The position numbers and the translations under genes were made by a program. A stretch of DNA of 35,007 nucleotides from an uncultured bacterium (GTDB taxonomy: Bacteria > Patescibacteriota > Minisyncoccia > Phycocordibacterales > Phycocordibacteraceae): positions 1 through 35,007 of the forward strand of contig CAIJZI010000003.1 in NCBI GenBank assembly GCA_903825105.1, read 5' to 3'. The stretch's first letter is position 1; every line of letters starts with the position of its first letter. The notes under the pieces were generated by a model. The model was not told the origin of the DNA. It saw only the letters and a list, made by a program, of their open reading frames with translations, and searched no databases. Positions 1 through 35,007 of this stretch are shown one piece after another.

Positions 1-202
1 ATGAAGCCGGAATCGCTAGTAATCCCGGGTCAGCCAAACCGGGGTGAATACGTTCTCGAGTCTTGTACTCACCGCCCGTCAAGTCAAGGGAGCTGGGGGT
101 GCCCGAAGGACTGCCTTGCGCAGTACTACGGCAAATTCAGTAACAAGGACTAAGTCGTAACAAGGCACGGGTAGCGGAAGCTGTTCGTGGAACATATCCA
201 AT
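1..202 (+). rRNA. rrs: 16S rRNA, 3'-terminal fragment (gene begins upstream of the window; exact 3' end uncertain)
   Basis: Universal motifs GGAATCGCTAGTAAT, GAATACGTT, TTGTACTCACCGCCCGTCA and AAGTCGTAACAAGG are present. Helix 45 is CACGGGTAGC-GGAA-GCTGTTCGTG (166-189). The tail is GAACATATCCAAT instead of GATCACCTCCTTA. Confidence 0.97.
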
Positions 203-210
203 TTGGAACC

Positions 211-344
211 GATGTTGCCCGAAAGGCGCATCAAGTCGATTATTTCCTTCGGGAAGTAGAGAAATGGTAGTTGTCTCTAAACACTACTCGGAAGTCGGAT
301 AACGTAACCCGATGGTCGTTTAAAGGCCACACGTGAGCCTTTAA
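211..344 (+). other. Structured spacer downstream of 16S (multi-hairpin RNA, family not recognised)
   Basis: Hairpins at 211-232 (GAAA-containing loop), 241-258 (C-UUCG-G tetraloop), 295-312 and 320-344 (perfect 8-bp stem TTAAAGGC/GCCTTTAA). Confidence 0.45.
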
Positions 345-418
345 GCGGGAGCAGAATAGGCGGAACAAAAGAGCATACAAAACTTGTTTTACTTTTTATT
401 TTCAAAATCAAAACTTTC

Positions 419-427
419 TGGTATTAT
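419..427 (+). promoter_or_regulatory. Putative extended -10 promoter (TGgTATTAT) for tRNA-Ile
   Basis: TG-n-TATTAT lies 10 nt upstream of the tRNA 5' end, in AT-rich context. Confidence 0.5.
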
Positions 428-437
428 CAGGGAGTTC

Positions 438-510
438 GCACGCTTAGCTCAGTTGGTAGAGCACTCGACTGATACTCGAGCGGTCCTAGGTTCGAATCCT
501 AGAGCGTGCA
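438..510 (+). tRNA. tRNA-Ile (GAT)
   Basis: Acceptor stem GCACGCT/AGCGTGC, D arm AGCTCAGTTGGTAGAGC, anticodon arm CTCGA-CTGATAC-TCGAG and T arm CTAGG-TTCGAAT-CCTAG. The 3' end reads ACCG, so CCA is not fully encoded. Confidence 0.97.
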
Positions 511-598
511 CCGAGGTAAAATGAAAAAACGCCAATCTGGCGTTTTTTCATTTTCGCCGAGGCGCACTAGATGTATGTAATCATAGAGCGTGCACCGA
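500..598 (+). repeat. 15-bp direct repeat of the tRNA 3' end (TAGAGCGTGCACCGA at 500-514 and 584-598)
   Basis: Exact duplication read directly from the sequence. It encloses 69 bp that contain a perfect hairpin. Confidence 0.8.
518..554. terminator. Perfect 17-bp inverted repeat, likely bidirectional intrinsic terminator
   Basis: AAAATGAAAAAACGCCA-atc-TGGCGTTTTTTCATTTT lies between the convergent tRNA and CDS, with A/T tracts on both sides. Confidence 0.7.
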
Positions 599-599
599 A

Positions 600-1268
600 T
601 TATTTAGTATCGCCGATCGCTCGCGCGATGGCTTCGATGTCTGGAAAATAAGTGTCGAAAGCTGTGTCTACAACACTGACATCTTCTGGGGCGTTTTGAA
701 TTCTTTTTGTGAAATAACGCGCGCCGATTAAATCGACGAGATGTTCTTTATACCAGTGGCGCACATTATATTTTTCTATAAATTCTTGAATGCCGATGTG
801 CACAATTTCGTGCGATATAACTCGCATTATTTGTTCCATTTGCCGATTCCGCCCGATATTTAAAGCAACCATTCCGGTTTTTGCATTATAACTTCCGCCA
901 CTTCCATATTGAGTGAGTTGAATGGTATATGGGTCAAAAAATTTAAAAGCAGGGATTTCTCTCAGTCGCTCTAATTTTTCAGCGAGCGCGGGCCACTGTT
1001 CTTGAATCTGATCAGCGAAATCTTTATAAAAATCTTCTTTAAATTCTGTAGCAACAATGGCTCGAACTTCTTCATCACTCGACTGCTCTGTTACCCCTTC
1101 GGGTAGACGCGAATTACGATCTCCGTATCCATTTTCACGAAACCAGGGCAATGTCTTAACTGCGTTTGTTGCATACCAGATTTCGCTCTTTTCACTAAAC
1201 ACACAGTGAATTCCAATACTATTTTTCTCTTTCTCTACATTATTTTCTGAGATACCTTCGTGACTCAT
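600..1268 (-). CDS. Hypothetical protein with HExxH motif (possible Zn-dependent peptidase fold)
   Basis: The 240-aa ORF contains ISHEIVHIG. Start moved to ATG 1268 (MSHEG..., 222 aa) because TATACT sits 7 nt upstream. Confidence 0.7.
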   Translation of the reverse strand: MSHEGISENNVEKEKNSIGIHCVFSEKSEIWYATNAVKTLPWFRENGYGDRNSRLPEGVTEQSSDEEVRAIVATEFKEDFYKDFADQIQEQWPALAEKLERLREIPAFKFFDPYTIQLTQYGSGGSYNAKTGMVALNIGRNRQMEQIMRVISHEIVHIGIQEFIEKYNVRHWYKEHLVDLIGARYFTKRIQNAPEDVSVVDTAFDTYFPDIEAIARAIGDTK

Positions 1269-1351
1269 GATGATAAGTATACACTTTCCAAAATTCGAGT
1301 GTGACGATACAAATATTCGCAATAAAAGTGAAGGTGCGTTAAATTATACAA

Positions 1352-2671
1352 ATGGATGTCTCAGCACATTTCCGCGGTAAAAAGATAACTGTGATGGGAC
1401 TTGGGTTGTTAGGTAGGGGGGTTGGCGATGCCCGTTATCTCGCTGAATGTGGCGCGGAGCTTATCGTTACCGATTTAAAAACGCGCGAGCAGTTGGCAGA
1501 ATCAGTGGCACAGATTGAAGCGTTCCCGAATGTGACATTTGTTCTTGGCGAGCATAGGCTAGAAGATTTTAGTGGGAGAGATTTAATTCTGAAGGCCGCC
1601 GGTGTTCCGCTCGATTCTACATATATCGCAGAGGCGAGAAAAAATAATATTCCAGTTCGTATGAGTGCTGATCTTCTGGTAGAAATTTCAGGAGTTCAGT
1701 GTATCGGGATTACCGGAACTCGAGGGAAGTCAACGGCCACTCATATGATTGGCACGATCTTACAGGAGGCAAAAAAGAAGGTGCTATTAGGCGGAAATAT
1801 TCGAGGAGTTTCGAACCTTCAATTATTTAATGAAGTTACTCCCGATCATATTGCCGTGCTTGAATTGGATTCGTGGCAATTGCAGGGATTTGGTGAAGCA
1901 AAAATGTCACCGCACATTTCCGTTTTTACTACTTTTTATAGCGATCATCTCAATTACTATCACGATGATTTAGATGCATATCTTGCTGACAAAGCGAACA
2001 TCTTTCTTTGCCAAAAATCAGATGACATTTTAATTCTTGGCGGGCAATGTGCACCGGCAATTATTGAAAAATACGGTAATAAAATTGAATCAAAAACAAT
2101 TGTCGCAGATGAATTAAACCTTCCAGACACTTGGGGGCTACAAATTCCAGGACTCCACAATCGTTATGACGCGGCGCTCGCGCTTGTGGCTGCTCGCGCA
2201 TATGGAATCCCAGACGAAATAAGTAAAATTGCGCTCATAAAATTTACAGGAGTTCCTGGGCGTCTTGAGCTTGTCGCAGAAAAAAAAGGCATAAAAATTT
2301 ATAACGATACAACGGCGACAACTCCAGAAGCAACAATTGCTGCCATTTCTGCATTAAATGATGGGTTTACGAAATCCATCATTTTAATTATGGGCGGTGC
2401 GGACAAGGGATTAGATATGGATGTACTTATTTCAAGACTTTCTGAACTTAAAAAAGTCATTTTACTTGAAGGCTCCGGAACGAGTCGTATAAAAAAAGAA
2501 CTTCCCAATGCAATTGTTTTTAATTCGCTTAAAGAAGCGGTCAGTGATGCATTCATGAATGCTGAAGTTGGTGACAGTGTTTTGTTTTCCCCAGCATTTG
2601 CTTCATTTGGAATGTTTAAAAATGAATTTGATCGCGGGGATCAATTTAATGCACTTGTGCAGAAATTATGA
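1352..2671 (+). CDS. murD: UDP-N-acetylmuramoyl-L-alanine:D-glutamate ligase
   Basis: N-terminal GLGLLGRGVG Rossmann motif, P-loop GITGTRGKST, ELDSWQL, DHLNYY, YNDTTAT and C-terminal SPAFASFGMFKNEFDRG. Confidence 0.95.
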   Translation: MDVSAHFRGKKITVMGLGLLGRGVGDARYLAECGAELIVTDLKTREQLAESVAQIEAFPNVTFVLGEHRLEDFSGRDLILKAAGVPLDSTYIAEARKNNIPVRMSADLLVEISGVQCIGITGTRGKSTATHMIGTILQEAKKKVLLGGNIRGVSNLQLFNEVTPDHIAVLELDSWQLQGFGEAKMSPHISVFTTFYSDHLNYYHDDLDAYLADKANIFLCQKSDDILILGGQCAPAIIEKYGNKIESKTIVADELNLPDTWGLQIPGLHNRYDAALALVAARAYGIPDEISKIALIKFTGVPGRLELVAEKKGIKIYNDTTATTPEATIAAISALNDGFTKSIILIMGGADKGLDMDVLISRLSELKKVILLEGSGTSRIKKELPNAIVFNSLKEAVSDAFMNAEVGDSVLFSPAFASFGMFKNEFDRGDQFNALVQKL

Positions 2672-3942
2672 AGAAGATTCATTTTGTTGGTATTGGTGGA
2701 ATTGGTATGAGCGCCTTGGCTCAGTATTTTAATGATCGCGAAATATTAATAACTGGTTCTGATAGAAGCGGAAGTCCGGTGACGGATCTTTTGGAGAAAA
2801 AAGGAATTAAAATAATTTTTGAGCAAAAAGCAGAAAATGTATCAGAAGATGTGGACGCGATTGTTTACAGTGATGCAGTTTCTGAAAATAATCCCGAGCG
2901 GGTGCGAGCGAAAGAACTCGGTGTCAGGCAATATTCTTATTTTGAAATGTTAGGCGAAGTATCAAAAAATATGGATACAATCGCTATTGCTGGCACCCAC
3001 GGGAAGACAACAACGACCGGCATGCTCACGAAGATTCTCTGCGATGCTGACATTAATCCTACTGCGATTATCGGCTCGTTGGTAAAAGATTTTGGCTCAA
3101 ATTATGTAGCAGGCTCGCCAAACCTCTTGGTTGTTGAAGCGTGTGAATATCGCGACCATTTGCTTGAACTTTCACCACGAGTGCTGGTAATTAATAATCT
3201 TGAATGGGATCACACAGACTGGTTCCCCTCGCTTCAAGCCGTTCAAGAAACATTCAAAAAAGCTATAGAGCGCGTACCGAAAGATGGCATAATTATTACA
3301 AATCCGAACGATGCAAATATTTTACCGATATTGTCGGCAGCAAAAGCGCGAATTGTTGATTATACAAAAGAGCCATCCTGTCAACTACTCTTGCCCGGGG
3401 AATTTAATCAAATGAATGCCCGCGCGGCCGCTGCCGCCGCGCGGGTTGTTGTTTCTTCTGTTTCCGATTCTCTAATTATAGAGTCCCTCCTCTCATTTCA
3501 AGGCACATGGCGTAGATTTGAATATAAAGGCAAAACAAAAAATGGAGCTGATGTGTATGACGATTATGCACATCATCCGACTGCCGTACGCGAAACACTA
3601 CGAGCTCTCCGCGCCCAAACGGCTGGGAAAATCTTTGTTGCATTCCACCCACATCTTTATAGTCGCACGCGTGATCTTTTTGATGATTTTGCAGAATCAT
3701 TTGGCGATGCGGTTAAAGTAATCATTGCCCCCATTTATGCTGCACGCGAAATAAACGATGGTCACATTTCAAATGAAATGCTTGCCGAGCGAATTTGTGC
3801 AAATGGCACTGAAGCAGTCGCACTAAATTCATTCGATGAAATTAAAAAAGTTTTAGATGAAGTAGGAAGTGACGATGTCATTATGACAATGGGTGCAGGC
3901 GATATTTATAAAGTCGCCGATGCGCTCGTGGCGCAAGATTAA
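2668..3942 (+). CDS. murC: UDP-N-acetylmuramate:L-alanine ligase
   Basis: HFVGIGGIGMSALA, AGTHGKTTTT, VVEACEY, WDHTD, DDYAHHPT, HPHLYSRT and MGAGD. ATGA overlap with murD. Confidence 0.95.
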   Translation: MKKIHFVGIGGIGMSALAQYFNDREILITGSDRSGSPVTDLLEKKGIKIIFEQKAENVSEDVDAIVYSDAVSENNPERVRAKELGVRQYSYFEMLGEVSKNMDTIAIAGTHGKTTTTGMLTKILCDADINPTAIIGSLVKDFGSNYVAGSPNLLVVEACEYRDHLLELSPRVLVINNLEWDHTDWFPSLQAVQETFKKAIERVPKDGIIITNPNDANILPILSAAKARIVDYTKEPSCQLLLPGEFNQMNARAAAAAARVVVSSVSDSLIIESLLSFQGTWRRFEYKGKTKNGADVYDDYAHHPTAVRETLRALRAQTAGKIFVAFHPHLYSRTRDLFDDFAESFGDAVKVIIAPIYAAREINDGHISNEMLAERICANGTEAVALNSFDEIKKVLDEVGSDDVIMTMGAGDIYKVADALVAQD

Positions 3943-3950
3943 TTTTAATA

Positions 3951-3978
3951 AAAAAAGCCGGCCCAAGGAGGGCCGGCT
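3951..3978 (-). terminator. Intrinsic terminator between convergent murC and the PgeF-like gene
   Basis: 9-bp stem AGCCGGCCC-aagga-GGGCCGGCT, followed on the minus strand by a T tract. Confidence 0.75.
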
Positions 3979-3997
3979 GTGAGTTTTGACAAGAGAG

Positions 3998-4807
3998 CTA
4001 GTTCGCTCCGACTTTTCCACGGTTAGCGATGACGAACAAATTCCGCGCCGTGGGATCTTTGCGTGTGTGTGTCAGCGACAGAAGTTCATCAAGTGGGTGT
4101 GAGGTTTGGGCACGGCTTATTCCGCACTCCTTAGCCTGGCCAAGGAGTATCCCCTCAAGAGAGATATATTTTCTTTTCCAGACTCCATTTGGCCAACGCT
4201 CGGAAATGAACTCCAAGAGATTCTTGTTAGAAGCCGTGTCATGCTCATAATCGTGCGGAGCTATAGCCCCGACCATGTGAATCGAGAGTTCTTTTGCAGG
4301 CACTCCATTTTTGTTGAATTCGCTCACGATCGAATACAGGATGCCCATATGTTCGCGAGTTGGATTACCAACGACAGCGCCCATATCAACAAGCGAGCGG
4401 AGACCTGCTTGACCGATAATGACCATCCCGCGGCCAGCAGCAATAATTGCTGGAGACCCAGCCCCACTCATTATGAGCGCGTGGCCCTTTGGAACAGGAA
4501 CTCCGTCAGCGCTGACGAGTTTATTGCGGTAGATGGTAATCTTCCCGCCGATTCCAAGAGCATTGACAAGCGCTTTCCCCTCGGTGACAAGACCGCTGAA
4601 TGCGACCACATTCGGTGCGAGGCATGTGTGCACACCCATTGTGTGAACTGCCTTTCTGATGTGCCGGCAAAGGGCGACATTTGATCGCACATCTTCCTGA
4701 GTCTGAAGCTTTGCGAGGGACCAATTTTTCCCGTGGTCGATATCGCCAGGGCCCCACGCCCCGATCCCGATCATTGTTCCACCAACACAGATTTGGAATC
4801 TTTCCAT
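3998..4807 (-). CDS. Divergent YfiH/PgeF (Cu-oxidase_4, laccase-like) homologue, catalytic residues substituted
   Basis: Segments align by eye to YfiH motifs: ADGVPVPKGHALIMSGAGSP (ADA...VMTADCLP), IIGQAGLRSL (AAAHAGWRGL), VGAIAPHDYE (GPAIGPRAFE), YISLEGILLGQ (YLADIYQLARQ) and HTRKDPTARN (SYRRDKTTGRM). Confidence 0.7.
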   Translation of the reverse strand: MERFQICVGGTMIGIGAWGPGDIDHGKNWSLAKLQTQEDVRSNVALCRHIRKAVHTMGVHTCLAPNVVAFSGLVTEGKALVNALGIGGKITIYRNKLVSADGVPVPKGHALIMSGAGSPAIIAAGRGMVIIGQAGLRSLVDMGAVVGNPTREHMGILYSIVSEFNKNGVPAKELSIHMVGAIAPHDYEHDTASNKNLLEFISERWPNGVWKRKYISLEGILLGQAKECGISRAQTSHPLDELLSLTHTRKDPTARNLFVIANRGKVGAN

Positions 4808-4918
4808 TTCTTTCTACTCCCCGTTCGGTTTATTTTGTTGTACTTCCGTAATCGATTATAGCGCACTAAAAAAGTAAGTCAATATGCGGTATTTACGCGA
4901 GTGCGGTATCATAGTGCT

Positions 4919-5401
4919 ATGGATAAACCCGTTGTCGTCATTCTAAAAAAGGAATCGTATCTCGCGATGATTGCTAATGCGGTTGGCACAAATCTTTTTC
5001 GTAATGTGTACGCCCGTGTTGATGGCGAGAAAAAAGATATTACCAAAGATGGTGTGCGGTCATGTGCGCTTTTTGTTTCTTCACTACTCAATCATTTTCA
5101 TTTGATTGATTCAAAAAGAGCACCACATACGACCATAGCGGGATTAGAAAAAAATATGAAAAATTCTGGTTGGAGTACAACAGAAGTTCCGCAGCCAGGA
5201 GACATAATAATTTGGGAGCCGAAGTTACAAGCTGATGCAGAAAATGCGCATGTTGGATTCTTTATAGGAGGAGACGAGGCGATCAGTAATGACTGGGAGA
5301 TGCGCGTGCCAATTAAACATCATATGACCTATGGCAAAAATGATGACGGTACTCCAGTCCGTGCGATTACAGCAATATACACCTATGATTTCTCTTCCTA
5401 A
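4919..5401 (+). CDS. NlpC/P60-CHAP-like cysteine hydrolase (hypothetical)
   Basis: SCALFVS (Cys), PQPGDIIIW and HVGFFIG (His) have papain-like amidase spacing. Start at ATG 4919 is preferred over GTG 4901 (TATCAT 6 nt upstream). Confidence 0.6.
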   Translation: MDKPVVVILKKESYLAMIANAVGTNLFRNVYARVDGEKKDITKDGVRSCALFVSSLLNHFHLIDSKRAPHTTIAGLEKNMKNSGWSTTEVPQPGDIIIWEPKLQADAENAHVGFFIGGDEAISNDWEMRVPIKHHMTYGKNDDGTPVRAITAIYTYDFSS

Positions 5402-5936
5402 CACTACTGAAATAACATATAACGACACGCTTCTCGATGTCCCGTATGCCTCACAATATCTTGATGTGATGAGTAATGAGCATAAGTTTCGTGCTTGCGG
5501 GATGACGAGCGTGTATATGGTTCTTAAATATTTTGGTGCCGCCGACCAATCACTCGATGAGTTAATCACTCGTGGCGAACGCGAGGGCGGATATGGCCCA
5601 TCAGGATGGATTCATGATTATCTCGTTAAAATGTTTCGCGATCACGGTTTCGCTTGTGAGCGACGCGAGAATGTGCGAGAGCGAGAAGTCACCAATTTTC
5701 GTGATGCGATTAAGGCCGGGAATCCCGTTATTGTGTCGGTCGAACGCGTGCTTTTCGATCGACGCGACTTTCATATTATTGTGCTCACGGGCGTGCGTGA
5801 AAATACAATGCGGGAATTGCAAGGATTTTTTTATCACGATCCCGGAGACACGAGAGAAATGAAGCATCGCTATGTACCTATTTCAACATTTTATTTAAGT
5901 TGGCGTAGAATGGCGATATTGCCAAAAAAAGTATGA
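5385..5936 (+). CDS. Peptidase C39-like family protein
   Basis: VPYASQ...ACGMTSVYMVLKYFG, GNPVIVSV, HIIVLTG and YHDP. Start at ATG 5385 overlaps the upstream stop region. Confidence 0.8.
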   Translation: MISLPNTTEITYNDTLLDVPYASQYLDVMSNEHKFRACGMTSVYMVLKYFGAADQSLDELITRGEREGGYGPSGWIHDYLVKMFRDHGFACERRENVREREVTNFRDAIKAGNPVIVSVERVLFDRRDFHIIVLTGVRENTMRELQGFFYHDPGDTREMKHRYVPISTFYLSWRRMAILPKKV

Positions 5937-6613
5937 GCACCCTCTCTATCGTTGCGACGCCGATCGGGAATTTGGAGGATATAACTTTGCGTGCGTTGCG
6001 CACGCTAAAAGAATGTGATGTGATTTATGCAGAAGATACGCGAGTGATTTCAAAATTGCTCGCCAAATATGAGGTAAAGAAGTCAGTTCAACGGCTCGAC
6101 GCGGCGACTGAAATCAAAAAAGCAGATGAGATAATCGCGCGGCTTGAAGCGGGCGAACATGTCGCTTTCGTCTCGGACGCCGGCACGCCAGGCATCTCTG
6201 ACCCTGGCGCGCGCCTTGTTTCTTATGCCCGAGATCAAATATCAAGGCGAGACCTTGATATTAAGATAGAAGCGATACCGGGGGCGTCTGCGCTCACTAC
6301 CGCGCTCTCTATTTCAGGAATGGAAGAAGTATTTACTTTCCTCGGATTTCTCCCCCATAAAAAGGGTAGGCAAACTGCGCTTAAAAAAATGTCAGAGAGT
6401 GAATACGCTACTGTGCTTTATGAATCCCCGCATCGGATAATTAAACTGCTCCAAGAACTCGAGGCTTTAAATGCGTCAAAAATAATTATCGCACGCGAAC
6501 TCACCAAGATTCACGAAGAAGTTATTTCTGGGACTCCGACAGAAATCCTCGAACATTTTTCAAATCATGAAGACACGATTAGAGGCGAGTTTGTCGTCAT
6601 CGTTTCGTTCTGA
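5933..6613 (+). CDS. rsmI: 16S rRNA (cytidine1402-2'-O)-methyltransferase
   Basis: IVATPIGNLEDITLRAL, AEDTR, SDAGTPGISDPG, IPGASA, FLGFLP, YESPHR, RELTKIHEE and RGEFV. Confidence 0.95.
   Translation: MSTLSIVATPIGNLEDITLRALRTLKECDVIYAEDTRVISKLLAKYEVKKSVQRLDAATEIKKADEIIARLEAGEHVAFVSDAGTPGISDPGARLVSYARDQISRRDLDIKIEAIPGASALTTALSISGMEEVFTFLGFLPHKKGRQTALKKMSESEYATVLYESPHRIIKLLQELEALNASKIIIARELTKIHEEVISGTPTEILEHFSNHEDTIRGEFVVIVSF
6238..6262. repeat. REP-like palindrome inside rsmI
   Basis: AATATCAAGG-cgaga-CCTTGATATT is a perfect 10-bp inverted repeat that encodes part of QISRRDLDI. Confidence 0.55.
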
Positions 6614-6625
6614 TAGACTAGCGGT

Positions 6626-6778
6626 ATGTCTCGACCATCAACACTCATTCTTCTCGGATTCTTAACTATCATCACACCGTTTTCTGGATTGCCAGTATCT
6701 TTCAGATCTCTTTTAGCAGTAATCTTTGGTGTGTGGATATTGGTTATAGGGTTGTCGATGCGTGCAAATAGGGAATAA
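6626..6778 (+). CDS. Small two-helix membrane protein (50 aa), absent from the ORF track
   Basis: Translates to MSRPSTLILLGFLTIITPFSGLPVSFRSLLAVIFGVWILVIGLSMRANRE. It fills the rsmI-ATPase gap, and TGaTAGACT lies 6 nt before the ATG. Confidence 0.75.
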   Translation: MSRPSTLILLGFLTIITPFSGLPVSFRSLLAVIFGVWILVIGLSMRANRE

Positions 6779-6799
6779 AGTTTTGCTATAATAAAACCG

Positions 6800-8458
6800 A
6801 TGGAAAACCCGGAACGCGTTACTTACTTCGCGGCGACCGACAGTCGTGGGAAGCATATTCCTTTTGGTATTAAAGCGAAGGACCGCAATAAGCACATGTA
6901 TGTGATCGGGAAGACAGGTATGGGGAAGTCGACTTTGCTCGAGAATATGGCGATTCAGGATATTCAAAATGGTGAAGGGCTCGCCTTTCTTGATCCGCAC
7001 GGCGGCTCGGCTGACAAGCTCCTCGACTATATTCCAAAAGAGCGCGTCAAGGATGTCGTCTACTTCGCGCCGTTCGATATGGAGCATCCGATCGCTTTTA
7101 ATGTGATGGAGGATGTGGGCTATGACAAGCGCCACCTGGTCGTGTCGGGTCTCATGGCAACCTTTAAAAAGATTTGGGTCGATGCGTGGAGCGCGCGTAT
7201 GGAATACATTCTTACCAACACGCTGCTCGCGCTGCTTGAATATCCGGACGCGACTCTGCTCGGAGTGAATCGAATGTATACCGATAAGGATTATCGGAAA
7301 AAAGTGGTCGATAATGTGAAAGACCCGGTGGTAAAAGATTTTTGGACAAAAGAATTTGCGAATTATGGTGATCGCTACACTCAAGAGGCGACGCCAGCCA
7401 TTCAAAATAAAGTCGGGCAGTTTACCGGGAATCCGCTCATTCGAAATATCATCGGTCAACCGAAATCCTCTTTTGATATCCGCACGATGATGGACGAAAA
7501 GAAAATCATCATTATGAATCTCTCGAAAGGGCGCGTCGGCGATACCAATATGCAACTGCTCGGCAGTATGCTCACGACACGCATCTTCCTCGCGGCGATG
7601 AGTCGCGCAGATCTGCGCGGTTCAGAAATTGATAAACTCCCGAGTTTTTATTTTTATGTTGACGAATTCCAAAACTTCGCGAATGAGACCTTCGCCGAGA
7701 TTCTTTCAGAAGCGCGAAAATATAAATTGAATCTTCTTATTGCGCACCAATATGTGGAACAAATGGAAGAAGAGGTGCGCGACGCAGTCTTCGGGAACGT
7801 GGGTACCACGATCGCTTTCCGGGTCGGGCCATTTGATGCTGAAGTACTGGAGACTATTTTTATGCCGAGGTTTACAAAAGAAGATTTGGTGGGTCTTGGC
7901 TTCGCACAGATATATCTTACTTTGATGATCGACAGTGTCGGATCGTCGCCTTTCTCTGCTGTCACGATTCCGCCGATAGAAGCGCCGCAAGTGAGTTATC
8001 GTGATGACATTATTGCTTCATCGAGAAAGCAATTTACTTCAGAGCGCGCGGGCGTTGAAAAATTGGTTATCGAAGAGCTCGAAACGAGTACCGCAGCAGA
8101 AGCGCCACTCGATGCTCGAATGCGTAAGCCGCCACAGCGTATGAAAGCCCCAAGCACTGTGGCATATACTCCTTCTCAAACGCCTCGTACTGTCGCACCA
8201 CAAGTTGTTACGCCTCGGCCGCAGGTTACTCCTGTGCCAATTAAACCGATCGCTCCGGCGGCGAGTGGCAAGTCTGCCAGTGATTTAAAAGATATTTTGA
8301 GAAAGATGACCGAGAAAAACGGTACAGAAAAAGAGCAGAAACAAACGCAAAGCAGCCAATCACTTAAGGGTGCCTTGTCAGAAATAATTTCAAAAGAAAA
8401 ACAGCCCTTCGAAGTGCCAGAAGACACGCTGCGCACGATATTGAAGGGCGAGAATTGA
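6800..8458 (+). CDS. VirD4/TrwB/TraG-like (HerA-FtsK superfamily) ATPase
   Basis: Walker A GKTGMGKS, DPHG, Walker B FYVDEFQNF, and SEARKY...AHQY...VFGNVGT. Pro/Thr/Gln-rich C-terminal tail; no N-terminal TM segments evident. Confidence 0.85.
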   Translation: MENPERVTYFAATDSRGKHIPFGIKAKDRNKHMYVIGKTGMGKSTLLENMAIQDIQNGEGLAFLDPHGGSADKLLDYIPKERVKDVVYFAPFDMEHPIAFNVMEDVGYDKRHLVVSGLMATFKKIWVDAWSARMEYILTNTLLALLEYPDATLLGVNRMYTDKDYRKKVVDNVKDPVVKDFWTKEFANYGDRYTQEATPAIQNKVGQFTGNPLIRNIIGQPKSSFDIRTMMDEKKIIIMNLSKGRVGDTNMQLLGSMLTTRIFLAAMSRADLRGSEIDKLPSFYFYVDEFQNFANETFAEILSEARKYKLNLLIAHQYVEQMEEEVRDAVFGNVGTTIAFRVGPFDAEVLETIFMPRFTKEDLVGLGFAQIYLTLMIDSVGSSPFSAVTIPPIEAPQVSYRDDIIASSRKQFTSERAGVEKLVIEELETSTAAEAPLDARMRKPPQRMKAPSTVAYTPSQTPRTVAPQVVTPRPQVTPVPIKPIAPAASGKSASDLKDILRKMTEKNGTEKEQKQTQSSQSLKGALSEIISKEKQPFEVPEDTLRTILKGEN

Positions 8459-8496
8459 TTATTTTAATCACACTTACAATTCATACTTGCAATCGT

Positions 8497-9786
8497 ATGC
8501 GTAAAAATATTTTTGCCGTATCCTTGTTATTTCTTGCATTCCCCGCGTTAACTCATGCGTCTAATCCACCGACACTGGCAACTTATACCGTCTCTGATAC
8601 GACGATATACCCATCTGACAATTCAGGACTCGCAACGACAACGACAATCGATATTTCTTTTTCAGAACAAGTAAAAGCAAAAGCATCTATTGAAATAACT
8701 TCTGCAGATGGAACAGTGATTAAAAACCTCTATTCAAGTTCTGGTACTGTCACGAATCCTGCTGCAAAAATCTGGAACGGGACGAATGATGCCGGCACGC
8801 GAGTAAACGACGGGGTGTACACCATATTAATTTCTGCGACATCCGTAGCAACTAATCTGACAATGACCGATTCGTCAAAAACAATTACAGTAGCTTCAGT
8901 TCATAGTGCCACGGACTCTGATGATGGTTCTTCAAATTCAAATAATGCGACGACTACGGCAGTTGTGCTATCTGCTGGTACGGGAGGCCCGACAGAATTC
9001 TTACCCATACCGACCCTGCGTATTATCACCGGGGGTGATCGCACTATTTCTTCAAATGCTGACACCGCATTTACCGCCGTGGTATATGACAATAAGGGAA
9101 ATAAGCGCGATGACGCAATTATCTCCTGGTCATTTGGCGACGGAATGAAGAAAACGGGTGCGAGCGTTTTTCATTCTTATTATGACCAAGGCGAATATGT
9201 CGCCGTCGTTCACGCAGTCACCTCTGACGGAGGCGACGCTCTCGCCGAAATAAAAGTGATGGTGAAAGATGCGTCGATAAAAATCGTTTCTGTATCAGCG
9301 CGCGGGGTCACGCTCTCAAATGGTAGTCAGCGCACACTCGATCTCTCGCTCTGGCGATTATCATCTGGTGGACAAGAATTCAAAATTCCAGAAAATACTG
9401 AAATTCTAGCTGGACACACAATTCTTTTCCCAACACAAGTAATCGAATTGCCGAGTGCTAATTCAGCAGAACTTCTGTATCCGAGTGGGGAAGTCGCTGC
9501 GAGTTATCCTGTTGGAGCAGAAATGAAACTTTCTTCAGCTAGTGTGAGTATTAATACAATGCAGGCGGCCAGCCCGATTATTAGCGGAAAAAATACCAAA
9601 AAAAATGACGAAGCAGTAAATGCCCCCGCGGCGGCGACAGAGCTCGCGGCCGCGGGGGCAGCATTGCCCCAACCAACTTCTTCAGAAGAAAAAACTCCTC
9701 CCGTCTCGGGCGTATTCCATTCTCCATGGACACTCGGGCTTTTGGGCGTTATTGTAGCCGCAGGGGGAGCCTTTATTCTTCTCTAA
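8497..9786 (+). CDS. Secreted, C-terminally anchored surface protein (FlgD Ig-like + PKD + lamin-tail-like domains)
   Basis: Signal peptide MRKNIFAVSLLFLAFPALTHA; WNGTNDAG...DGVYTI (FlgD-like); WSFGDG...HSY...GEY (PKD); LSNGS...LDLSLWRL (LTD-like); C-terminal TM WTLGLLGVIVAAGGAFILL. Confidence 0.75.
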   Translation: MRKNIFAVSLLFLAFPALTHASNPPTLATYTVSDTTIYPSDNSGLATTTTIDISFSEQVKAKASIEITSADGTVIKNLYSSSGTVTNPAAKIWNGTNDAGTRVNDGVYTILISATSVATNLTMTDSSKTITVASVHSATDSDDGSSNSNNATTTAVVLSAGTGGPTEFLPIPTLRIITGGDRTISSNADTAFTAVVYDNKGNKRDDAIISWSFGDGMKKTGASVFHSYYDQGEYVAVVHAVTSDGGDALAEIKVMVKDASIKIVSVSARGVTLSNGSQRTLDLSLWRLSSGGQEFKIPENTEILAGHTILFPTQVIELPSANSAELLYPSGEVAASYPVGAEMKLSSASVSINTMQAASPIISGKNTKKNDEAVNAPAAATELAAAGAALPQPTSSEEKTPPVSGVFHSPWTLGLLGVIVAAGGAFILL

Positions 9787-9788
9787 AA

Positions 9789-10655
9789 ATGACAAAACAA
9801 AAACTCATTCTCGTGACTGGCGGTGCTGGCTTTATCGGCTCGCATCTCTGCGAGCGCTTGGTCAAAGATGGCCACCAGGTTATCTCGCTCGACAATTACT
9901 TTACCGGCTCTCGCGAGAATCATATCGAAGGCGTCGATTATCGCGAAGGTCATACGAAGGATATTGAGAAGCACGTTCCAGAAACGCCCGATATTGTGTA
10001 TCACCTCGGTGAATATTCGAGAGTAGAAAAAAGTTTTGAAGAACCAGCGCTTGTATGGGACTTAAACAAAGATGGTACATTTGGTGTACTTGAATTCTGG
10101 CGGAAGAAAAAATGCAAACTTTTGTATGCGGGTTCATCAACAAAATTTGCAGATGATGGCGCCGGGCGAGACCAAAGTCCTTATGCGTGGACAAAAGCAA
10201 CAAATACAGAACTCGTTAAAAATTATGGCAGCTGGTATGACTTATCGTATGCCATTACATATTTTTATAATGTGTATGGTCCCGGAGAACGCTCAGGCGC
10301 ATACGGAACAGTTATTGAAATTTTCAGAAAAAAATATAGTGCTGGCGAACCATTTACAATAACTGCTCCGGGAACGCAAAAAAGGAATTTTACTCATGTC
10401 GATGATATTATCGATGGCTTGGTGCTTGTAGGTTCGAACGGAATTGGAGATGGTTTTGGGATTGGCAATGAGCAAGCGTATTCAATACTTGAAGTCGCAA
10501 AACTATTTGGTGGTGAAATAGTAATGACTCTACCACGACAAGGTAACAGAATGATTTCAGAAATTAACACATCAAAAACACGTGCTCTCGGCTGGTCGTC
10601 AAAAAAGAATCTAGCCGATTACATTTCTGATATTTGTTTACACAAAACGGTCTAA
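9789..10655 (+). CDS. NAD-dependent epimerase/dehydratase (extended SDR)
   Basis: VTGGAGFIGSHL, YxxxK motif (YAWTK) and FYNVYGP. Start moved to ATG 9789. Confidence 0.9.
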   Translation: MTKQKLILVTGGAGFIGSHLCERLVKDGHQVISLDNYFTGSRENHIEGVDYREGHTKDIEKHVPETPDIVYHLGEYSRVEKSFEEPALVWDLNKDGTFGVLEFWRKKKCKLLYAGSSTKFADDGAGRDQSPYAWTKATNTELVKNYGSWYDLSYAITYFYNVYGPGERSGAYGTVIEIFRKKYSAGEPFTITAPGTQKRNFTHVDDIIDGLVLVGSNGIGDGFGIGNEQAYSILEVAKLFGGEIVMTLPRQGNRMISEINTSKTRALGWSSKKNLADYISDICLHKTV

Positions 10656-11860
10656 TGAAAAAAATACTGATTTTTTCGCTTAATTATTATCCGCGATTTA
10701 TTGGCGGAGCTGAGGTGGCGATAAAAGAAATCACCGATCGCGTGAGCCCTGATGAAATCGAATTTCATATGGTGGCACTGCGGAACGATTCGAATCTCTT
10801 AAAGGATGAAAAAGTCGGGAATGTTTTTGTCCACCGCATCGGCTTTACGCGCGATAATCCAACAATTTCTGATTTAAATAAATTCCCGCTGCGCTTGTTG
10901 AAGCATTGGTATCAGTTCGGCGCATTCTTCGCGGCGTTACGGTTGCATAAAAAATATCATTTCGATTGTACTTGGGCGATGATGGCGCATTCAACCGGTA
11001 TTCCTGCTGGGCTTTTAAAAACATTTAAGCCAAATGTTAAGTATTTGCTAACCCTTCAAGAAGGCGATCCGCCAGAATATATCGAGAAGCTCGCGCGACC
11101 GGTGTGGCCATTGTTTAAGCGCGCCTTTACCAAGGCCGACGCGCTGCAGCCGATTTCAACCTTCTTATTCAATTGGGGCAGAAGAATGGGATTCAAAGGC
11201 GAAGCCGAAGTTATTCCAAATGCGGTAAATATCGCGCATTTTTCTAAAGAGATTTCTTCTGATGAGCGAAATAAATTTCGTGCGAAGCTGGGTCTTACCG
11301 AAAACGATTTTATTTTGATAACCACTTCGCGTTTAGTGAATAAAAATGCGGTGGATGATGTTATTAGCTCACTCGTATTTCTCCCAGAAAAGGTACATTT
11401 TGTTGTTTGCGGTATTGGTCCCGATGAAGAAAAGTTACAAGAGCTCACGGTAAAAAATAATCTACAGTCGCGCGTCCACTTTATTGGACAAATTGGGCAC
11501 GATGAATTGCCTAAAGCACTGAAATCCTGCGATATTTTCATTCGCCCGTCGCGCTCCGAAGGAATGGGGAATTCGTTTATAGAAGCAATGGCTGCTGGCG
11601 TTCCGGTTATAGCGACGCAAGAAGGTGGAATTGCAGACTTCCTTTTTGATGCAAAGAAAAATCCAGAAAAAGAAACAACGGGCTGGGCAGTAGACAAGGA
11701 TTCTCCAAAACAAATCGCGGAAGCGGTTAAAGATATAATGGAAAATTCAGAAAAAGTGGCTTTCGTTACTGCCACTGCGAAAAAACTGGTTGGAGAAAAA
11801 TATGATTGGGATACGGTCGCCGAGAAAATGAAAATGGTGTATAACAAATTGTGTAAATGA
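10655..11860 (+). CDS. Glycosyltransferase family 4
   Basis: GGAE N-terminal motif and RSEGMGNSFIEAMAAG (E-x7-E). Start moved to ATG 10655. Confidence 0.9.
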   Translation: MKKILIFSLNYYPRFIGGAEVAIKEITDRVSPDEIEFHMVALRNDSNLLKDEKVGNVFVHRIGFTRDNPTISDLNKFPLRLLKHWYQFGAFFAALRLHKKYHFDCTWAMMAHSTGIPAGLLKTFKPNVKYLLTLQEGDPPEYIEKLARPVWPLFKRAFTKADALQPISTFLFNWGRRMGFKGEAEVIPNAVNIAHFSKEISSDERNKFRAKLGLTENDFILITTSRLVNKNAVDDVISSLVFLPEKVHFVVCGIGPDEEKLQELTVKNNLQSRVHFIGQIGHDELPKALKSCDIFIRPSRSEGMGNSFIEAMAAGVPVIATQEGGIADFLFDAKKNPEKETTGWAVDKDSPKQIAEAVKDIMENSEKVAFVTATAKKLVGEKYDWDTVAEKMKMVYNKLCK

Positions 11861-12717
11861 AGACTCCTCTTATTGGCTTTGTCGGGCAAGGGTATGTCGG
11901 TAAAAATTATGCCGACGATTTTGAATCGCGTGGATACAGCACCGTAAGATATTCACTCGAAGAGCCATATATAAAAAATAAAGAAAAAATAAAAGAATGC
12001 GACATGGTATTTATTGCTGTGCCGACGCCGACAACGCCAAAAGGTTTTGACGGCTCGATTGTGGAAGAAGCACTCACTCTGGTTGGTGTTGGGAAAATTG
12101 CGGTCATAAAATCAACTATAGCCCCATACCCATGTACAACAAAAAAATTACAAGCGACATATCCTGATCGCACTATACTTTTCTCTCCAGAATTTCTTTC
12201 AGAAGCGACGGCAGCAGAAGATGCTGCGCATCCTTTTGCGAACATTGTCGGTATGCCAATTGACGACGCTTTACATAAAGACGCAGCAGAAAAGGTGCAC
12301 GCCGTTCTTCCGGAATCCCCATTCTCTCTTACTTGCGACAGTGCAGAAGCAGAAATAATTAAATACGCGCACAACGGGAGCGCTTTTGTCGAAATACTCT
12401 TTTTTAATCTTATGTACGATCTCTCGGAGAAGCTCGGATGTGATTGGGCAGTTATTCAAAAAGCATTAGAGAACGATCCTTTAATCGCGCAGCGCTACGC
12501 GAAGCCGTTACATAAGTCTGGCAGGGGTGCTGGCGGGCACTGTTTTATTAAAGATTTTGAAGCATTGAGCCGCTCATATGTCGAGGCGGTTGGAGAAGAG
12601 AGGGGTATGAAGCTTTTCGAAGCATTAAAAGAAAAAAATAAAGTCTTGCTTATACAAAGTGGCAAGGATTTAGACCTATTAGCACAAGTATACGGCGACC
12701 TTTCAACATCTAAATAA
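11857..12717 (+). CDS. UDP-glucose/GDP-mannose dehydrogenase family protein, short form lacking the C-terminal domain
   Basis: GQGYVG, IAVPTP, IKST, SPEFLSE, EIIKYAHN and GAGGHCFIKD (catalytic Cys). Only 286 aa. Confidence 0.85.
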   Translation: MKTPLIGFVGQGYVGKNYADDFESRGYSTVRYSLEEPYIKNKEKIKECDMVFIAVPTPTTPKGFDGSIVEEALTLVGVGKIAVIKSTIAPYPCTTKKLQATYPDRTILFSPEFLSEATAAEDAAHPFANIVGMPIDDALHKDAAEKVHAVLPESPFSLTCDSAEAEIIKYAHNGSAFVEILFFNLMYDLSEKLGCDWAVIQKALENDPLIAQRYAKPLHKSGRGAGGHCFIKDFEALSRSYVEAVGEERGMKLFEALKEKNKVLLIQSGKDLDLLAQVYGDLSTSK

Positions 12718-12734
12718 TCGCGTAGAATAGCACT

Positions 12735-13826
12735 ATGCGTGTTGTTATAGCCACTCCGCTCTATCCACCAGACATTGGCGGCCCGGCGACTGATGCCTCT
12801 TCTCTTGTTTCGTATCTTGAAAAAAATGAGAAAGAAATAAAAGCGACAGTTTGTCAATTTGGTCGAGTAAGGCATTTGCCAAAATTGATACGCCATATCG
12901 CTTATGGATTTATTCTCGCGCACGCGTCACGCGGAGCGGATTGTGTAGTTGTATTTGATACTGTTTCTGTTGGACTGCCGGCGATGATTGTTTCTAAAAT
13001 AATGCGCGTGCCATTTATCGTGCGCGTCCCAGGAGATTATGCTTGGGAACAGGGCGTCCAGAGATTTGGCGTAAAGGATTCTATAGATGAATTTCAAAAT
13101 AAAAAATATGGATTTCGCGTCGAGCTCTTACGCGCGGTACAAAATTTTGTCGTGCGAAACGCTCTGCGTGTGCTCGCGCCCAGTGAATATTTTAAAAAAA
13201 TAATATTCGGATGGGGAGTGAAAAAAGGAAATGTAAAGAGAATATATCTCGGTCTTGATTTTACTACACACACAGAAACTCCAGCGAGTGTTCCAGATGG
13301 AAAAATTATATTTTCAGCAGGGCGACTCGTGCCGTGGAAAGGGTTCTCGATGCTTCTCCATATCTTGCCCGAATTGCCGGAATGGAAATTAGTTATTGCA
13401 GGAGACGGGCCATTAAAAAATGAGTTGTATGAACAAGCACAAAAGCTTGATATCTTAGATCGAGTGATATTTACGGGCTCTCTATCCCGCGCGCAGATTG
13501 TAGGATGGCTTAAAACGGCTGATGTATTTGTGCTCAACACCTCATTTGAAAGCTTTTCATTTCAAATTGTTGAGGCAATGGCTAGTGGCATCCCCGTTAT
13601 AACGACTCCGGTTGGTAGTATCCCTGAGCTTATAGAAAACGGCGTGAATGGCATTCTGTGTCATCCGAACAATGAAAAAGCGTTTAAAGAGGCTATTTTA
13701 AGTGTTGCCACGGAACAAGAGCTTTGGGTAAAACGCATCGTTTTAGCAAAAGAAAAAACAGGACAATTCACGAGTGGGAAAGCGATGGAAGAATTAGTGA
13801 AAGATATAAAAAATATATGCGCATAA
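12735..13826 (+). CDS. Glycosyltransferase family 4
   Basis: PPDIGGP, GRLVPWKG, GDGP and ESFSFQIVEAMASG. Confidence 0.9.
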   Translation: MRVVIATPLYPPDIGGPATDASSLVSYLEKNEKEIKATVCQFGRVRHLPKLIRHIAYGFILAHASRGADCVVVFDTVSVGLPAMIVSKIMRVPFIVRVPGDYAWEQGVQRFGVKDSIDEFQNKKYGFRVELLRAVQNFVVRNALRVLAPSEYFKKIIFGWGVKKGNVKRIYLGLDFTTHTETPASVPDGKIIFSAGRLVPWKGFSMLLHILPELPEWKLVIAGDGPLKNELYEQAQKLDILDRVIFTGSLSRAQIVGWLKTADVFVLNTSFESFSFQIVEAMASGIPVITTPVGSIPELIENGVNGILCHPNNEKAFKEAILSVATEQELWVKRIVLAKEKTGQFTSGKAMEELVKDIKNICA

Positions 13827-14869
13827 TGCTCATCGGCACCGATAGAAATATTTTTACGAACGGAAGTTTGGTGCAGAGGCGTATTGCCCGACTCGGGAGT
13901 GAATATTTAAAAGGGCTCGATAGTATTGTTTTTTCAATGCGTGGACATAACATAAAGGGACCGCAGGAATTGGCGCCGGCAGTGCACGCGCACCCAACAA
14001 ATTCGCGCTCGAGATTTTTTTATGGGTGTGACGCTATTCGTATAGCTAAACGGTTACCTCGTCCGGATATTGTTTCCGCACAAGATCCATTTGAAACAGG
14101 GCTTGTAGCACTGAGGATAGCGAGGCATTTTAAAGTGCCGCTTTCAGTAGAGGTCCATACAGATTTTATTTCGCCGTCATTTGCTAGAAGCTCTTTTCTT
14201 AATCACCTACGCGTTATGGCTGCGGGGTATGTCCTGCGTCGTGCTAATCGTATTTATGTTGTTTCTGAAAGGGTAAAAGAAAAAATACAAGAAAAGTATA
14301 ATCTTGCAGTGCCAATAAGTGTTCTACCGATTTATACGGACACAAAAAGATTTTCAGCTGTTAAACATTCGCAACACCCTAAATTTAAAACAGCACTGCT
14401 CTGGGTAGGTCGTTTTGAAAAAGAAAAGAATCCGATACTTGCACTTCGCGCTCTTGCGTATGCTCGTGGAAAAGGATATGACGCGGGGCTTACTTTTGTA
14501 GGTTCTGGGCGTCTAGAAAAAATCTTAAAAAAACAAACTCATAAACTTGATCTAGATGAATATGTCGAATTTGTTGGGTGGGTGCAGGACCTCGCTTCAT
14601 ACTATGCAAATGCAGATATATTACTCGTCACTTCAGAGTATGAGGGGTACGGAATGGCGCTTGTCGAGGCTCTCTCGGCTGGTGTGCCTGTACTTTCTAC
14701 TGGTGTTGGCATAGCACAGGAGGCGGGAGCATTTATAGCTGATAATAATTATTGCCAATCACTCATTGTCTGGCTGGAAGGGGATCGAGCTCAAGGCAGG
14801 TTAAAATTACATTCATATATGAGCGAAGACGAGTATATGGCTGCTGTTAAGGCGTATTACACACAATGA
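13817..14869 (+). CDS. Glycosyltransferase family 4
   Basis: VGRFEKEKN and YEGYGMALVEALSAG. Start moved to ATG 13817, which overlaps the previous stop. Confidence 0.88.
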   Translation: MRIMLIGTDRNIFTNGSLVQRRIARLGSEYLKGLDSIVFSMRGHNIKGPQELAPAVHAHPTNSRSRFFYGCDAIRIAKRLPRPDIVSAQDPFETGLVALRIARHFKVPLSVEVHTDFISPSFARSSFLNHLRVMAAGYVLRRANRIYVVSERVKEKIQEKYNLAVPISVLPIYTDTKRFSAVKHSQHPKFKTALLWVGRFEKEKNPILALRALAYARGKGYDAGLTFVGSGRLEKILKKQTHKLDLDEYVEFVGWVQDLASYYANADILLVTSEYEGYGMALVEALSAGVPVLSTGVGIAQEAGAFIADNNYCQSLIVWLEGDRAQGRLKLHSYMSEDEYMAAVKAYYTQ

Positions 14870-17043
14870 AACTCCTTATCACAACACAAGTGGTTGATTA
14901 TGATGACCCTATTCTCGGCTTTTTTCATAATTGGATTATTGAATTAGCAAAGAGCGCTGAATCAATCGAAGTAATTTGTTTAAAAGAAGGGAGGCACCAT
15001 TTACCAGAAAATGTACGCGTGCATTCTCTTCTTAAGGAACGCGGTAGACCGAAATTCATTCCGCGCATCATTTACTCTATTCGTTTTATAAAATATGCGT
15101 GGCGATTAAGAAATAAATATGACGAAGTCTTTGTGCATATGAACGAGGAATATATAGTTCTTGGCGGACTCATATGGCGCTTCCTTGGGAAGAGAATCAC
15201 GCTCTGGAGAAATTTTAAAACAGGGTCATATATGACTCCTATTGCTTGTAGACTTGCTCAAAAAGTTTGTTATACCTCGCCAGATTCATTTACGAGCAGA
15301 TATAAAAATACAGTACAGATGCCAATAGGCGTCGACACACATTTGTTTAAACCAAGTGATACAAAACTTGCATCGAATACCATCTTATTTTTTGGCCGAC
15401 TTGATGAGATAAAACGCCCAGACATTTTTCTTTCGGCACTTCAAATTCTCGCTGCCAAAAAAATAGGATACGAAGCGCATATTTATGGTGATCCGACGAC
15501 AGACAATGAAAAATATGCAGAAGATCTTAAATCGCAGTACAAAAATATTCCAAATATTTATTTTCACGCGGGTGTTTCAAATAAAGAAGCAGCAGAAATA
15601 TACAAAAAGCATGCGATTTATGTAAATCTCACGCCGTCGGGATCTTTTGATAAAACAATCGGCGAAGCGATGGCTTCTGGATGTTTGGTCATAACGGGGA
15701 ACAACGCGGTAAAAGAAATTATGCCGGCAGAATTATTTGTTGATGAAGAGACAGGCGAGAATGTCGTGCGCGCGCTCGAAAAGGCGCTTTCATTGTCAGA
15801 AAATGAGCGTGCGCAGATTACAAAAAAACAACGAGCATTTATTGAAGAAAAACACTCGCTGTCTCTGCTTGCCAAAAAACTTTTTGCAAAAAATAAAATA
15901 AAAGTAGCTTTGTGCATTAATAATCTGGGGATGGGTGGCGCTGAACGCGTGGTGGCAGAACTTGCCGAGCGCCTGGATCCAAATTATTTTGAATGCTCCG
16001 TCATTACTTTGTTTAAAAATCCAGATAAGAATTTTTTGGGAGAAATACCTTCTTCTTGTTCAGTAAAACAATTTTCTTTCTCCGGCTTTTTAGATCTTCA
16101 TTCACTGCGCGAGCTTTATCGATTTTTAAAAGAGACCAAACCAGATATTTTACATCTGCACTTGCCGAACACGGTTTTTATAGTGGGATGCATCGCTGCT
16201 GTTTTGCGCATTCCGTTTATTATTCACGAACATCAAATACATACATTCCACTCCTGGAAGATTCGTCTCATGTATGCCCTAATCAGACCATTTTCTGCAC
16301 TCACCATTTGTTATTCTGAAAAAGTTGAAAGAGGAATTTTTGCCTCAACGCATCTTCTCACAGCGCCACCAGAATTTTTAAAAAATCATTCATATACGGT
16401 CAGAAACGGCGTGGATATCTCGGCAATAAAAAATATCAGAGAAAAGCTCGATATCCACACAAAAAGAAATGAGCTCGACTTTAAAGATGATGATATCATC
16501 GTCACCTCCGCAGCTCGTTTTATTGAATGGAAGGGGCAGCGACTATTAATTGAAGCATTTGCAGAAATGGCATCTCGAGTGCCAAAGATGAAAATCTGTT
16601 TTTGTGGAGACGGAGCGCTCCTGCCTGAATTACAGCAACGAGCCAAGGATCTTGGTCTTGAAGATCGCATTATTTTTCTCGGCTCTCGTCACGATGTGCT
16701 CGAAATACTCGTCGCAAGTGATGTATCTTCGCTCGTATTTTCTTATCAGCAAGGGGTAGATTTGGACCCGTTCGGCATCGCTGGCATAGAAGCGATGGCG
16801 TGTGGTACACCACTCATTATTGGGCTCTATGAAGATTCGGACTGTCTGGAGGAGTGCCAGCGTATTGGAATTGTTGTAGAACCGAGGAATATTTCGGCTC
16901 TTGCCTCGGTACTCGTGAGGCTCGGAAGAGACCCTATACTGCGCAAAGAGATCGGAGAGATTGGTGCCCAATATGTGGCAGAGTTCTTTAATTGGGATAC
17001 TATACTACCTATCTACGAGACCTTGTATCGTCTTATTACATAA
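14866..17043 (+). CDS. Fusion of two GT4 glycosyltransferases (725 aa)
   Basis: First module has GSFDKTIGEAMASG. The second starts near KIKVALCINNLGMGGAE and has DPFGIAGIEAMACG. Confidence 0.85.
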   Translation: MKLLITTQVVDYDDPILGFFHNWIIELAKSAESIEVICLKEGRHHLPENVRVHSLLKERGRPKFIPRIIYSIRFIKYAWRLRNKYDEVFVHMNEEYIVLGGLIWRFLGKRITLWRNFKTGSYMTPIACRLAQKVCYTSPDSFTSRYKNTVQMPIGVDTHLFKPSDTKLASNTILFFGRLDEIKRPDIFLSALQILAAKKIGYEAHIYGDPTTDNEKYAEDLKSQYKNIPNIYFHAGVSNKEAAEIYKKHAIYVNLTPSGSFDKTIGEAMASGCLVITGNNAVKEIMPAELFVDEETGENVVRALEKALSLSENERAQITKKQRAFIEEKHSLSLLAKKLFAKNKIKVALCINNLGMGGAERVVAELAERLDPNYFECSVITLFKNPDKNFLGEIPSSCSVKQFSFSGFLDLHSLRELYRFLKETKPDILHLHLPNTVFIVGCIAAVLRIPFIIHEHQIHTFHSWKIRLMYALIRPFSALTICYSEKVERGIFASTHLLTAPPEFLKNHSYTVRNGVDISAIKNIREKLDIHTKRNELDFKDDDIIVTSAARFIEWKGQRLLIEAFAEMASRVPKMKICFCGDGALLPELQQRAKDLGLEDRIIFLGSRHDVLEILVASDVSSLVFSYQQGVDLDPFGIAGIEAMACGTPLIIGLYEDSDCLEECQRIGIVVEPRNISALASVLVRLGRDPILRKEIGEIGAQYVAEFFNWDTILPIYETLYRLIT

Positions 17044-17046
17044 ACT

Positions 17047-18201
17047 ATGTCTCTCTCAATAGTCACATTCGCGAATCTGGGCAAGAAGAGGAATTTAAAA
17101 ACTTCTGATATAGAGCCGGTTGTTGAGGTATTTGAAAAACACAAAGAGTTGAATCAAATCATTTGTCAGATCACAAAAGATTTTCATTTTCAAAATACAC
17201 AGTCCGCAGTGCCGAAAATAATTCGCTACACAATTCGCGTATTTGAAAAAGTATTTCGCATACCAGTCTCACGCAATATGGTAGAAAAACTTTTTGATTT
17301 TTTTGCAGCTTTGAAACTTAAAAAAAGTGAGATCGTTTTTTTTCATCCAGCAATGTTTATAAAAACAATGAAAGTTGCAAAAAAGCTCGGCAGTACTACG
17401 GTGGGAATTGCGGCAGCCGCGCACCCACTTTTTACGAAAGAATTATATGCAGAGGAGCTTAAGGTGTTGGGGCTTAAACAAGAACCGTATGCAGAGGCGT
17501 CAGAAGATAAGTTGGTGGTGAATACATTTGATTATATTGTCGCGATGTCTGAATTTGTTCAGTCGACCTATGAACGGTCGGGATTTCCGAAAGATAAAAT
17601 ATTCGTTGCCTATCCTGATAGTGATATAAAACGATTCACGCCAGCATCTTCTGAAACAAAAGATTCATTTAGGATTATTTATGTGGCGTATACCCAGCCC
17701 TTAAAAGGATTGGGCTATCTTCTCGATGCTTGGGAATCTTTAAACCTGAATGATATAGAACTTGTTATTGTAGGAGGATTTTCTCTCATGCCTGATGAAT
17801 TGAGAAAAAATTACACACAAAGAATCAATAGTGATTCGCGCATTACCTGGGTTCAGGATACTCAAACACCAGAAGTATATTATCGGGATGCCTCGGTATT
17901 TGTTCTGCCATCTCTCACCGAGGGATTTCCAAGAGTTACTCTTGAAGCTATGGCTTGTGGTCTTCCGGTCATCACAACTGAAAACGCAAGAGGAATAGTT
18001 GAAGATGGCAAAACAGGGTTTATTGTGCCAATCCGTGACGCCGGTGCAATTAAAGAAAAAATAGAATATTTATATAATAATCGCGATGTTGCTAGGCAGA
18101 TGGGAATAGATGCGAGGCGAGCAATAGAAAATAAAAGACCATTTGGAGAAGCGGTGTATGAAATATATCAAGAAATTATTAATCGCGAACACACAGTATG
18201 A
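17047..18201 (+). CDS. Glycosyltransferase family 4
   Basis: PLKG and SLTEGFPRVTLEAMACGLPVI. Confidence 0.88.
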   Translation: MSLSIVTFANLGKKRNLKTSDIEPVVEVFEKHKELNQIICQITKDFHFQNTQSAVPKIIRYTIRVFEKVFRIPVSRNMVEKLFDFFAALKLKKSEIVFFHPAMFIKTMKVAKKLGSTTVGIAAAAHPLFTKELYAEELKVLGLKQEPYAEASEDKLVVNTFDYIVAMSEFVQSTYERSGFPKDKIFVAYPDSDIKRFTPASSETKDSFRIIYVAYTQPLKGLGYLLDAWESLNLNDIELVIVGGFSLMPDELRKNYTQRINSDSRITWVQDTQTPEVYYRDASVFVLPSLTEGFPRVTLEAMACGLPVITTENARGIVEDGKTGFIVPIRDAGAIKEKIEYLYNNRDVARQMGIDARRAIENKRPFGEAVYEIYQEIINREHTV

Positions 18202-19046
18202 ATATGCAGCCATTTTTTTATAGAATCTCGCGTTTCTTCGGAATGATGAAGTGGATTCGGTGGGGACTGCGCTACAAGATTTTTACCTATTTAAAACCAA
18301 TCAATCTTGAATTTTCAGCCCCATTCTATGGGTGCGTCTATAAAGGGAATCTGAATAATTTTATCGGCCGCGTGGTATATTTTTTTGGTGCACACGAACG
18401 GCAGGTTATGGAGTATATGGGGTCTAAAATCGATGGAGAGAGTATTGTGCTTGATATCGGCGCGAATGTGGGGCATCACTCATTATTTTTTTCGGCCAAA
18501 GCGAAAGAAGTGCATTCTTTTGAGCCAAATCCAGAATTCCATCATCAATTTGATGCGCTCATGAAGGAAAACAACATTACTAATGTGCATCTTCACAAAT
18601 TCGGATTAGGCGCCAGTACACAAACTGCGGAGTATTATGCACCAACAGGCGACAATCGTGGTGTCGGTTCTTTTATAGAAAATCACGAGAGTTCAAATGA
18701 AAAGGTGGGCGAAATGCAGATCATACATGGAGATGAGGCTGTCAGTGCGTTACAATTATCACGCATCGATTTCATAAAGATAGATGTTGAGGGATACGAA
18801 GAATCAGTACTGCGAGGGCTACAAAAAACGATACAGAAATTCAAACCAATTATCATACTGGAATATGAAGCCAGTGATTTTTCTTCCGAAAAAAGCTTCT
18901 ATGATTTAATTGCCGGGTACACACCATTCTTGCTTAAAGCGAATACAGCAGTTTTGTTTTTGTTTAATAATCCAGCGTGTAACGCGACTCCGTTTGATTT
19001 CACGAAAGCATATGGAGAAGTGCTGTTGATACCAAACAGAATATAA
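18198..19046 (+). CDS. FkbM-family SAM-dependent methyltransferase
   Basis: VLDIGANVG, VHSFEP and IDFIKIDVEGYE. Confidence 0.92.
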   Translation: MNMQPFFYRISRFFGMMKWIRWGLRYKIFTYLKPINLEFSAPFYGCVYKGNLNNFIGRVVYFFGAHERQVMEYMGSKIDGESIVLDIGANVGHHSLFFSAKAKEVHSFEPNPEFHHQFDALMKENNITNVHLHKFGLGASTQTAEYYAPTGDNRGVGSFIENHESSNEKVGEMQIIHGDEAVSALQLSRIDFIKIDVEGYEESVLRGLQKTIQKFKPIIILEYEASDFSSEKSFYDLIAGYTPFLLKANTAVLFLFNNPACNATPFDFTKAYGEVLLIPNRI

Positions 19047-19051
19047 ATCAT

Positions 19052-19648
19052 ATGAACTATCCACACGAAAATTTTATTAAAGAAAAAATAACTGAGATAA
19101 GTAAAGAAAAGATAATTCTAGATGTTGGCGGCGGTACGCATTTCCAAAAATGGCTAAAAGAATACGAACATTTGTTCGTAAACTCTGAATACAAAACATT
19201 TGATTTTGATAGCTCAACCGGCGCTGATGTTATTGGCGACATTCATAAGATGCCCGTGCCAGACGAAAGCGTCGAAGCGATTATCTGTAGCTCGGTGCTT
19301 GAACATGTAAAAGATCCTTCTATTGCGGTCAATGAAATGCACAGAATATTAAAAAAAGGCGGGAAGATTTTCGTCTATGTTCCGTCTATTTATCCGTATC
19401 ATGCGCGGAAGGGGCACTACCCAGACTACTGGAGATTTTTTGATGATACTCTGGAAGTGATGTTTACGGAGTGGAGTAAAGTTGAAATTATGAAAGTTGG
19501 TGGGTACTTCAAGGCACTCTTTTTCTTTATACCAATGCAACATAAAATTCGTTTTATTATTGATCCAACAGCGCAGTTTTTAGACAATCTGTTTCAGACA
19601 CAGAAGCGCACGACCACTTCTGGATACTGCGTTTATGCAATAAAATGA
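19052..19648 (+). CDS. Class I SAM-dependent methyltransferase (Methyltransf_11-like)
   Basis: ILDVGGG, VLEHV, EMHRILKKGG and DYWRF. Confidence 0.88.
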   Translation: MNYPHENFIKEKITEISKEKIILDVGGGTHFQKWLKEYEHLFVNSEYKTFDFDSSTGADVIGDIHKMPVPDESVEAIICSSVLEHVKDPSIAVNEMHRILKKGGKIFVYVPSIYPYHARKGHYPDYWRFFDDTLEVMFTEWSKVEIMKVGGYFKALFFFIPMQHKIRFIIDPTAQFLDNLFQTQKRTTTSGYCVYAIK

Positions 19649-19649
19649 T

Positions 19650-20435
19650 ATGAAATTTGTTATACGAGATGACGATTTAAATTACTTTTCGAAACTATCT
19701 GACATCGAACGGTGGTATGCAGATATTTTTACCAAACGCATTCCCGTTGGATTTTCTACCATTCCATTTGTAAAAAAAGAGAGCGATGTCTATACCGAAG
19801 GCTCTGGGGAAGAGAGTGCAGAATATCCCATCAGTACTAATTTTGAACTTGTTACCTATATCAGAAATAATCCGTATATTGAAATTCTTCAGCACGGCAC
19901 AACGCATGAGACAAAAGATGGTGTGTTTGAATACCGAAGGAAAAGAGGTTTGATAGAAGAGACACTCCGTGGGAAAAAAGAATTAGAAAATGCTTTTGGC
20001 GACAAATTTAAAAATGTTTTTGTTCCGCCACACGATTGGATCGGGAGTCACGGGGTACTCGCTGTTGAAGCTGCTGGCGAGAATATAATCCGCGGGCGAG
20101 GGGCGGGGCTGAAGAATTTTATTTTTAGGAGCGCGTATGTAGGTATATTTTTCAGAATGGTGTTCTTTAAAGCTAAACATTTTTTTACCGGAATAATTCC
20201 TGCGTATCCATTTGTCCTTGATTTTGGCGGGCATAAAGAAGCGTGTTCATATCGGCTCGAAGATACAGATATATTTTCTGGACTCGACTATGTACAAAAA
20301 AAGAACGGTATCTTCGTTGTGGTAACACACTTGCACGCGCTTACTACTGATAAAAAAGAACGATTGCTAGAGTTGATTGAGACTGCAAAAGAATATAATG
20401 CAGAGTTTGTCTACCCGCACGAACTTTTCGTATGA
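19650..20435 (+). CDS. Polysaccharide deacetylase-like protein (DUF2334/NodB-like)
   Basis: IRDDD, EILQHGTTH and FVPPHD metal/catalytic motifs. Confidence 0.8.
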   Translation: MKFVIRDDDLNYFSKLSDIERWYADIFTKRIPVGFSTIPFVKKESDVYTEGSGEESAEYPISTNFELVTYIRNNPYIEILQHGTTHETKDGVFEYRRKRGLIEETLRGKKELENAFGDKFKNVFVPPHDWIGSHGVLAVEAAGENIIRGRGAGLKNFIFRSAYVGIFFRMVFFKAKHFFTGIIPAYPFVLDFGGHKEACSYRLEDTDIFSGLDYVQKKNGIFVVVTHLHALTTDKKERLLELIETAKEYNAEFVYPHELFV

Positions 20436-21322
20436 CCCCAGATACACAATTAGCCATCGTTATTCCAACAAAAAATCGTCGTGCTTTACTTGAACGAGCG
20501 CTCGCGAGCGTCGCTAAACAATCATACGATTCATACAGAATCATTATTGTGAACGATGGCTCCACTGACGATACGCGAGAGTATCTCGATTCACTTACTG
20601 ATTCGCGAATCACCGTCATACATAACTTAAAAAGTTGTGGGGTTAATGCTGCGCGCAACAGCGCATTTAAAATGCTTCAAGAAGGCGAGTGGGCAATACC
20701 GCTCGACGACGATGACATGTTCTTACCAGATGCTTTTCAGATGATTGCAGAAAAAATTAAAAACATCCCTTCCACCATACAAATCGCCTGTTTCAACACC
20801 GTTATTTCTAAACATACAGGAGAGTATGTGGGCGGTAGAAGGTTTCTCGATGGAGAAAAATGGTACGACCCTTCGTATCACGCGATTATGACGGGCGAAG
20901 GACTCCGAACAGAGGGCGATAATCACTTTGCTTTAAAAGGGACCCTCTTCCCAAAATATCTCTTCCAAGAAGATATAAATGGTTTTGAAGGCGAGTGGTG
21001 GCAGAATGTGGCGCGCGATATGGTCGGGATACGCTATTTCCCTGAAAAAATAATTTGGATAGACCTGTCACACGCAGGAGAACATTTAAGTAATGTTGCC
21101 GCACGGCGTGACCCATCTTCATTTGTGAGAGCGCATCGACGGCTGTTTAAAGGTCACAAAAAATTCTTTGCAGACAATCCACGCATCGCGATGAATCGTG
21201 CAGTAGTTGGAATGAAGCTTTCTGTCAGAGCATTCAATCCAATGGCCGGGGCGATGTTTCTCAGCTCCTATTTACAGGCTTTGTGGCGACTCATGGCCCG
21301 TTGCTCTGAAAAAAAGAAATAG
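20432..21322 (+). CDS. Glycosyltransferase family 2
   Basis: IVIPTKNR, VNDGSTD, NAARN and PLDDDD. Confidence 0.92.
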   Translation: MTPDTQLAIVIPTKNRRALLERALASVAKQSYDSYRIIIVNDGSTDDTREYLDSLTDSRITVIHNLKSCGVNAARNSAFKMLQEGEWAIPLDDDDMFLPDAFQMIAEKIKNIPSTIQIACFNTVISKHTGEYVGGRRFLDGEKWYDPSYHAIMTGEGLRTEGDNHFALKGTLFPKYLFQEDINGFEGEWWQNVARDMVGIRYFPEKIIWIDLSHAGEHLSNVAARRDPSSFVRAHRRLFKGHKKFFADNPRIAMNRAVVGMKLSVRAFNPMAGAMFLSSYLQALWRLMARCSEKKK

Positions 21323-22549
21323 CGTTACGACAATAGCGATACTGTCGGTCAGTATTCGTGCGAAGAGCATACCCAAAATGCCATAAGAAAGAAGAAGGGG
21401 GATTTGTAAAAAGACCAAGAGGAGGGGATTTAAGAGGCCGACAATGTAGAGCTCGCGCTTCAATTGTTTTGCGATAAGCGCGGTCGTAATCATATTAAGG
21501 ACGGCGAGCAGTACAATAATGACCGCATAGACTTGGGTGTACCACACAGTGTTCATATACCGAGGGAAGAGAAGATGAAAGAGATACGGGGCGCACAGAA
21601 TGTACGCAATCGTCGCGAGAGAGGCAAAGACCGCGACGCGTGCTAATTTCGGGAGGATATTTTCTTTAATAGAAGCATGGGTTTGATTAGAAAATTTTGG
21701 CAATGAGGCAACGCCAATGAAATTAAAAAATCCAGAAGCTTTTTCTGGTATCATGGTCGCGAAACTGTACACAGCGAGATTTATAGGGCCGAGGAAATGG
21801 AAGACAAGGATTGAATCAAGTTGTGTAAGAATTGTCCCGAAAGCATTTATGACACTCAAGTGTTTGCCATACGGTATGGTTTCAGGATCGACGGAATCAT
21901 TCGGTCTGTAACTTTTTAAAGTCTTCCAGTATACATACGCAGTGGCAATAGTGTTTACACCTATATTTACAAGAAGGAGGAGTGGCGCGTTCTTTAAGAA
22001 AATAATAGCTATGAAGATCGAAACATAGTAGGTAATGGTAATAATAAGATTAAATTGGAATCCTTTTTTGAATTCTTTCTTTCCGTTTAGAAATGCTGCA
22101 TAGGTGCTAAAGGTGTTAACAAGCGGTGTTAAAAACGCTATACACACAAGACCGATACCGATCTCATTATTGCTGTGCAGGAAATAATATATGGCGCCTG
22201 CGATACTTAAAATTCCTGGCACGACAGCCCATTGTAGTTGCGCGCGGACTGAAGTTCTAAGCGCGCCTTCATAGCCGCGGGCGACGGCTTGGGTCACCGC
22301 ATTCGTCATACCGCCAAGCATCAGCGCACTCGCGAGCGCTGACAGCGAGAGGAGGTATTGATAGGTGCCGTAGGTTTCAGGAGATAAGAAATTTGCGAAG
22401 GCAACAGACAATAGTACTGCCAGTACTGAAGTAATAATGAAATTAAGATTTACCCAAAAGCCCGTTTTTACCAAATAGACCATATCGGTCTTGGTATATT
22501 TCTCGCTCGAGCGCAGAAGGGAAATAATGCGTATCTTAAGGTTTGCCAT
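21272..22549 (-). CDS. wzx: Wzx-type oligosaccharide flippase (polysaccharide biosynthesis protein)
   Basis: Many TM helices; YGTYQY early loop; YGKHLS...DSILV...LAVYSFA pattern. Start moved to ATG 22549 (TATGAT 7 nt upstream). Confidence 0.8.
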   Translation of the reverse strand: MANLKIRIISLLRSSEKYTKTDMVYLVKTGFWVNLNFIITSVLAVLLSVAFANFLSPETYGTYQYLLSLSALASALMLGGMTNAVTQAVARGYEGALRTSVRAQLQWAVVPGILSIAGAIYYFLHSNNEIGIGLVCIAFLTPLVNTFSTYAAFLNGKKEFKKGFQFNLIITITYYVSIFIAIIFLKNAPLLLLVNIGVNTIATAYVYWKTLKSYRPNDSVDPETIPYGKHLSVINAFGTILTQLDSILVFHFLGPINLAVYSFATMIPEKASGFFNFIGVASLPKFSNQTHASIKENILPKLARVAVFASLATIAYILCAPYLFHLLFPRYMNTVWYTQVYAVIIVLLAVLNMITTALIAKQLKRELYIVGLLNPLLLVFLQIPLLLSYGILGMLFARILTDSIAIVVTLFLFFRATGHESPQSL

Positions 22550-22597
22550 AAGCTCTATCATACAGAATATACCTAGATATGGTATATTTCTTTCATT

Positions 22598-24787
22598 ATG
22601 AAAAAAGACGGTACCGCGGTGCATATTTCCAAATGGATTTCTCTCAGTGCGCTCTTTCTTATCACCCTAGCGCCGCTTGTGGTGCCCAGTTCGTACTTTT
22701 TCCCCTTTATTACTGGCAAAGCATTTTTCTTTAGGATTCTGGTAGAGATTGCCGTTTGTGCTTGGGTAGTGCTTGCCTTTCTTGATAAAGAATATCGTCC
22801 GCGCTTTTCTTGGATTGGTGGAGTAGTTCTTGCTTTTACTTTATGGATGTTTGTCGCTGACTGTTTCGCGATTAATCCTATGAAAGCATTTTGGAGCAAT
22901 TTCGAACGAATGGAAGGGTGGGTATTACTCATTCATCTCTTTGGATTTTTTGTGGTTGCGAGTTCAGTTCTTCGGGTAGAAAAAAAGTGGCGCGCATGGT
23001 TTCTTGCTTCGCTTGGCGTTTCTGTCGTTGTATCGTTGTATGCGATTCTTCAAGTCGCAGGAGTTTTGCAGATTCATCAAGGGTCTACGCGCATTGATGC
23101 CACTTTCGGCAATTCTGCATATCTGGCAATTTATTTTCTCTTTAATGTATTTATTGCACTCTGGCTCGCTTTCTCATCCAAAGATGAATCGGGAAAATCT
23201 GATAAACAAAAATGGCTCAAGTGGTCACTTATCACTCTCGCTGCTGTTGAGGCTGTGCTTATCTTTCTTACCGAGACGCGCGGAGCTATCTTAGGACTCG
23301 TGGGAGCACTCGCTCTTGTCGCACTTCTCGTTTCTCTTACCGCAGGGAAGCGCTTCCGCCGCTTTGCGATGGGCGCATTCGCTGGGATTCTTATCTTGAG
23401 CGGAATTTTTTATCTCGCACGCAACTCAAGTGTCGTTCAACAAAATCACGTCCTGCATCGCATTGCATCGATCTCTCCAGCTGATGGCCAAACACGATTC
23501 ACCATTTGGCATATAGCATTTCAGGGTGTGGCTGAGCGGCCTATTGTCGGATGGGGTCAAGAAGGTTTCAATTATGTTTTTAGTAAATATTTTGACCCGT
23601 CGCTGTATCAACAGGAAGCATGGTTCGACCGCGCACACAATGCCTTTATTGATTGGCTTATCGCAGGAGGTGTTCCAGCATTTATTCTGTACCTTTCACT
23701 TTTTGTTTCTGCAATTATCCTGCTTTGGAAACGATCAGAGCTCGCGCGCTCAGAAAGAATATTCTTAACAGCGGCGCTTGTCGGGTATGCCTGTCACAAT
23801 CTGTTTGTATTCGACAATCTATATTCCTACATTTATTTTTTCGCGATACTCGCGCTTATTGATTCTCAAATCGCACGGCCATTCGCTTTTTTTGAGCACA
23901 CACCAGAACTAAGTGCCGAGGATGGCACACTCTACGCTCTACCCGTCGCTCTTGTCGCTGCGTGTACACTTATTTGGACGGTTAATGTATCGGGCATAAA
24001 CACATCGTCAAAACTTATTGCTGCTTTGTCGACACAAGGGAATGACCTCCCAACGAGCATTGCTCTTTTTGAAGATCTCGCAGCGCACCCCTCATTTGCT
24101 TCACAAGAAATTCGCGAACAGCTGGTAAGCTACGAGTCATCGGTTGTGCAAAATTCGTCCGCAACAAATGAAGAAAAACAGAAAGTAGCATCACTTGCGA
24201 TAAGTGAAATGCAAAAACAAACAGCAGAATATCCGCTCGATGTACGCGAGCATTTGGAACTTTTTGTTGCCTATCGAACGGCGGGGGACAATGAGAATGC
24301 ATCAAAAGAGATGGAAACGGCGATTAAACTTTCTCCAAAAAAGGAAACGACTTGGATTCAAGCGGGAGTTTTTGAAATGGCGATTGGTAACATACAAATG
24401 GCGCAAGCAGATTTTAATGTCGCGTATCTGCTCGGTCCACAATTTTCTGAACTCGCCGCGTATGCAGCGGCAGGAGATATTATGGTGGGAGATAAGACAA
24501 CAGGAGACAAACTCCTTCTCGGGGCATATGGCACGACGACCGTGGATAGCGACATCCTCGCTGTCGCGTATTACCGAACGAAAGATTGGCAGCGTCTTAT
24601 AAACCTTTGGGTGCTGCGCGTAAATAATGCGAATGCATCCGTACAGACATGGTTCGGACTCGCATCGGCGTATTATGTTTCTGGTGATACTCTGGGTGCC
24701 GTTAAAGTAATTAAAGAAGCTGTACAAAAATATCCAGAAGCCGCTCAATCGGGTGCGGCGATAATTTCAGAGATAGAAAAAAAATAA
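22598..24787 (+). CDS. O-antigen ligase-like (Wzy_C) membrane protein with C-terminal TPR-like helical domain
   Basis: ATFGNSAY, TETRGA, R...W...G.ERPIVGWGQEGF and AHNAFID...GG. Polytopic N-terminal half and helical C-terminal ~250 aa. Confidence 0.85.
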   Translation: MKKDGTAVHISKWISLSALFLITLAPLVVPSSYFFPFITGKAFFFRILVEIAVCAWVVLAFLDKEYRPRFSWIGGVVLAFTLWMFVADCFAINPMKAFWSNFERMEGWVLLIHLFGFFVVASSVLRVEKKWRAWFLASLGVSVVVSLYAILQVAGVLQIHQGSTRIDATFGNSAYLAIYFLFNVFIALWLAFSSKDESGKSDKQKWLKWSLITLAAVEAVLIFLTETRGAILGLVGALALVALLVSLTAGKRFRRFAMGAFAGILILSGIFYLARNSSVVQQNHVLHRIASISPADGQTRFTIWHIAFQGVAERPIVGWGQEGFNYVFSKYFDPSLYQQEAWFDRAHNAFIDWLIAGGVPAFILYLSLFVSAIILLWKRSELARSERIFLTAALVGYACHNLFVFDNLYSYIYFFAILALIDSQIARPFAFFEHTPELSAEDGTLYALPVALVAACTLIWTVNVSGINTSSKLIAALSTQGNDLPTSIALFEDLAAHPSFASQEIREQLVSYESSVVQNSSATNEEKQKVASLAISEMQKQTAEYPLDVREHLELFVAYRTAGDNENASKEMETAIKLSPKKETTWIQAGVFEMAIGNIQMAQADFNVAYLLGPQFSELAAYAAAGDIMVGDKTTGDKLLLGAYGTTTVDSDILAVAYYRTKDWQRLINLWVLRVNNANASVQTWFGLASAYYVSGDTLGAVKVIKEAVQKYPEAAQSGAAIISEIEKK

Positions 24788-24818
24788 TGGCTCATTAAAT
24801 TTTTTATTTTTATAAAAG

Positions 24819-24827
24819 TTATCCACA
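24819..24827 (+). promoter_or_regulatory. Perfect DnaA box TTATCCACA
   Basis: Exact consensus in an AT-rich intergenic region upstream of the Lys-rich peptide ORF. Confidence 0.5.
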
Positions 24828-24919
24828 GATATTTTTTTTCATCATACAAAAGTTTTTTTACGCGCGATAATAATATGCAGAGGTCGACATATTAACCTAA
24901 ATTTTAATTCGCAACCACC

Positions 24920-24988
24920 ATGGCAAAAAAGAAAGTAGCAAAGAAGGCAAAGAAAGTAGCGAAGAAGACAGCAAAGAAGCGAATCTAG
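24920..24988 (+). CDS. 22-aa Lys/Ala-rich histone-H1-like peptide, absent from the ORF track
   Basis: Translates to MAKKKVAKKAKKVAKKTAKKRI (11 K + 1 R, AKK repeats). It sits alone in the intergenic region and is followed by a terminator. Confidence 0.65.
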   Translation: MAKKKVAKKAKKVAKKTAKKRI

Positions 24989-25010
24989 TTTCCTATCTGC
25001 CGCGGCAGGC

Positions 25011-25054
25011 AGAAAAAGAAAGAATCCACTCGTGAGAGCGGATTTTTTCTTTTT
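25011..25054 (+). terminator. Intrinsic terminator after the Lys-rich peptide gene
   Basis: AGAATCCACTC-gtga-GAGCGGATTTT stem followed by TTCTTTTT. Confidence 0.7.
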
Positions 25055-25089
25055 AGACCAAATAAACGAGAAATGCTATAATGAAGATA

Positions 25090-27603
25090 ATGTTCGGCAT
25101 ATCCAAGCTTTTTACGAAGAATGAGTCAGCGTCCTTCTTAAAGGCCGCGGCACCTATCGTGGTAGCGACAAATGCTTTTTCTGAAGAATTCCGAGTGCTC
25201 TCCGATGAAGACCTTCGTGCGCGATTCAAAGAAATATACGATCAATCGCGAGAGGTGAGTGTTGCTTCTGAAAAAGATATTCCACTTATCTTTGCACTCG
25301 TGCGGGAAGCGTCTCGTCGCACACGAAATGAGTTTCACTTCGATGTTCAACTTATCGGCGGACTCGCGTTGCTTCGTAGTAAGGTAGCGGAGATGCGCAC
25401 AGGAGAAGGGAAGACGCTTGTTGCAACTCTCCCAGCTACTTTCCATGCACTGTCGGGGAAAGGAGTGCAAATTATTACGGTCAATGATTATCTCGCGCGG
25501 CGTGATACCACTTGGATGGGGCAGGTGTATGACTTCCTTGGACTCACAGTTGGCGTAGTGACCTCAACAGGCTCATATCGCTACGATGCGTCGCATATCT
25601 CAAAAGAAGAAGACTCTGAACGAGACGCAGAAGGATCGTTCAAAGTCTTCTATGACTATTTGCGCCCAGTGACAAAGAAAGAGGCATACGCCTGTGACAT
25701 CACCTATGTGACGAACAATGAACTCGGCTTCGATTATCTTCGCGACAACACTGCGTATGACGCTTCTCAAATCGTTCAGCGAGGATTTCACTATGCGATT
25801 ATCGACGAAGTGGATTCAATTTTAATTGATGAGGCGCGTATGCCGCTTATCATCTCTGGGCCGTCGGGCGATTCACAGATGTTTTATGAAAAATTCGCAG
25901 AGATTGTCAGGGGGATGAAAGAGGGAGAGGATTATGCTGTAGATGAAAAACAAAAAGCGATTCAGATAACCGAAGAAGGAATGCATAAGGCCGAAGTGGC
26001 GCTCGGACTCGAAAATATTTATACCGAAGGCGGGATTAAATATGCACACCATCTCGAGACCGCGGTGCGCGCACAAGCCCTTTTCTTTAAAGATAAAGAA
26101 TATGTCGTACGCGATGATGAGATTATTATTGTCGATGAATTCACGGGGAGAATGCAGCCCGGGAGACGCTGGTCAGACGGACTCCATCAGGCGATTGAAG
26201 CAAAAGAGGGTGTGAAGATTCAAGCAGAAACGCGCACATACGCGAGTGTCACCTTTCAAAATCTTTTTAGAATGTATGAAAAGCTCGCTGGAATGACCGG
26301 CACAGCGCTCTCTTCAGAAGAAGAATTTTATACCGTTTACAAGCTTGAAGTCGTTGTAGTGCCGACAAATAAACCATCGCTTAGAAAAGATCATAGTGAT
26401 CTCGTATTCCAAACGGCGAAAGGGAAATATACTGCGGTTGCGCGCGCGGTGAAGGAGCGTTATCAGAAAGGTCAGCCGGTATTGGTTGGTACCGTTTCGG
26501 TTGAAGATAATGAAATTGTCAGCGAATACTTAAAAGATGCGGGCGTTCCGCACGAAGTGTTGAATGCGAAGAATCACGAGCGCGAGGGAGAGATTATCGC
26601 CGAGGCGGGTAAAGAGGGAAGAATAACGGTCGCGACTAACCTCGCTGGTCGTGGCGTCGACATTAAACTCGGCGGTGCACTCGCCTCGGCAGAAGAGCGT
26701 GCTTCGGTCATCGAGAAGGGCGGGCTTATGGTTATCGGTACCGAGCGACACGACGCTCGTCGTATCGACAACCAGCTTCGCGGGCGTTCGGGACGACAAG
26801 GCGACCCAGGCGAAACGCGCTTTTATGTATCTCTTGAAGATAAGTTGATGCGCGTCTTCGCGGCTGACACCTTGAAAAAGGTGATGGGCCGTTTTGGCAT
26901 CCCTGAAGATGAGCCAATCGAGAGCGGGATCATTAGTAAGTCGCTTGAGACCGCACAGGGTCGAATCGAAGGATATAACTTCGACTCGCGTAAACAAGTC
27001 CTCGCGTATGACGATGTGATGAATACCCAGCGTCTCGCTATTTATGCACGCCGACGCGCGGCGCTTACGGGCACACCAGAAGAGGTAGAAGATATTTTTA
27101 ATATGCTTATTGAAGAGAGCGAGACGGCAAAAATCGCTTTCAATACAAAGAAAATAGAGCTCGATGATGACTTTGTCGATCACCTGCGCCGCCTTCTGCT
27201 CCAGGCAGTTGATGTCTTCTGGCTCGAACATCTAGAGACGATGGACTATTTGCGTAAATCGGTGTCGCTCCGCGCTTATGGCCAGCGTGATCCATTAATA
27301 GAATACCGTCGCGAGGGGCTCATCAGATTCCGCCAGCTTGAAGCAGACATTAAAGCAAAGGTACTAGAGGTATTGCCGTTTCTCCAGCGAGCTGATGATG
27401 CGCGTATTCGCGCAGAAGAAGAAAAGATTCGTGCCGCGATGATTGCCGCAGGAAAAGAAGAAGGGAGCGCGCAGCCGATTAAGAAGAGTGGTGAACACGG
27501 GCGAAACGATATTGTCACGATTAAAAAAGGCGACGAGACAAAAGAAATAAAATATAAAAAAGCCGAACCCTTCATCAACAATGGTTGGACCATTGTTGAA
27601 TAA
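25090..27603 (+). CDS. secA: Preprotein translocase ATPase SecA
   Basis: EMRTGEGKT, TVNDYLA, IDEVDSILIDEARMPLIISG, GRRWSDGLHQAIEAKE, LNAKNHERE, ATNLAGRGVDI and RIDNQLRGRSGRQGDPG. ATG 25081 overlaps the -10 box, so 25090 is preferred. Confidence 0.97.
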   Translation: MFGISKLFTKNESASFLKAAAPIVVATNAFSEEFRVLSDEDLRARFKEIYDQSREVSVASEKDIPLIFALVREASRRTRNEFHFDVQLIGGLALLRSKVAEMRTGEGKTLVATLPATFHALSGKGVQIITVNDYLARRDTTWMGQVYDFLGLTVGVVTSTGSYRYDASHISKEEDSERDAEGSFKVFYDYLRPVTKKEAYACDITYVTNNELGFDYLRDNTAYDASQIVQRGFHYAIIDEVDSILIDEARMPLIISGPSGDSQMFYEKFAEIVRGMKEGEDYAVDEKQKAIQITEEGMHKAEVALGLENIYTEGGIKYAHHLETAVRAQALFFKDKEYVVRDDEIIIVDEFTGRMQPGRRWSDGLHQAIEAKEGVKIQAETRTYASVTFQNLFRMYEKLAGMTGTALSSEEEFYTVYKLEVVVVPTNKPSLRKDHSDLVFQTAKGKYTAVARAVKERYQKGQPVLVGTVSVEDNEIVSEYLKDAGVPHEVLNAKNHEREGEIIAEAGKEGRITVATNLAGRGVDIKLGGALASAEERASVIEKGGLMVIGTERHDARRIDNQLRGRSGRQGDPGETRFYVSLEDKLMRVFAADTLKKVMGRFGIPEDEPIESGIISKSLETAQGRIEGYNFDSRKQVLAYDDVMNTQRLAIYARRRAALTGTPEEVEDIFNMLIEESETAKIAFNTKKIELDDDFVDHLRRLLLQAVDVFWLEHLETMDYLRKSVSLRAYGQRDPLIEYRREGLIRFRQLEADIKAKVLEVLPFLQRADDARIRAEEEKIRAAMIAAGKEEGSAQPIKKSGEHGRNDIVTIKKGDETKEIKYKKAEPFINNGWTIVE

Positions 27604-27651
27604 GCACGAAATCCGAAGCACGAAAAACGAAACAAGCACCAAGCACCAAAA
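27601..27651 (+). repeat. Left heptamer-repeat arm of the four-helix-bundle cassette
   Basis: t-AAGCACG-AAATCCG-AAGCACG-AAAAACG-aaac-AAGCACC-AAGCACC-aaaa, running from the secA stop to the ATG. Confidence 0.85.
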
Positions 27652-28017
27652 ATGAAGACGGAGAAAACAAAACAATACGATCTGGAAGAAAGAACAATGA
27701 GATTTGCCAGCGAAGTGCGCACATTCGTACGACTGTTGCCGAAATCAATCGCGAATCGTGAAGATACGAGTCAGGTAGTGAGGTCTTCAGGTTCAGTAGG
27801 AGCAAATTATATCGAGGCAAACGAATCGTTAAGCAAAAAGGATTTTGTGATGCGTATAAAAATCTCCCGCAAAGAAGCGAAAGAAACTGCTTTTTGGTTA
27901 AAACTCATTGACACTGGCGGCAACGCCTTACTCGAAGAAAAGCGAAATGCGCTACACCAAGAAGCTCGGGAATTAATGTTCATATTGAGTTCAATTATGA
28001 GAAAATTTGAATCCTAA
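27652..28017 (+). CDS. Four-helix-bundle protein (23S rRNA IVS-protein / TIGR02436-type family)
   Basis: DLEERT..F...V, QVVRSSGSVGANYIEA, SKKDF..RIKISRKEAKETAFWL; 121 aa. Confidence 0.92.
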   Translation: MKTEKTKQYDLEERTMRFASEVRTFVRLLPKSIANREDTSQVVRSSGSVGANYIEANESLSKKDFVMRIKISRKEAKETAFWLKLIDTGGNALLEEKRNALHQEARELMFILSSIMRKFES

Positions 28018-28030
28018 TTTTTTTATTTCT

Positions 28031-28067
28031 AATTTGTTTCGGATTTCATGCTTCGTGCTTAGAATTT
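28031..28067 (-). repeat. Right heptamer-repeat arm (inverted) of the four-helix-bundle cassette
   Basis: Reverse complement reads AAATTCT-AAGCACG-AAGCATG-AAATCCG-aaac-AAATT, the same units as the left arm. Confidence 0.85.
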
Positions 28068-28089
28068 CCACTCGTGCTAGAGTGGCTGT

Positions 28090-29064
28090 ATGGCATTCGT
28101 GGACGAGATCAGGATATACGCGGAGTCGGGGAAAGGTGGCGACGGGGTCGTCCGCTGGCTCCATACCAAGACAAACGCCCGTGGCGGGCCATCGGGAGGC
28201 GACGGGGGCAGGGGCGGCGACGCGGTGCTTCTTGGTGTGCGCGATTATGCGGCTCTAGCGCACTATCGTTTTGAAAAAAAGTTTTGTGCAGAAAAGGGAG
28301 AAGACGGTAAAAATAATTTAAAGCACGGCGCGAACGGTGCAGATATCTTGATACGCGTACCCGTAGGCACTGTCGCGCGTGTTATTGATACCGGCGTTGA
28401 ATACGAAATGACCAAAGAAGATGAGAGGATCGTTATCTTCCGTGGGGGAATGGGTGGTAAAGGTAATGCCCGTTTTAAGAGTTCTACCAATCAAAACCCA
28501 TTTGAATTAACAAAAGGTAAGGATAATAAAGGTGGCGATATCGAGCTTAGTCTTAAGATTATCGCAGATGCTGGGCTTATAGGGCTCCCTAATTCAGGGA
28601 AGTCGTCTCTTCTTAATGCGCTCACACAAGCCAAGTCTATTGTCGGTGATTATCCTTTTACGACGCTTGAACCGCATCTCGGCGACTTCTATAGACGAAT
28701 ACTGGCGGACATCCCAGGGCTTATTGAGGGGGCCTCGTCTGGAAAAGGGCTTGGTATAAAATTTCTTAAGCACATAGAACGCACAAGGATTCTGCTACAT
28801 CTCGTCTCGGCTAGCCAAGATGACCCTATCGCATCATATAGAGAAGTACGCAATGAGGTTGAACTGTTTGGGCGCGGCTTACCTGACAAGAAGGAGATCA
28901 TTATCCTGTCAAAAATAGACCTTATTTCGCCCGAAGAATGCGAAACTAAAAAGCAGCTCCTTATACGCGAGACAGGCAGGGAAGTGCTCCTCGTCTCAAT
29001 AAAAGACCCGGTCGTTCTTAAAGAGTTTTCAGATCGACTTACGAAGCTCCTTGATATAAACTAG
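28090..29064 (+). CDS. obgE: GTPase ObgE/CgtA (short form)
   Basis: MAFVDE...SGKGGDG, GGPSGGDGGRGGD, GLPNSGKS, YPFTTLEPHLG and DIPGLIEGAS.GKGLG..FL.HIERT. Confidence 0.96.
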   Translation: MAFVDEIRIYAESGKGGDGVVRWLHTKTNARGGPSGGDGGRGGDAVLLGVRDYAALAHYRFEKKFCAEKGEDGKNNLKHGANGADILIRVPVGTVARVIDTGVEYEMTKEDERIVIFRGGMGGKGNARFKSSTNQNPFELTKGKDNKGGDIELSLKIIADAGLIGLPNSGKSSLLNALTQAKSIVGDYPFTTLEPHLGDFYRRILADIPGLIEGASSGKGLGIKFLKHIERTRILLHLVSASQDDPIASYREVRNEVELFGRGLPDKKEIIILSKIDLISPEECETKKQLLIRETGREVLLVSIKDPVVLKEFSDRLTKLLDIN

Positions 29065-29075
29065 AGATATCCCTT

Positions 29076-30518
29076 ATGGAGTATCTCCCGACCATCGGTC
29101 TCGAAATCCACGCTGAACTTAAAACGCGAACGAAGATGTTCTGCTCCTGTGCGAATGATCCAGATGAGTCGCGTCCCAATGTAAACATCTGTCCGATCTG
29201 TTTGGCGCATCCGGGTACGCTCCCGACGATTAACAAAGAGGCGGTTAAACAAGTACTTCGCGTTGGCGTAGCAGTAAATGGAACGAGTGCAGACGCGAGT
29301 GAATTTGATCGGAAGAGTTATTTTTATCCCGATATTCCAAAAGGGTATCAAATCAGTCAGTATGCGCGGCCACTTATTTCTGGAGGATCTCTCGCTGGCG
29401 TTTTGCTCACGCGCATCCACCTCGAAGAAGATACGGCGCGCTCGATACATCTCGAGGGCTCAAGCGCAGTTGATTTTAATCGTGCGGGGGTGCCGCTTAT
29501 GGAGCTCGTGACTGAGCCAGTAATACACGACGCAGAGACGGCAGGGAATTTTGCACGCGAGCTACAACTTCTACTACGAACCCTTAATGCGGGAGAAGCA
29601 AATCTTGAAAAAGGAGAAATGCGAATCGAAGCAAATATCAGTGTTGCAAAGCACGAAGCATCAAATACGAAATCCGAAATGGATACAAAATTGGGCACAA
29701 AAGTAGAAGTCAAAAATTTAAATTCATTTCGCTCGGTTGAACGCGCAATTGATTTTGAAATAAAAAGACAGATCGCTCTTATCGAGAGTGGTGGAGAAGT
29801 GCGCCAAGAAACGCGTGGGTGGAATGAGTCGAAGCAAGAGACCTTTCATCAGCGTTTTAAAGAAGACAGCGCAGACTATCGTTATTTCCCCGAGCCTGAT
29901 TTACCCAAGCTCGCGCTTTCTGAAATTGACACATTTTCTGTCGAAGCACTCAAAGCATCATTGCCCGAGCTCCCGTGGAATCGCCGTGCACGATATGTCG
30001 ATACTTACGGCATAAAAGAAAGTGACCTCGCTTATTTGTGTGCGACAAAAGAGCGCAGTGATTTTTTTGATAGTGTCGCATCAGAACTAGAAAATAAAAA
30101 TGAACTTGTAGCGCTCGCGGTAAATTATATTGTTTCGGATCTCGCGGGCATCGTAGCCAAAAGCGGTAATGATACGGTATCTAAATTAACGCCAAATACT
30201 TTTGCAAAGATGATTCGGCTCATTCAAGATGGAGTGATTTCTTCACGCGGTGCAAAAGATCTTCTGTATATACTCGTTGAGTCAGGCGGCGAACCAGAGA
30301 CAGTCGCGGCAGAGAACGGGCTTATACAGATCCACGATGATGCGGTGCTCGGAGAGGCAGTGGATGCAGTAATCGCGGCAGAGCAGAAAGCCGTACTTGA
30401 GTATAAAGCAGGGAAGCAGGCAGCTCTACAGTATCTCGTTGGTAAGGCTATGAAGGAGAGCCGCGGCGCAGGGAACCCCACAGAGTTGCAAAGGCTTCTC
30501 GTAGAAAAACTGGGTTAG
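29076..30518 (+). CDS. gatB: Asp-tRNA(Asn)/Glu-tRNA(Gln) amidotransferase subunit B
   Basis: IGLEIHAEL, FDRKSYFYPD.PKGYQISQY, RIHLEED, DFNRAGVPLMELVTEP, VEVKNLNSF and DYRYFPEPDLP, with a YqeY-like C-terminus. Confidence 0.97.
   Translation: MEYLPTIGLEIHAELKTRTKMFCSCANDPDESRPNVNICPICLAHPGTLPTINKEAVKQVLRVGVAVNGTSADASEFDRKSYFYPDIPKGYQISQYARPLISGGSLAGVLLTRIHLEEDTARSIHLEGSSAVDFNRAGVPLMELVTEPVIHDAETAGNFARELQLLLRTLNAGEANLEKGEMRIEANISVAKHEASNTKSEMDTKLGTKVEVKNLNSFRSVERAIDFEIKRQIALIESGGEVRQETRGWNESKQETFHQRFKEDSADYRYFPEPDLPKLALSEIDTFSVEALKASLPELPWNRRARYVDTYGIKESDLAYLCATKERSDFFDSVASELENKNELVALAVNYIVSDLAGIVAKSGNDTVSKLTPNTFAKMIRLIQDGVISSRGAKDLLYILVESGGEPETVAAENGLIQIHDDAVLGEAVDAVIAAEQKAVLEYKAGKQAALQYLVGKAMKESRGAGNPTELQRLLVEKLG
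29649..29680 (+). repeat. Heptamer-repeat tract in frame inside gatB
   Basis: AAGCACG-AAGCATC-AAATACG-AAATCCG-AAAT encodes KHEASNTKSEM, with the same units as the cassette arms. Confidence 0.75.
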
Positions 30519-30573
30519 CTATAAAAGTGCATAAGCTGTTCCATTCCAGACGAGATATGTATATACTGCCTGT

Positions 30574-31320
30574 ATGGATGAGATTTTTATAGAAGAAAAA
30601 AAATATATATCGTCAAAACAAGCGGCAAAGGTTACGGGGTACGCCAAGGACTATATAGGGCAACTTTGTAGAGAAGGGCGTGTGCCGGCAAGGCTCGTGG
30701 GTAGGAATTGGTATGTTCTAGAGACGGCGATTCAGGATCACCGTTTTGGAGATTCTGAAATGGAACAAGGAGATACAGAAAAAGGAGAAGAGGCTATATC
30801 TGAGATACCAGAACCAGTAAATCCTGCTGCGAGCGGCATACAAGAGTCATGGCAAGCATGGTTTGACCGTGTTGATACGGCAGTAGAAAAGCCAACTGAA
30901 TCAGTCGAGTCTGAGAAGATGGAGATCGAAGTTGTTGAAGATAGCCCAATAGAGCAAGAGACTATAGCTGAAGAAGAGAGTGAGCCGGAGAAGCCTGTTG
31001 TAGACAGTATTGAAGCAACGGTTGTGCCGATACGCACAATAACTGCAGAGCCTAAGGCGTACTCGATTCCGGAGGACTTGTTGCCGAGGAACAATACAGA
31101 GTCTCCGCTTGTCGTTGGACGTGCCCGTACAGTGCGAAAAATAGGGAAGAGGCACGCACTTACTTTTCTCCGCGCTATAGAGATAACGGGCGCAGTTTTT
31201 GCCACGATCTCTTTAGTTGTAGCGGCTCTCGGCACAGGATACTTCGATCATTATGTGCTCTCGAATAGTCAAGCAAGTGTTTTGTCGGGAGTATCACTCT
31301 ATAATAAAGCGCTTAAATAA
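30574..31320 (+). CDS. Excisionase/MerR-type (HTH_17-like) HTH protein with acidic linker and C-terminal TM helix
   Basis: YISSKQAAKVTGYAKDYIGQLCREGRVPARLVGRNWYV; E-rich disordered middle; hydrophobic ITGAVFATISLVVAALGTG near the C-terminus. Confidence 0.8.
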   Translation: MDEIFIEEKKYISSKQAAKVTGYAKDYIGQLCREGRVPARLVGRNWYVLETAIQDHRFGDSEMEQGDTEKGEEAISEIPEPVNPAASGIQESWQAWFDRVDTAVEKPTESVESEKMEIEVVEDSPIEQETIAEEESEPEKPVVDSIEATVVPIRTITAEPKAYSIPEDLLPRNNTESPLVVGRARTVRKIGKRHALTFLRAIEITGAVFATISLVVAALGTGYFDHYVLSNSQASVLSGVSLYNKALK

Positions 31321-31953
31321 AAGATTTCTCGTCTCGGATACACGAGATTACTCTTAATGATAAGGCAGAACATTTATTGAGGCATATATTTTGCACGATC
31401 AGTAAAATAAAAGGGTAGGCAATATAAATGTGCATATTTTTATATGGTTATTTAGTAGCGAAGATAATAAAATCGCGTACAAGGCTCAAAATTGCGATAT
31501 AAGGCTTTTATTTCTATTTGTAGGTATATGGGCCACTCTATAATTCTAATTAGAAATTAAAACAATGTCGCACAATGTATCAAATATTTTACGACGCACA
31601 CTGCAGCTAAGACCAGAGTAGTAATTCTAAATAATATATGAATTATTCGCTTCGCATATGCGACATATCTAATGAATACGGCGTATATTTATAAAACTAT
31701 TTTTATAATAACGGTAATTTGTATAGGTTGTTACGCGCGGCTAATTATTTATAGTCAACTTAAAGGCACCAGAAACTAATTTTTACAGATTAATTTTAAG
31801 AAAGAGTCCTACAGGTATTGTTTTTAAGTATGATGGATCAAGATTAGGCTCTTTTCGTTGCCAGTGAGGCATTTAAAGGCTCTTTGCGGCCATCTAGAGG
31901 TTTAATTTTGATGATCTTAAGCAATAAATTTTTAATATATTTTATCGGTATCC

Positions 31954-32018
31954 TGTGTAAATTTAATTTTTAATTTTTAAAAATTTTTACACATCAAAAT
32001 AAGTGACACTTATCCACA
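31954..32018. promoter_or_regulatory. Cluster of DnaA-box-like sites in an AT-rich intergenic region
   Basis: TTATCCACA (32010-32018, perfect), TTTTACACA (31985-31993, fits TTWTNCACA) and inverted TGTGTAAAT (31954-31962, one mismatch). Confidence 0.45.
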
Positions 32019-32078
32019 GACAATCGCTATGTGCTACCGAAATAGCAAGTTATTATTTAGTTAATCCGGATATCCGAC

Positions 32079-35007
32079 ATGGATGAAATCTTTGAAAAAA
32101 ATTTAATATCGACAAAAAATGCTGGAGAACTTTCTGGCTACTCCTCGGACTATCTCGCGCGTCTCGCGCGATCAGGAAAAATTAATGGAAAAAGAATTGG
32201 GCATAGCTGGTTTATAGAAAAAGACTCACTCTTGAAATTTTTAGATGAGCAGGGGAATCGTAAGATTGATTATTCTCGCGCGCTCGCGCGCGCGCGAGAA
32301 GCAGAATACCGAGAGCAGAATTCGATTTTAAGAAATACTGCAAAAACTTTGTCAAAGCCGGTAAAAGTGCCCGTCAAAGAAATTCTAAACAACTCAGTGC
32401 GCCACTTCGCGAGCTCACCGATTTTTGCTGGAGTTGTCGCTCTTCTTGTTATCGTAGGTGGCGCGGCTCTTACTCATGCAGCCTCATCACCCGCGTTAGC
32501 AGATCGCGCGCTCTCGATAGTGACTGAAGTCTCGACAGGATTTAATTCAACATTTGGGAATATCCCAACGAAGATTGCAGAAAATATTCAAAAGACTTAT
32601 GAAGGCGCCGCGTCAATTTCTTATTCGTTGCGAAATGCGAGCACTCTTGCATTTCAGAATTATGACAGCGGCATCAGACTTTCTGCTGTTACCAACTCCT
32701 CACTCTTCAATTCTCCACGCATCGCTTTTTATGAAAATAAAAACGCTGACCGTATCAGTGAGATAAAATCACTCGCGCAGCCATCAGGTAAAATAAAAGA
32801 ATCCGTGCATACTATCGTTACGCTCGCTGATATCGAAGCGTTTGTCCTATCTGCATACACATTCTTCGAAAATCCTTCAAGCATACCTTCGGCGATCGCG
32901 AGTGTGTACGGTGCGCTCGGGAATAATTCATACACCGCGGTTGTTGCATCGCTCGATGCCTATCGCTCGCTTATCGAACAGGCAGGAATAAAAACGCTCG
33001 CTCTCTCATCGAGCGCGCGCGATGCTCTCGCCGCCTCGCCGCGCCTTATTTCAAAAATGAATCTCGCGTTAGGGAATGCAATTATCGACGGGACGCACTT
33101 CGCCATACACGCGGATGTTCAGAGCGCGTATGTCGTCTCTGACACAGCTCCTCGAGCCGGGCACGCGGTACTCGCTGTCATTATGAACACGGGGAGCACG
33201 CTCGCTGGCGCGACTTCTCGTACGCCAGCTCTCGCGGCATCGCTCTATCTGAACACAACCGCGATCCCTGCGACGCTCGCGCCGAAACTGGCTCAAGCGG
33301 TCTTCGGTGTTGAATATTCTGGTGCATCACGCTTTATCGCGGCGACCAATACCATTTCTGACAAATACCTGATCGCTATTCAAGGACTCGGCGAAGCGGG
33401 ATATGGTGGCGCCACCAATGCACGCTCTGCGGCACTCGCCCTTAGTAGCTTCAGAAAAGTTGCACCGGCGGCAATTGAAGATGCATATCTCGGCGTTATC
33501 GGTAAAAGCGCCCTCGCTCTGAATACCGCGAGTGAAAAGTTGACCGACTCGATACTCACGATACCGAAAGTCTCTGAAGCACTCGCCGCGGTCGCGCCGA
33601 CGCTCTCGACGGGTGAGCAGGTGGCGCTCACTACCTATAAAACAATCAACAGTATTTTTGGCGCGACAACGAATGCGCTCGCTTTCTTGTTTGAAAAAGA
33701 ACCAACAATCGTGATGCCAACGATCCCGATCACTCACACGCTCGCCGTTGCGACAACAACTCCAACAAGACCGACAACTTCTCTACAACCTATAACCTCA
33801 TTCCCAACCTACACAACAGTCGTGAGCGGCATTTCCCAAAACGAAATGAACCAGTCACTCGCCTCGCTTCGCAATAATATTCTCGCGACAGTCAGCGGAA
33901 TGATCCAGCCGGTCGCGGCGCAGAGCGCGGTAAATCAGACAACGATCCAGCAGGTGAATATGATTCAGAATCTTTCTGATCTCACCGTGCACAACGGAAA
34001 CTTCATCGGCGGAAACTTAGACGGAGTAAGCATCACGAACGGCACCTCGATCTCTGCATCACAAGGCGCATTCGATAATCTTATCGCTGGCGCGTTTTCT
34101 GTCGGGACATCAACCGTCACGAATTTAATCGCGACAACTGGTTCTATCGCTTCGCTCATCACCACAAGTGCGACAACGACCAACAGCACAGTCACCGGCT
34201 CACTCGCGCTCGCCTATTCGACGCCGTCTCGCCTCCTTTCAGTAAATGTAAACGGTGTGGCGACTTCAACAAATCTCTCCCAATGGATCTCTGGCACAGA
34301 AAATCAGATTACATTCACAGACAATGGCATTGGTGGGCTCACCGCCTCGCTCCCCTCACTGGTCACGCTCACGACAGCATCAACAACAAATCTTTTTGCA
34401 ACAAACGCAACAATCGGCGCGCTCTCGGCAAATTCGCTTTCGCTCGCGAATCAACTCACGGTCGCGAATGGCGGCACGGGCGCCACTTCGTTTATTGCCG
34501 GACAACTTCTCTATGGCTCGGGAACGGGAACTGTGCAGAGCGTCGCGACTTCAACTGCGACACTTGGCCTCGGGCTCACCGGCTCACTCACCGGAATTGG
34601 TTTAAACAATTCGCTCTCTATCGCAACCTCAACACTCTATTCAGGCACCACCGGTCAATTCCCTTATTTCTCCGCGACAAATACGCTCACCGCGACCTCT
34701 TCGCTTTTCCTCGCGTCAAGTGGCAATGTCGGAATCGGGACGAGCTCGCCGATGTCGCTGCTCTCTATTCAAGCAACTGCAGGCGGCACTACTCCACTCT
34801 TCGCGATCGCTTCTTCAACCGCAGGCGCCGCGACTTCAACCGCCTTCTTCGTCGCGAATAATGGGAATGTCGGCATTGGAACGACGACGCCTTCACAACT
34901 GCTAAGCGTTGGAAACGCAAATCAATTTACCGTCACATCCGCCGGTGCAGTCACTGCAGTTGGTGTGAACGCTGGTTCGGGTCTCATTCAAGGCACTGGC
35001 GGGCTCA
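32079..35007 (+). CDS. Giant HTH-TM-surface-fibre protein, 3' end outside the window (>=976 aa)
   Basis: I translated it by hand with no stop from ATG 32079 to the window end. N-terminal HTH (MDEIFEKNLISTKNAGELSGYSSDYLARLARSGKINGKRIGHSWFI), TM at ~aa 115-131, then an A/S/T/G-rich region with LTVANGGTG and two GNVGIGT(S/T)(S/T)P motifs (34722, 34863). Confidence 0.88.
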   Translation, partial: MDEIFEKNLISTKNAGELSGYSSDYLARLARSGKINGKRIGHSWFIEKDSLLKFLDEQGNRKIDYSRALARAREAEYREQNSILRNTAKTLSKPVKVPVKEILNNSVRHFASSPIFAGVVALLVIVGGAALTHAASSPALADRALSIVTEVSTGFNSTFGNIPTKIAENIQKTYEGAASISYSLRNASTLAFQNYDSGIRLSAVTNSSLFNSPRIAFYENKNADRISEIKSLAQPSGKIKESVHTIVTLADIEAFVLSAYTFFENPSSIPSAIASVYGALGNNSYTAVVASLDAYRSLIEQAGIKTLALSSSARDALAASPRLISKMNLALGNAIIDGTHFAIHADVQSAYVVSDTAPRAGHAVLAVIMNTGSTLAGATSRTPALAASLYLNTTAIPATLAPKLAQAVFGVEYSGASRFIAATNTISDKYLIAIQGLGEAGYGGATNARSAALALSSFRKVAPAAIEDAYLGVIGKSALALNTASEKLTDSILTIPKVSEALAAVAPTLSTGEQVALTTYKTINSIFGATTNALAFLFEKEPTIVMPTIPITHTLAVATTTPTRPTTSLQPITSFPTYTTVVSGISQNEMNQSLASLRNNILATVSGMIQPVAAQSAVNQTTIQQVNMIQNLSDLTVHNGNFIGGNLDGVSITNGTSISASQGAFDNLIAGAFSVGTSTVTNLIATTGSIASLITTSATTTNSTVTGSLALAYSTPSRLLSVNVNGVATSTNLSQWISGTENQITFTDNGIGGLTASLPSLVTLTTASTTNLFATNATIGALSANSLSLANQLTVANGGTGATSFIAGQLLYGSGTGTVQSVATSTATLGLGLTGSLTGIGLNNSLSIATSTLYSGTTGQFPYFSATNTLTATSSLFLASSGNVGIGTSSPMSLLSIQATAGGTTPLFAIASSTAGAATSTAFFVANNGNVGIGTTTPSQLLSVGNANQFTVTSAGAVTAVGVNAGSGLIQGTGGL

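Follow-up and report, generated by a model that had tools for sequence, protein, structure and literature searches.

The 16S rRNA gene in the 35,007-nt stretch of DNA analysed here (the window) raises the question of how the ribosomes of this organism find start codons. The 3′ tail of the rRNA, GAACAUAUCCAAU (190..202, + strand; Rfam alignment, SSU_rRNA_bacteria positions 1521–1533), has UAUCC (195–199) in place of the anti-Shine-Dalgarno (anti-SD) core CCUCC, so a ribosome carrying it should be unable to form a Shine-Dalgarno (SD) helix. No CCTCC was found between this tail and the following tRNA gene, and CCUCC was also missing in 27 of 27 relatives from the same family. The window is part of a 0.6-Mb Kaiserbacteria-like genome (Paceibacteria/Parcubacteria, candidate phyla radiation; estimated completeness 96%) in which the profiles for uL1 (PF00687) and bS21 (PF01165) had no match and bS1 is short; the uL1 profile matched in all 14 control genomes.

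Tsurumaki et al. (2022, RNA 28:1041, PMC9297842) have already published the loss of the anti-SD in a Parcubacteria subgroup that lacks uL1, and consider SD helices unlikely to form there. With a tail devoid of CCUCCU, a short bS1, and neither uL1 nor bS21 found, the genome studied here seems to belong to that subgroup. The published loss left unanswered how start codons are found, and no mention of leaderless mRNAs or of a substitute for the SD was found in the full text of PMC9297842.

Genes were called in the 600-kb genome with a home-made ORF scorer that accepts only ORFs of at least 80 codons, yielding 612 called genes and 602 first ATGs, to which the genome-wide figures refer. The statement in an earlier note on this DNA that AGGAGG-type sites are essentially absent holds at this scale, as SD-like 5-mers were present at −17 to −4 in 23 of the 612 genes compared with 16–27 in control windows. 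Residual SD use was dropped as an explanation because there is no net excess of such words, and a compensatory SD fitted to the new tail was dropped because the sequences before starts show no enrichment of GGATA, GATAT, or TGGAT. A well-placed GGAGG is present in a small set of orphan genes.

The earlier note had listed ten gene starts in the window that are preceded, 6 or 7 nt upstream, by a −10-type box, and on re-reading the sequence all ten starts, boxes, and spacers were found exactly as given. The boxes listed as hexamers are TATACT (1276–1281, − strand), 7 nt before ATG 1268 of a 222-aa gene with no assigned function (element 1266..1281); TAAATT (1340–1345, +), 6 nt before ATG 1352 of murD, which is transcribed divergently from the 222-aa gene (element 1340..1354); TATCAT (4907–4912, +), 6 nt before ATG 4919 of a gene for a CHAP-like protein (element 4907..4921); TAGAAT (12723–12728, +), 6 nt before ATG 12735 of a group 1 glycosyltransferase gene (element 12723..12737); and TATACT (30562–30567, +), 6 nt before ATG 30574 of a gene for an HTH_17 protein (element 30562..30576).

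The other starts on the list have an extended box. These are TGATAGACT (TGaTAGACT; 6611–6619, +), 6 nt before ATG 6626, which opens a 49-codon hydrophobic ORF (element 6611..6628; the TGA within this box is the stop codon of the rsmI-like gene upstream); TGCTATAAT (TGcTATAAT; 6784–6792, +), 7 nt before ATG 6800 of a gene for a VirD4/TraG-like ATPase (element 6784..6802; PWM score 10.2 of a maximum of 10.7); TGTTATGAT (TGtTATGAT; 22557–22565, −), 7 nt before ATG 22549 of a polysaccharide flippase-like gene (element 22547..22565); TGCTATAAT again (25074–25082, +), 7 nt before ATG 25090 of secA (element 25074..25092); and TGCTAGAGT (TGcTAGAGT; 28075–28083, +), 6 nt before ATG 28090 of obg (element 28075..28092). 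An eleventh, near-leaderless site that was absent from the list has the extended box TGGTATATT (22580–22588, +; score 8.8) 9 nt before ATG 22598 of a gene for a Wzy_C/TPR protein (element 22580..22600).

Start calling in candidate-phyla-radiation genomes is directly affected by this layout, and longest-ORF or SD-based callers misplace starts at this locus. The start at 1268 supersedes the longest-ORF TTG at 1322, and that at 4919 supersedes the GTG at 4901. A start at 22549 rather than 22624 removes a head-to-head overlap with the divergent gene at 22598, and the alternative secA ATG at 25081 overlaps the box that precedes 25090. The start corrections proposed in the earlier note, that of secA included, agree with Pfam profiles that open no more than a few residues from these starts: MurD-like_N begins at residue 10 of the product read from ATG 1352, and position 1 of GTP1_OBG aligns to residue 4 of the obg product read from ATG 28090. 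When the SecA read from 25090 was compared with those of 78 species (71–81% identical), the alignment opened at its residue 1 in 61 of them.

Across the genome, TANNNT shows a sharp positional peak before starts. It was found 121 times at a spacer of 6 nt and 61 times at 7 nt, or before 182 of 602 first ATGs (30.2%), compared with 27.4 expected from spacers 12–40 (binomial P 2e-94) or 41.1 ± 6.0 from shuffles of the local 30 nt. At internal in-frame ATGs, TANNNT occurred at 0.7% (spacer 6) and 1.7% (spacer 7), within the 0.2–2.0% found over spacers 0–40. The peak is also kept by TA[TC]NNT, which is incapable of being a stop codon (122 sites compared with 15.4 expected), and is therefore not an artefact of choosing the first ATG after a stop. 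When no gene calls were used, TGNTANNNT-N6-ATG occurred 64 times, with 40, 26, and 20 occurrences for N7, N8, and N9 and ∼10 at other spacings (104 for N6 and N7 summed, compared with ∼20). Among the genome's 80 best boxes (defined as TGnTA[TC]A[ACG]T), 42 have an ATG at 6–9 nt that opens at least 60 codons; at the control spacing of 16–19 nt, there are 2. A box at 6–7 nt thus precedes ∼30% of genes, with ∼15% of such sites expected by chance. With spacers 8–9 included and the chance background taken off, the share is ∼33% of genes, or about half of transcription units. The genes with a box have SD words at no more than background level.

The logo of these sites has T and G at −3/−2 followed by TAtaaT, and no −35. 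The TGn extension is a contact for RNA polymerase. A canonical −35/−10 promoter model was dropped, its matches (29 compared with 35.1 and 30 compared with 27.3) not exceeding those in shuffles. A box of the same type, TGGTATTAT (419..427, +), lies 10 nt 5′ of tRNA-Ile (438–512). Genome-wide, 10 of 43 tRNA genes have a box exactly 8 nt before the mature 5′ end and 12 more have one at 4–17 nt (22 of 43 in total), and this sharing with tRNA genes argues that the box is a transcription signal. The box is common before other genes and scarce before overlapping downstream cistrons (7 of 112). Judged by its sequence and distribution, the box is an extended −10 promoter, TGnTAtaaT, that works without a −35. 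Among longest-ORF starts with a box at 6 or 7 nt, the start codon is ATG in 146 cases, GTG in 5, and TTG in none; the share of GTG and TTG among coupled and other starts is 22–27%.

The arrangement is found in relatives. TGnTAnnnT lies 6–9 nt before the secA ATG in most of the 78 species compared, and a box lies 5–11 nt before the invariant MAFVDE start of Obg in 24 of 29 relatives, with variable spacer sequence. In another genus, 43 of 64 orthologues keep the box compared with 13 of 39 coupled genes, a moderate degree of conservation (67% compared with 33–40% in a generous control).

For the genes that lack a box, the earlier note had proposed that most are coupled by overlapping or adjacent stop and start codons. 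This is the case in the window, where there are ten tight junctions: the ATGA overlap of murD and murC (2668..2671, +), further −4 overlaps at 5933, 8455 (TTGA), 11857, 14866, 18198, and 20432, and gaps of 1–5 nt at 17047, 19052, and 19650. Three more genes are coupled once their starts are corrected, at 9789 (+2), 10655 (−1), and 13826 (−1). Genome-wide, the statement is too strong, as 166 of 410 box-less genes lie within 10 nt of the preceding gene. There are 46 junctions at −4 (40 of them ATGA) and 76 at gaps of 0–10 nt, and between 166 and 188 same-strand gene pairs are joined by ATGA, TAATG-type overlaps, or gaps of 1–10 nt. Termination-reinitiation coupling at overlapping stop and start codons has reportedly been described by Huber et al. 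(Nat Commun, 2019). Reinitiation in most bacteria is helped by an SD that lies within the upstream gene. The overlap geometry here is shared with known coupling, but no SD is able to act, and neither GGAGG nor AGGAG was found upstream of any of the 166 coupled starts.

The promoter-type box, its sharing with tRNA genes, its conservation, the altered tail, and the background level of SD words together make leaderless or near-leaderless mRNAs, combined with stop/start coupling, the best explanation of this layout and, on the strength of the sequence patterns, one that we regard as likely to be correct. The first genes of transcription units would be transcribed from extended −10, −35-less promoters (TGnTAtaaT) in which 6–9 nt, most often 6, separate the end of the hexamer from the ATG. 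Transcription starts placed by the position of the box would then fall at the A of AUG or 1–3 nt upstream of it, and leaders of 1–3 nt may occur at the sites with spacers of 7–9 nt. The 5′-terminal AUG would serve directly for initiation, as in known leaderless mRNAs, with ribosomes presumably loading on it as 70S or 30S particles, and downstream cistrons would be translated mostly by termination-reinitiation where stop and start codons overlap or adjoin (ATGA, gaps of 1–10 nt). By this mechanism, the message of about one-third of genes probably starts at the AUG or within 3 bases of it. The data support all of the testable sequence-level predictions of leaderless initiation, and to that extent the proposal of the earlier note stands. 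Its wording that initiation relies mainly on leaderless starts plus re-initiation is too strong, since both a box and coupling are missing in ∼35–40% of genes.

The spacing also bears on a different reading, in which the promoters are real but most transcripts have leaders of 1–5 nt or longer and some other 5′-proximal feature recruits the ribosome. We consider this unlikely. In its favor, the modal spacing in relatives is 8 nt (49 of 85 boxes before secA, 10 of 27 before obg, and genome-wide in the genome G006), the tRNA box lies at 8 nt, as if transcription started ∼2 nt before the mature end, and A is enriched at −1 in the spacer-7 sites of G006 (0.52 compared with 0.14). In the genome studied here, however, the mode is 6 nt (121 sites compared with 32 at 8 nt), and leaders of up to 5 nt are usually counted as leaderless. 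By the rule known from Escherichia coli, a 6-nt spacer puts the start at the A of ATG. At the seventh nucleotide past the hexamer, A is only weakly enriched. A purine at this nucleotide was dropped as a marker of transcription starts because, outside the spacer-7 sites of G006, where alone it is clear, it is near the general A-richness at −2 and −3.

If the TA-rich box were instead a non-SD element for ribosome binding or standby on leadered mRNAs, in the style of group B of GeneMarkS-2, it would sit where it does, since it occupies the expected ribosome-binding position, and it might pair with the AU-rich tail, in which AUAU could pair weakly with UAUA-type boxes. We regard this as very improbable, because the conserved TGn is a polymerase contact and does not serve as a pairing partner of the tail, the same box precedes tRNA genes, and the complements GGATA and GATAT are neither positioned nor enriched. 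In a genus with the 16S tail AAUUCC, the motif is unaltered, with the same peak and the same logo. The Bacteroidetes-type group B keeps its anti-SD and has one non-SD motif before all genes, first and internal alike (PMC6028130), whereas here the anti-SD is lost and the motif is missing before internal, overlapping, and otherwise coupled cistrons. The TGn extension, the tRNA genes, the depletion before cistrons, and the lack of covariation with the 16S tail all indicate a promoter rather than a ribosome site. An origin of the pattern in AT-rich intergenic composition, in-frame stops, or biased start calling can be rejected with near certainty, for although in-frame TANNNT at spacers 0, 3, 6, 9, and 12 can hold TAA or TAG and spacers 0 and 9 are mildly raised, the peak persists with TA[TC]NNT, against local shuffles, and in the annotation-free count, and the out-of-frame spacer 7 is still enriched about fourfold.

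The earlier note had also considered the layout consistent with the altered 16S tail. The tail is altered throughout the family, but tail and layout do not correspond one-to-one across the phylum. Set against its reversed control, the pattern gave a ratio of 5.0 in the genome itself, with a median of 4.8 in the same genus, 3.05 in other genera of the family, and 1.85 in genomes of the phylum with a CCUCC tail. Two genomes in which the 16S tail was not found had ratios of 4.2 and 14.3. Six sampled genomes outside the family with a tail other than CCUCC had ratios of 0.9–3.4, not all of them strong. Because of these variable ratios outside the family, and because genomes with CCUCC still reach ∼1.85, a strict link between loss of the tail and the leaderless layout was dropped.

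Leaderless initiation itself is a known way of starting translation. In group C of GeneMarkS-2, which comprises Actinobacteria such as Mycobacterium tuberculosis and Deinococcus-Thermus, leaderless transcription is frequent (Lomsadze et al. 2018, PMC6028130; Cortes et al. 2013, PMC3898074). As here, a Pribnow box lies 6–8 nt before the first genes of operons, 25–50% of operons are predicted to be leaderless, and the leaderless starts have no SD site. Genomes of Thermus, Deinococcus, and Corynebacterium used as controls resemble this one in that bS21 was not found either. The other genes of group C use SD sites, and its 16S keeps CCUCC, whereas here the anti-SD is gone and SD-like words are at background; the extended −10 promoters without a −35 are a further difference. 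The genome thus resembles group C for its first genes and is not a typical member. In leaderless-dominated archaea (group D, with Haloferax volcanii and Sulfolobus solfataricus among the examples), transcription begins at the start codon in a majority or near-majority of units and internal cistrons are coupled, as here, but the signal is a TATA box ∼26 nt upstream, used by TBP and TFB, rather than a bacterial −10 box at 6–9 nt, and the frequency of leaderless starts is higher (60–80%, PMC6028130). The main text of PMC6028130 makes no mention of the candidate phyla radiation. We found no paper on leaderless genes in Patescibacteria, the candidate phyla radiation, Parcubacteria, or Saccharibacteria (incidental citations only), none that ties anti-SD loss to leaderless genes, and no transcription-start data for this lineage in the literature.

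A stronger version of the proposal, which we hold tentatively and rate at somewhat below an even chance, is that Kaiserbacteria, perhaps together with much of the anti-SD-less Paceibacteria, have given up SD pairing wholly and start translation almost only at 5′-terminal AUGs and by reinitiation within operons. A ribosome without CCUCC, bS21, and uL1 would then be matched by 5′-terminal AUGs from −35-less, extended −10 promoters. If this is correct, an entire bacterial lineage would have no mechanistic access to SD-led initiation, a regime nearer to that of haloarchaea or mitochondria than to that of model bacteria, and the ∼35–40% of genes that show no signal would need a further, undescribed SD-independent route.

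For the question left by the loss of the anti-SD in Parcubacteria, the layout described here gives a concrete answer, open to testing, that covers about half of transcription units, with coupling as the answer for many other genes. It would make this very large radiation the third among bacteria, after Actinobacteria and Deinococcus-Thermus, with extensive leaderless usage, and would provide a natural system for the study of SD-independent initiation in bacteria.

At ten gene starts in the window (1268(-), 1352, 4919, 6626, 6800, 12735, 22549(-), 25090, 28090, and 30574), the earlier note had described a TANNNT -10 hexamer placed 6 or 7 nt before the ATG, and every one of these starts, hexamers, and spacers (the nucleotides between the end of the hexamer and the start codon) matches the window sequence exactly. 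Five of the sites carry the TGn of an extended -10 box, four of them marked previously and the fifth, TGt, at 22549(-). A similar, eleventh site is present at 22598 on the forward strand (TGGTATATT, spacer of 9 nt to the ATG), and the window contains ten or eleven genes of the box-before-ATG type. Within 6611-6775, the TGA that ends an rsmI-like gene (5933-6613) also supplies the TGn of an extended -10 box; the hydrophobic, two-helix ORF that this box serves starts at 6626 and is 49 codons long.

The distribution of this box was analyzed across the window's own genome (600,757 bp in 9 contigs, estimated to be 96% complete, the window being contig C3), using 612 genes called with a dicodon scorer (minimum length, 80 codons). 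When every spacing upstream of an ORF's first ATG was searched for TANNNT (602 genes), the hexamer was found at spacer 6 in 121 genes and at spacer 7 in 61, compared with a mean of 13.7 genes per spacer across spacers 12-40. The genome-wide positional peak that the earlier note had proposed looking for is present, as 182 of the 602 genes have the hexamer at these two spacers versus 27.4 expected (P = 2e-94). A chance origin of the pattern is ruled out by local 30-nt shuffles (41.1 ± 6.0 genes versus 182 observed), by the pattern TA[TC]NNT, and by annotation-free counts. Stop-codon mimicry, in which TAA or TAG would stand in frame at spacer 6, was likewise rejected, as TA[TC]NNT still peaks (122 observed versus 15.4 expected). 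Without annotation, TGNTANNNT was followed by N6-ATG 64 times, by N7 40, N8 26, and N9 20 times, and by ATG at other spacings ∼10 times. For 42 of the genome's 80 best boxes (TGnTA[TC]A[ACG]T), an ATG opening an ORF of ≥60 codons lies 6-9 nt downstream; with a control spacing (16-19 nt), this is so for only 2. At internal in-frame ATGs, TANNNT occurs at spacer 6 in 0.7% and at spacer 7 in 1.7% of cases, within the range of 0.2-2.0% across spacers 0-40.

The motif, TGnTATAAT, is an extended -10 promoter. In a logo built from the 202 genes with a box 6-7 nt upstream of the ATG, the free positions showed T (0.48) at -3, G (0.55) at -2, and T, A, and A within the hexamer. There was no information at any position from -35 to -10 of this logo, and matches to a generic -35/-10 model in the window were not above those in shuffles.

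A site read by the ribosome could also lie at a set distance from start codons, and four results favor a transcription signal instead, leading us to reject the ribosome-site reading. First, among the 43 tRNA genes, the same box stands exactly 8 nt upstream of the mature 5' end in 10 cases and 4-17 nt upstream in 12 more; therefore, many tRNA precursors would have leaders of just ∼2-10 nt. One of these genes, tRNA-Ile (438-512), has an extended -10 box at 419-427 and appears to have its own promoter downstream of the 16S gene. Second, few cistrons that overlap an upstream gene are preceded by the box (7 of 112), which is common before other genes. Third, the 16S tail reads AAUUCC in G006, a genome from another genus of the family, versus AUAUCC in the window's genome, and the box logo is unchanged in 400 kb of G006; therefore, the motif does not covary with the 16S tail. 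Fourth, words complementary to the altered tail are not enriched upstream of starts in the window's genome. Leaderless initiation, on mRNAs whose 5' end is at the AUG, depends on a 5'-terminal AUG. The start codons fit this dependence, as longest-ORF starts with a box at 6 or 7 nt comprise 146 ATG, 5 GTG, and 0 TTG codons; GTG or TTG makes up 22-27% of coupled and other starts.

The anti-Shine-Dalgarno (anti-SD) sequence has been lost from this ribosome, and SD words are at background level. The 5' end of the window holds the final 202 nt of the 16S rRNA gene followed by tRNA-Ile; the tail is GGAACAUAUCCAAU, against a consensus of GGAUCACCUCCUUU, and no CCUCC lies between tail and tRNA. CCUCC is missing in 27 of 27 family relatives with a recovered 16S tail, 18 of which read GAACATATCCA. 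Both at 195-210 and in all of the relatives (L081-L110), the UCC that survives in the altered tail precedes a complementary GGA (UCCAAUUUGGA, UCCAAUCGGA, UCCAAGUGGA), which may allow a small hairpin to form at the 16S 3' end or immediately past it. SD-like 5-mers occur at -17 to -4 before 23 genes, and the corresponding count in control windows is 16-27, so there is no excess, and the proposal that AGGAGG-type sites are essentially absent held.

Words of the GGAGG/AGGAG type are found 5-9 nt upstream of the start in 21 mostly short genes (median 150 aa; e.g. C6:108080-114513, C6:139812-140996, C8:61040-63084, C5:51888-53506, and C9:27977-28849 on other contigs, and 3998-4807(-) in the window). 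They are clustered in this genome, whose 16S is without an anti-SD, and 0 of the 21 have homologues in the 400 kb of G006, versus 42% of other genes (P = 1.5e-5). The overall number of such words does not exceed that in control windows, and these genes may have been acquired recently or may be spurious ORFs.

No match to bS21 (PF01165) or uL1 (PF00687) was found in the genome; the uL1 profile matched 14 of 14 control genomes. The bS1 protein is short (357 aa, 3-4 S1 domains, C9:54837-55874). This profile is that of the anti-SD-less, uL1-lacking Parcubacteria subgroup of Tsurumaki et al. 2022 (PMC9297842), and anti-SD loss in Parcubacteria is already published (PMC9297842). The control genomes Thermus, Deinococcus, Corynebacterium, and Thermotoga also lack bS21, and the phyla of the first three are listed as rich in leaderless transcription (GeneMarkS-2 paper, PMC6028130). 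The window SecA is 66-81% identical to SecA of 80 metagenome-assembled genomes, many labeled Candidatus Kaiserbacteria, Paceibacterota, or Parcubacteria; judged by these relatives, the source organism is Kaiserbacteria-like and belongs to the candidate phyla radiation.

Stop and start codons are laid out for coupling: 46 same-strand junctions are at -4, 40 with the sequence ATGA. Across the genome, 202 genes have a box 6-7 nt before an ATG within the first four candidate starts, 166 without a box overlap or lie ≤10 nt from an upstream same-strand gene, and 244 have neither signal, 31 of these with a strong box at 8-9 nt. The view that most remaining genes are coupled stands for the window and fails genome-wide (166 coupled, 244 with neither). 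In the window, 10 genes are tightly coupled, as are 9789, 10655, and 13826 once their starts are corrected, and Pfam profiles back these corrections (position 1 of the epimerase profile, for example, falls on residue 7 from 9789). About five window genes have neither signal: 4807(-), 5331/5385, 27652, 29076, and 32079. That at 27652-28017, between secA and obg, encodes a homologue of the 23S rRNA intervening-sequence protein (PF05635) and has an A-rich upstream region. Before the giant surface-protein gene at 32079 (32053-32081), GGATATCC ends 5 nt and GGATAT, which is exactly complementary to the altered tail AUAUCC, ends 7 nt upstream of the ATG; the site is a single case, and GGATA is not enriched genome-wide.

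The distance between box and ATG is fixed and conserved. In most of 78 comparable secA loci (of 80), TGnTAnnnT precedes the ATG by 6-9 nt with a freely variable spacer sequence. SecA alignments of 61 of these loci, 71-81% identical to the window protein, begin at residue 1, the residue encoded at 25090, which supports the secA start as corrected in the earlier note; the 25081 ATG lies across the box itself. In the most distant SecA relatives (L070-L077, 66-68% identity), TATAGT is ∼20-27 nt upstream of the ATG with a TATATA-rich stretch between, so a short leader appears there. The Obg N terminus (MAFVDE) is invariant, and a box lies 5-11 nt upstream in 24 of 29 relatives; in four, obg either lacks a box or is coupled to its upstream neighbor. 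Among G006 orthologues with an alignable N terminus, the box is kept in 43 of 64 leaderless-type genes, and is present in 13 of 39 coupled and 19 of 47 remaining genes. G006 as a whole has the same peak, broader (38, 27, 47, and 33 of 411 genes at spacers 6-9).

An annotation-free index, the ratio of TGNTANNNTN{6,7}ATG to its reversed control, was 5.0 for the window's genome, with medians of 4.8 for 28 genomes of the same genus, 3.05 for 32 from the family's other genera, and 1.85 for 47 phylum genomes with the canonical CCUCC tail. CCUCC-less genomes elsewhere in the phylum gave 0.9-3.4, not all having the signature. The box signature is strongest in the window's family and is not confined to CCUCC-less genomes. 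Genomes rich in leaderless mRNAs form GeneMarkS-2 group C (PMC6028130; PMC3898074), mainly Actinobacteria and Deinococcus-Thermus, in which a Pribnow box precedes the start by 6-8 nt and 25-50% of operons are leaderless (PMC6028130). Unlike in typical group C genomes, the other genes here also lack SD sequences. A full-text literature search, with subscription journals outside its coverage, found no paper that links Parcubacteria anti-SD loss with leaderless genes or that describes such genes for the candidate phyla radiation.

The central step of the leaderless reading, a transcription start at the AUG, is one that we infer from box position. RNA polymerase would start ∼7 nt past the hexamer, which would place the transcription start on the A of the ATG in the 6-nt spacer class and 1-3 nt upstream of it in the 7-9-nt classes. 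A is only weakly enriched at the 7th nt past the hexamer, so that position does not settle the exact start. The main rival is that these mRNAs have short leaders instead of none, a mechanism little different from leaderless initiation. The box-to-ATG mode is 6 nt in the window's genome and 8 nt in G006 genome-wide and at most relatives' secA and obg, which suggests that leader length differs by lineage (0 versus 2 nt) or that transcription begins at a different distance from the -10 box. Under leaderless initiation, ribosomes would begin at the AUG that forms the 5' terminus, and reinitiation would serve the downstream cistrons. With the chance background subtracted, about one-third of genes and roughly one-half of transcription units look, from their sequence, leaderless or near-leaderless.

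Follow-up and report, generated by a model that had tools for sequence, protein, structure and literature searches.

ORF-bearing intervening sequences (IVSs) of rRNA have, to our knowledge, stood without an explanation since the early 1990s; the same holds for what the very large PF05635 family does and for why heptanucleotide repeats are over-represented in bacteria. In Coxiella burnetii, the IVS in helix 45 of the 23S rRNA has a 28-bp stem and tandem heptamers before the ATG of the S23p gene, and RNase III cuts at the first heptamer (PMC4990558). A 23S rRNA IVS is also described in Leptospira (Ralph & McClelland 1993, as cited in PMC4990558), and 16S and 23S rRNA insertions of CPR bacteria carry 23S_rRNA_IVP ORFs (PMC11270868). 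Tandem heptanucleotide arrays, also in convergent pairs, have been reported without a known function in Xanthomonas (GGGAATC) and Nostoc (GGGGAYT) (PMC4692102), and Geobacter metallireducens contains the heptamer families GGACCGG and MTYCTGA (PMC2700814).

The locus analyzed here lies between secA and obg in the window (the whole stretch of DNA that was analyzed, 35,007 nucleotides), and the closest published system is the Coxiella 23S IVS. Like the rRNA IVSs, it encodes a PF05635 protein, has a similar size (~430-470 nt), carries terminal inverted repeats with a stem of ~25-28 bp enclosing the ORF, and shows a sporadic distribution that suggests horizontal transfer; as in Coxiella, tandem heptamers stand directly 5' of the start codon. 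Unlike them, it is flanked by two protein-coding genes instead of lying within an rRNA helix. Its heptamer unit is AAATCCG/AAGCACG, compared to GACAGAT in Coxiella, and strong purifying selection acts on its gene, in contrast to the Coxiella ORF, which is reported to be decaying and unexpressed. RNase III cleavage has been shown for the Coxiella IVS and is predicted here. The arrays of Xanthomonas, Nostoc, and Geobacter resemble the arms of this locus in consisting of tandem 7-mers, which often form inverted pairs with stem-loop potential, and they resemble further arrays in the genus of the source organism in occurring both in spacers and within genes, with lengths that vary between relatives. 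However, the papers describing them name no linked gene family, while the arrays described here bracket a PF05635 gene and have the same phylogenetic distribution. Searching the literature, we found no paper that connects heptamer arms with PF05635 genes located outside rRNA.

Organization of the locus and the encoded protein

As originally predicted, arrays of heptamers bracket the ORF, direct on the left from the secA stop codon and inverted on the right (Table 1). The secA stop TAA (27601-27603) forms the opening three bases of TAAGCACG and is fused to the first left-arm heptamer; the array reads AAGCACG, AAATCCG, AAGCACG, AAAAACG, AAACAAG, CACCAAG, and CACCAAA and leads directly into the start codon (ATG, 27652). 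The ORF ends with a stop codon at 28015-28017, and the repeat search showed weak complementarity of the T-rich spacer behind it to the AAAAATGAAGA start region.

Table 1 Features of the secA-obg region.
Feature	Position	Strand	Evidence
secA (840 aa)	25081-27603	+	Pfam SecA_DEAD, P-loop_SecA, SecA_SW, SecA_PP_bind
Left arm, ~7 A-rich heptamers, direct	27601-27650	+	sequence, repeat search
Four-helix-bundle gene, 121 aa, PF05635/TIGR02436	27652-28017	+	profile searches, 2RLD similarity
T-rich spacer, stop codon to right arm	28018-28033	+	sequence
Right arm, inverted heptamers TTGTTTCGGATTTCATGCTTCGTGCTTAGAATTTC	28034-28068	+	repeat search, folding
Small hairpin CCACTCGTGCTAGAGTGG containing extended -10-like TGTGCTAGAGT	28068-28089	+	relatives
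obg (GTPase), downstream neighbor	28090-29064	+	Pfam GTP1_OBG, MMR_HSR1

Profile searches confirmed the proposed four-helix-bundle family, with matches to PF05635 (52.8 bits against a cut-off of 33.8, E 5e-14) and TIGR02436 (74.9 bits against a cut-off of 24, E 5e-21). Residues 7-117 matched the solved structure 2RLD, an entry with five chains, at E 6e-11. The motif RxxxSxxxNxxE, which is conserved in the PF05635 family (PMC3936711), is present as R44, S48, N52, and E55 within QVVRSSGSVGANYIEAN.

This is the only ORF of the cassette, which is devoid of a transposase, a recombinase, or any other insertion enzyme, and a sequence scan detected neither a promoter nor a terminator on the + strand within it. 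A -10-like motif is kept upstream of obg in relatives with and without the cassette (TGTGCTAAGGT, TGTGCTAGGGT, TGTGATAGGGT, and similar); the small hairpin lies outside the cassette and is probably obg's own promoter. The source genome contains an RNase III gene (rnc).

Pairing between the arms

A perfect 10-bp inverted pair is formed by TAAGCACGAA (27601-27610) and TTCGTGCTTA (28052-28061), and the repeat search found several alternative registers between the arms. In the minimum free energy (MFE) fold of a 496-nt transcript, the arm stem closes around the whole ORF, in agreement with the proposal that the transcript can loop out the gene in several registers. The arms are predicted to form an interrupted stem of ~25 bp (27601-09:28053-61, 27617-20:28049-52, 27622-25:28044-47, and 27628-35:28034-41) from which one heptamer (27610-16) bulges out. 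Joined in a mini-construct, the two arms folded at -34.8 kcal/mol, compared to -15.6 +/- 3.1 kcal/mol after shuffling of the right arm (z -6.1, with 0/300 shuffles equally low), and in the full transcript the mean probability that a left-arm base is paired with the right arm is 0.61. The stem in the window has interruptions and is in partial decay (its score of 29 ranks 24th among 81 cassettes), and its left arm pairs better with the right arms of other cassettes than with its own. Single heptamers showed no genome-wide enrichment in the source genome, where they are unusual only as clustered arrays. An Rfam search of 27400-28300 at E <= 10 returned only noise.

Recurrence of the cassette across phyla

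Arms of the AAATCCG/AAGCACG type flank the gene in 80 relatives with 57-83% amino acid identity from more than 15 phyla, the units being AAATCCG, AAATTCG, AAGCACG, and AATATCG. Since GC content biased the RNAduplex energies calculated for 100-nt flanks, controls from GC-rich genomes scoring equally low, alignment scores and shuffles were used instead. Inverted repeats in the flanks at z > 3 were found in 80% of the cassettes and in 5% of 241 control ORFs (MWU p 1e-34). Lag-7 identity was 0.44 in upstream and downstream flanks alike, and period 7 ranked first among the periods in 87/104 flanks upstream and 77/104 flanks downstream of PF05635 genes, compared to 24/276 and 25/276 control flanks (~9%); this set takes in other PF05635 subfamilies with quite different units. 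The arm partner of the same cassette was the best match in 17 of 81 cases (~1 expected), and compensatory changes were observed at the anchor NNAAACAA/TTGTTTNN (p ~2e-4).

These statistics bear on whether the locus is an ordinary feature, namely an inverted repeat arisen by chance, or a structure resembling a terminator, in an AT-rich spacer beside an Avd gene, the accessory gene of a diversity-generating retroelement (DGR). Avd is a four-helix-bundle pentamer homologous in fold and family to the cassette protein (PMC10053308), and the source genome does have a DGR, located on another contig. However, the only reverse transcriptase (RT) and TR/VR of the genome are on that contig (C1), where an Avd-like ORF of the DGR's own stands beside TR and RT, so the DGR-accessory assignment was rejected; unlike Avd, the cassette gene has no RT, TR, or VR near it. 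The pairing of the arms (z -6.1), the same arms at 80 loci in many phyla, and the lack of a terminator-like site on the + strand also speak against an ordinary feature, which we regard as highly improbable and already contradicted by arm recurrence, flank statistics, and the position of the DGR.

Cassettes are almost always sense-oriented between co-oriented genes: the neighbors on both sides share the strand of the gene in 62/82 loci, and the cassette often abuts the stop codon of the upstream gene. Between cassettes of unrelated hosts, homology ends at the arms, and the outer ends read AAATYCG on the left and CGRATTT on the right, with the cassette boundaries immediately outside these heptamers. 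Phyla are intermixed in the protein tree of the cassette gene; many loci come from MAGs, so some of the apparent cross-phylum transfer may be binning error. No consistent target-site duplication was found at the outer junctions of the 80 cassettes, and no near-identical copies were found at differing sites, so that no recent movement was seen. A scan of viral contigs with two peptide patterns, which has limited sensitivity, yielded no relative.

Comparison with the orthologous cassette L041 gave pN 0.096 and pS 0.78 (dN/dS <= 0.08), showing that the four-helix-bundle gene is under strong purifying selection. The left arm is 80% identical to that of L041 despite saturated synonymous sites, and the arms are 70-80% conserved although pS is saturated. 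Arms and gene travel jointly across phyla, and both are constrained.

Whether the constraint acts on RNA was examined through the mismatches between arms. A.C mismatches (170) outnumbered sense-strand G.U (107), which gives no support for selection on a sense RNA helix, although the comparison is confounded by a conserved asymmetry of the arms (AAGCACG enriched on the left, AATATCG on the right). The idea of an IVS-like unit operating in an mRNA operon held in part: the architecture is that of Coxiella and the setting is a string of protein-coding genes, but the G.U pattern does not favor the sense RNA.

Filled, decayed, and empty sites within the genus

Within the genus, the secA-obg junction was found in five states. 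It is filled in the source genome and in the sister species G067, holds the same arms with a RAYT-like cargo in G001, retains the left arm and ATG only in G009, keeps a right-arm remnant in G036, and is empty in G017 and others. The search for empty sites thus revealed a hypervariable site, and stable synteny across the lineage was not seen. At nusG-rplK, the cassette is present in G036 while the site is empty in the source genome. In G067, the 16S rRNA also harbors a PF05635 gene, flanked by heptamer arms of the CTGGAGG type, an insert that the 16S rRNA of the source genome lacks. Junctions in the genus are thus filled, decayed, or empty, and such a unit occurs in the 16S rRNA of a sister species. 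This presence/absence polymorphism, together with the cross-phylum spread with conserved arms, bears out the description of an insert between housekeeping genes without a transposase, and the evolutionary mobility of the cassette is well supported.

The arms also occur apart from the gene. A genome scan at lag 7 requiring at least 21/28 matches was too strict for imperfect arrays, and a motif scan and an IUPAC pattern performed better. Cargo-less hairpins were found at rpmE-prfA in the source genome and at obg-gatB in G010 and G036, and solo heptamer arrays lie in frame within gatB, tsaD, argS, and uvrA. G010 has 19 matches to the array pattern and no detected PF05635 gene; its mini-hairpin loops all differ, and the other arrays of the source genome and G010 vary in their loops and in the order of their units. 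In the mini form L154, the left arm is followed by ATG, three codons, a stop, and the right arm. The start codon and ORF remnants kept in mini hairpins suggest an origin from full cassettes, and gene-less arrays of the same units, as in G010, indicate that arms can persist or spread independently. The assumption that the arms are tied to this gene copy was thereby contradicted, the same arrays being present as gene-less mini hairpins, around other cargo, and in frame in coding regions.

The gene-less forms raise the possibility of a resident landing pad, in which array hairpins arise and spread alone (by slippage or an unknown process) as RNA or DNA structures at operon junctions and small genes, mostly PF05635, are captured later as cargo and are not partners of the arms. 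The different cargo within the same arms in G001, the cargo-less hairpins at rpmE-prfA and obg-gatB, the in-frame solo arrays, the 19 matches in G010 without a detected gene, and the gene-unlinked heptamer arrays of Xanthomonas, Nostoc, and Geobacter (PMC4692102, PMC2700814) would all fit this reading. We nevertheless judge it quite unlikely, as the arms vary and travel together with a single protein subfamily across phyla, homology stops exactly at the arms, other PF05635 subfamilies carry their own unit types, the association of genes and arms is very strong, and mini hairpins keep the start codon and ORF remnants.

The same forms invite comparison with DNA-level mobile elements. MITEs and REPIN/RAYT elements are likewise short inverted-repeat elements of spacers with autonomous-looking and miniature gene-less forms, and a RAYT link exists in G001, whose RAYT-like Y1 gene fills the loop of the same arms together with its own REP-like hairpins. 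Unlike these elements, the cassette lacks a target-site duplication, a transposase, and near-identical multi-copy families, and its arms are tandem 7-mers instead of a single palindrome. A DNA-level mobile element, with arms serving as terminal repeats or as a cruciform or hairpin read as DNA, with insertion catalyzed or directed by the four-helix-bundle protein or a recruited host enzyme, and with incidental RNA pairing, appears unlikely. It would account for terminal inverted arrays of repeated units that resemble multi-site transposase-binding ends, for mini hairpins such as L154 that look like MITE-like internal-deletion derivatives, and for a G.U test not favoring sense RNA, and the Y1 gene in the arm loop of G001 would fit hairpin-loop targeting on single-stranded DNA. 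However, it is at odds with the missing target-site duplication, the lack of a known catalytic motif in PF05635, the lack of near-identical copies per genome, and the G010 mini-hairpin loops that all differ, and it does not predict the strong sense co-orientation with host transcription unless expression is also needed. The cassette also differs from an integron gene cassette, which has a promoterless ORF with a single downstream attC and belongs to an array beside intI: here 7-mers flank the ORF on both sides of a lone insert between housekeeping genes.

A proposed intervening element of operons

We favor, with moderate confidence, the reading that the locus is one copy of a widespread ~470 bp cassette, composed of a left array, a PF05635 gene, and an inverted right array, built like an ORF-bearing rRNA IVS and placed in the spacer of a co-directional series of secA, cassette, and obg. 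The recurrence of gene plus arms as a unit in many phyla makes it look like an rRNA-type intervening element in ordinary operons. Apparently promoterless, the cassette would be transcribed through read-through from secA, and its arms would then pair in the transcript as the interrupted stem. By analogy with the Coxiella and Leptospira IVSs, this stem may be a substrate of the host RNase III, whose cleavage would free the guest mRNA from the host message. We propose that such detachment allows both rRNA and operons to tolerate the insert. The conserved protein, a homolog of solved PF05635 structures and of Avd, may act on nucleic acid, with the heptamer arrays themselves as a possible target.

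Extending this proposal, we tentatively consider that PF05635 proteins could be the partners that read the sequence of heptamer arrays, each subfamily being matched to one unit type, a possibility that we hold as somewhat doubtful. Gene and arrays would then constitute a self-propagating, enzyme-poor system that establishes itself at transcribed junctions, be they rRNA helices, operon spacers, or in-frame protein loops, and leaves gene-less hairpins and solo arrays behind. If so, rRNA IVSs and much of the unexplained heptanucleotide-repeat excess in bacterial genomes would be products of one system. The locus and its relatives tie these two subjects and the PF05635 family together, in that members of one gene family are enclosed by inverted 7-mer arrays both in rRNA and in ordinary operons of different phyla. 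Within this CPR genus of small genomes, the full cassette, the version with swapped cargo, the solo arm, the mini hairpin, the in-frame array, and the 16S insert form a compact natural series, in which the stem as an RNase III insulator, the binding of the protein to the arrays, and the route of array spread become testable.

The AT-rich 8-mer arrays that surround the second paralog, on C8, were not counted as arms; such arrays are also found in front of unrelated genes and are possibly ordinary leader or promoter sequence.

A heptamer-flanked PF05635 gene between secA and obg

The host genome of the window (G000; 600 kb, nine contigs, G+C 0.44-0.48) carries the window as contig C3. The 121-aa ORF between secA and obg matched PF05635 (E 5e-14, over the cut-off), TIGR02436, 'four helix bundle protein' (E 5e-21), and the solved structure 2RLD, an entry with five chains (E 6e-11). 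It contains the RxxxSxxxNxxE motif noted for the PF05635 family (PMC3936711). The left arm opens with TAAGCACG, whose first bases are the secA stop TAA, and continues with seven A-rich heptamers as far as the ATG. On the 3' side, a T-rich spacer separates the stop codon of the ORF from the right arm, the inverted array TTGTTTCGGATTTCATGCTTCGTGCTTAGAATTTC. The arms were predicted to pair in four segments (27601-09:28053-61, 27617-20:28049-52, 27622-25:28044-47, and 27628-35:28034-41), leaving a bulge of one heptamer at 27610-16. In folding predictions, an arms-only mini-construct reached -34.8 kcal/mol, compared to -15.6 +/- 3.1 with a shuffled right arm (z -6.1), and the mean pairing probability of left-arm bases with the right arm was 0.61 in the full 496-nt transcript. 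The observation in the original prediction of an ORF between secA and obg, bracketed by heptamer arrays able to form a stem, was therefore correct in every detail. Scanning the plus strand revealed no sigma-70-like promoter or intrinsic terminator within the cassette; an extended -10-like element, TGTGCTAGAGT, lies between the right arm and obg and is conserved here and in relatives. Among named relatives, the one closest to the locus is L041, from a Candidatus Kaiserbacteria MAG (G067).

Table. Coordinates of the cassette, other repeat arrays, other PF05635 genes, and the diversity-generating retroelement (DGR). Contigs belong to G000 unless stated.
Feature	Contig	Position	Strand	Remark
secA	C3	25081-27603	+	Pfam
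PF05635/TIGR02436 ORF, 121 aa	C3	27652-28017	+	profile matches
Right arm	C3	28034-28068		
obg	C3	28090-29064	+	Pfam
In-frame run in gatB	C3	29649-29680		
Hairpin in prepilin-like gene leader	C2	2447-2520		L157
In-frame array in linker of a further gene	C7	7460-7510		
Cargo-less hairpin	C7	72360-72440		
In-frame array in tsaD	C9	71599-71680		
groES-groEL spacer array	C8	57556-57612		
Second PF05635 gene	C8	6431-7001		L001
16S rRNA insert	G067:C32	230-668 (of L126)		PF05635 gene
DGR, complete	C1	10320-12243		L152 covers 9958-13566
DGR VR	C1	10320-10427		3' end of 208-aa target gene
DGR TR	C1	10745-10852		
DGR Avd-like ORF	C1	10857-11258	-	
DGR RT	C1	11200-12243		

Gene and arms recur together across phyla

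In a scan of one genome per species, this subfamily had more than 567 relatives, and flanks were compared for the best 80 (57-83% amino acid identity). Their hosts include Kaiser-, Berkel-, Wolfe-, Roizman-, Levyi-, Curtiss-, Falkow-, Peregrini-, and Saccharibacteria, together with Omnitrophota, Planctomycetota, Verrucomicrobiota, Thermodesulfobacteriota, Myxococcota, Bacteroidota, Balneolota, Nitrospirota, Chloroflexota, and Pseudomonadota. Nearly all share one layout: an upstream arm of tandem AAATCCG, AAATTCG, AAGCACG, or AATATCG units ending in ...CGAAACAAATTCAAATG, the gene with its stop codon, a gap of 20-40 nt, and finally TTTGAATTTGTTTCGGATTTCGATATTCGAATTTCGGATTT. When the upstream flank was aligned with the reverse-complemented downstream flank, z exceeded 3 in 80% of 83 cassettes compared to 5% of 241 control ORFs drawn from these loci (MWU p 1e-34). 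Lag-7 identity was 0.44 in either flank, and the coding part showed lag 3. The best partner of the left arm was its own right arm in 17 of 81 cassettes (~1 expected). Lineages in which the inner anchor NNAAACAA/TTGTTTNN has CT, CC, or AC in place of CG were altered on both sides together, with 7 paired changes observed against 1.3 expected (p ~2e-4). Strong purifying selection acts on the cassette gene (pN ~0.1 versus pS 0.6-0.8, saturated); despite the saturated pS, the arms of the window and L041 are 80% and 70% identical and differ by one 7-nt unit. In the best-supported reading, the arms and the gene are a single unit under constraint.

In 62 of 82 loci, the four-helix-bundle gene and both its neighbors share one strand (upstream 72/78, downstream 68/71). 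The median gaps are 68 nt between the stop of the upstream gene and the ATG, and 81 nt between the stop of the cassette gene and the following start codon, and therefore the arms fill the spacers; in many loci the first arm unit supplies the upstream stop codon, as T-AA. Cassettes of unrelated hosts showed 66-90% homology that stopped at the arms, with unrelated outer flanks. The protein tree mixed the phyla, with 38 label changes versus a minimum of 21 and several well-supported mixed clades; some of this mixing could reflect MAG binning errors. Transfer of cassettes between phyla is supported. Two of the loci L047, L079, and L084 have the arms in swapped order about the gene and may be adjacent cassettes; the third, with the whole upstream arm region directly repeated downstream, may be a tandem duplication.

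Filled, exchanged, and decayed sites

The Obg tree placed G000 within a clade of ten species. The full cassette occupies secA|obg in G000 and G067. In G001, the sister of G000, homologous arms surround a RAYT-like Y1 gene that has REP-like hairpins of its own and a terminator; in G009, only the left arm and ATG remain, fused directly to the putative obg promoter; and in G036, where secA no longer adjoins, a right-arm remnant lies 5' of this promoter. Other genomes carry TrpR/YerC-like, RAYT-like, or unknown genes. Empty sites, which the original prediction had proposed to look for, were present as armless spacers of 2-45 nt in G017, G024, and G016. At nusG|rplK, G036 holds a 61%-identical cassette with AAGCACC-type arms and G000 an empty 22-nt spacer. 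No target-site duplication was found at 80 outer junctions, and neither an enzyme nor any ongoing movement was observed. Evolutionary gain, decay, and loss of cassettes at junctions are supported. Spacers between secA and obg vary from 2 to 1410 nt among relatives (L012, L024, L026, L016, L020, L021) and mark a hot spot: three species have RAYT-like Y1 genes with GATAGACACCTGGTGTC hairpins of REP type, two have TrpR/YerC-like genes, and one has an unknown gene of 190 aa.

By pattern count, only 7 of 61 relatives have arrays of at least three AARYNCG units (G000 7, G001 4, G009 2, G010 19, G013 1, G036 14, G051 1). G010 has many arrays, yet no gene of the window-type subfamily was detected there. 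Mini hairpins without a gene lie at obg|gatB in G010 and G036; another, in L154, retains the ATG, three codons, and a stop. In G000, a cargo-less hairpin of the same heptamers separates two genes that both run on the minus strand (rpmE and prfA, as judged by eye), and a gene-less one (AAATCCG.. / ..CGAGCTT) lies in frame where a prepilin-like gene has its leader (MSMKIRNPKSEARNESIFGFRASSFELRAKRGYTLIEL). The exchanged cargo of G001 and the arrays without a gene in G010 also fit a DNA-level element with the four-helix-bundle protein as specificity factor, which we consider unlikely, and a resident hairpin that captures genes, which appears less probable still.

Arrays of these heptamers also occur within coding regions. 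The gatB run, AAGCACGAAGCATCAAATACGAAATCCGAAATG, adds ~10 residues (KHEASNTKSEMD) to a GatB loop; G010 carries a comparable insert, different repeat-derived ones occupy this loop in G001 and G006, and most relatives have none. The tsaD array shares its site with G036, and a further G000 gene has an array in its linker. (AAGCACG)n encodes a ...KARSTKHEARN... insert at an identical position in argS of G036, G001, and G013 (L170, L156, L153) and an insert of this type in uvrA of G036 (L177). The groES-groEL spacer holds another array, CTTAAAC x5 (one variant), without an inverted partner; groES is among the repeat-associated genes in Xanthomonas (PMC4692102). Heptamer arrays alone have been described in Xanthomonas and Nostoc (PMC4692102) and Geobacter (PMC2700814).

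Relation to rRNA intervening sequences

G067, a sister species in the genus of G000 that shares the secA|obg cassette, has a second PF05635 gene within its 16S rRNA gene, where the insert replaces a short helix after ...CATGCAAGTCGAACG. Its left arm reads CTGGAGG CTGGACA CTGGAAG CTAGAGG CTGGAAA and its right arm consists of inverted units; the 16S rRNA of G000 is without an insert at this site. In Coxiella, the 23S intervening sequence (IVS) has a 28-bp terminal stem with two to three GACAGAT heptamers 5' of the S23p ATG and is cut at the first heptamer by RNase III (PMC4990558). In CPR, 16S and 23S insertions with 23S_rRNA_IVP ORFs are on record (PMC11270868). No paper in the literature searched tied PF05635 genes outside rRNA to heptamer arms.

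The best-supported interpretation is that the window unit, lying in an operon spacer, is a guest cassette of the IVS type. It would be transcribed by the host in sense orientation, and, by analogy with IVSs, its stem probably serves as an RNase III site, insulating the host message; G000 encodes RNase III. Counting against this RNA part, the stem of the window is partly decayed, and A.C mismatches in the arms (170) exceed sense G.U (107), in a test confounded by the conserved asymmetry of left and right units. A role of the cassette gene as DGR accessory was ruled out: the DGR of the genome sits on C1 with its own Avd-like ORF, and all 12 TR-VR differences fall at TR adenines.

Period 7 in other PF05635 subfamilies

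Eight genomes holding the window-type subfamily contain up to 13 PF05635 paralogues each. These belong to other subfamilies and are also flanked by inverted tandem repeats, with widely differing units (GGTGGCA, GGAAAGC, GATTGAA, ACTCACC, GTTAGAA, GTTCTCA, and others). Period 7 is a family-wide rule for PF05635 flanks: it was the best period upstream of 87 and downstream of 77 of 104 genes (8 in a few), compared to 24 and 25 of 276 control ORFs. The second PF05635 gene of G000 is flanked by AT-rich 8-mer arrays, ATTTAAAN, and carries a leader copy, TTTAAACATTTAAATATG, within its own coding region; similar 8-mer runs also lie 5' of several unrelated genes.

Follow-up and report, generated by a model that had tools for sequence, protein, structure and literature searches.

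A lone heptamer-repeat arm carried in frame by gatB in a Patescibacteria genome

Rickettsia palindromic elements (RPEs) are reportedly short dispersed repeats that lie in frame in essential genes, where they encode an extra surface peptide. They are palindromes of 100–150 bp that are inserted whole, occur both in and between genes, and are tolerated through the avoidance of stop codons and the use of permissive loops; Rickettsia is the textbook case of this oddity, selfish repeats carried in frame by essential genes. The STRR sequences of cyanobacteria, built of tandem heptanucleotide units, are said to form dispersed families of unknown function, mainly as intergenic arrays known from fingerprinting. 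REP/REPIN–RAYT systems also disperse short hairpin repeats across a genome, the REP being a single palindrome of 20–35 nt. The intervening sequence (IVS) with an S23p ORF, described in the 23S rRNA of Coxiella burnetii and Leptospira, carries in Coxiella a variable number of tandem heptamers (GACAGAT) upstream of that ORF, and RNase III cuts at the first heptamer repeat (PMC4990558). We found no literature linking RPE-like in-frame repeats to Patescibacteria, and none on heptamer arrays as coding inserts or on in-frame heptamer arms in this group.

The stretch of DNA analyzed here (the window, 35,007 nucleotides) is contig C3 of a 600-kb assembly of nine contigs, referred to below as G000, whose nearest named relatives are Candidatus Kaiserbacteria and Paceibacteria MAGs. 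Positions 29076..30518 of the forward strand hold gatB, the gene for subunit B of the Asp/Glu-tRNA amidotransferase, as an intact ORF of 480 amino acids (Pfam GatB_N, 2e-101, and GatB_Yqey, 5e-34; PDB 3h0l_B, E = 2e-106). The earlier note had described within this ORF a tract of heptamers, AAGCACG AAGCATC AAATACG AAATCCG AAAT, at 29649..29680 on the same strand, read in frame and lacking a partner ORF. Its sequence, position and frame are exactly as described, and neither an ORF nor a second arm accompanies it. Three of the units (AAGCACG, AAATACG and AAATCCG) fit AA..CG with positions 3–5 variable, and AAGCATC is an irregular unit.

The tract falls among 16 loop codons (29646..29693, forward strand; peptide AKHEASNTKSEMDTKL) located between a strand that ends in EANISV and a strand that starts with GTKVEVKN. 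Counted from NISV to LGTK, the loop is AKHEASNTKSEMDTK, 15 amino acids long, a net gain of about 27 nt (9 amino acids) over the insert-free relative G017, and where the insert lies, alignment with the PDB homologues 3h0l and 3al0 shows a gap of 8 residues. In an AF2 model of GatB (mean pLDDT 85), residues 195–205 score below 50 and are flanked by β-strands at 182–192 and 210–215; the insert is thus predicted to sit in a disordered surface loop of a β-hairpin. The roughly nine extra residues encoded by the tract are hydrophilic.

Like an RPE, the gatB tract is an in-frame, translated insert in an intact ORF that is absent from relatives. Unlike an RPE, which is a complete palindrome, it consists of one arm only, about 30–45 nt of 7-nt units, with no local partner. 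Folding of the tract with 40 nt on either side gave z = -1.5, compared with values of mostly -3 to -6 in the same test for the intergenic paired arms discussed below, which fold as imperfect hairpins. Because no significant fold surrounds it, we regard the tract as a lone arm in sense orientation, and a local hairpin within gatB is rejected. There is likewise no Rfam match at E ≤ 1 in the interval 27000–31000. The likeness to RPEs drawn in the earlier note therefore holds as a way of working, in that copies are translated in several proteins, but not in structure, since the tract is a single arm and not a palindrome. Homology to the RPE-1 to RPE-10 consensus sequences is not expected, the organism being a Patescibacteria MAG. 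Inspection of the sequence shows that canonical AANNNCG units are free of stop codons in all six frames, and it is this property that makes read-through of the arm in gatB possible.

To which family the arm belongs follows from a census of the whole 600-kb genome, in which runs of at least three tandem units of AA[AGT][CTA][ACT]CG were counted alongside shuffled controls. The count, a check proposed with the original observation, returned 7 arms at 5 loci, against 0.05 expected from the shuffles, which rules out a chance origin of the gatB tract. The five loci are an inverted pair of arms around a PF05635 gene (27602–28062, hereafter the cassette), the lone gatB arm (29649..29680), an ORF-less hairpin between the release-factor and L31 genes on contig C7, a hairpin at the 5′ end of a pilin-like gene on contig C2, and a lone arm inside a helicase gene (C7:7154-8839). 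The gatB tract has an exact 13-nt match, AAGCACGAAGCAT, in the right arm of the cassette and an exact 17-nt match, CAAATACGAAATCCGAA, in the helicase arm; the cassette 1.6 kb upstream is real and uses the same units, as claimed. Since such 13- to 17-mers are common to distant intergenic arms, local slippage cannot account for the tract. The gatB tract belongs to the AANNNCG family of heptamer arms.

The family is small in G000, comprising the five canonical loci and one degenerate copy in the gene for TsaD on contig C9. The proposed link to a genome-wide repeat system stands in part: family members are found elsewhere, both with and without a four-helix-bundle ORF, but they do not amount to a large system. 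The family does add peptide to other proteins, as had been suggested. The helicase copy, a lone arm followed by a tail, lies in frame in the linker ahead of the C-terminal HTH (peptide ANTKSEARNSKQIKNSK); the TsaD copy, a degenerate arm with its tail (AAACAAATCTCAA), lies in frame in the loop after HMEGH; and the hairpin on C2 is translated whole as part of the pilin leader. YbeY, a UvrD-like helicase and an 810-residue ORF also contain in-frame heptamer arrays, made of other units. At the helicase linker, and likewise at the TsaD loop, the repeats vary among relatives, being heptamer arms, REP-like hairpins or GC-rich hairpins. After the last unit, family members carry an inner tail, AAACAAAT(T/C); the orthologous gatB arms of the relatives G010, L149 and L150 have the tail AAACAAATTC, and G000 has AAATGGATACAAAATTG, which looks more like native loop sequence.

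The cassette is placed between secA and obg, about 1.6 kb upstream of the gatB tract. Its left (5′) arm (27602..27650, forward strand) overlaps the stop codon of secA and extends to the ATG of a four-helix-bundle gene (27652..28017, forward strand) that matches PF05635, the 23S rRNA intervening-sequence protein or S23p family, with 52.8 bits at a cut-off of 33.8. The right (3′) arm follows at 28033..28062 on the reverse strand, the ends of the cassette being TAAGCACG...CGTGCTTA, and the obg GTPase gene (28090..29064, forward strand) lies between the cassette and gatB. Inspection of four elements, the cassette included, brought out no consistent flanking target-site duplication. A PF05635 gene between inverted arms recalls the 23S rRNA IVS with its S23p ORF in C. 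burnetii and Leptospira (PMC4990558). Unlike the IVS, however, the elements of G000 reside in protein operons and coding sequence rather than in rRNA, and the gatB copy lacks both the ORF and the second arm; excision from inside gatB would be lethal. The tandem 7-nt arrays also set the arms apart from the single palindromes of the REP class. They share with STRRs the tandem 7-nt units in dispersed families, whereas inverted-arm hairpins, a link to PF05635 and in-frame coding copies are, as far as we found, not part of the STRR description.

The PF05635 genes of relatives lie between inverted heptamer arrays, the unit differing from gene to gene, and the second PF05635 gene of G000 itself has different arms, of an ATTTAAA type. 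The genome richest in arms, G010, with 22 matches of the three-unit AANNNCG pattern (counted in overlapping windows), contains only one PF05635 match, which is weak and adjoins a reverse transcriptase. These two cases led us to reject a tight coupling of the arms to the four-helix-bundle gene: arm abundance does not follow PF05635 copy number, and the link to the gene is loose.

The GatB loop was surveyed in 30 relatives and then at 76 further loci. Most of the 30 have a loop of 6–7 amino acids, for example SKDDTF; at the further loci its length is 6–8 amino acids in 57, 9–11 in 10 and at least 16 in 9, in agreement with the earlier statement that the loop is normally short and here reaches 15. 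In a tree of three concatenated proteins, G000 is sister to G001 (96/99) and G010 is sister to G023 (100/100), and within these two pairs the AANNNCG arm is confined to G000 and G010. The sister G001 has in its GatB loop a REP-like palindromic doublet (AAGGTCAGACCTT...AAGGTCTGACCTT) and no heptamer arm, and the loop of the close relative G017 has no insert at all. The GatB insert is lineage-specific and coincides with the heptamer tract, the outcome that the earlier note had looked for in such an alignment.

Four-unit AANNNCG arms begin right after the first codon of the loop, in the same phase, in six genomes (G000, G010, L140, L149, L150 and L178), among them the distant L178 (57% identity), and all six have AAATCCG as their fourth unit. 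Other genomes fill the same loop with other repeats. L152 has a four-unit AGNNNGC array (e.g., AGTAAGC AGAATGC AGTAGGC AGTAAGC), and less regular arrays of the AGNNNGC type, related to it, are found in G023, L153 and L154. In G001, G006 and G031 the loop is occupied, in frame, by a REP-like doublet of the AAGGTCWGACCTT type, a motif that forms a dispersed family in 10 of 41 genomes. The AGNNNGC family is dispersed as well, its three-unit pattern matching 12 times in G016 and 5 times in G001; the same pattern read backwards, as a control, has zero matches in any genome scanned. Well-supported sisters differ in unit family twice (G010 versus G023, and L150 versus L153/L154). Counts of gains and losses are rough, because a tree of GatB alone resolves the clade poorly. 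In every genome the insert keeps the reading frame, always in sense orientation. Equally long loops in relatives without the family had been named as the observation that would speak against the earlier reading. Such loops do occur, but they are built from REP-like doublets or AGNNNGC heptamers, and since they consist of other repeat families they point to a permissive or hot site and are not a refutation.

We note that the arms are far better kept at the nucleotide level than the genes around them. The gatB genes of G000 and G010 have 63% DNA identity, and their third positions are saturated, with only 36% identity. Within the core arm, in contrast, 30 of 33 nucleotides are identical, including 9 of 11 third positions against that 36% background (p = 0.003). 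The corresponding comparison gives 12 of 17 third positions for the helicase arm (background 45%, p = 0.03) and 14 of 15 for the TsaD arm (background 41%, p = 3e-5). Among the six gatB arms, variation is limited to unit positions 3–5 and takes the form of swaps of whole blocks (GCA, ATC, ATA) within a fixed AA..CG framework, with no intermediates between the swapped blocks in any of the six. Because this variation follows a 7-nt pattern, selection at the level of codons cannot produce it, and the peptides diverge despite the kept DNA framework (AKHEASNTKSE versus AKSEARSAKSE). On these sequence comparisons the gatB arm appears to be conserved as a nucleic acid and not as a peptide.

The unit AAATACG is present in three arrays of G000 (gatB, helicase and the C7 hairpin) and is missing from the 58 units sampled from G010, where the orthologues of both coding arms that bear it in G000 (gatB and helicase) have AAGCACG; the difference, 3/24 against 0/58, corresponds to p ~ 0.02 by hand arithmetic and is a weak test. 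The term footprint, by which the earlier note had described the tract, seems too passive. Nucleotide conservation far above the synonymous background, together with whole-unit swaps between species, points to ongoing copying or to a constraint on the nucleic acid, and not to a decaying scar. The site also departs from the RPE pattern in this respect, in that the nucleotide sequence of the arm is apparently preserved or rewritten and the unit family switches between sister genomes. The conservation of the arm could equally reflect selection on an RNA or DNA function, or recent independent insertions.

Signs of copying are seen in G023, where one 30-nt module (AGT GAG CAG GAA GCA GGA GCA GGA ...) is found at gatB, in the helicase linker and in the tail of DnaK. 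The copies are identical at 25–26 of 30 positions, lie in the same frame and have a common irregular 6-nt unit, and comparison with G000 shows the copy in DnaK to be an insertion. The TsaD loop of G023 is native-like and lacks the module, contrary to what genome-wide overwriting would predict for this site. The idea that G023 has a large GCAGGAG family was rejected: the 12-mer occurs only three times, always in coding sequence, and three strict AGNNNGC units in tandem occur only once, so that this genome has a small module and not a large family. In G010, AANNNCG hairpins stand immediately upstream and downstream of gatB, and neither hairpin occurs in G000 or in G023, the sister of G010. This distribution suggests that the heptamer family is mobile and was active after the split of G010 and G023; no insertion or conversion event was directly observed among the genomes compared. 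Rewriting of the type used by DGRs was set aside as well, because reverse transcriptases are found in G000, G010, G001 and G023 but G009 has arms without a reverse transcriptase match, and because the variation among units is not adenine-specific.

We consider it probable that the gatB tract is an RPE-like, translated and tolerated copy of an IVS-type family of heptamer hairpins, which resides in a permissive loop and is kept family-like by copying from other arms. Full copies of the family would be those that form imperfect intergenic hairpins, the largest of them enclosing a PF05635 gene, as ORF-bearing rRNA intervening sequences do. The gatB tract would then represent one arm, comprising four 7-base units and the start of the loop-side tail. 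Templated copying of a family member may have brought it there, either through insertion of a hairpin whose antisense half was subsequently lost or through a microhomology-primed copy of a single arm, and it may later have been overwritten repeatedly from other arms by gene conversion. Such overwriting would keep the arm family-like, swap whole units and switch some lineages to AGNNNGC, while at the protein level the arm would be a tolerated passenger.

Heptamer hairpins in the neighborhood of gatB bring in a different reading, in which the internal arm is a functional cis-RNA element that pairs over a long range with an antisense 3′ arm on the same transcript and thereby tunes gatB or obg, by forming an alternative structure, for instance one that RNase III cuts or one that toggles between an open form and a terminator-like hairpin. 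Just upstream of gatB, G010, L149 and L150 each have an AANNNCG hairpin, and in L152 the gene is flanked on either side by AGNNNGC hairpins. In five of six genomes (G000, G010, L149, L150 and L152) the family of the internal arm is that of a heptamer element within 2.5 kb of gatB, the exception being L153, which has an AGNNNGC-like internal arm and an AANNNCG cassette 1 kb downstream; this match is consistent with either local gene conversion or a pairing function. The best forward-strand complement of the gatB tract within 3 kb on either side is the 3′ arm of the cassette (28033-28062), with which it would form 25 bp interrupted by one 7-nt bulge at -35.7 kcal/mol, compared with -24.2 ± 2.1 kcal/mol for the null. 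In a matrix of arm pairings, the G000 tract and the cassette 3′ arm reach -38.5 kcal/mol, against -30.4 kcal/mol for the two arms of the cassette with each other, and the internal arm likewise outpairs the 5′ partner of a flanking 3′ arm in G010 (downstream hairpin), L150 and L152 (downstream hairpin). The third-codon conservation of the arms would suit such an element, as would the cleavage of the Coxiella IVS by RNase III at its first heptamer (PMC4990558). However, arms of one family in opposite orientation are always complementary, so that pairing follows from family membership alone, and the pairing observed is specific to the family (AANNNCG versus AGNNNGC) and not to the genome, with no diagonal advantage within AANNNCG. 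In addition, the lone helicase and TsaD arms have no antisense arm on their contigs according to the census, and L140 and G023 have an internal gatB arm without a flanking hairpin. We therefore hold a cis-RNA role to be unlikely. The same observations can be cast more broadly as a maintained cis/trans system of arms in coding loops, in which a templated arm-writing process would match the gatB arm to the flanking hairpins and the arm would pair with them at long range as RNA, for instance to bring the obg–gatB transcript under RNase III-dependent control. This would explain the third-position conservation, the block-wise swaps and the switches from AANNNCG to AGNNNGC between sisters, and we regard it as doubtful.

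The conservation of the arms could instead mean that they are young, each lineage having received its own recent, site-specific insertion in the same loop. Their distribution on the tree is indeed patchy, with at least three changes forced by well-supported branches and with sisters that differ; insert-free relatives have native-looking loops of 6–7 amino acids, the family appears to have been active after the G010/G023 split, and native loop DNA (TCGAAAGAT...) contains a CGAAA motif that resembles a unit junction and could seed insertion. Yet G000 and G010 both have the irregular AAGCATC as their second unit, at identical length and phase, which favors common descent of that pair, and independent hits would need very precise targeting to give six genomes one common boundary, one number of units and an unchanging fourth unit. 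Recent arrival alone, which overlaps with the copying reading and does not exclude it, strikes us as very unlikely. Finally, the extended loop may be an adaptation of the protein, such as a transamidosome contact, with repeat-like DNA that is incidental or made by slippage; the hydrophilic character of the loop, its constant sense orientation and the frame kept in every genome are what such an adaptation would lead one to expect. But the loop peptides of G000 (AKHEASNTKSEMDTKL) and L140 (AKSEARSAKSEINSGL) are identical at only 8 of 16 positions (hand count) although the DNA framework is kept, third positions exceed background in a pattern that follows the 7-nt unit and not the codon, the loop is disordered in the AF2 model, and other genomes fill it with unrelated hairpin repeats. 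With slippage excluded by the 13- to 17-mers common to intergenic arms, we find a protein-level origin hardly credible.

In sum, an RPE-like outcome seems to have been reached in Patescibacteria by way of a little-studied class of repeats, the 7-base arrays tied to the gene family of rRNA intervening sequences. What the gatB case adds is a coding copy that appears to be conserved as nucleic acid, swaps of whole units and of whole families at a fixed site, and a match to the hairpins around gatB. Should directed copying or RNA pairing prove true, the finding would bear on the purpose of S23p/IVS elements and of tandem heptamer repeats. If only gene conversion among selfish copies is at work, it would show a route by which new loop peptides enter the essential proteins of very small genomes, and would caution against treating such loops as adaptive features.

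The gatB loop is not the only coding site in the genome under study (G000) at which a lone AANNNCG arm is found in frame. A second lone arm with its tail, AAACAAATTAAAAATTCAAA, lies on the minus strand at C7:7484–7511, inside a helicase ORF (C7:7154–8839), where it is translated as ANTKSEARNSKQIKNSK in the linker preceding the C-terminal HTH. The corresponding linker site also carries arms in the sister genome G001 and in the relatives G010 and G009, and is occupied by GC-rich or other hairpins in other relatives.

A degenerate arm (AAGCACC AAGCACC AAATCCG AAGAACC AAACAAATCTCAA; C9:71591–71640) is located inside TsaD (C9:71097–72314), adding 13 amino acids downstream of the HMEGH motif. Among the TsaD genes compared, this arm is common to G000, G010, and G009 and is absent from G001 and G023, the sisters of G000 and G010, respectively. 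The same site holds REP-like hairpins in G011 and G024, a hairpin of another kind in G017, and an AATTTCA heptamer array in G036.

Arms also coincide with gene ends, the first unit overlapping or containing the stop codon of the upstream gene in G000 (window 27599–27603, where the secA stop, TAA followed by GCACG, overlaps the unit) and in G010 (C44, ~5097 and ~6685; the obg stop, TAAGCACG, overlaps or sits within it). In G010 gatB, the final codons and the stop are supplied by the arm of a downstream hairpin (...AKLNSKH*).

In G023 (JBAYHD01), a single module of 30 nt is present in frame in gatB (C4:~10715), helicase (C10:~4395), and dnaK (C2:~35867), and is translated as S(E/K)Q(E/Q)AGAG(G/R)(S/G). 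Compared with G000, the dnaK copy is an insertion. G013 has a stretch resembling this module in its TsaD loop. In the gatB loop of G001 (C74, locus L008), GAGGATTCGGATTT forms the spacer separating two REP-like hairpins and includes TTCGGATTT, the reverse complement of AAATCCGAA; TTCGGATTT may be a remnant of a former heptamer arm, or a chance match.

Other unit types are found in frame as well. Arrays of ACCTTNN/AAGGTNN heptamers are in frame in three further G000 housekeeping genes, i.e., YbeY (C9:58945–58981), a UvrD-like gene (C8:8686–8725), and an 810-aa ORF (C6:55602–55660), with full hairpins in two of the three. A complete AANNNCG/AAGCTCG hairpin (C2:2431–2530) is translated within a pilin-like leader (MSMSMKIRNPKSEARNESIFGFRASSFELRAKRG followed by YTLIEL), and an AATTTTC array (C2:3027–3067) lies in the leader of the next pilin gene. 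The control pattern, three tandem GCNNNAA units (AANNNCG reversed in reading direction), gave 16–17 matches each in G033 and G039 (same order), an indication that these two genomes have a further heptamer family.

The second PF05635 gene of G000 (C8:6524–6826) is flanked by A/T-rich ATTTAAA-type arrays instead of AANNNCG units. Reverse-transcriptase genes are present in G000 (C1:11458–12066), G010 (C8:1691–2863), and G001 (C65:724–1892). Those of G010 and G001 each adjoin a weak PF05635 (Avd-like) match, and these two loci therefore look like diversity-generating retroelements, separate from the heptamer cassettes.

Follow-up and report, generated by a model that had tools for sequence, protein, structure and literature searches.

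A conserved excisionase/MerR-type winged helix-turn-helix head on a predicted giant S74 fibre protein of an uncultured patescibacterium

Why should a fold of the DNA-binding type be built into the cytoplasmic end of what appears to be a giant surface fibre? The question is raised by the gene at the 3' end of the window analysed here, a 35,007-bp stretch that makes up the entire contig C3 of an uncultured, ultra-small bacterium of the Patescibacteriota. Much of bacterial diversity falls within the Patescibacteria, whose members live attached to other cells; to our knowledge, their attachment and the regulation of their few genes are mostly unexplained.

An ORF listing with open ends allowed revealed an ATG-initiated frame of 976 codons on the forward strand (32079..35006) that contains no stop codon and reads off the contig end. 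The default ORF list omits open-ended frames and therefore does not contain it, and the original prediction was right that a frame of at least 976 aa had been overlooked. Its probable remainder was identified by synteny. One end of contig C7 carries a 5'-open frame of 1,068 aa on the reverse strand, the sole long 5'-open frame of the genome, and the reading frame is kept across the junction, with one leftover base on C3 and two on C7. The C7 frame is followed by genes for GAPDH, rpiB, rpe and two transketolase halves; at a related locus (L003) the gene order downstream of the giant gene matches that on C7, and the upstream order secA-obgE-gatB-small gene-giant gene is the same in the window and in relatives. 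This synteny supports the C7 frame as the C-terminal 1,068 residues of the giant protein, in which case the whole gene would have at least 2,045 codons and the window ORF would represent its first 48%. No long DNA repeats accounting for the contig break were found. The giant gene occupies about 1% of the 600-kb genome.

The contig end cutting the ORF could suggest an artefact, in which either misassembly or the loss of a stop codon had joined an HTH gene to a fibre gene. However, the single-frame layout is repeated in more than 100 independent assemblies (NCBI, JGI, ENA, Logan), with complete frames of the same layout on contigs of 100-990 kb, so that an artefact is extremely improbable. The misassembled chimera named at the outset as a possible refutation is excluded, because the whole layout is conserved in independent assemblies. 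More than 100 homologues of 1,200-6,000 aa were found in Kaiserbacteria/Paceibacteria-type genomes, nearly all with the HTH motif at about residue 20 and one hydrophobic helix at about 105-125. A word-index search returned 34 matches covering 100% of the first 600 aa, many of them combining PF12728, PF13884 and PF16403 in one protein (precomputed PF12728 on 11 of the 34), and 587 representative clusters were obtained at E<=1e-10; the layout therefore recurs far beyond chance. In the genus, 19 of 25 genomes have a giant-type match, with open frames of up to 5,991 aa. Database members of 113-250 aa were considered as natural head-only proteins and rejected, since they look like fragments or frameshifted pieces.

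The head was predicted to be an excisionase-type winged HTH, and the structural evidence bears this out. HTH_17 (PF12728) matches aa 10-58 (32106..32252, forward strand) with 22.3 bits in hmmscan and 27.6 bits in a six-frame genome search, against a cut-off of 27, and is the only Pfam match in the window-encoded aa 1-976. The AF2 model of the head (pLDDT 96-98) has the order strand-helix-helix-strand-strand (E9-11, H12-19, H23-32, E37-40, E43-47), a strand-helix-turn-helix-beta-hairpin wing fold. Foldseek aligned it to TraN of pIP501 and to Pukovnik Xis (probability 1.00, rmsd 1.6-2.3 A), to BldC (0.95-0.96, rmsd 1.6-1.8 A) and to Tn916 Xis and DNA-bound RacA (about 0.95); GlnR and RdfS were also matched. 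The fold match to Xis, RdfS, BldC, TraN and the RacA N-domain covers about 50 residues with an rmsd of 1.6-2.6 A for most and 3.7 A for Tn916 Xis, and the TM-score to these small HTH proteins, normalised to the target, reaches 0.76. By sequence, the head gave only chance matches in the PDB, to ribosomal protein eL15. Its sequence fits the HTH_17 pattern G..s..y..l.r.G.....G..W and shows the subfamily signature GY..DY(L/I)..L.R.G. The small excisionase/MerR proteins are soluble, whereas here the fold is followed by a basic helix and then a membrane segment.

No other part of the protein is as well conserved as the head, whose median identity is 70% versus 28-36% for the stalk and fibre. Its conserved residues include T12, K13, R28, R31 and K34, with conserved basic residues at recognition-helix and wing positions. 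It continues into a long basic helix (aa 48-92; 32220..32354, forward strand) containing RKIDYSRALARAREAEYR, along which the AF2 pLDDT drops from 96 to 86. The basic linker YSRALARAREAEY, already noticed in the original prediction, lies at aa 65-77, and R67, L69, A70, R73, E76 and Y77 are each at least 90% conserved. Residues 61-108 have a net charge of about +7, and this basic flank next to the hydrophobic helix strongly supports a cytoplasmic orientation of the head, as had been proposed.

The single TM-type helix expected from the first reading was recovered at aa 113-135 (32415..32483, forward strand; Kyte-Doolittle maximum 2.3), and hydropathy reveals no second helix of like strength in the window-encoded part. 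Whether it is a signal-anchor or a cleavable signal was assessed from column counts over 117 homologues, which gave A117 (94%), A121 (85%), V124 (85%), G128 (68%), A132 (86%) and A/T/S134 (93%). The family consensus at aa 132-134 is A-x-A, represented by THA in the query protein. Read as a signal peptidase I site, it has A at -3 (A132) in 98 of 114 sequences, A, T or S at -1 (134) in 105 of 113 and a conserved Gly at -6, position 128 being G, S or A in all 113; small -3/-1 residues thus follow the core, with a helix breaker near -6, and the genome encodes one LepB. On the other hand, the core starts at about residue 113, after a folded domain, instead of following a short n-region at the extreme N-terminus, and the residues along one helix face are individually conserved, unlike those in the h-region of an ordinary signal peptide. 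This small-residue face (S113, A117, A121, V124/125, G128 and A132) looks more like that of a retained, oligomerising TM helix than that of a disposable signal peptide. In view of the conserved A-x-A, the fibre may nevertheless be cut from the head after export at this motif.

Beyond the helix, comparison of homologues delimits a conserved Ala-rich stalk or base domain at aa 136-560 (32484..33758, forward strand), corresponding to the Ala-rich region described initially. It is also present in family members of about 455-467 aa that have no fibre and retain the head. An AF2 model of this part (aa 136-660, alignment of 18 sequences) is mostly helical and unreliable, with a mean pLDDT of 36.9. 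A conserved neck motif follows at aa 575-650 (33801..34028, forward strand; YPTYTTVV..NQSLASLR..ILATVSGMIQPVAAQ..TIQQVNMIQNLSDL; median identity 63%), and from there the first part of the variable Thr/Ser/Gly-rich fibre extends to the contig end (34029..35006, forward strand; median identity 33%). The motifs reported earlier for this beta-type sequence were located at aa 796 (ANGGTG) and at aa 882 and 929 (GNVGIGT..P), the latter belonging to capping-loop-like GNVGIGT..P..LL motifs, and further GxVGIGT..P repeats occur in the C7 part.

The guess that the fibre ends in an S74 domain was largely correct: Peptidase_S74 was found at aa 627-688 of the C7 part with 50.3 bits (cut-off 22), although 441 residues follow the catalytic Ser, and the domain is therefore not at the C-terminal end. 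In the genome search it scored 56 bits and was the sole copy. In the C7 part the catalytic S-D-x-x-x-K motif reads SDERNK (residue 627), and homologues have SDQRLK, SDARLK, SDISLK, SDRRIK or SDERLK; two homologues (P0020 and P0022) have no S74. The segment after S74 comprises a conserved coiled-coil/beta module (median identity 59%) and an Ig-like domain (Bact_surface_Ig-like on the C7 part, 78.7 bits). Sequence matches were also obtained between the S74 domain and the ICA domain of MYRF (7dc3, E 1.4e-3) and to the PHROG tail-fibre family phrog_9942; the window part matched no PHROG family, and neither part of the giant protein matched an NCBIfam family. These data strongly support an ectodomain of the tail-fibre type with an S74 chaperone, and motif similarity together with the phrog_9942 match suggests that its shaft may be a trimeric beta-helix. 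By analogy with known S74 proteins, the fibre would be exported by Sec, trimerise starting at the S74 chaperone and be cleaved at its S74 serine.

Cellular fibres capped by S74 have been characterised in Bdellovibrio, namely the mosaic adhesive trimer (MAT) fibres of Bdellovibrio bacteriovorus such as Bd3182 and Bd2133 (PMC10769870). They resemble the giant protein in being cellular, not phage, surface fibres of the tail-fibre type in a bacterium that lives on other bacteria; in having a conserved cell-proximal N-terminal domain after the export signal, followed by a variable fibre; in ending, in many members, in an autoproteolytic S74 with SDxxxK, others having replaced S74; and in carrying V-G-x-x-..P...L capping-loop motifs, to which the motifs of the window fibre are related (PMC10769870). 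The sequence also aligns directly, though weakly, with Bd2133 (8ond, E 4e-4). MAT fibres, however, have an ordinary signal peptide at the N-terminus, followed by a beta-rich domain of about 130 aa (PMC10769870), whereas the giant protein has a cytoplasmic HTH head of about 110 aa before the hydrophobic segment, a 420-aa Ala-rich base and about 440 conserved residues beyond the S74 serine, and proteins of its family are 2-6 times longer. With phage S74 fibres and tailspikes (K1F endosialidase, T5 pb1) it shares the S74 chaperone with its Ser-Lys dyad and the phrog_9942 match, but the giant gene is chromosomal, in a secA-obgE-gatB ... gap-rpiB-rpe-tkt neighbourhood with no phage genes, and its product has a membrane segment, an HTH and an S74 that is not at the extreme C-terminus.

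The claim that no characterised system has this architecture proved too strong, as ToxR/CadC and RodZ share the HTH-TM-ectodomain plan and MYRF combines a DNA-binding domain, S74 and a TM helix in another order. CadC is a membrane-bound one-component regulator (PMC5430869). Like it, ToxR and TcpP are single polypeptides in which one TM helix connects an N-terminal cytoplasmic winged HTH to an outer domain; their HTH is of the OmpR/PhoB type, whereas the head described here is of the Xis/MerR type and not Trans_reg_C, and their outer part is a small sensor domain in place of a giant fibre. The giant protein has one hydrophobic helix with a basic inner flank, and further differs in its possible signal-peptidase site. 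In RodZ, likewise, an HTH and a basic juxtamembrane segment are linked through one TM helix to an outer domain, but its HTH is of the XRE-type HTH_25 and it has no fibre. The RodZ HTH binds MreB, a protein instead of DNA. HTH_25 was not found on the giant protein, and its best match in the genome was an 83-aa ORF with 21.6 bits, below the cut-off. MYRF (PDB 7dc3) is the only characterised protein known to us in which a DNA-binding domain occurs together with an S74/ICA domain and a TM helix. Its order is DBD-ICA-TM, and self-cleavage therefore frees a DNA-binding trimer; in the order found here, HTH (aa 10-58), TM (113-135), fibre and S74, cleavage at S74 would take place outside the cell and would not free the head. 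The full-text literature searched contained no account of an HTH-headed fibre family; S74 trimeric fibres and membrane-tethered HTH proteins are known, and it is the combination of a conserved HTH head with a surface fibre that appears undescribed there.

Upstream of the giant gene lies a small paralogue of 248 aa (30574..31320, forward strand) with an HTH_17-type head (23.1 bits), a long acidic linker, a C-terminal TM helix and an outer tail of about 27 aa. A search at E<=1e-5 returned 1,614 homologues of this paralogue, which has its own promoter and whose tail-anchored head is even more conserved than that of the giant. The gene precedes the giant gene at 12 further loci, and NCBI records homologues of the two under adjacent locus tags (NTU85_01400/01405, KGQ72_01900/01905). 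The 758-bp spacer between the two genes (31321..32078) is AT-rich (31% GC) and starts with a conserved hairpin-like TTCTCGTCTCG block; its middle is not conserved, it has no match to a terminator pattern, and its repeats are only low-complexity AT words. Ten of 11 aligned upstream regions contain a TTATCCACA box, which lies at -69 in the window (32010..32018, forward strand) and at -68/-69 or -78/-79 in relatives, positions one helical turn apart. Genome-wide, this 9-mer was counted 19 times, for the most part ahead of promoter-like sites, and is therefore regarded as a general element. The spacer was also considered as oriC, because it holds a perfect DnaA box and the GC skew turns near 32 kb; this was rejected, as the spacer has one box only, the number of DnaA boxes in the window is at chance (7 found versus 7.07 expected) and the 9-mer is a genome-wide promoter-associated element.

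Directly 5' of the ATG, at 32034..32078 (forward strand), is a nearly invariant leader, CGAAAT..AAGTTATTATTTAGTTAAT.CGG.TATCCGAC, which includes two AGTTA words 11 bp apart and is unique in the genome. This leader of about 45 nt and the paralogue accompany the giant gene across the genus, and the leader is kept at 11 of 13 loci with proteins just 40-50% identical. No Rfam match was found in the spacer or leader at E<=1. The leader alignment shows no RNA covariation and a weak fold (consensus energy -2.6 kcal/mol), suggesting a constraint on the nucleotide sequence as such and not on an RNA fold.

For the function of the head, the preferred reading, given about an even chance, is a fibre with a working, DNA-binding HTH head at the inner membrane face that acts on the leader of its own gene. 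The head is taken as a working module because its conservation exceeds that of all other parts and because the adjacent tail-anchored paralogue carries a second copy; it would remain joined to the fibre, or stay behind as a stub after a signal-peptidase cut at A-x-A. DNA is most likely its ligand, for which the conserved basic residues and a conserved candidate site upstream are indirect evidence, the best candidate site being the nearly invariant promoter/leader of the giant gene itself, where the head would couple expression of the fibre gene to fibre production or export. Against a DNA-binding head, the HTH_17 score is borderline, membrane HTH domains can bind proteins instead, as in RodZ-MreB, the leader may just be a strong promoter/translation-start region read by other factors, and a trimeric fibre would present three heads, a poor fit to a palindromic operator. 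An elaboration of this scheme, which is unlikely and would make the family an undescribed device coupling envelope to DNA in Patescibacteria, is that the Xis/BldC-type heads of the giant fibre and of the tail-anchored paralogue together bind the invariant leader at the inner face, and that signal peptidase, cutting at A-x-A, leaves one HTH-bearing remnant in the membrane per exported fibre. The remnant, which one of the two site-2 proteases could free, would let the cell tally fibre export and adjust transcription accordingly. As the nearest precedent known to us, a retroviral Rem protein has a long signal peptide that binds nucleic acid.

If the head bound a protein, it could serve as a RodZ-like adaptor that positions or immobilises the fibre at one defined envelope site through a cytoplasmic protein such as MreB, a division protein or the paralogue. 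RodZ itself is an HTH-TM-ectodomain protein using its HTH to bind MreB, the genome has two MreB genes with no HTH_25/RodZ above the cut-off, and a second, still more conserved, tail-anchored head is encoded next door; but all classifiable Foldseek neighbours (probability at least 0.9) are DNA binders of the Xis/MerR class and not XRE, basic residues of the recognition helix and wing are conserved, and the giant-gene locus is not near the mreB genes, which leaves the adaptor rather unlikely. Quite unlikely, in turn, is a ToxR-like contact sensor, the main idea of the original prediction, in which binding at the fibre tip would be signalled through the single TM helix of the uncleaved protein and alter DNA binding by the head, and with it gene expression. 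An N-in HTH followed by one TM helix and an ectodomain matches the ToxR/CadC topology, the conserved TM face suggests specific helix packing, and a conserved candidate operator lies at the giant gene's own promoter. Yet the HTH is Xis/MerR-type and not OmpR-type, and a flexible fibre of 2,000-6,000 aa with hugely variable length would be a poor transmitter of a conformational signal. The S74 cut, moreover, would remove the conserved C-terminal module, the A-x-A may part sensor from effector, and short family members exist without any fibre; no sensor domain was found in the outer part, which consists of the fibre with its S74 domain. Giant adhesins elsewhere carry unusual extended signal peptides (ESPR, YSIRK), which are thought to slow or retain the N-terminus in export, and together with LepB, the conserved signal-peptidase-type motif and the Gly at -6 they favour a role limited to export, in which the head and basic helix would form an oversized Sec n-region that retains or slows the N-terminus of a very long chain and is idle after cleavage. 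Retention alone, however, needs no winged HTH that, at 70% identity, exceeds every other part of the protein in conservation, and neither the stand-alone paralogue with its own promoter nor the head retained in fibre-less short forms would be explained, so that this role is very doubtful. Contact sensing, like the chromosome-to-pole tether or DNA conduit of the original prediction, is conjecture.

Since the giant gene keeps its conserved gene neighbourhood in all relatives that were examined and encodes the only S74 fibre of the genome, it is a prime candidate for a host-contact organelle. A DNA-binding-type fold at its cytoplasmic tip, conserved above the fibre and duplicated next door, points to a direct coupling of surface-fibre production to the chromosome, or else to the cytoskeleton, in cells that have very few regulators, and the combination of head and fibre hints at a direct link between cell surface and DNA. 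The locus offers tractable pieces in the 108-aa head, the 45-nt leader and an S74 fragment.

An open frame of 976 codons begins with an ATG at 32079 and extends on the forward strand to 35006; no stop interrupts it up to the end of the window, which is the whole of contig C3. It appears in the ORF listing with open ends and is omitted from lists restricted to closed frames, the default, in agreement with the original observation that the ORF track had missed a long frame here. The genome comprises 600,757 bp in 9 contigs and is 96% complete. Comparison of all contig ends revealed only one long 5'-open frame, of 1,068 aa on the reverse strand of contig C7, which is the probable continuation of the ORF. 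This C7 frame holds three further G.VGIGT..P...L motifs, a Bact_surface_Ig-like domain (aa 967-1037, 78.7 bits) and, as had been foreseen for the end of the fibre, a Peptidase_S74 domain (S74; aa 627-688, 50.3 bits), the intramolecular chaperone and autoprotease domain of fibres, present as a single copy in the genome. Over its last 330 residues the C7 frame closely resembles full-length homologues, e.g. P0005. The frame is followed on C7 by an IS200-like ORF, GAPDH, rpiB, a pilin-like gene, rpe and two transketolase halves, which, except for the IS200-like ORF and the pilin-like gene, is the order after the giant gene in the homologous locus L003. The upstream order secA-obgE-gatB-small gene-giant gene, in which the small gene encodes a tail-anchored paralogue, is common to the window, L003 and a further homologous locus, L002. 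Should the two contig ends abut, the spare bases (one on C3, two on C7) would complete a codon and preserve the reading frame. Since the C7 frame, the flanking gene order and the reading frame fit, we read the two parts as a single gene, 2,045 codons long or more.

A search with the first 600 residues retrieved 34 proteins of 1,180-3,046 aa with 31-52% identity, most at 100% coverage, from Kaiserbacteria, Minisyncoccia/Paceibacterota and unnamed Patescibacteria; several of them carry PF12728, PF13884 and PF16403 jointly. In an exhaustive search the representative clusters numbered 2,124 at E<=1e-3, of which 587 reached E<=1e-10, and the longest protein had 4,883 aa. Almost all of the best 150 matches show the motif G[YF]..DY[LI]..L.R.G near residue ~20, followed at ~105-125 by a hydrophobic helix. 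Within the genus, 19 of 25 genomes contain a giant-type match, and the open frames reach 5,991 aa; for the order's other families the matches cover the N-terminal HTH (the head) only, save one reaching query residue 199. In members of ~455-467 aa the head and helix are joined to part of the base domain, and the fibre is missing. A misassembled chimera is contradicted by the recurrence of the same layout, and the chance of an assembly artefact is judged negligible: on these comparisons the head-helix-fibre layout is that of a conserved family. No description of the family was found in a full-text literature search, and public records name its members only as 'hypothetical', 'helix-turn-helix domain-containing', 'tail fiber domain-containing' or 'immunoglobulin-like domain-containing'. 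Among the homologues, some have Hint/intein-type domains after S74 or internally (PF14890, PF01079; P0013 at its C-terminus too), and in others PF26696 PTL_trimer stands in place of S74 (together P0013, P0010, P0026, P0020 and P0022). Tandem double HTH heads, with the motif at ~79 as well as ~20, precede the membrane helix in P0040, P0078, P0085 and P0101, and at locus L020.

The features first read from the window part were recovered. The excisionase-type HTH corresponds to an HTH_17 match at aa 10-58 (22.3 bits by hmmscan, 27.6 bits in a six-frame genome search), the basic linker is YSRALARAREAEY at aa 65-77, and a single strong hydrophobic helix lies at aa ~113-135. The Ala-rich region extends to about aa 560, and the Thr/Ser/Gly-rich part contains ANGGTG at aa 796 and GNVGIGT..P at aa 882 and 929. 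The expected winged HTH is borne out by an AF2 model based on a 30-sequence alignment (pLDDT 96-98 for aa 11-80), with the order strand, helix, helix, two-strand wing and 45-residue helix, and by Foldseek matches to the Xis/BldC/RacA class. The best PDB matches were TraN of pIP501, Pukovnik Xis, Tn916 Xis, GlnR-DNA, RacA-DNA, RdfS and BldC-DNA, all of which we take to be DNA binders. About 50 residues superpose, with rmsd 1.6-2.6 A for most and 3.6-3.7 A for the looser matches to GlnR-DNA (4r4e) and Tn916 Xis; the target-normalised TM-score reaches 0.76, and the E-values are weak because the query included the long helix and the membrane segment. The head is a member of the Xis/MerR-like HTH class. 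Its residues T12, K13, R28, R31, G33, K34, G41 and W44 are at least 90% conserved. Against 13 full-length homologues, the median identity of the query is highest in the head (70%), which is thus better conserved than any other region, followed by the neck (63%), the Ig-like domain (60%), the post-S74 module (59%), the basic helix (44%), the hydrophobic helix (37%), the base domain (36%), the fibre (28-33%) and S74 (25%).

The net charge is about +7 on the inner flank of the hydrophobic helix (aa 61-108) and about -1 on the outer flank, an asymmetry that places the head, by prediction, in the cytoplasm. Column counts over 117 homologues revealed a signal-peptidase-type helix end, with A at -3 in 98/114 and A/T/S at -1 in 105/113, a polar residue at -2, G/S/A at -6 and Pro at +4; in the giant protein itself this end reads T-H-A, then A-S-S-P. 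The genome encodes one LepB and two M50 site-2 proteases. A cleaved signal is credible, at somewhat below an even chance. The alternative is an anchor that is stable and probably oligomeric: a small-residue helix face is conserved (S113, A117, A121, V124/125, G128, A132), as is typical of a retained membrane helix packing against other helices.

Beyond the helix, aa 136-560 make up a base domain that is conserved as one unit; its AF2 model, mostly helices, has a mean pLDDT of 36.9 and gives no usable fold. The start of the fibre is marked by a strongly conserved neck motif, YPTYTTVV..NQSLASLR..MIQPVAAQ..TIQQVNMIQ.LS.L. The fibre varies in both length and sequence among homologues. Its matches are to a PHROG family of tail fibres and, at a weak level, to Bd2133, a fibre of Bdellovibrio; it is a relative of phage S74-capped fibres and Bdellovibrio MAT proteins. 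The catalytic motif of S74 is SDERNK, with SDxxxK variants in homologues. The catalytic serine is followed here by 441 conserved residues, which sets the protein apart from classical S74 proteins, and some homologues without S74 keep this post-S74 module. The S74 domain also matches the ICA domain of MYRF, which resembles the giant protein in combining a DNA-binding-type domain with S74 and with a TM helix. However, the domain order differs, and therefore S74 cannot free the head.

The product of the small gene (30574-31320, forward strand) is 248 aa long; its paralogous head leads through an acidic linker to a C-terminal TM helix, beyond which only a short tail lies outside. In 12 further loci the small gene likewise stands upstream of the giant one, and its homologues number 1,614. 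The AT-rich spacer between the two genes (430-760 bp) has three conserved parts: a hairpin-like block just 3' of the small gene, TTATCCACA at -68/-69 or -78/-79, and a leader of ~45 nt, CGAAAT..AAGTTATTATTTAGTTAAT.CGG.TATCCGAC, abutting the ATG. This leader occurs once in the genome and includes two AGTTA words 11 bp apart; no RNA covariation was seen in its alignment. TTATCCACA is a perfect DnaA-box 9-mer with 19 copies in the 600-kb genome (C1-C9) versus roughly 4-5 expected, two of them in the window (24819-24827 and 32010-32018). For most copies a -35/-10-like site follows 20-40 nt downstream, as at a pilin gene on C8 and at a TTGACA-N17-TATAAT promoter on C1. The 9-mer has the look of a general element placed upstream of promoters rather than of an origin cluster, and it is not specific to the giant gene. 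The spacer as a replication origin was rejected.

S74 fibres trimerise and are cut at the S74 serine (PMC10769870); by analogy, the fibre would be exported by Sec, trimerise from its S74 end and be cut at that serine. The head would act on the inner side of the membrane, and DNA is its most likely ligand, given its conservation pattern, its modelled fold class and the invariant leader, and we infer that the promoter of the giant gene itself is the best candidate site. The anatomy of the protein is established or strongly supported; the role given to the head is a proposal. Domains of the Xis/BldC type occupy direct repeats in head-to-tail arrays, and a site of that kind would fit a trimer better than a palindromic one.

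The head-helix-ectodomain plan recalls that of ToxR/CadC and RodZ. A RodZ-like adaptor whose head binds protein would accord with the presence of MreB and the absence of canonical RodZ in the genome; it is considered unlikely. ToxR-like contact sensing, suggested by the same plan, is rated distinctly improbable, and a head serving purely as an export aid slightly more so.

The small gene has its own conserved promoter region (30500-30573), kept in about 12 loci. It contains the palindrome TGTGCACA near -48 as well as TATACT at -13..-8, which points to an mRNA with little or no leader. Between secA and obgE, a 121-aa ORF (27652-28017) belongs to the 23S_rRNA_IVP family (PF05635, 52.8 bits) and is missing from the corresponding place in L002 and L003. 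The IS200-like Y1 transposase ORF (PF01797, 32.8 bits; 9329-10000 of locus L035, C7 minus strand) directly follows the giant-gene stop and precedes GAPDH; L003 lacks it there. The change of GC skew to negative values coincides exactly with the giant gene (32000-35007); it probably reflects the codon composition of the Thr/Ser/Ala-rich fibre and not replication.
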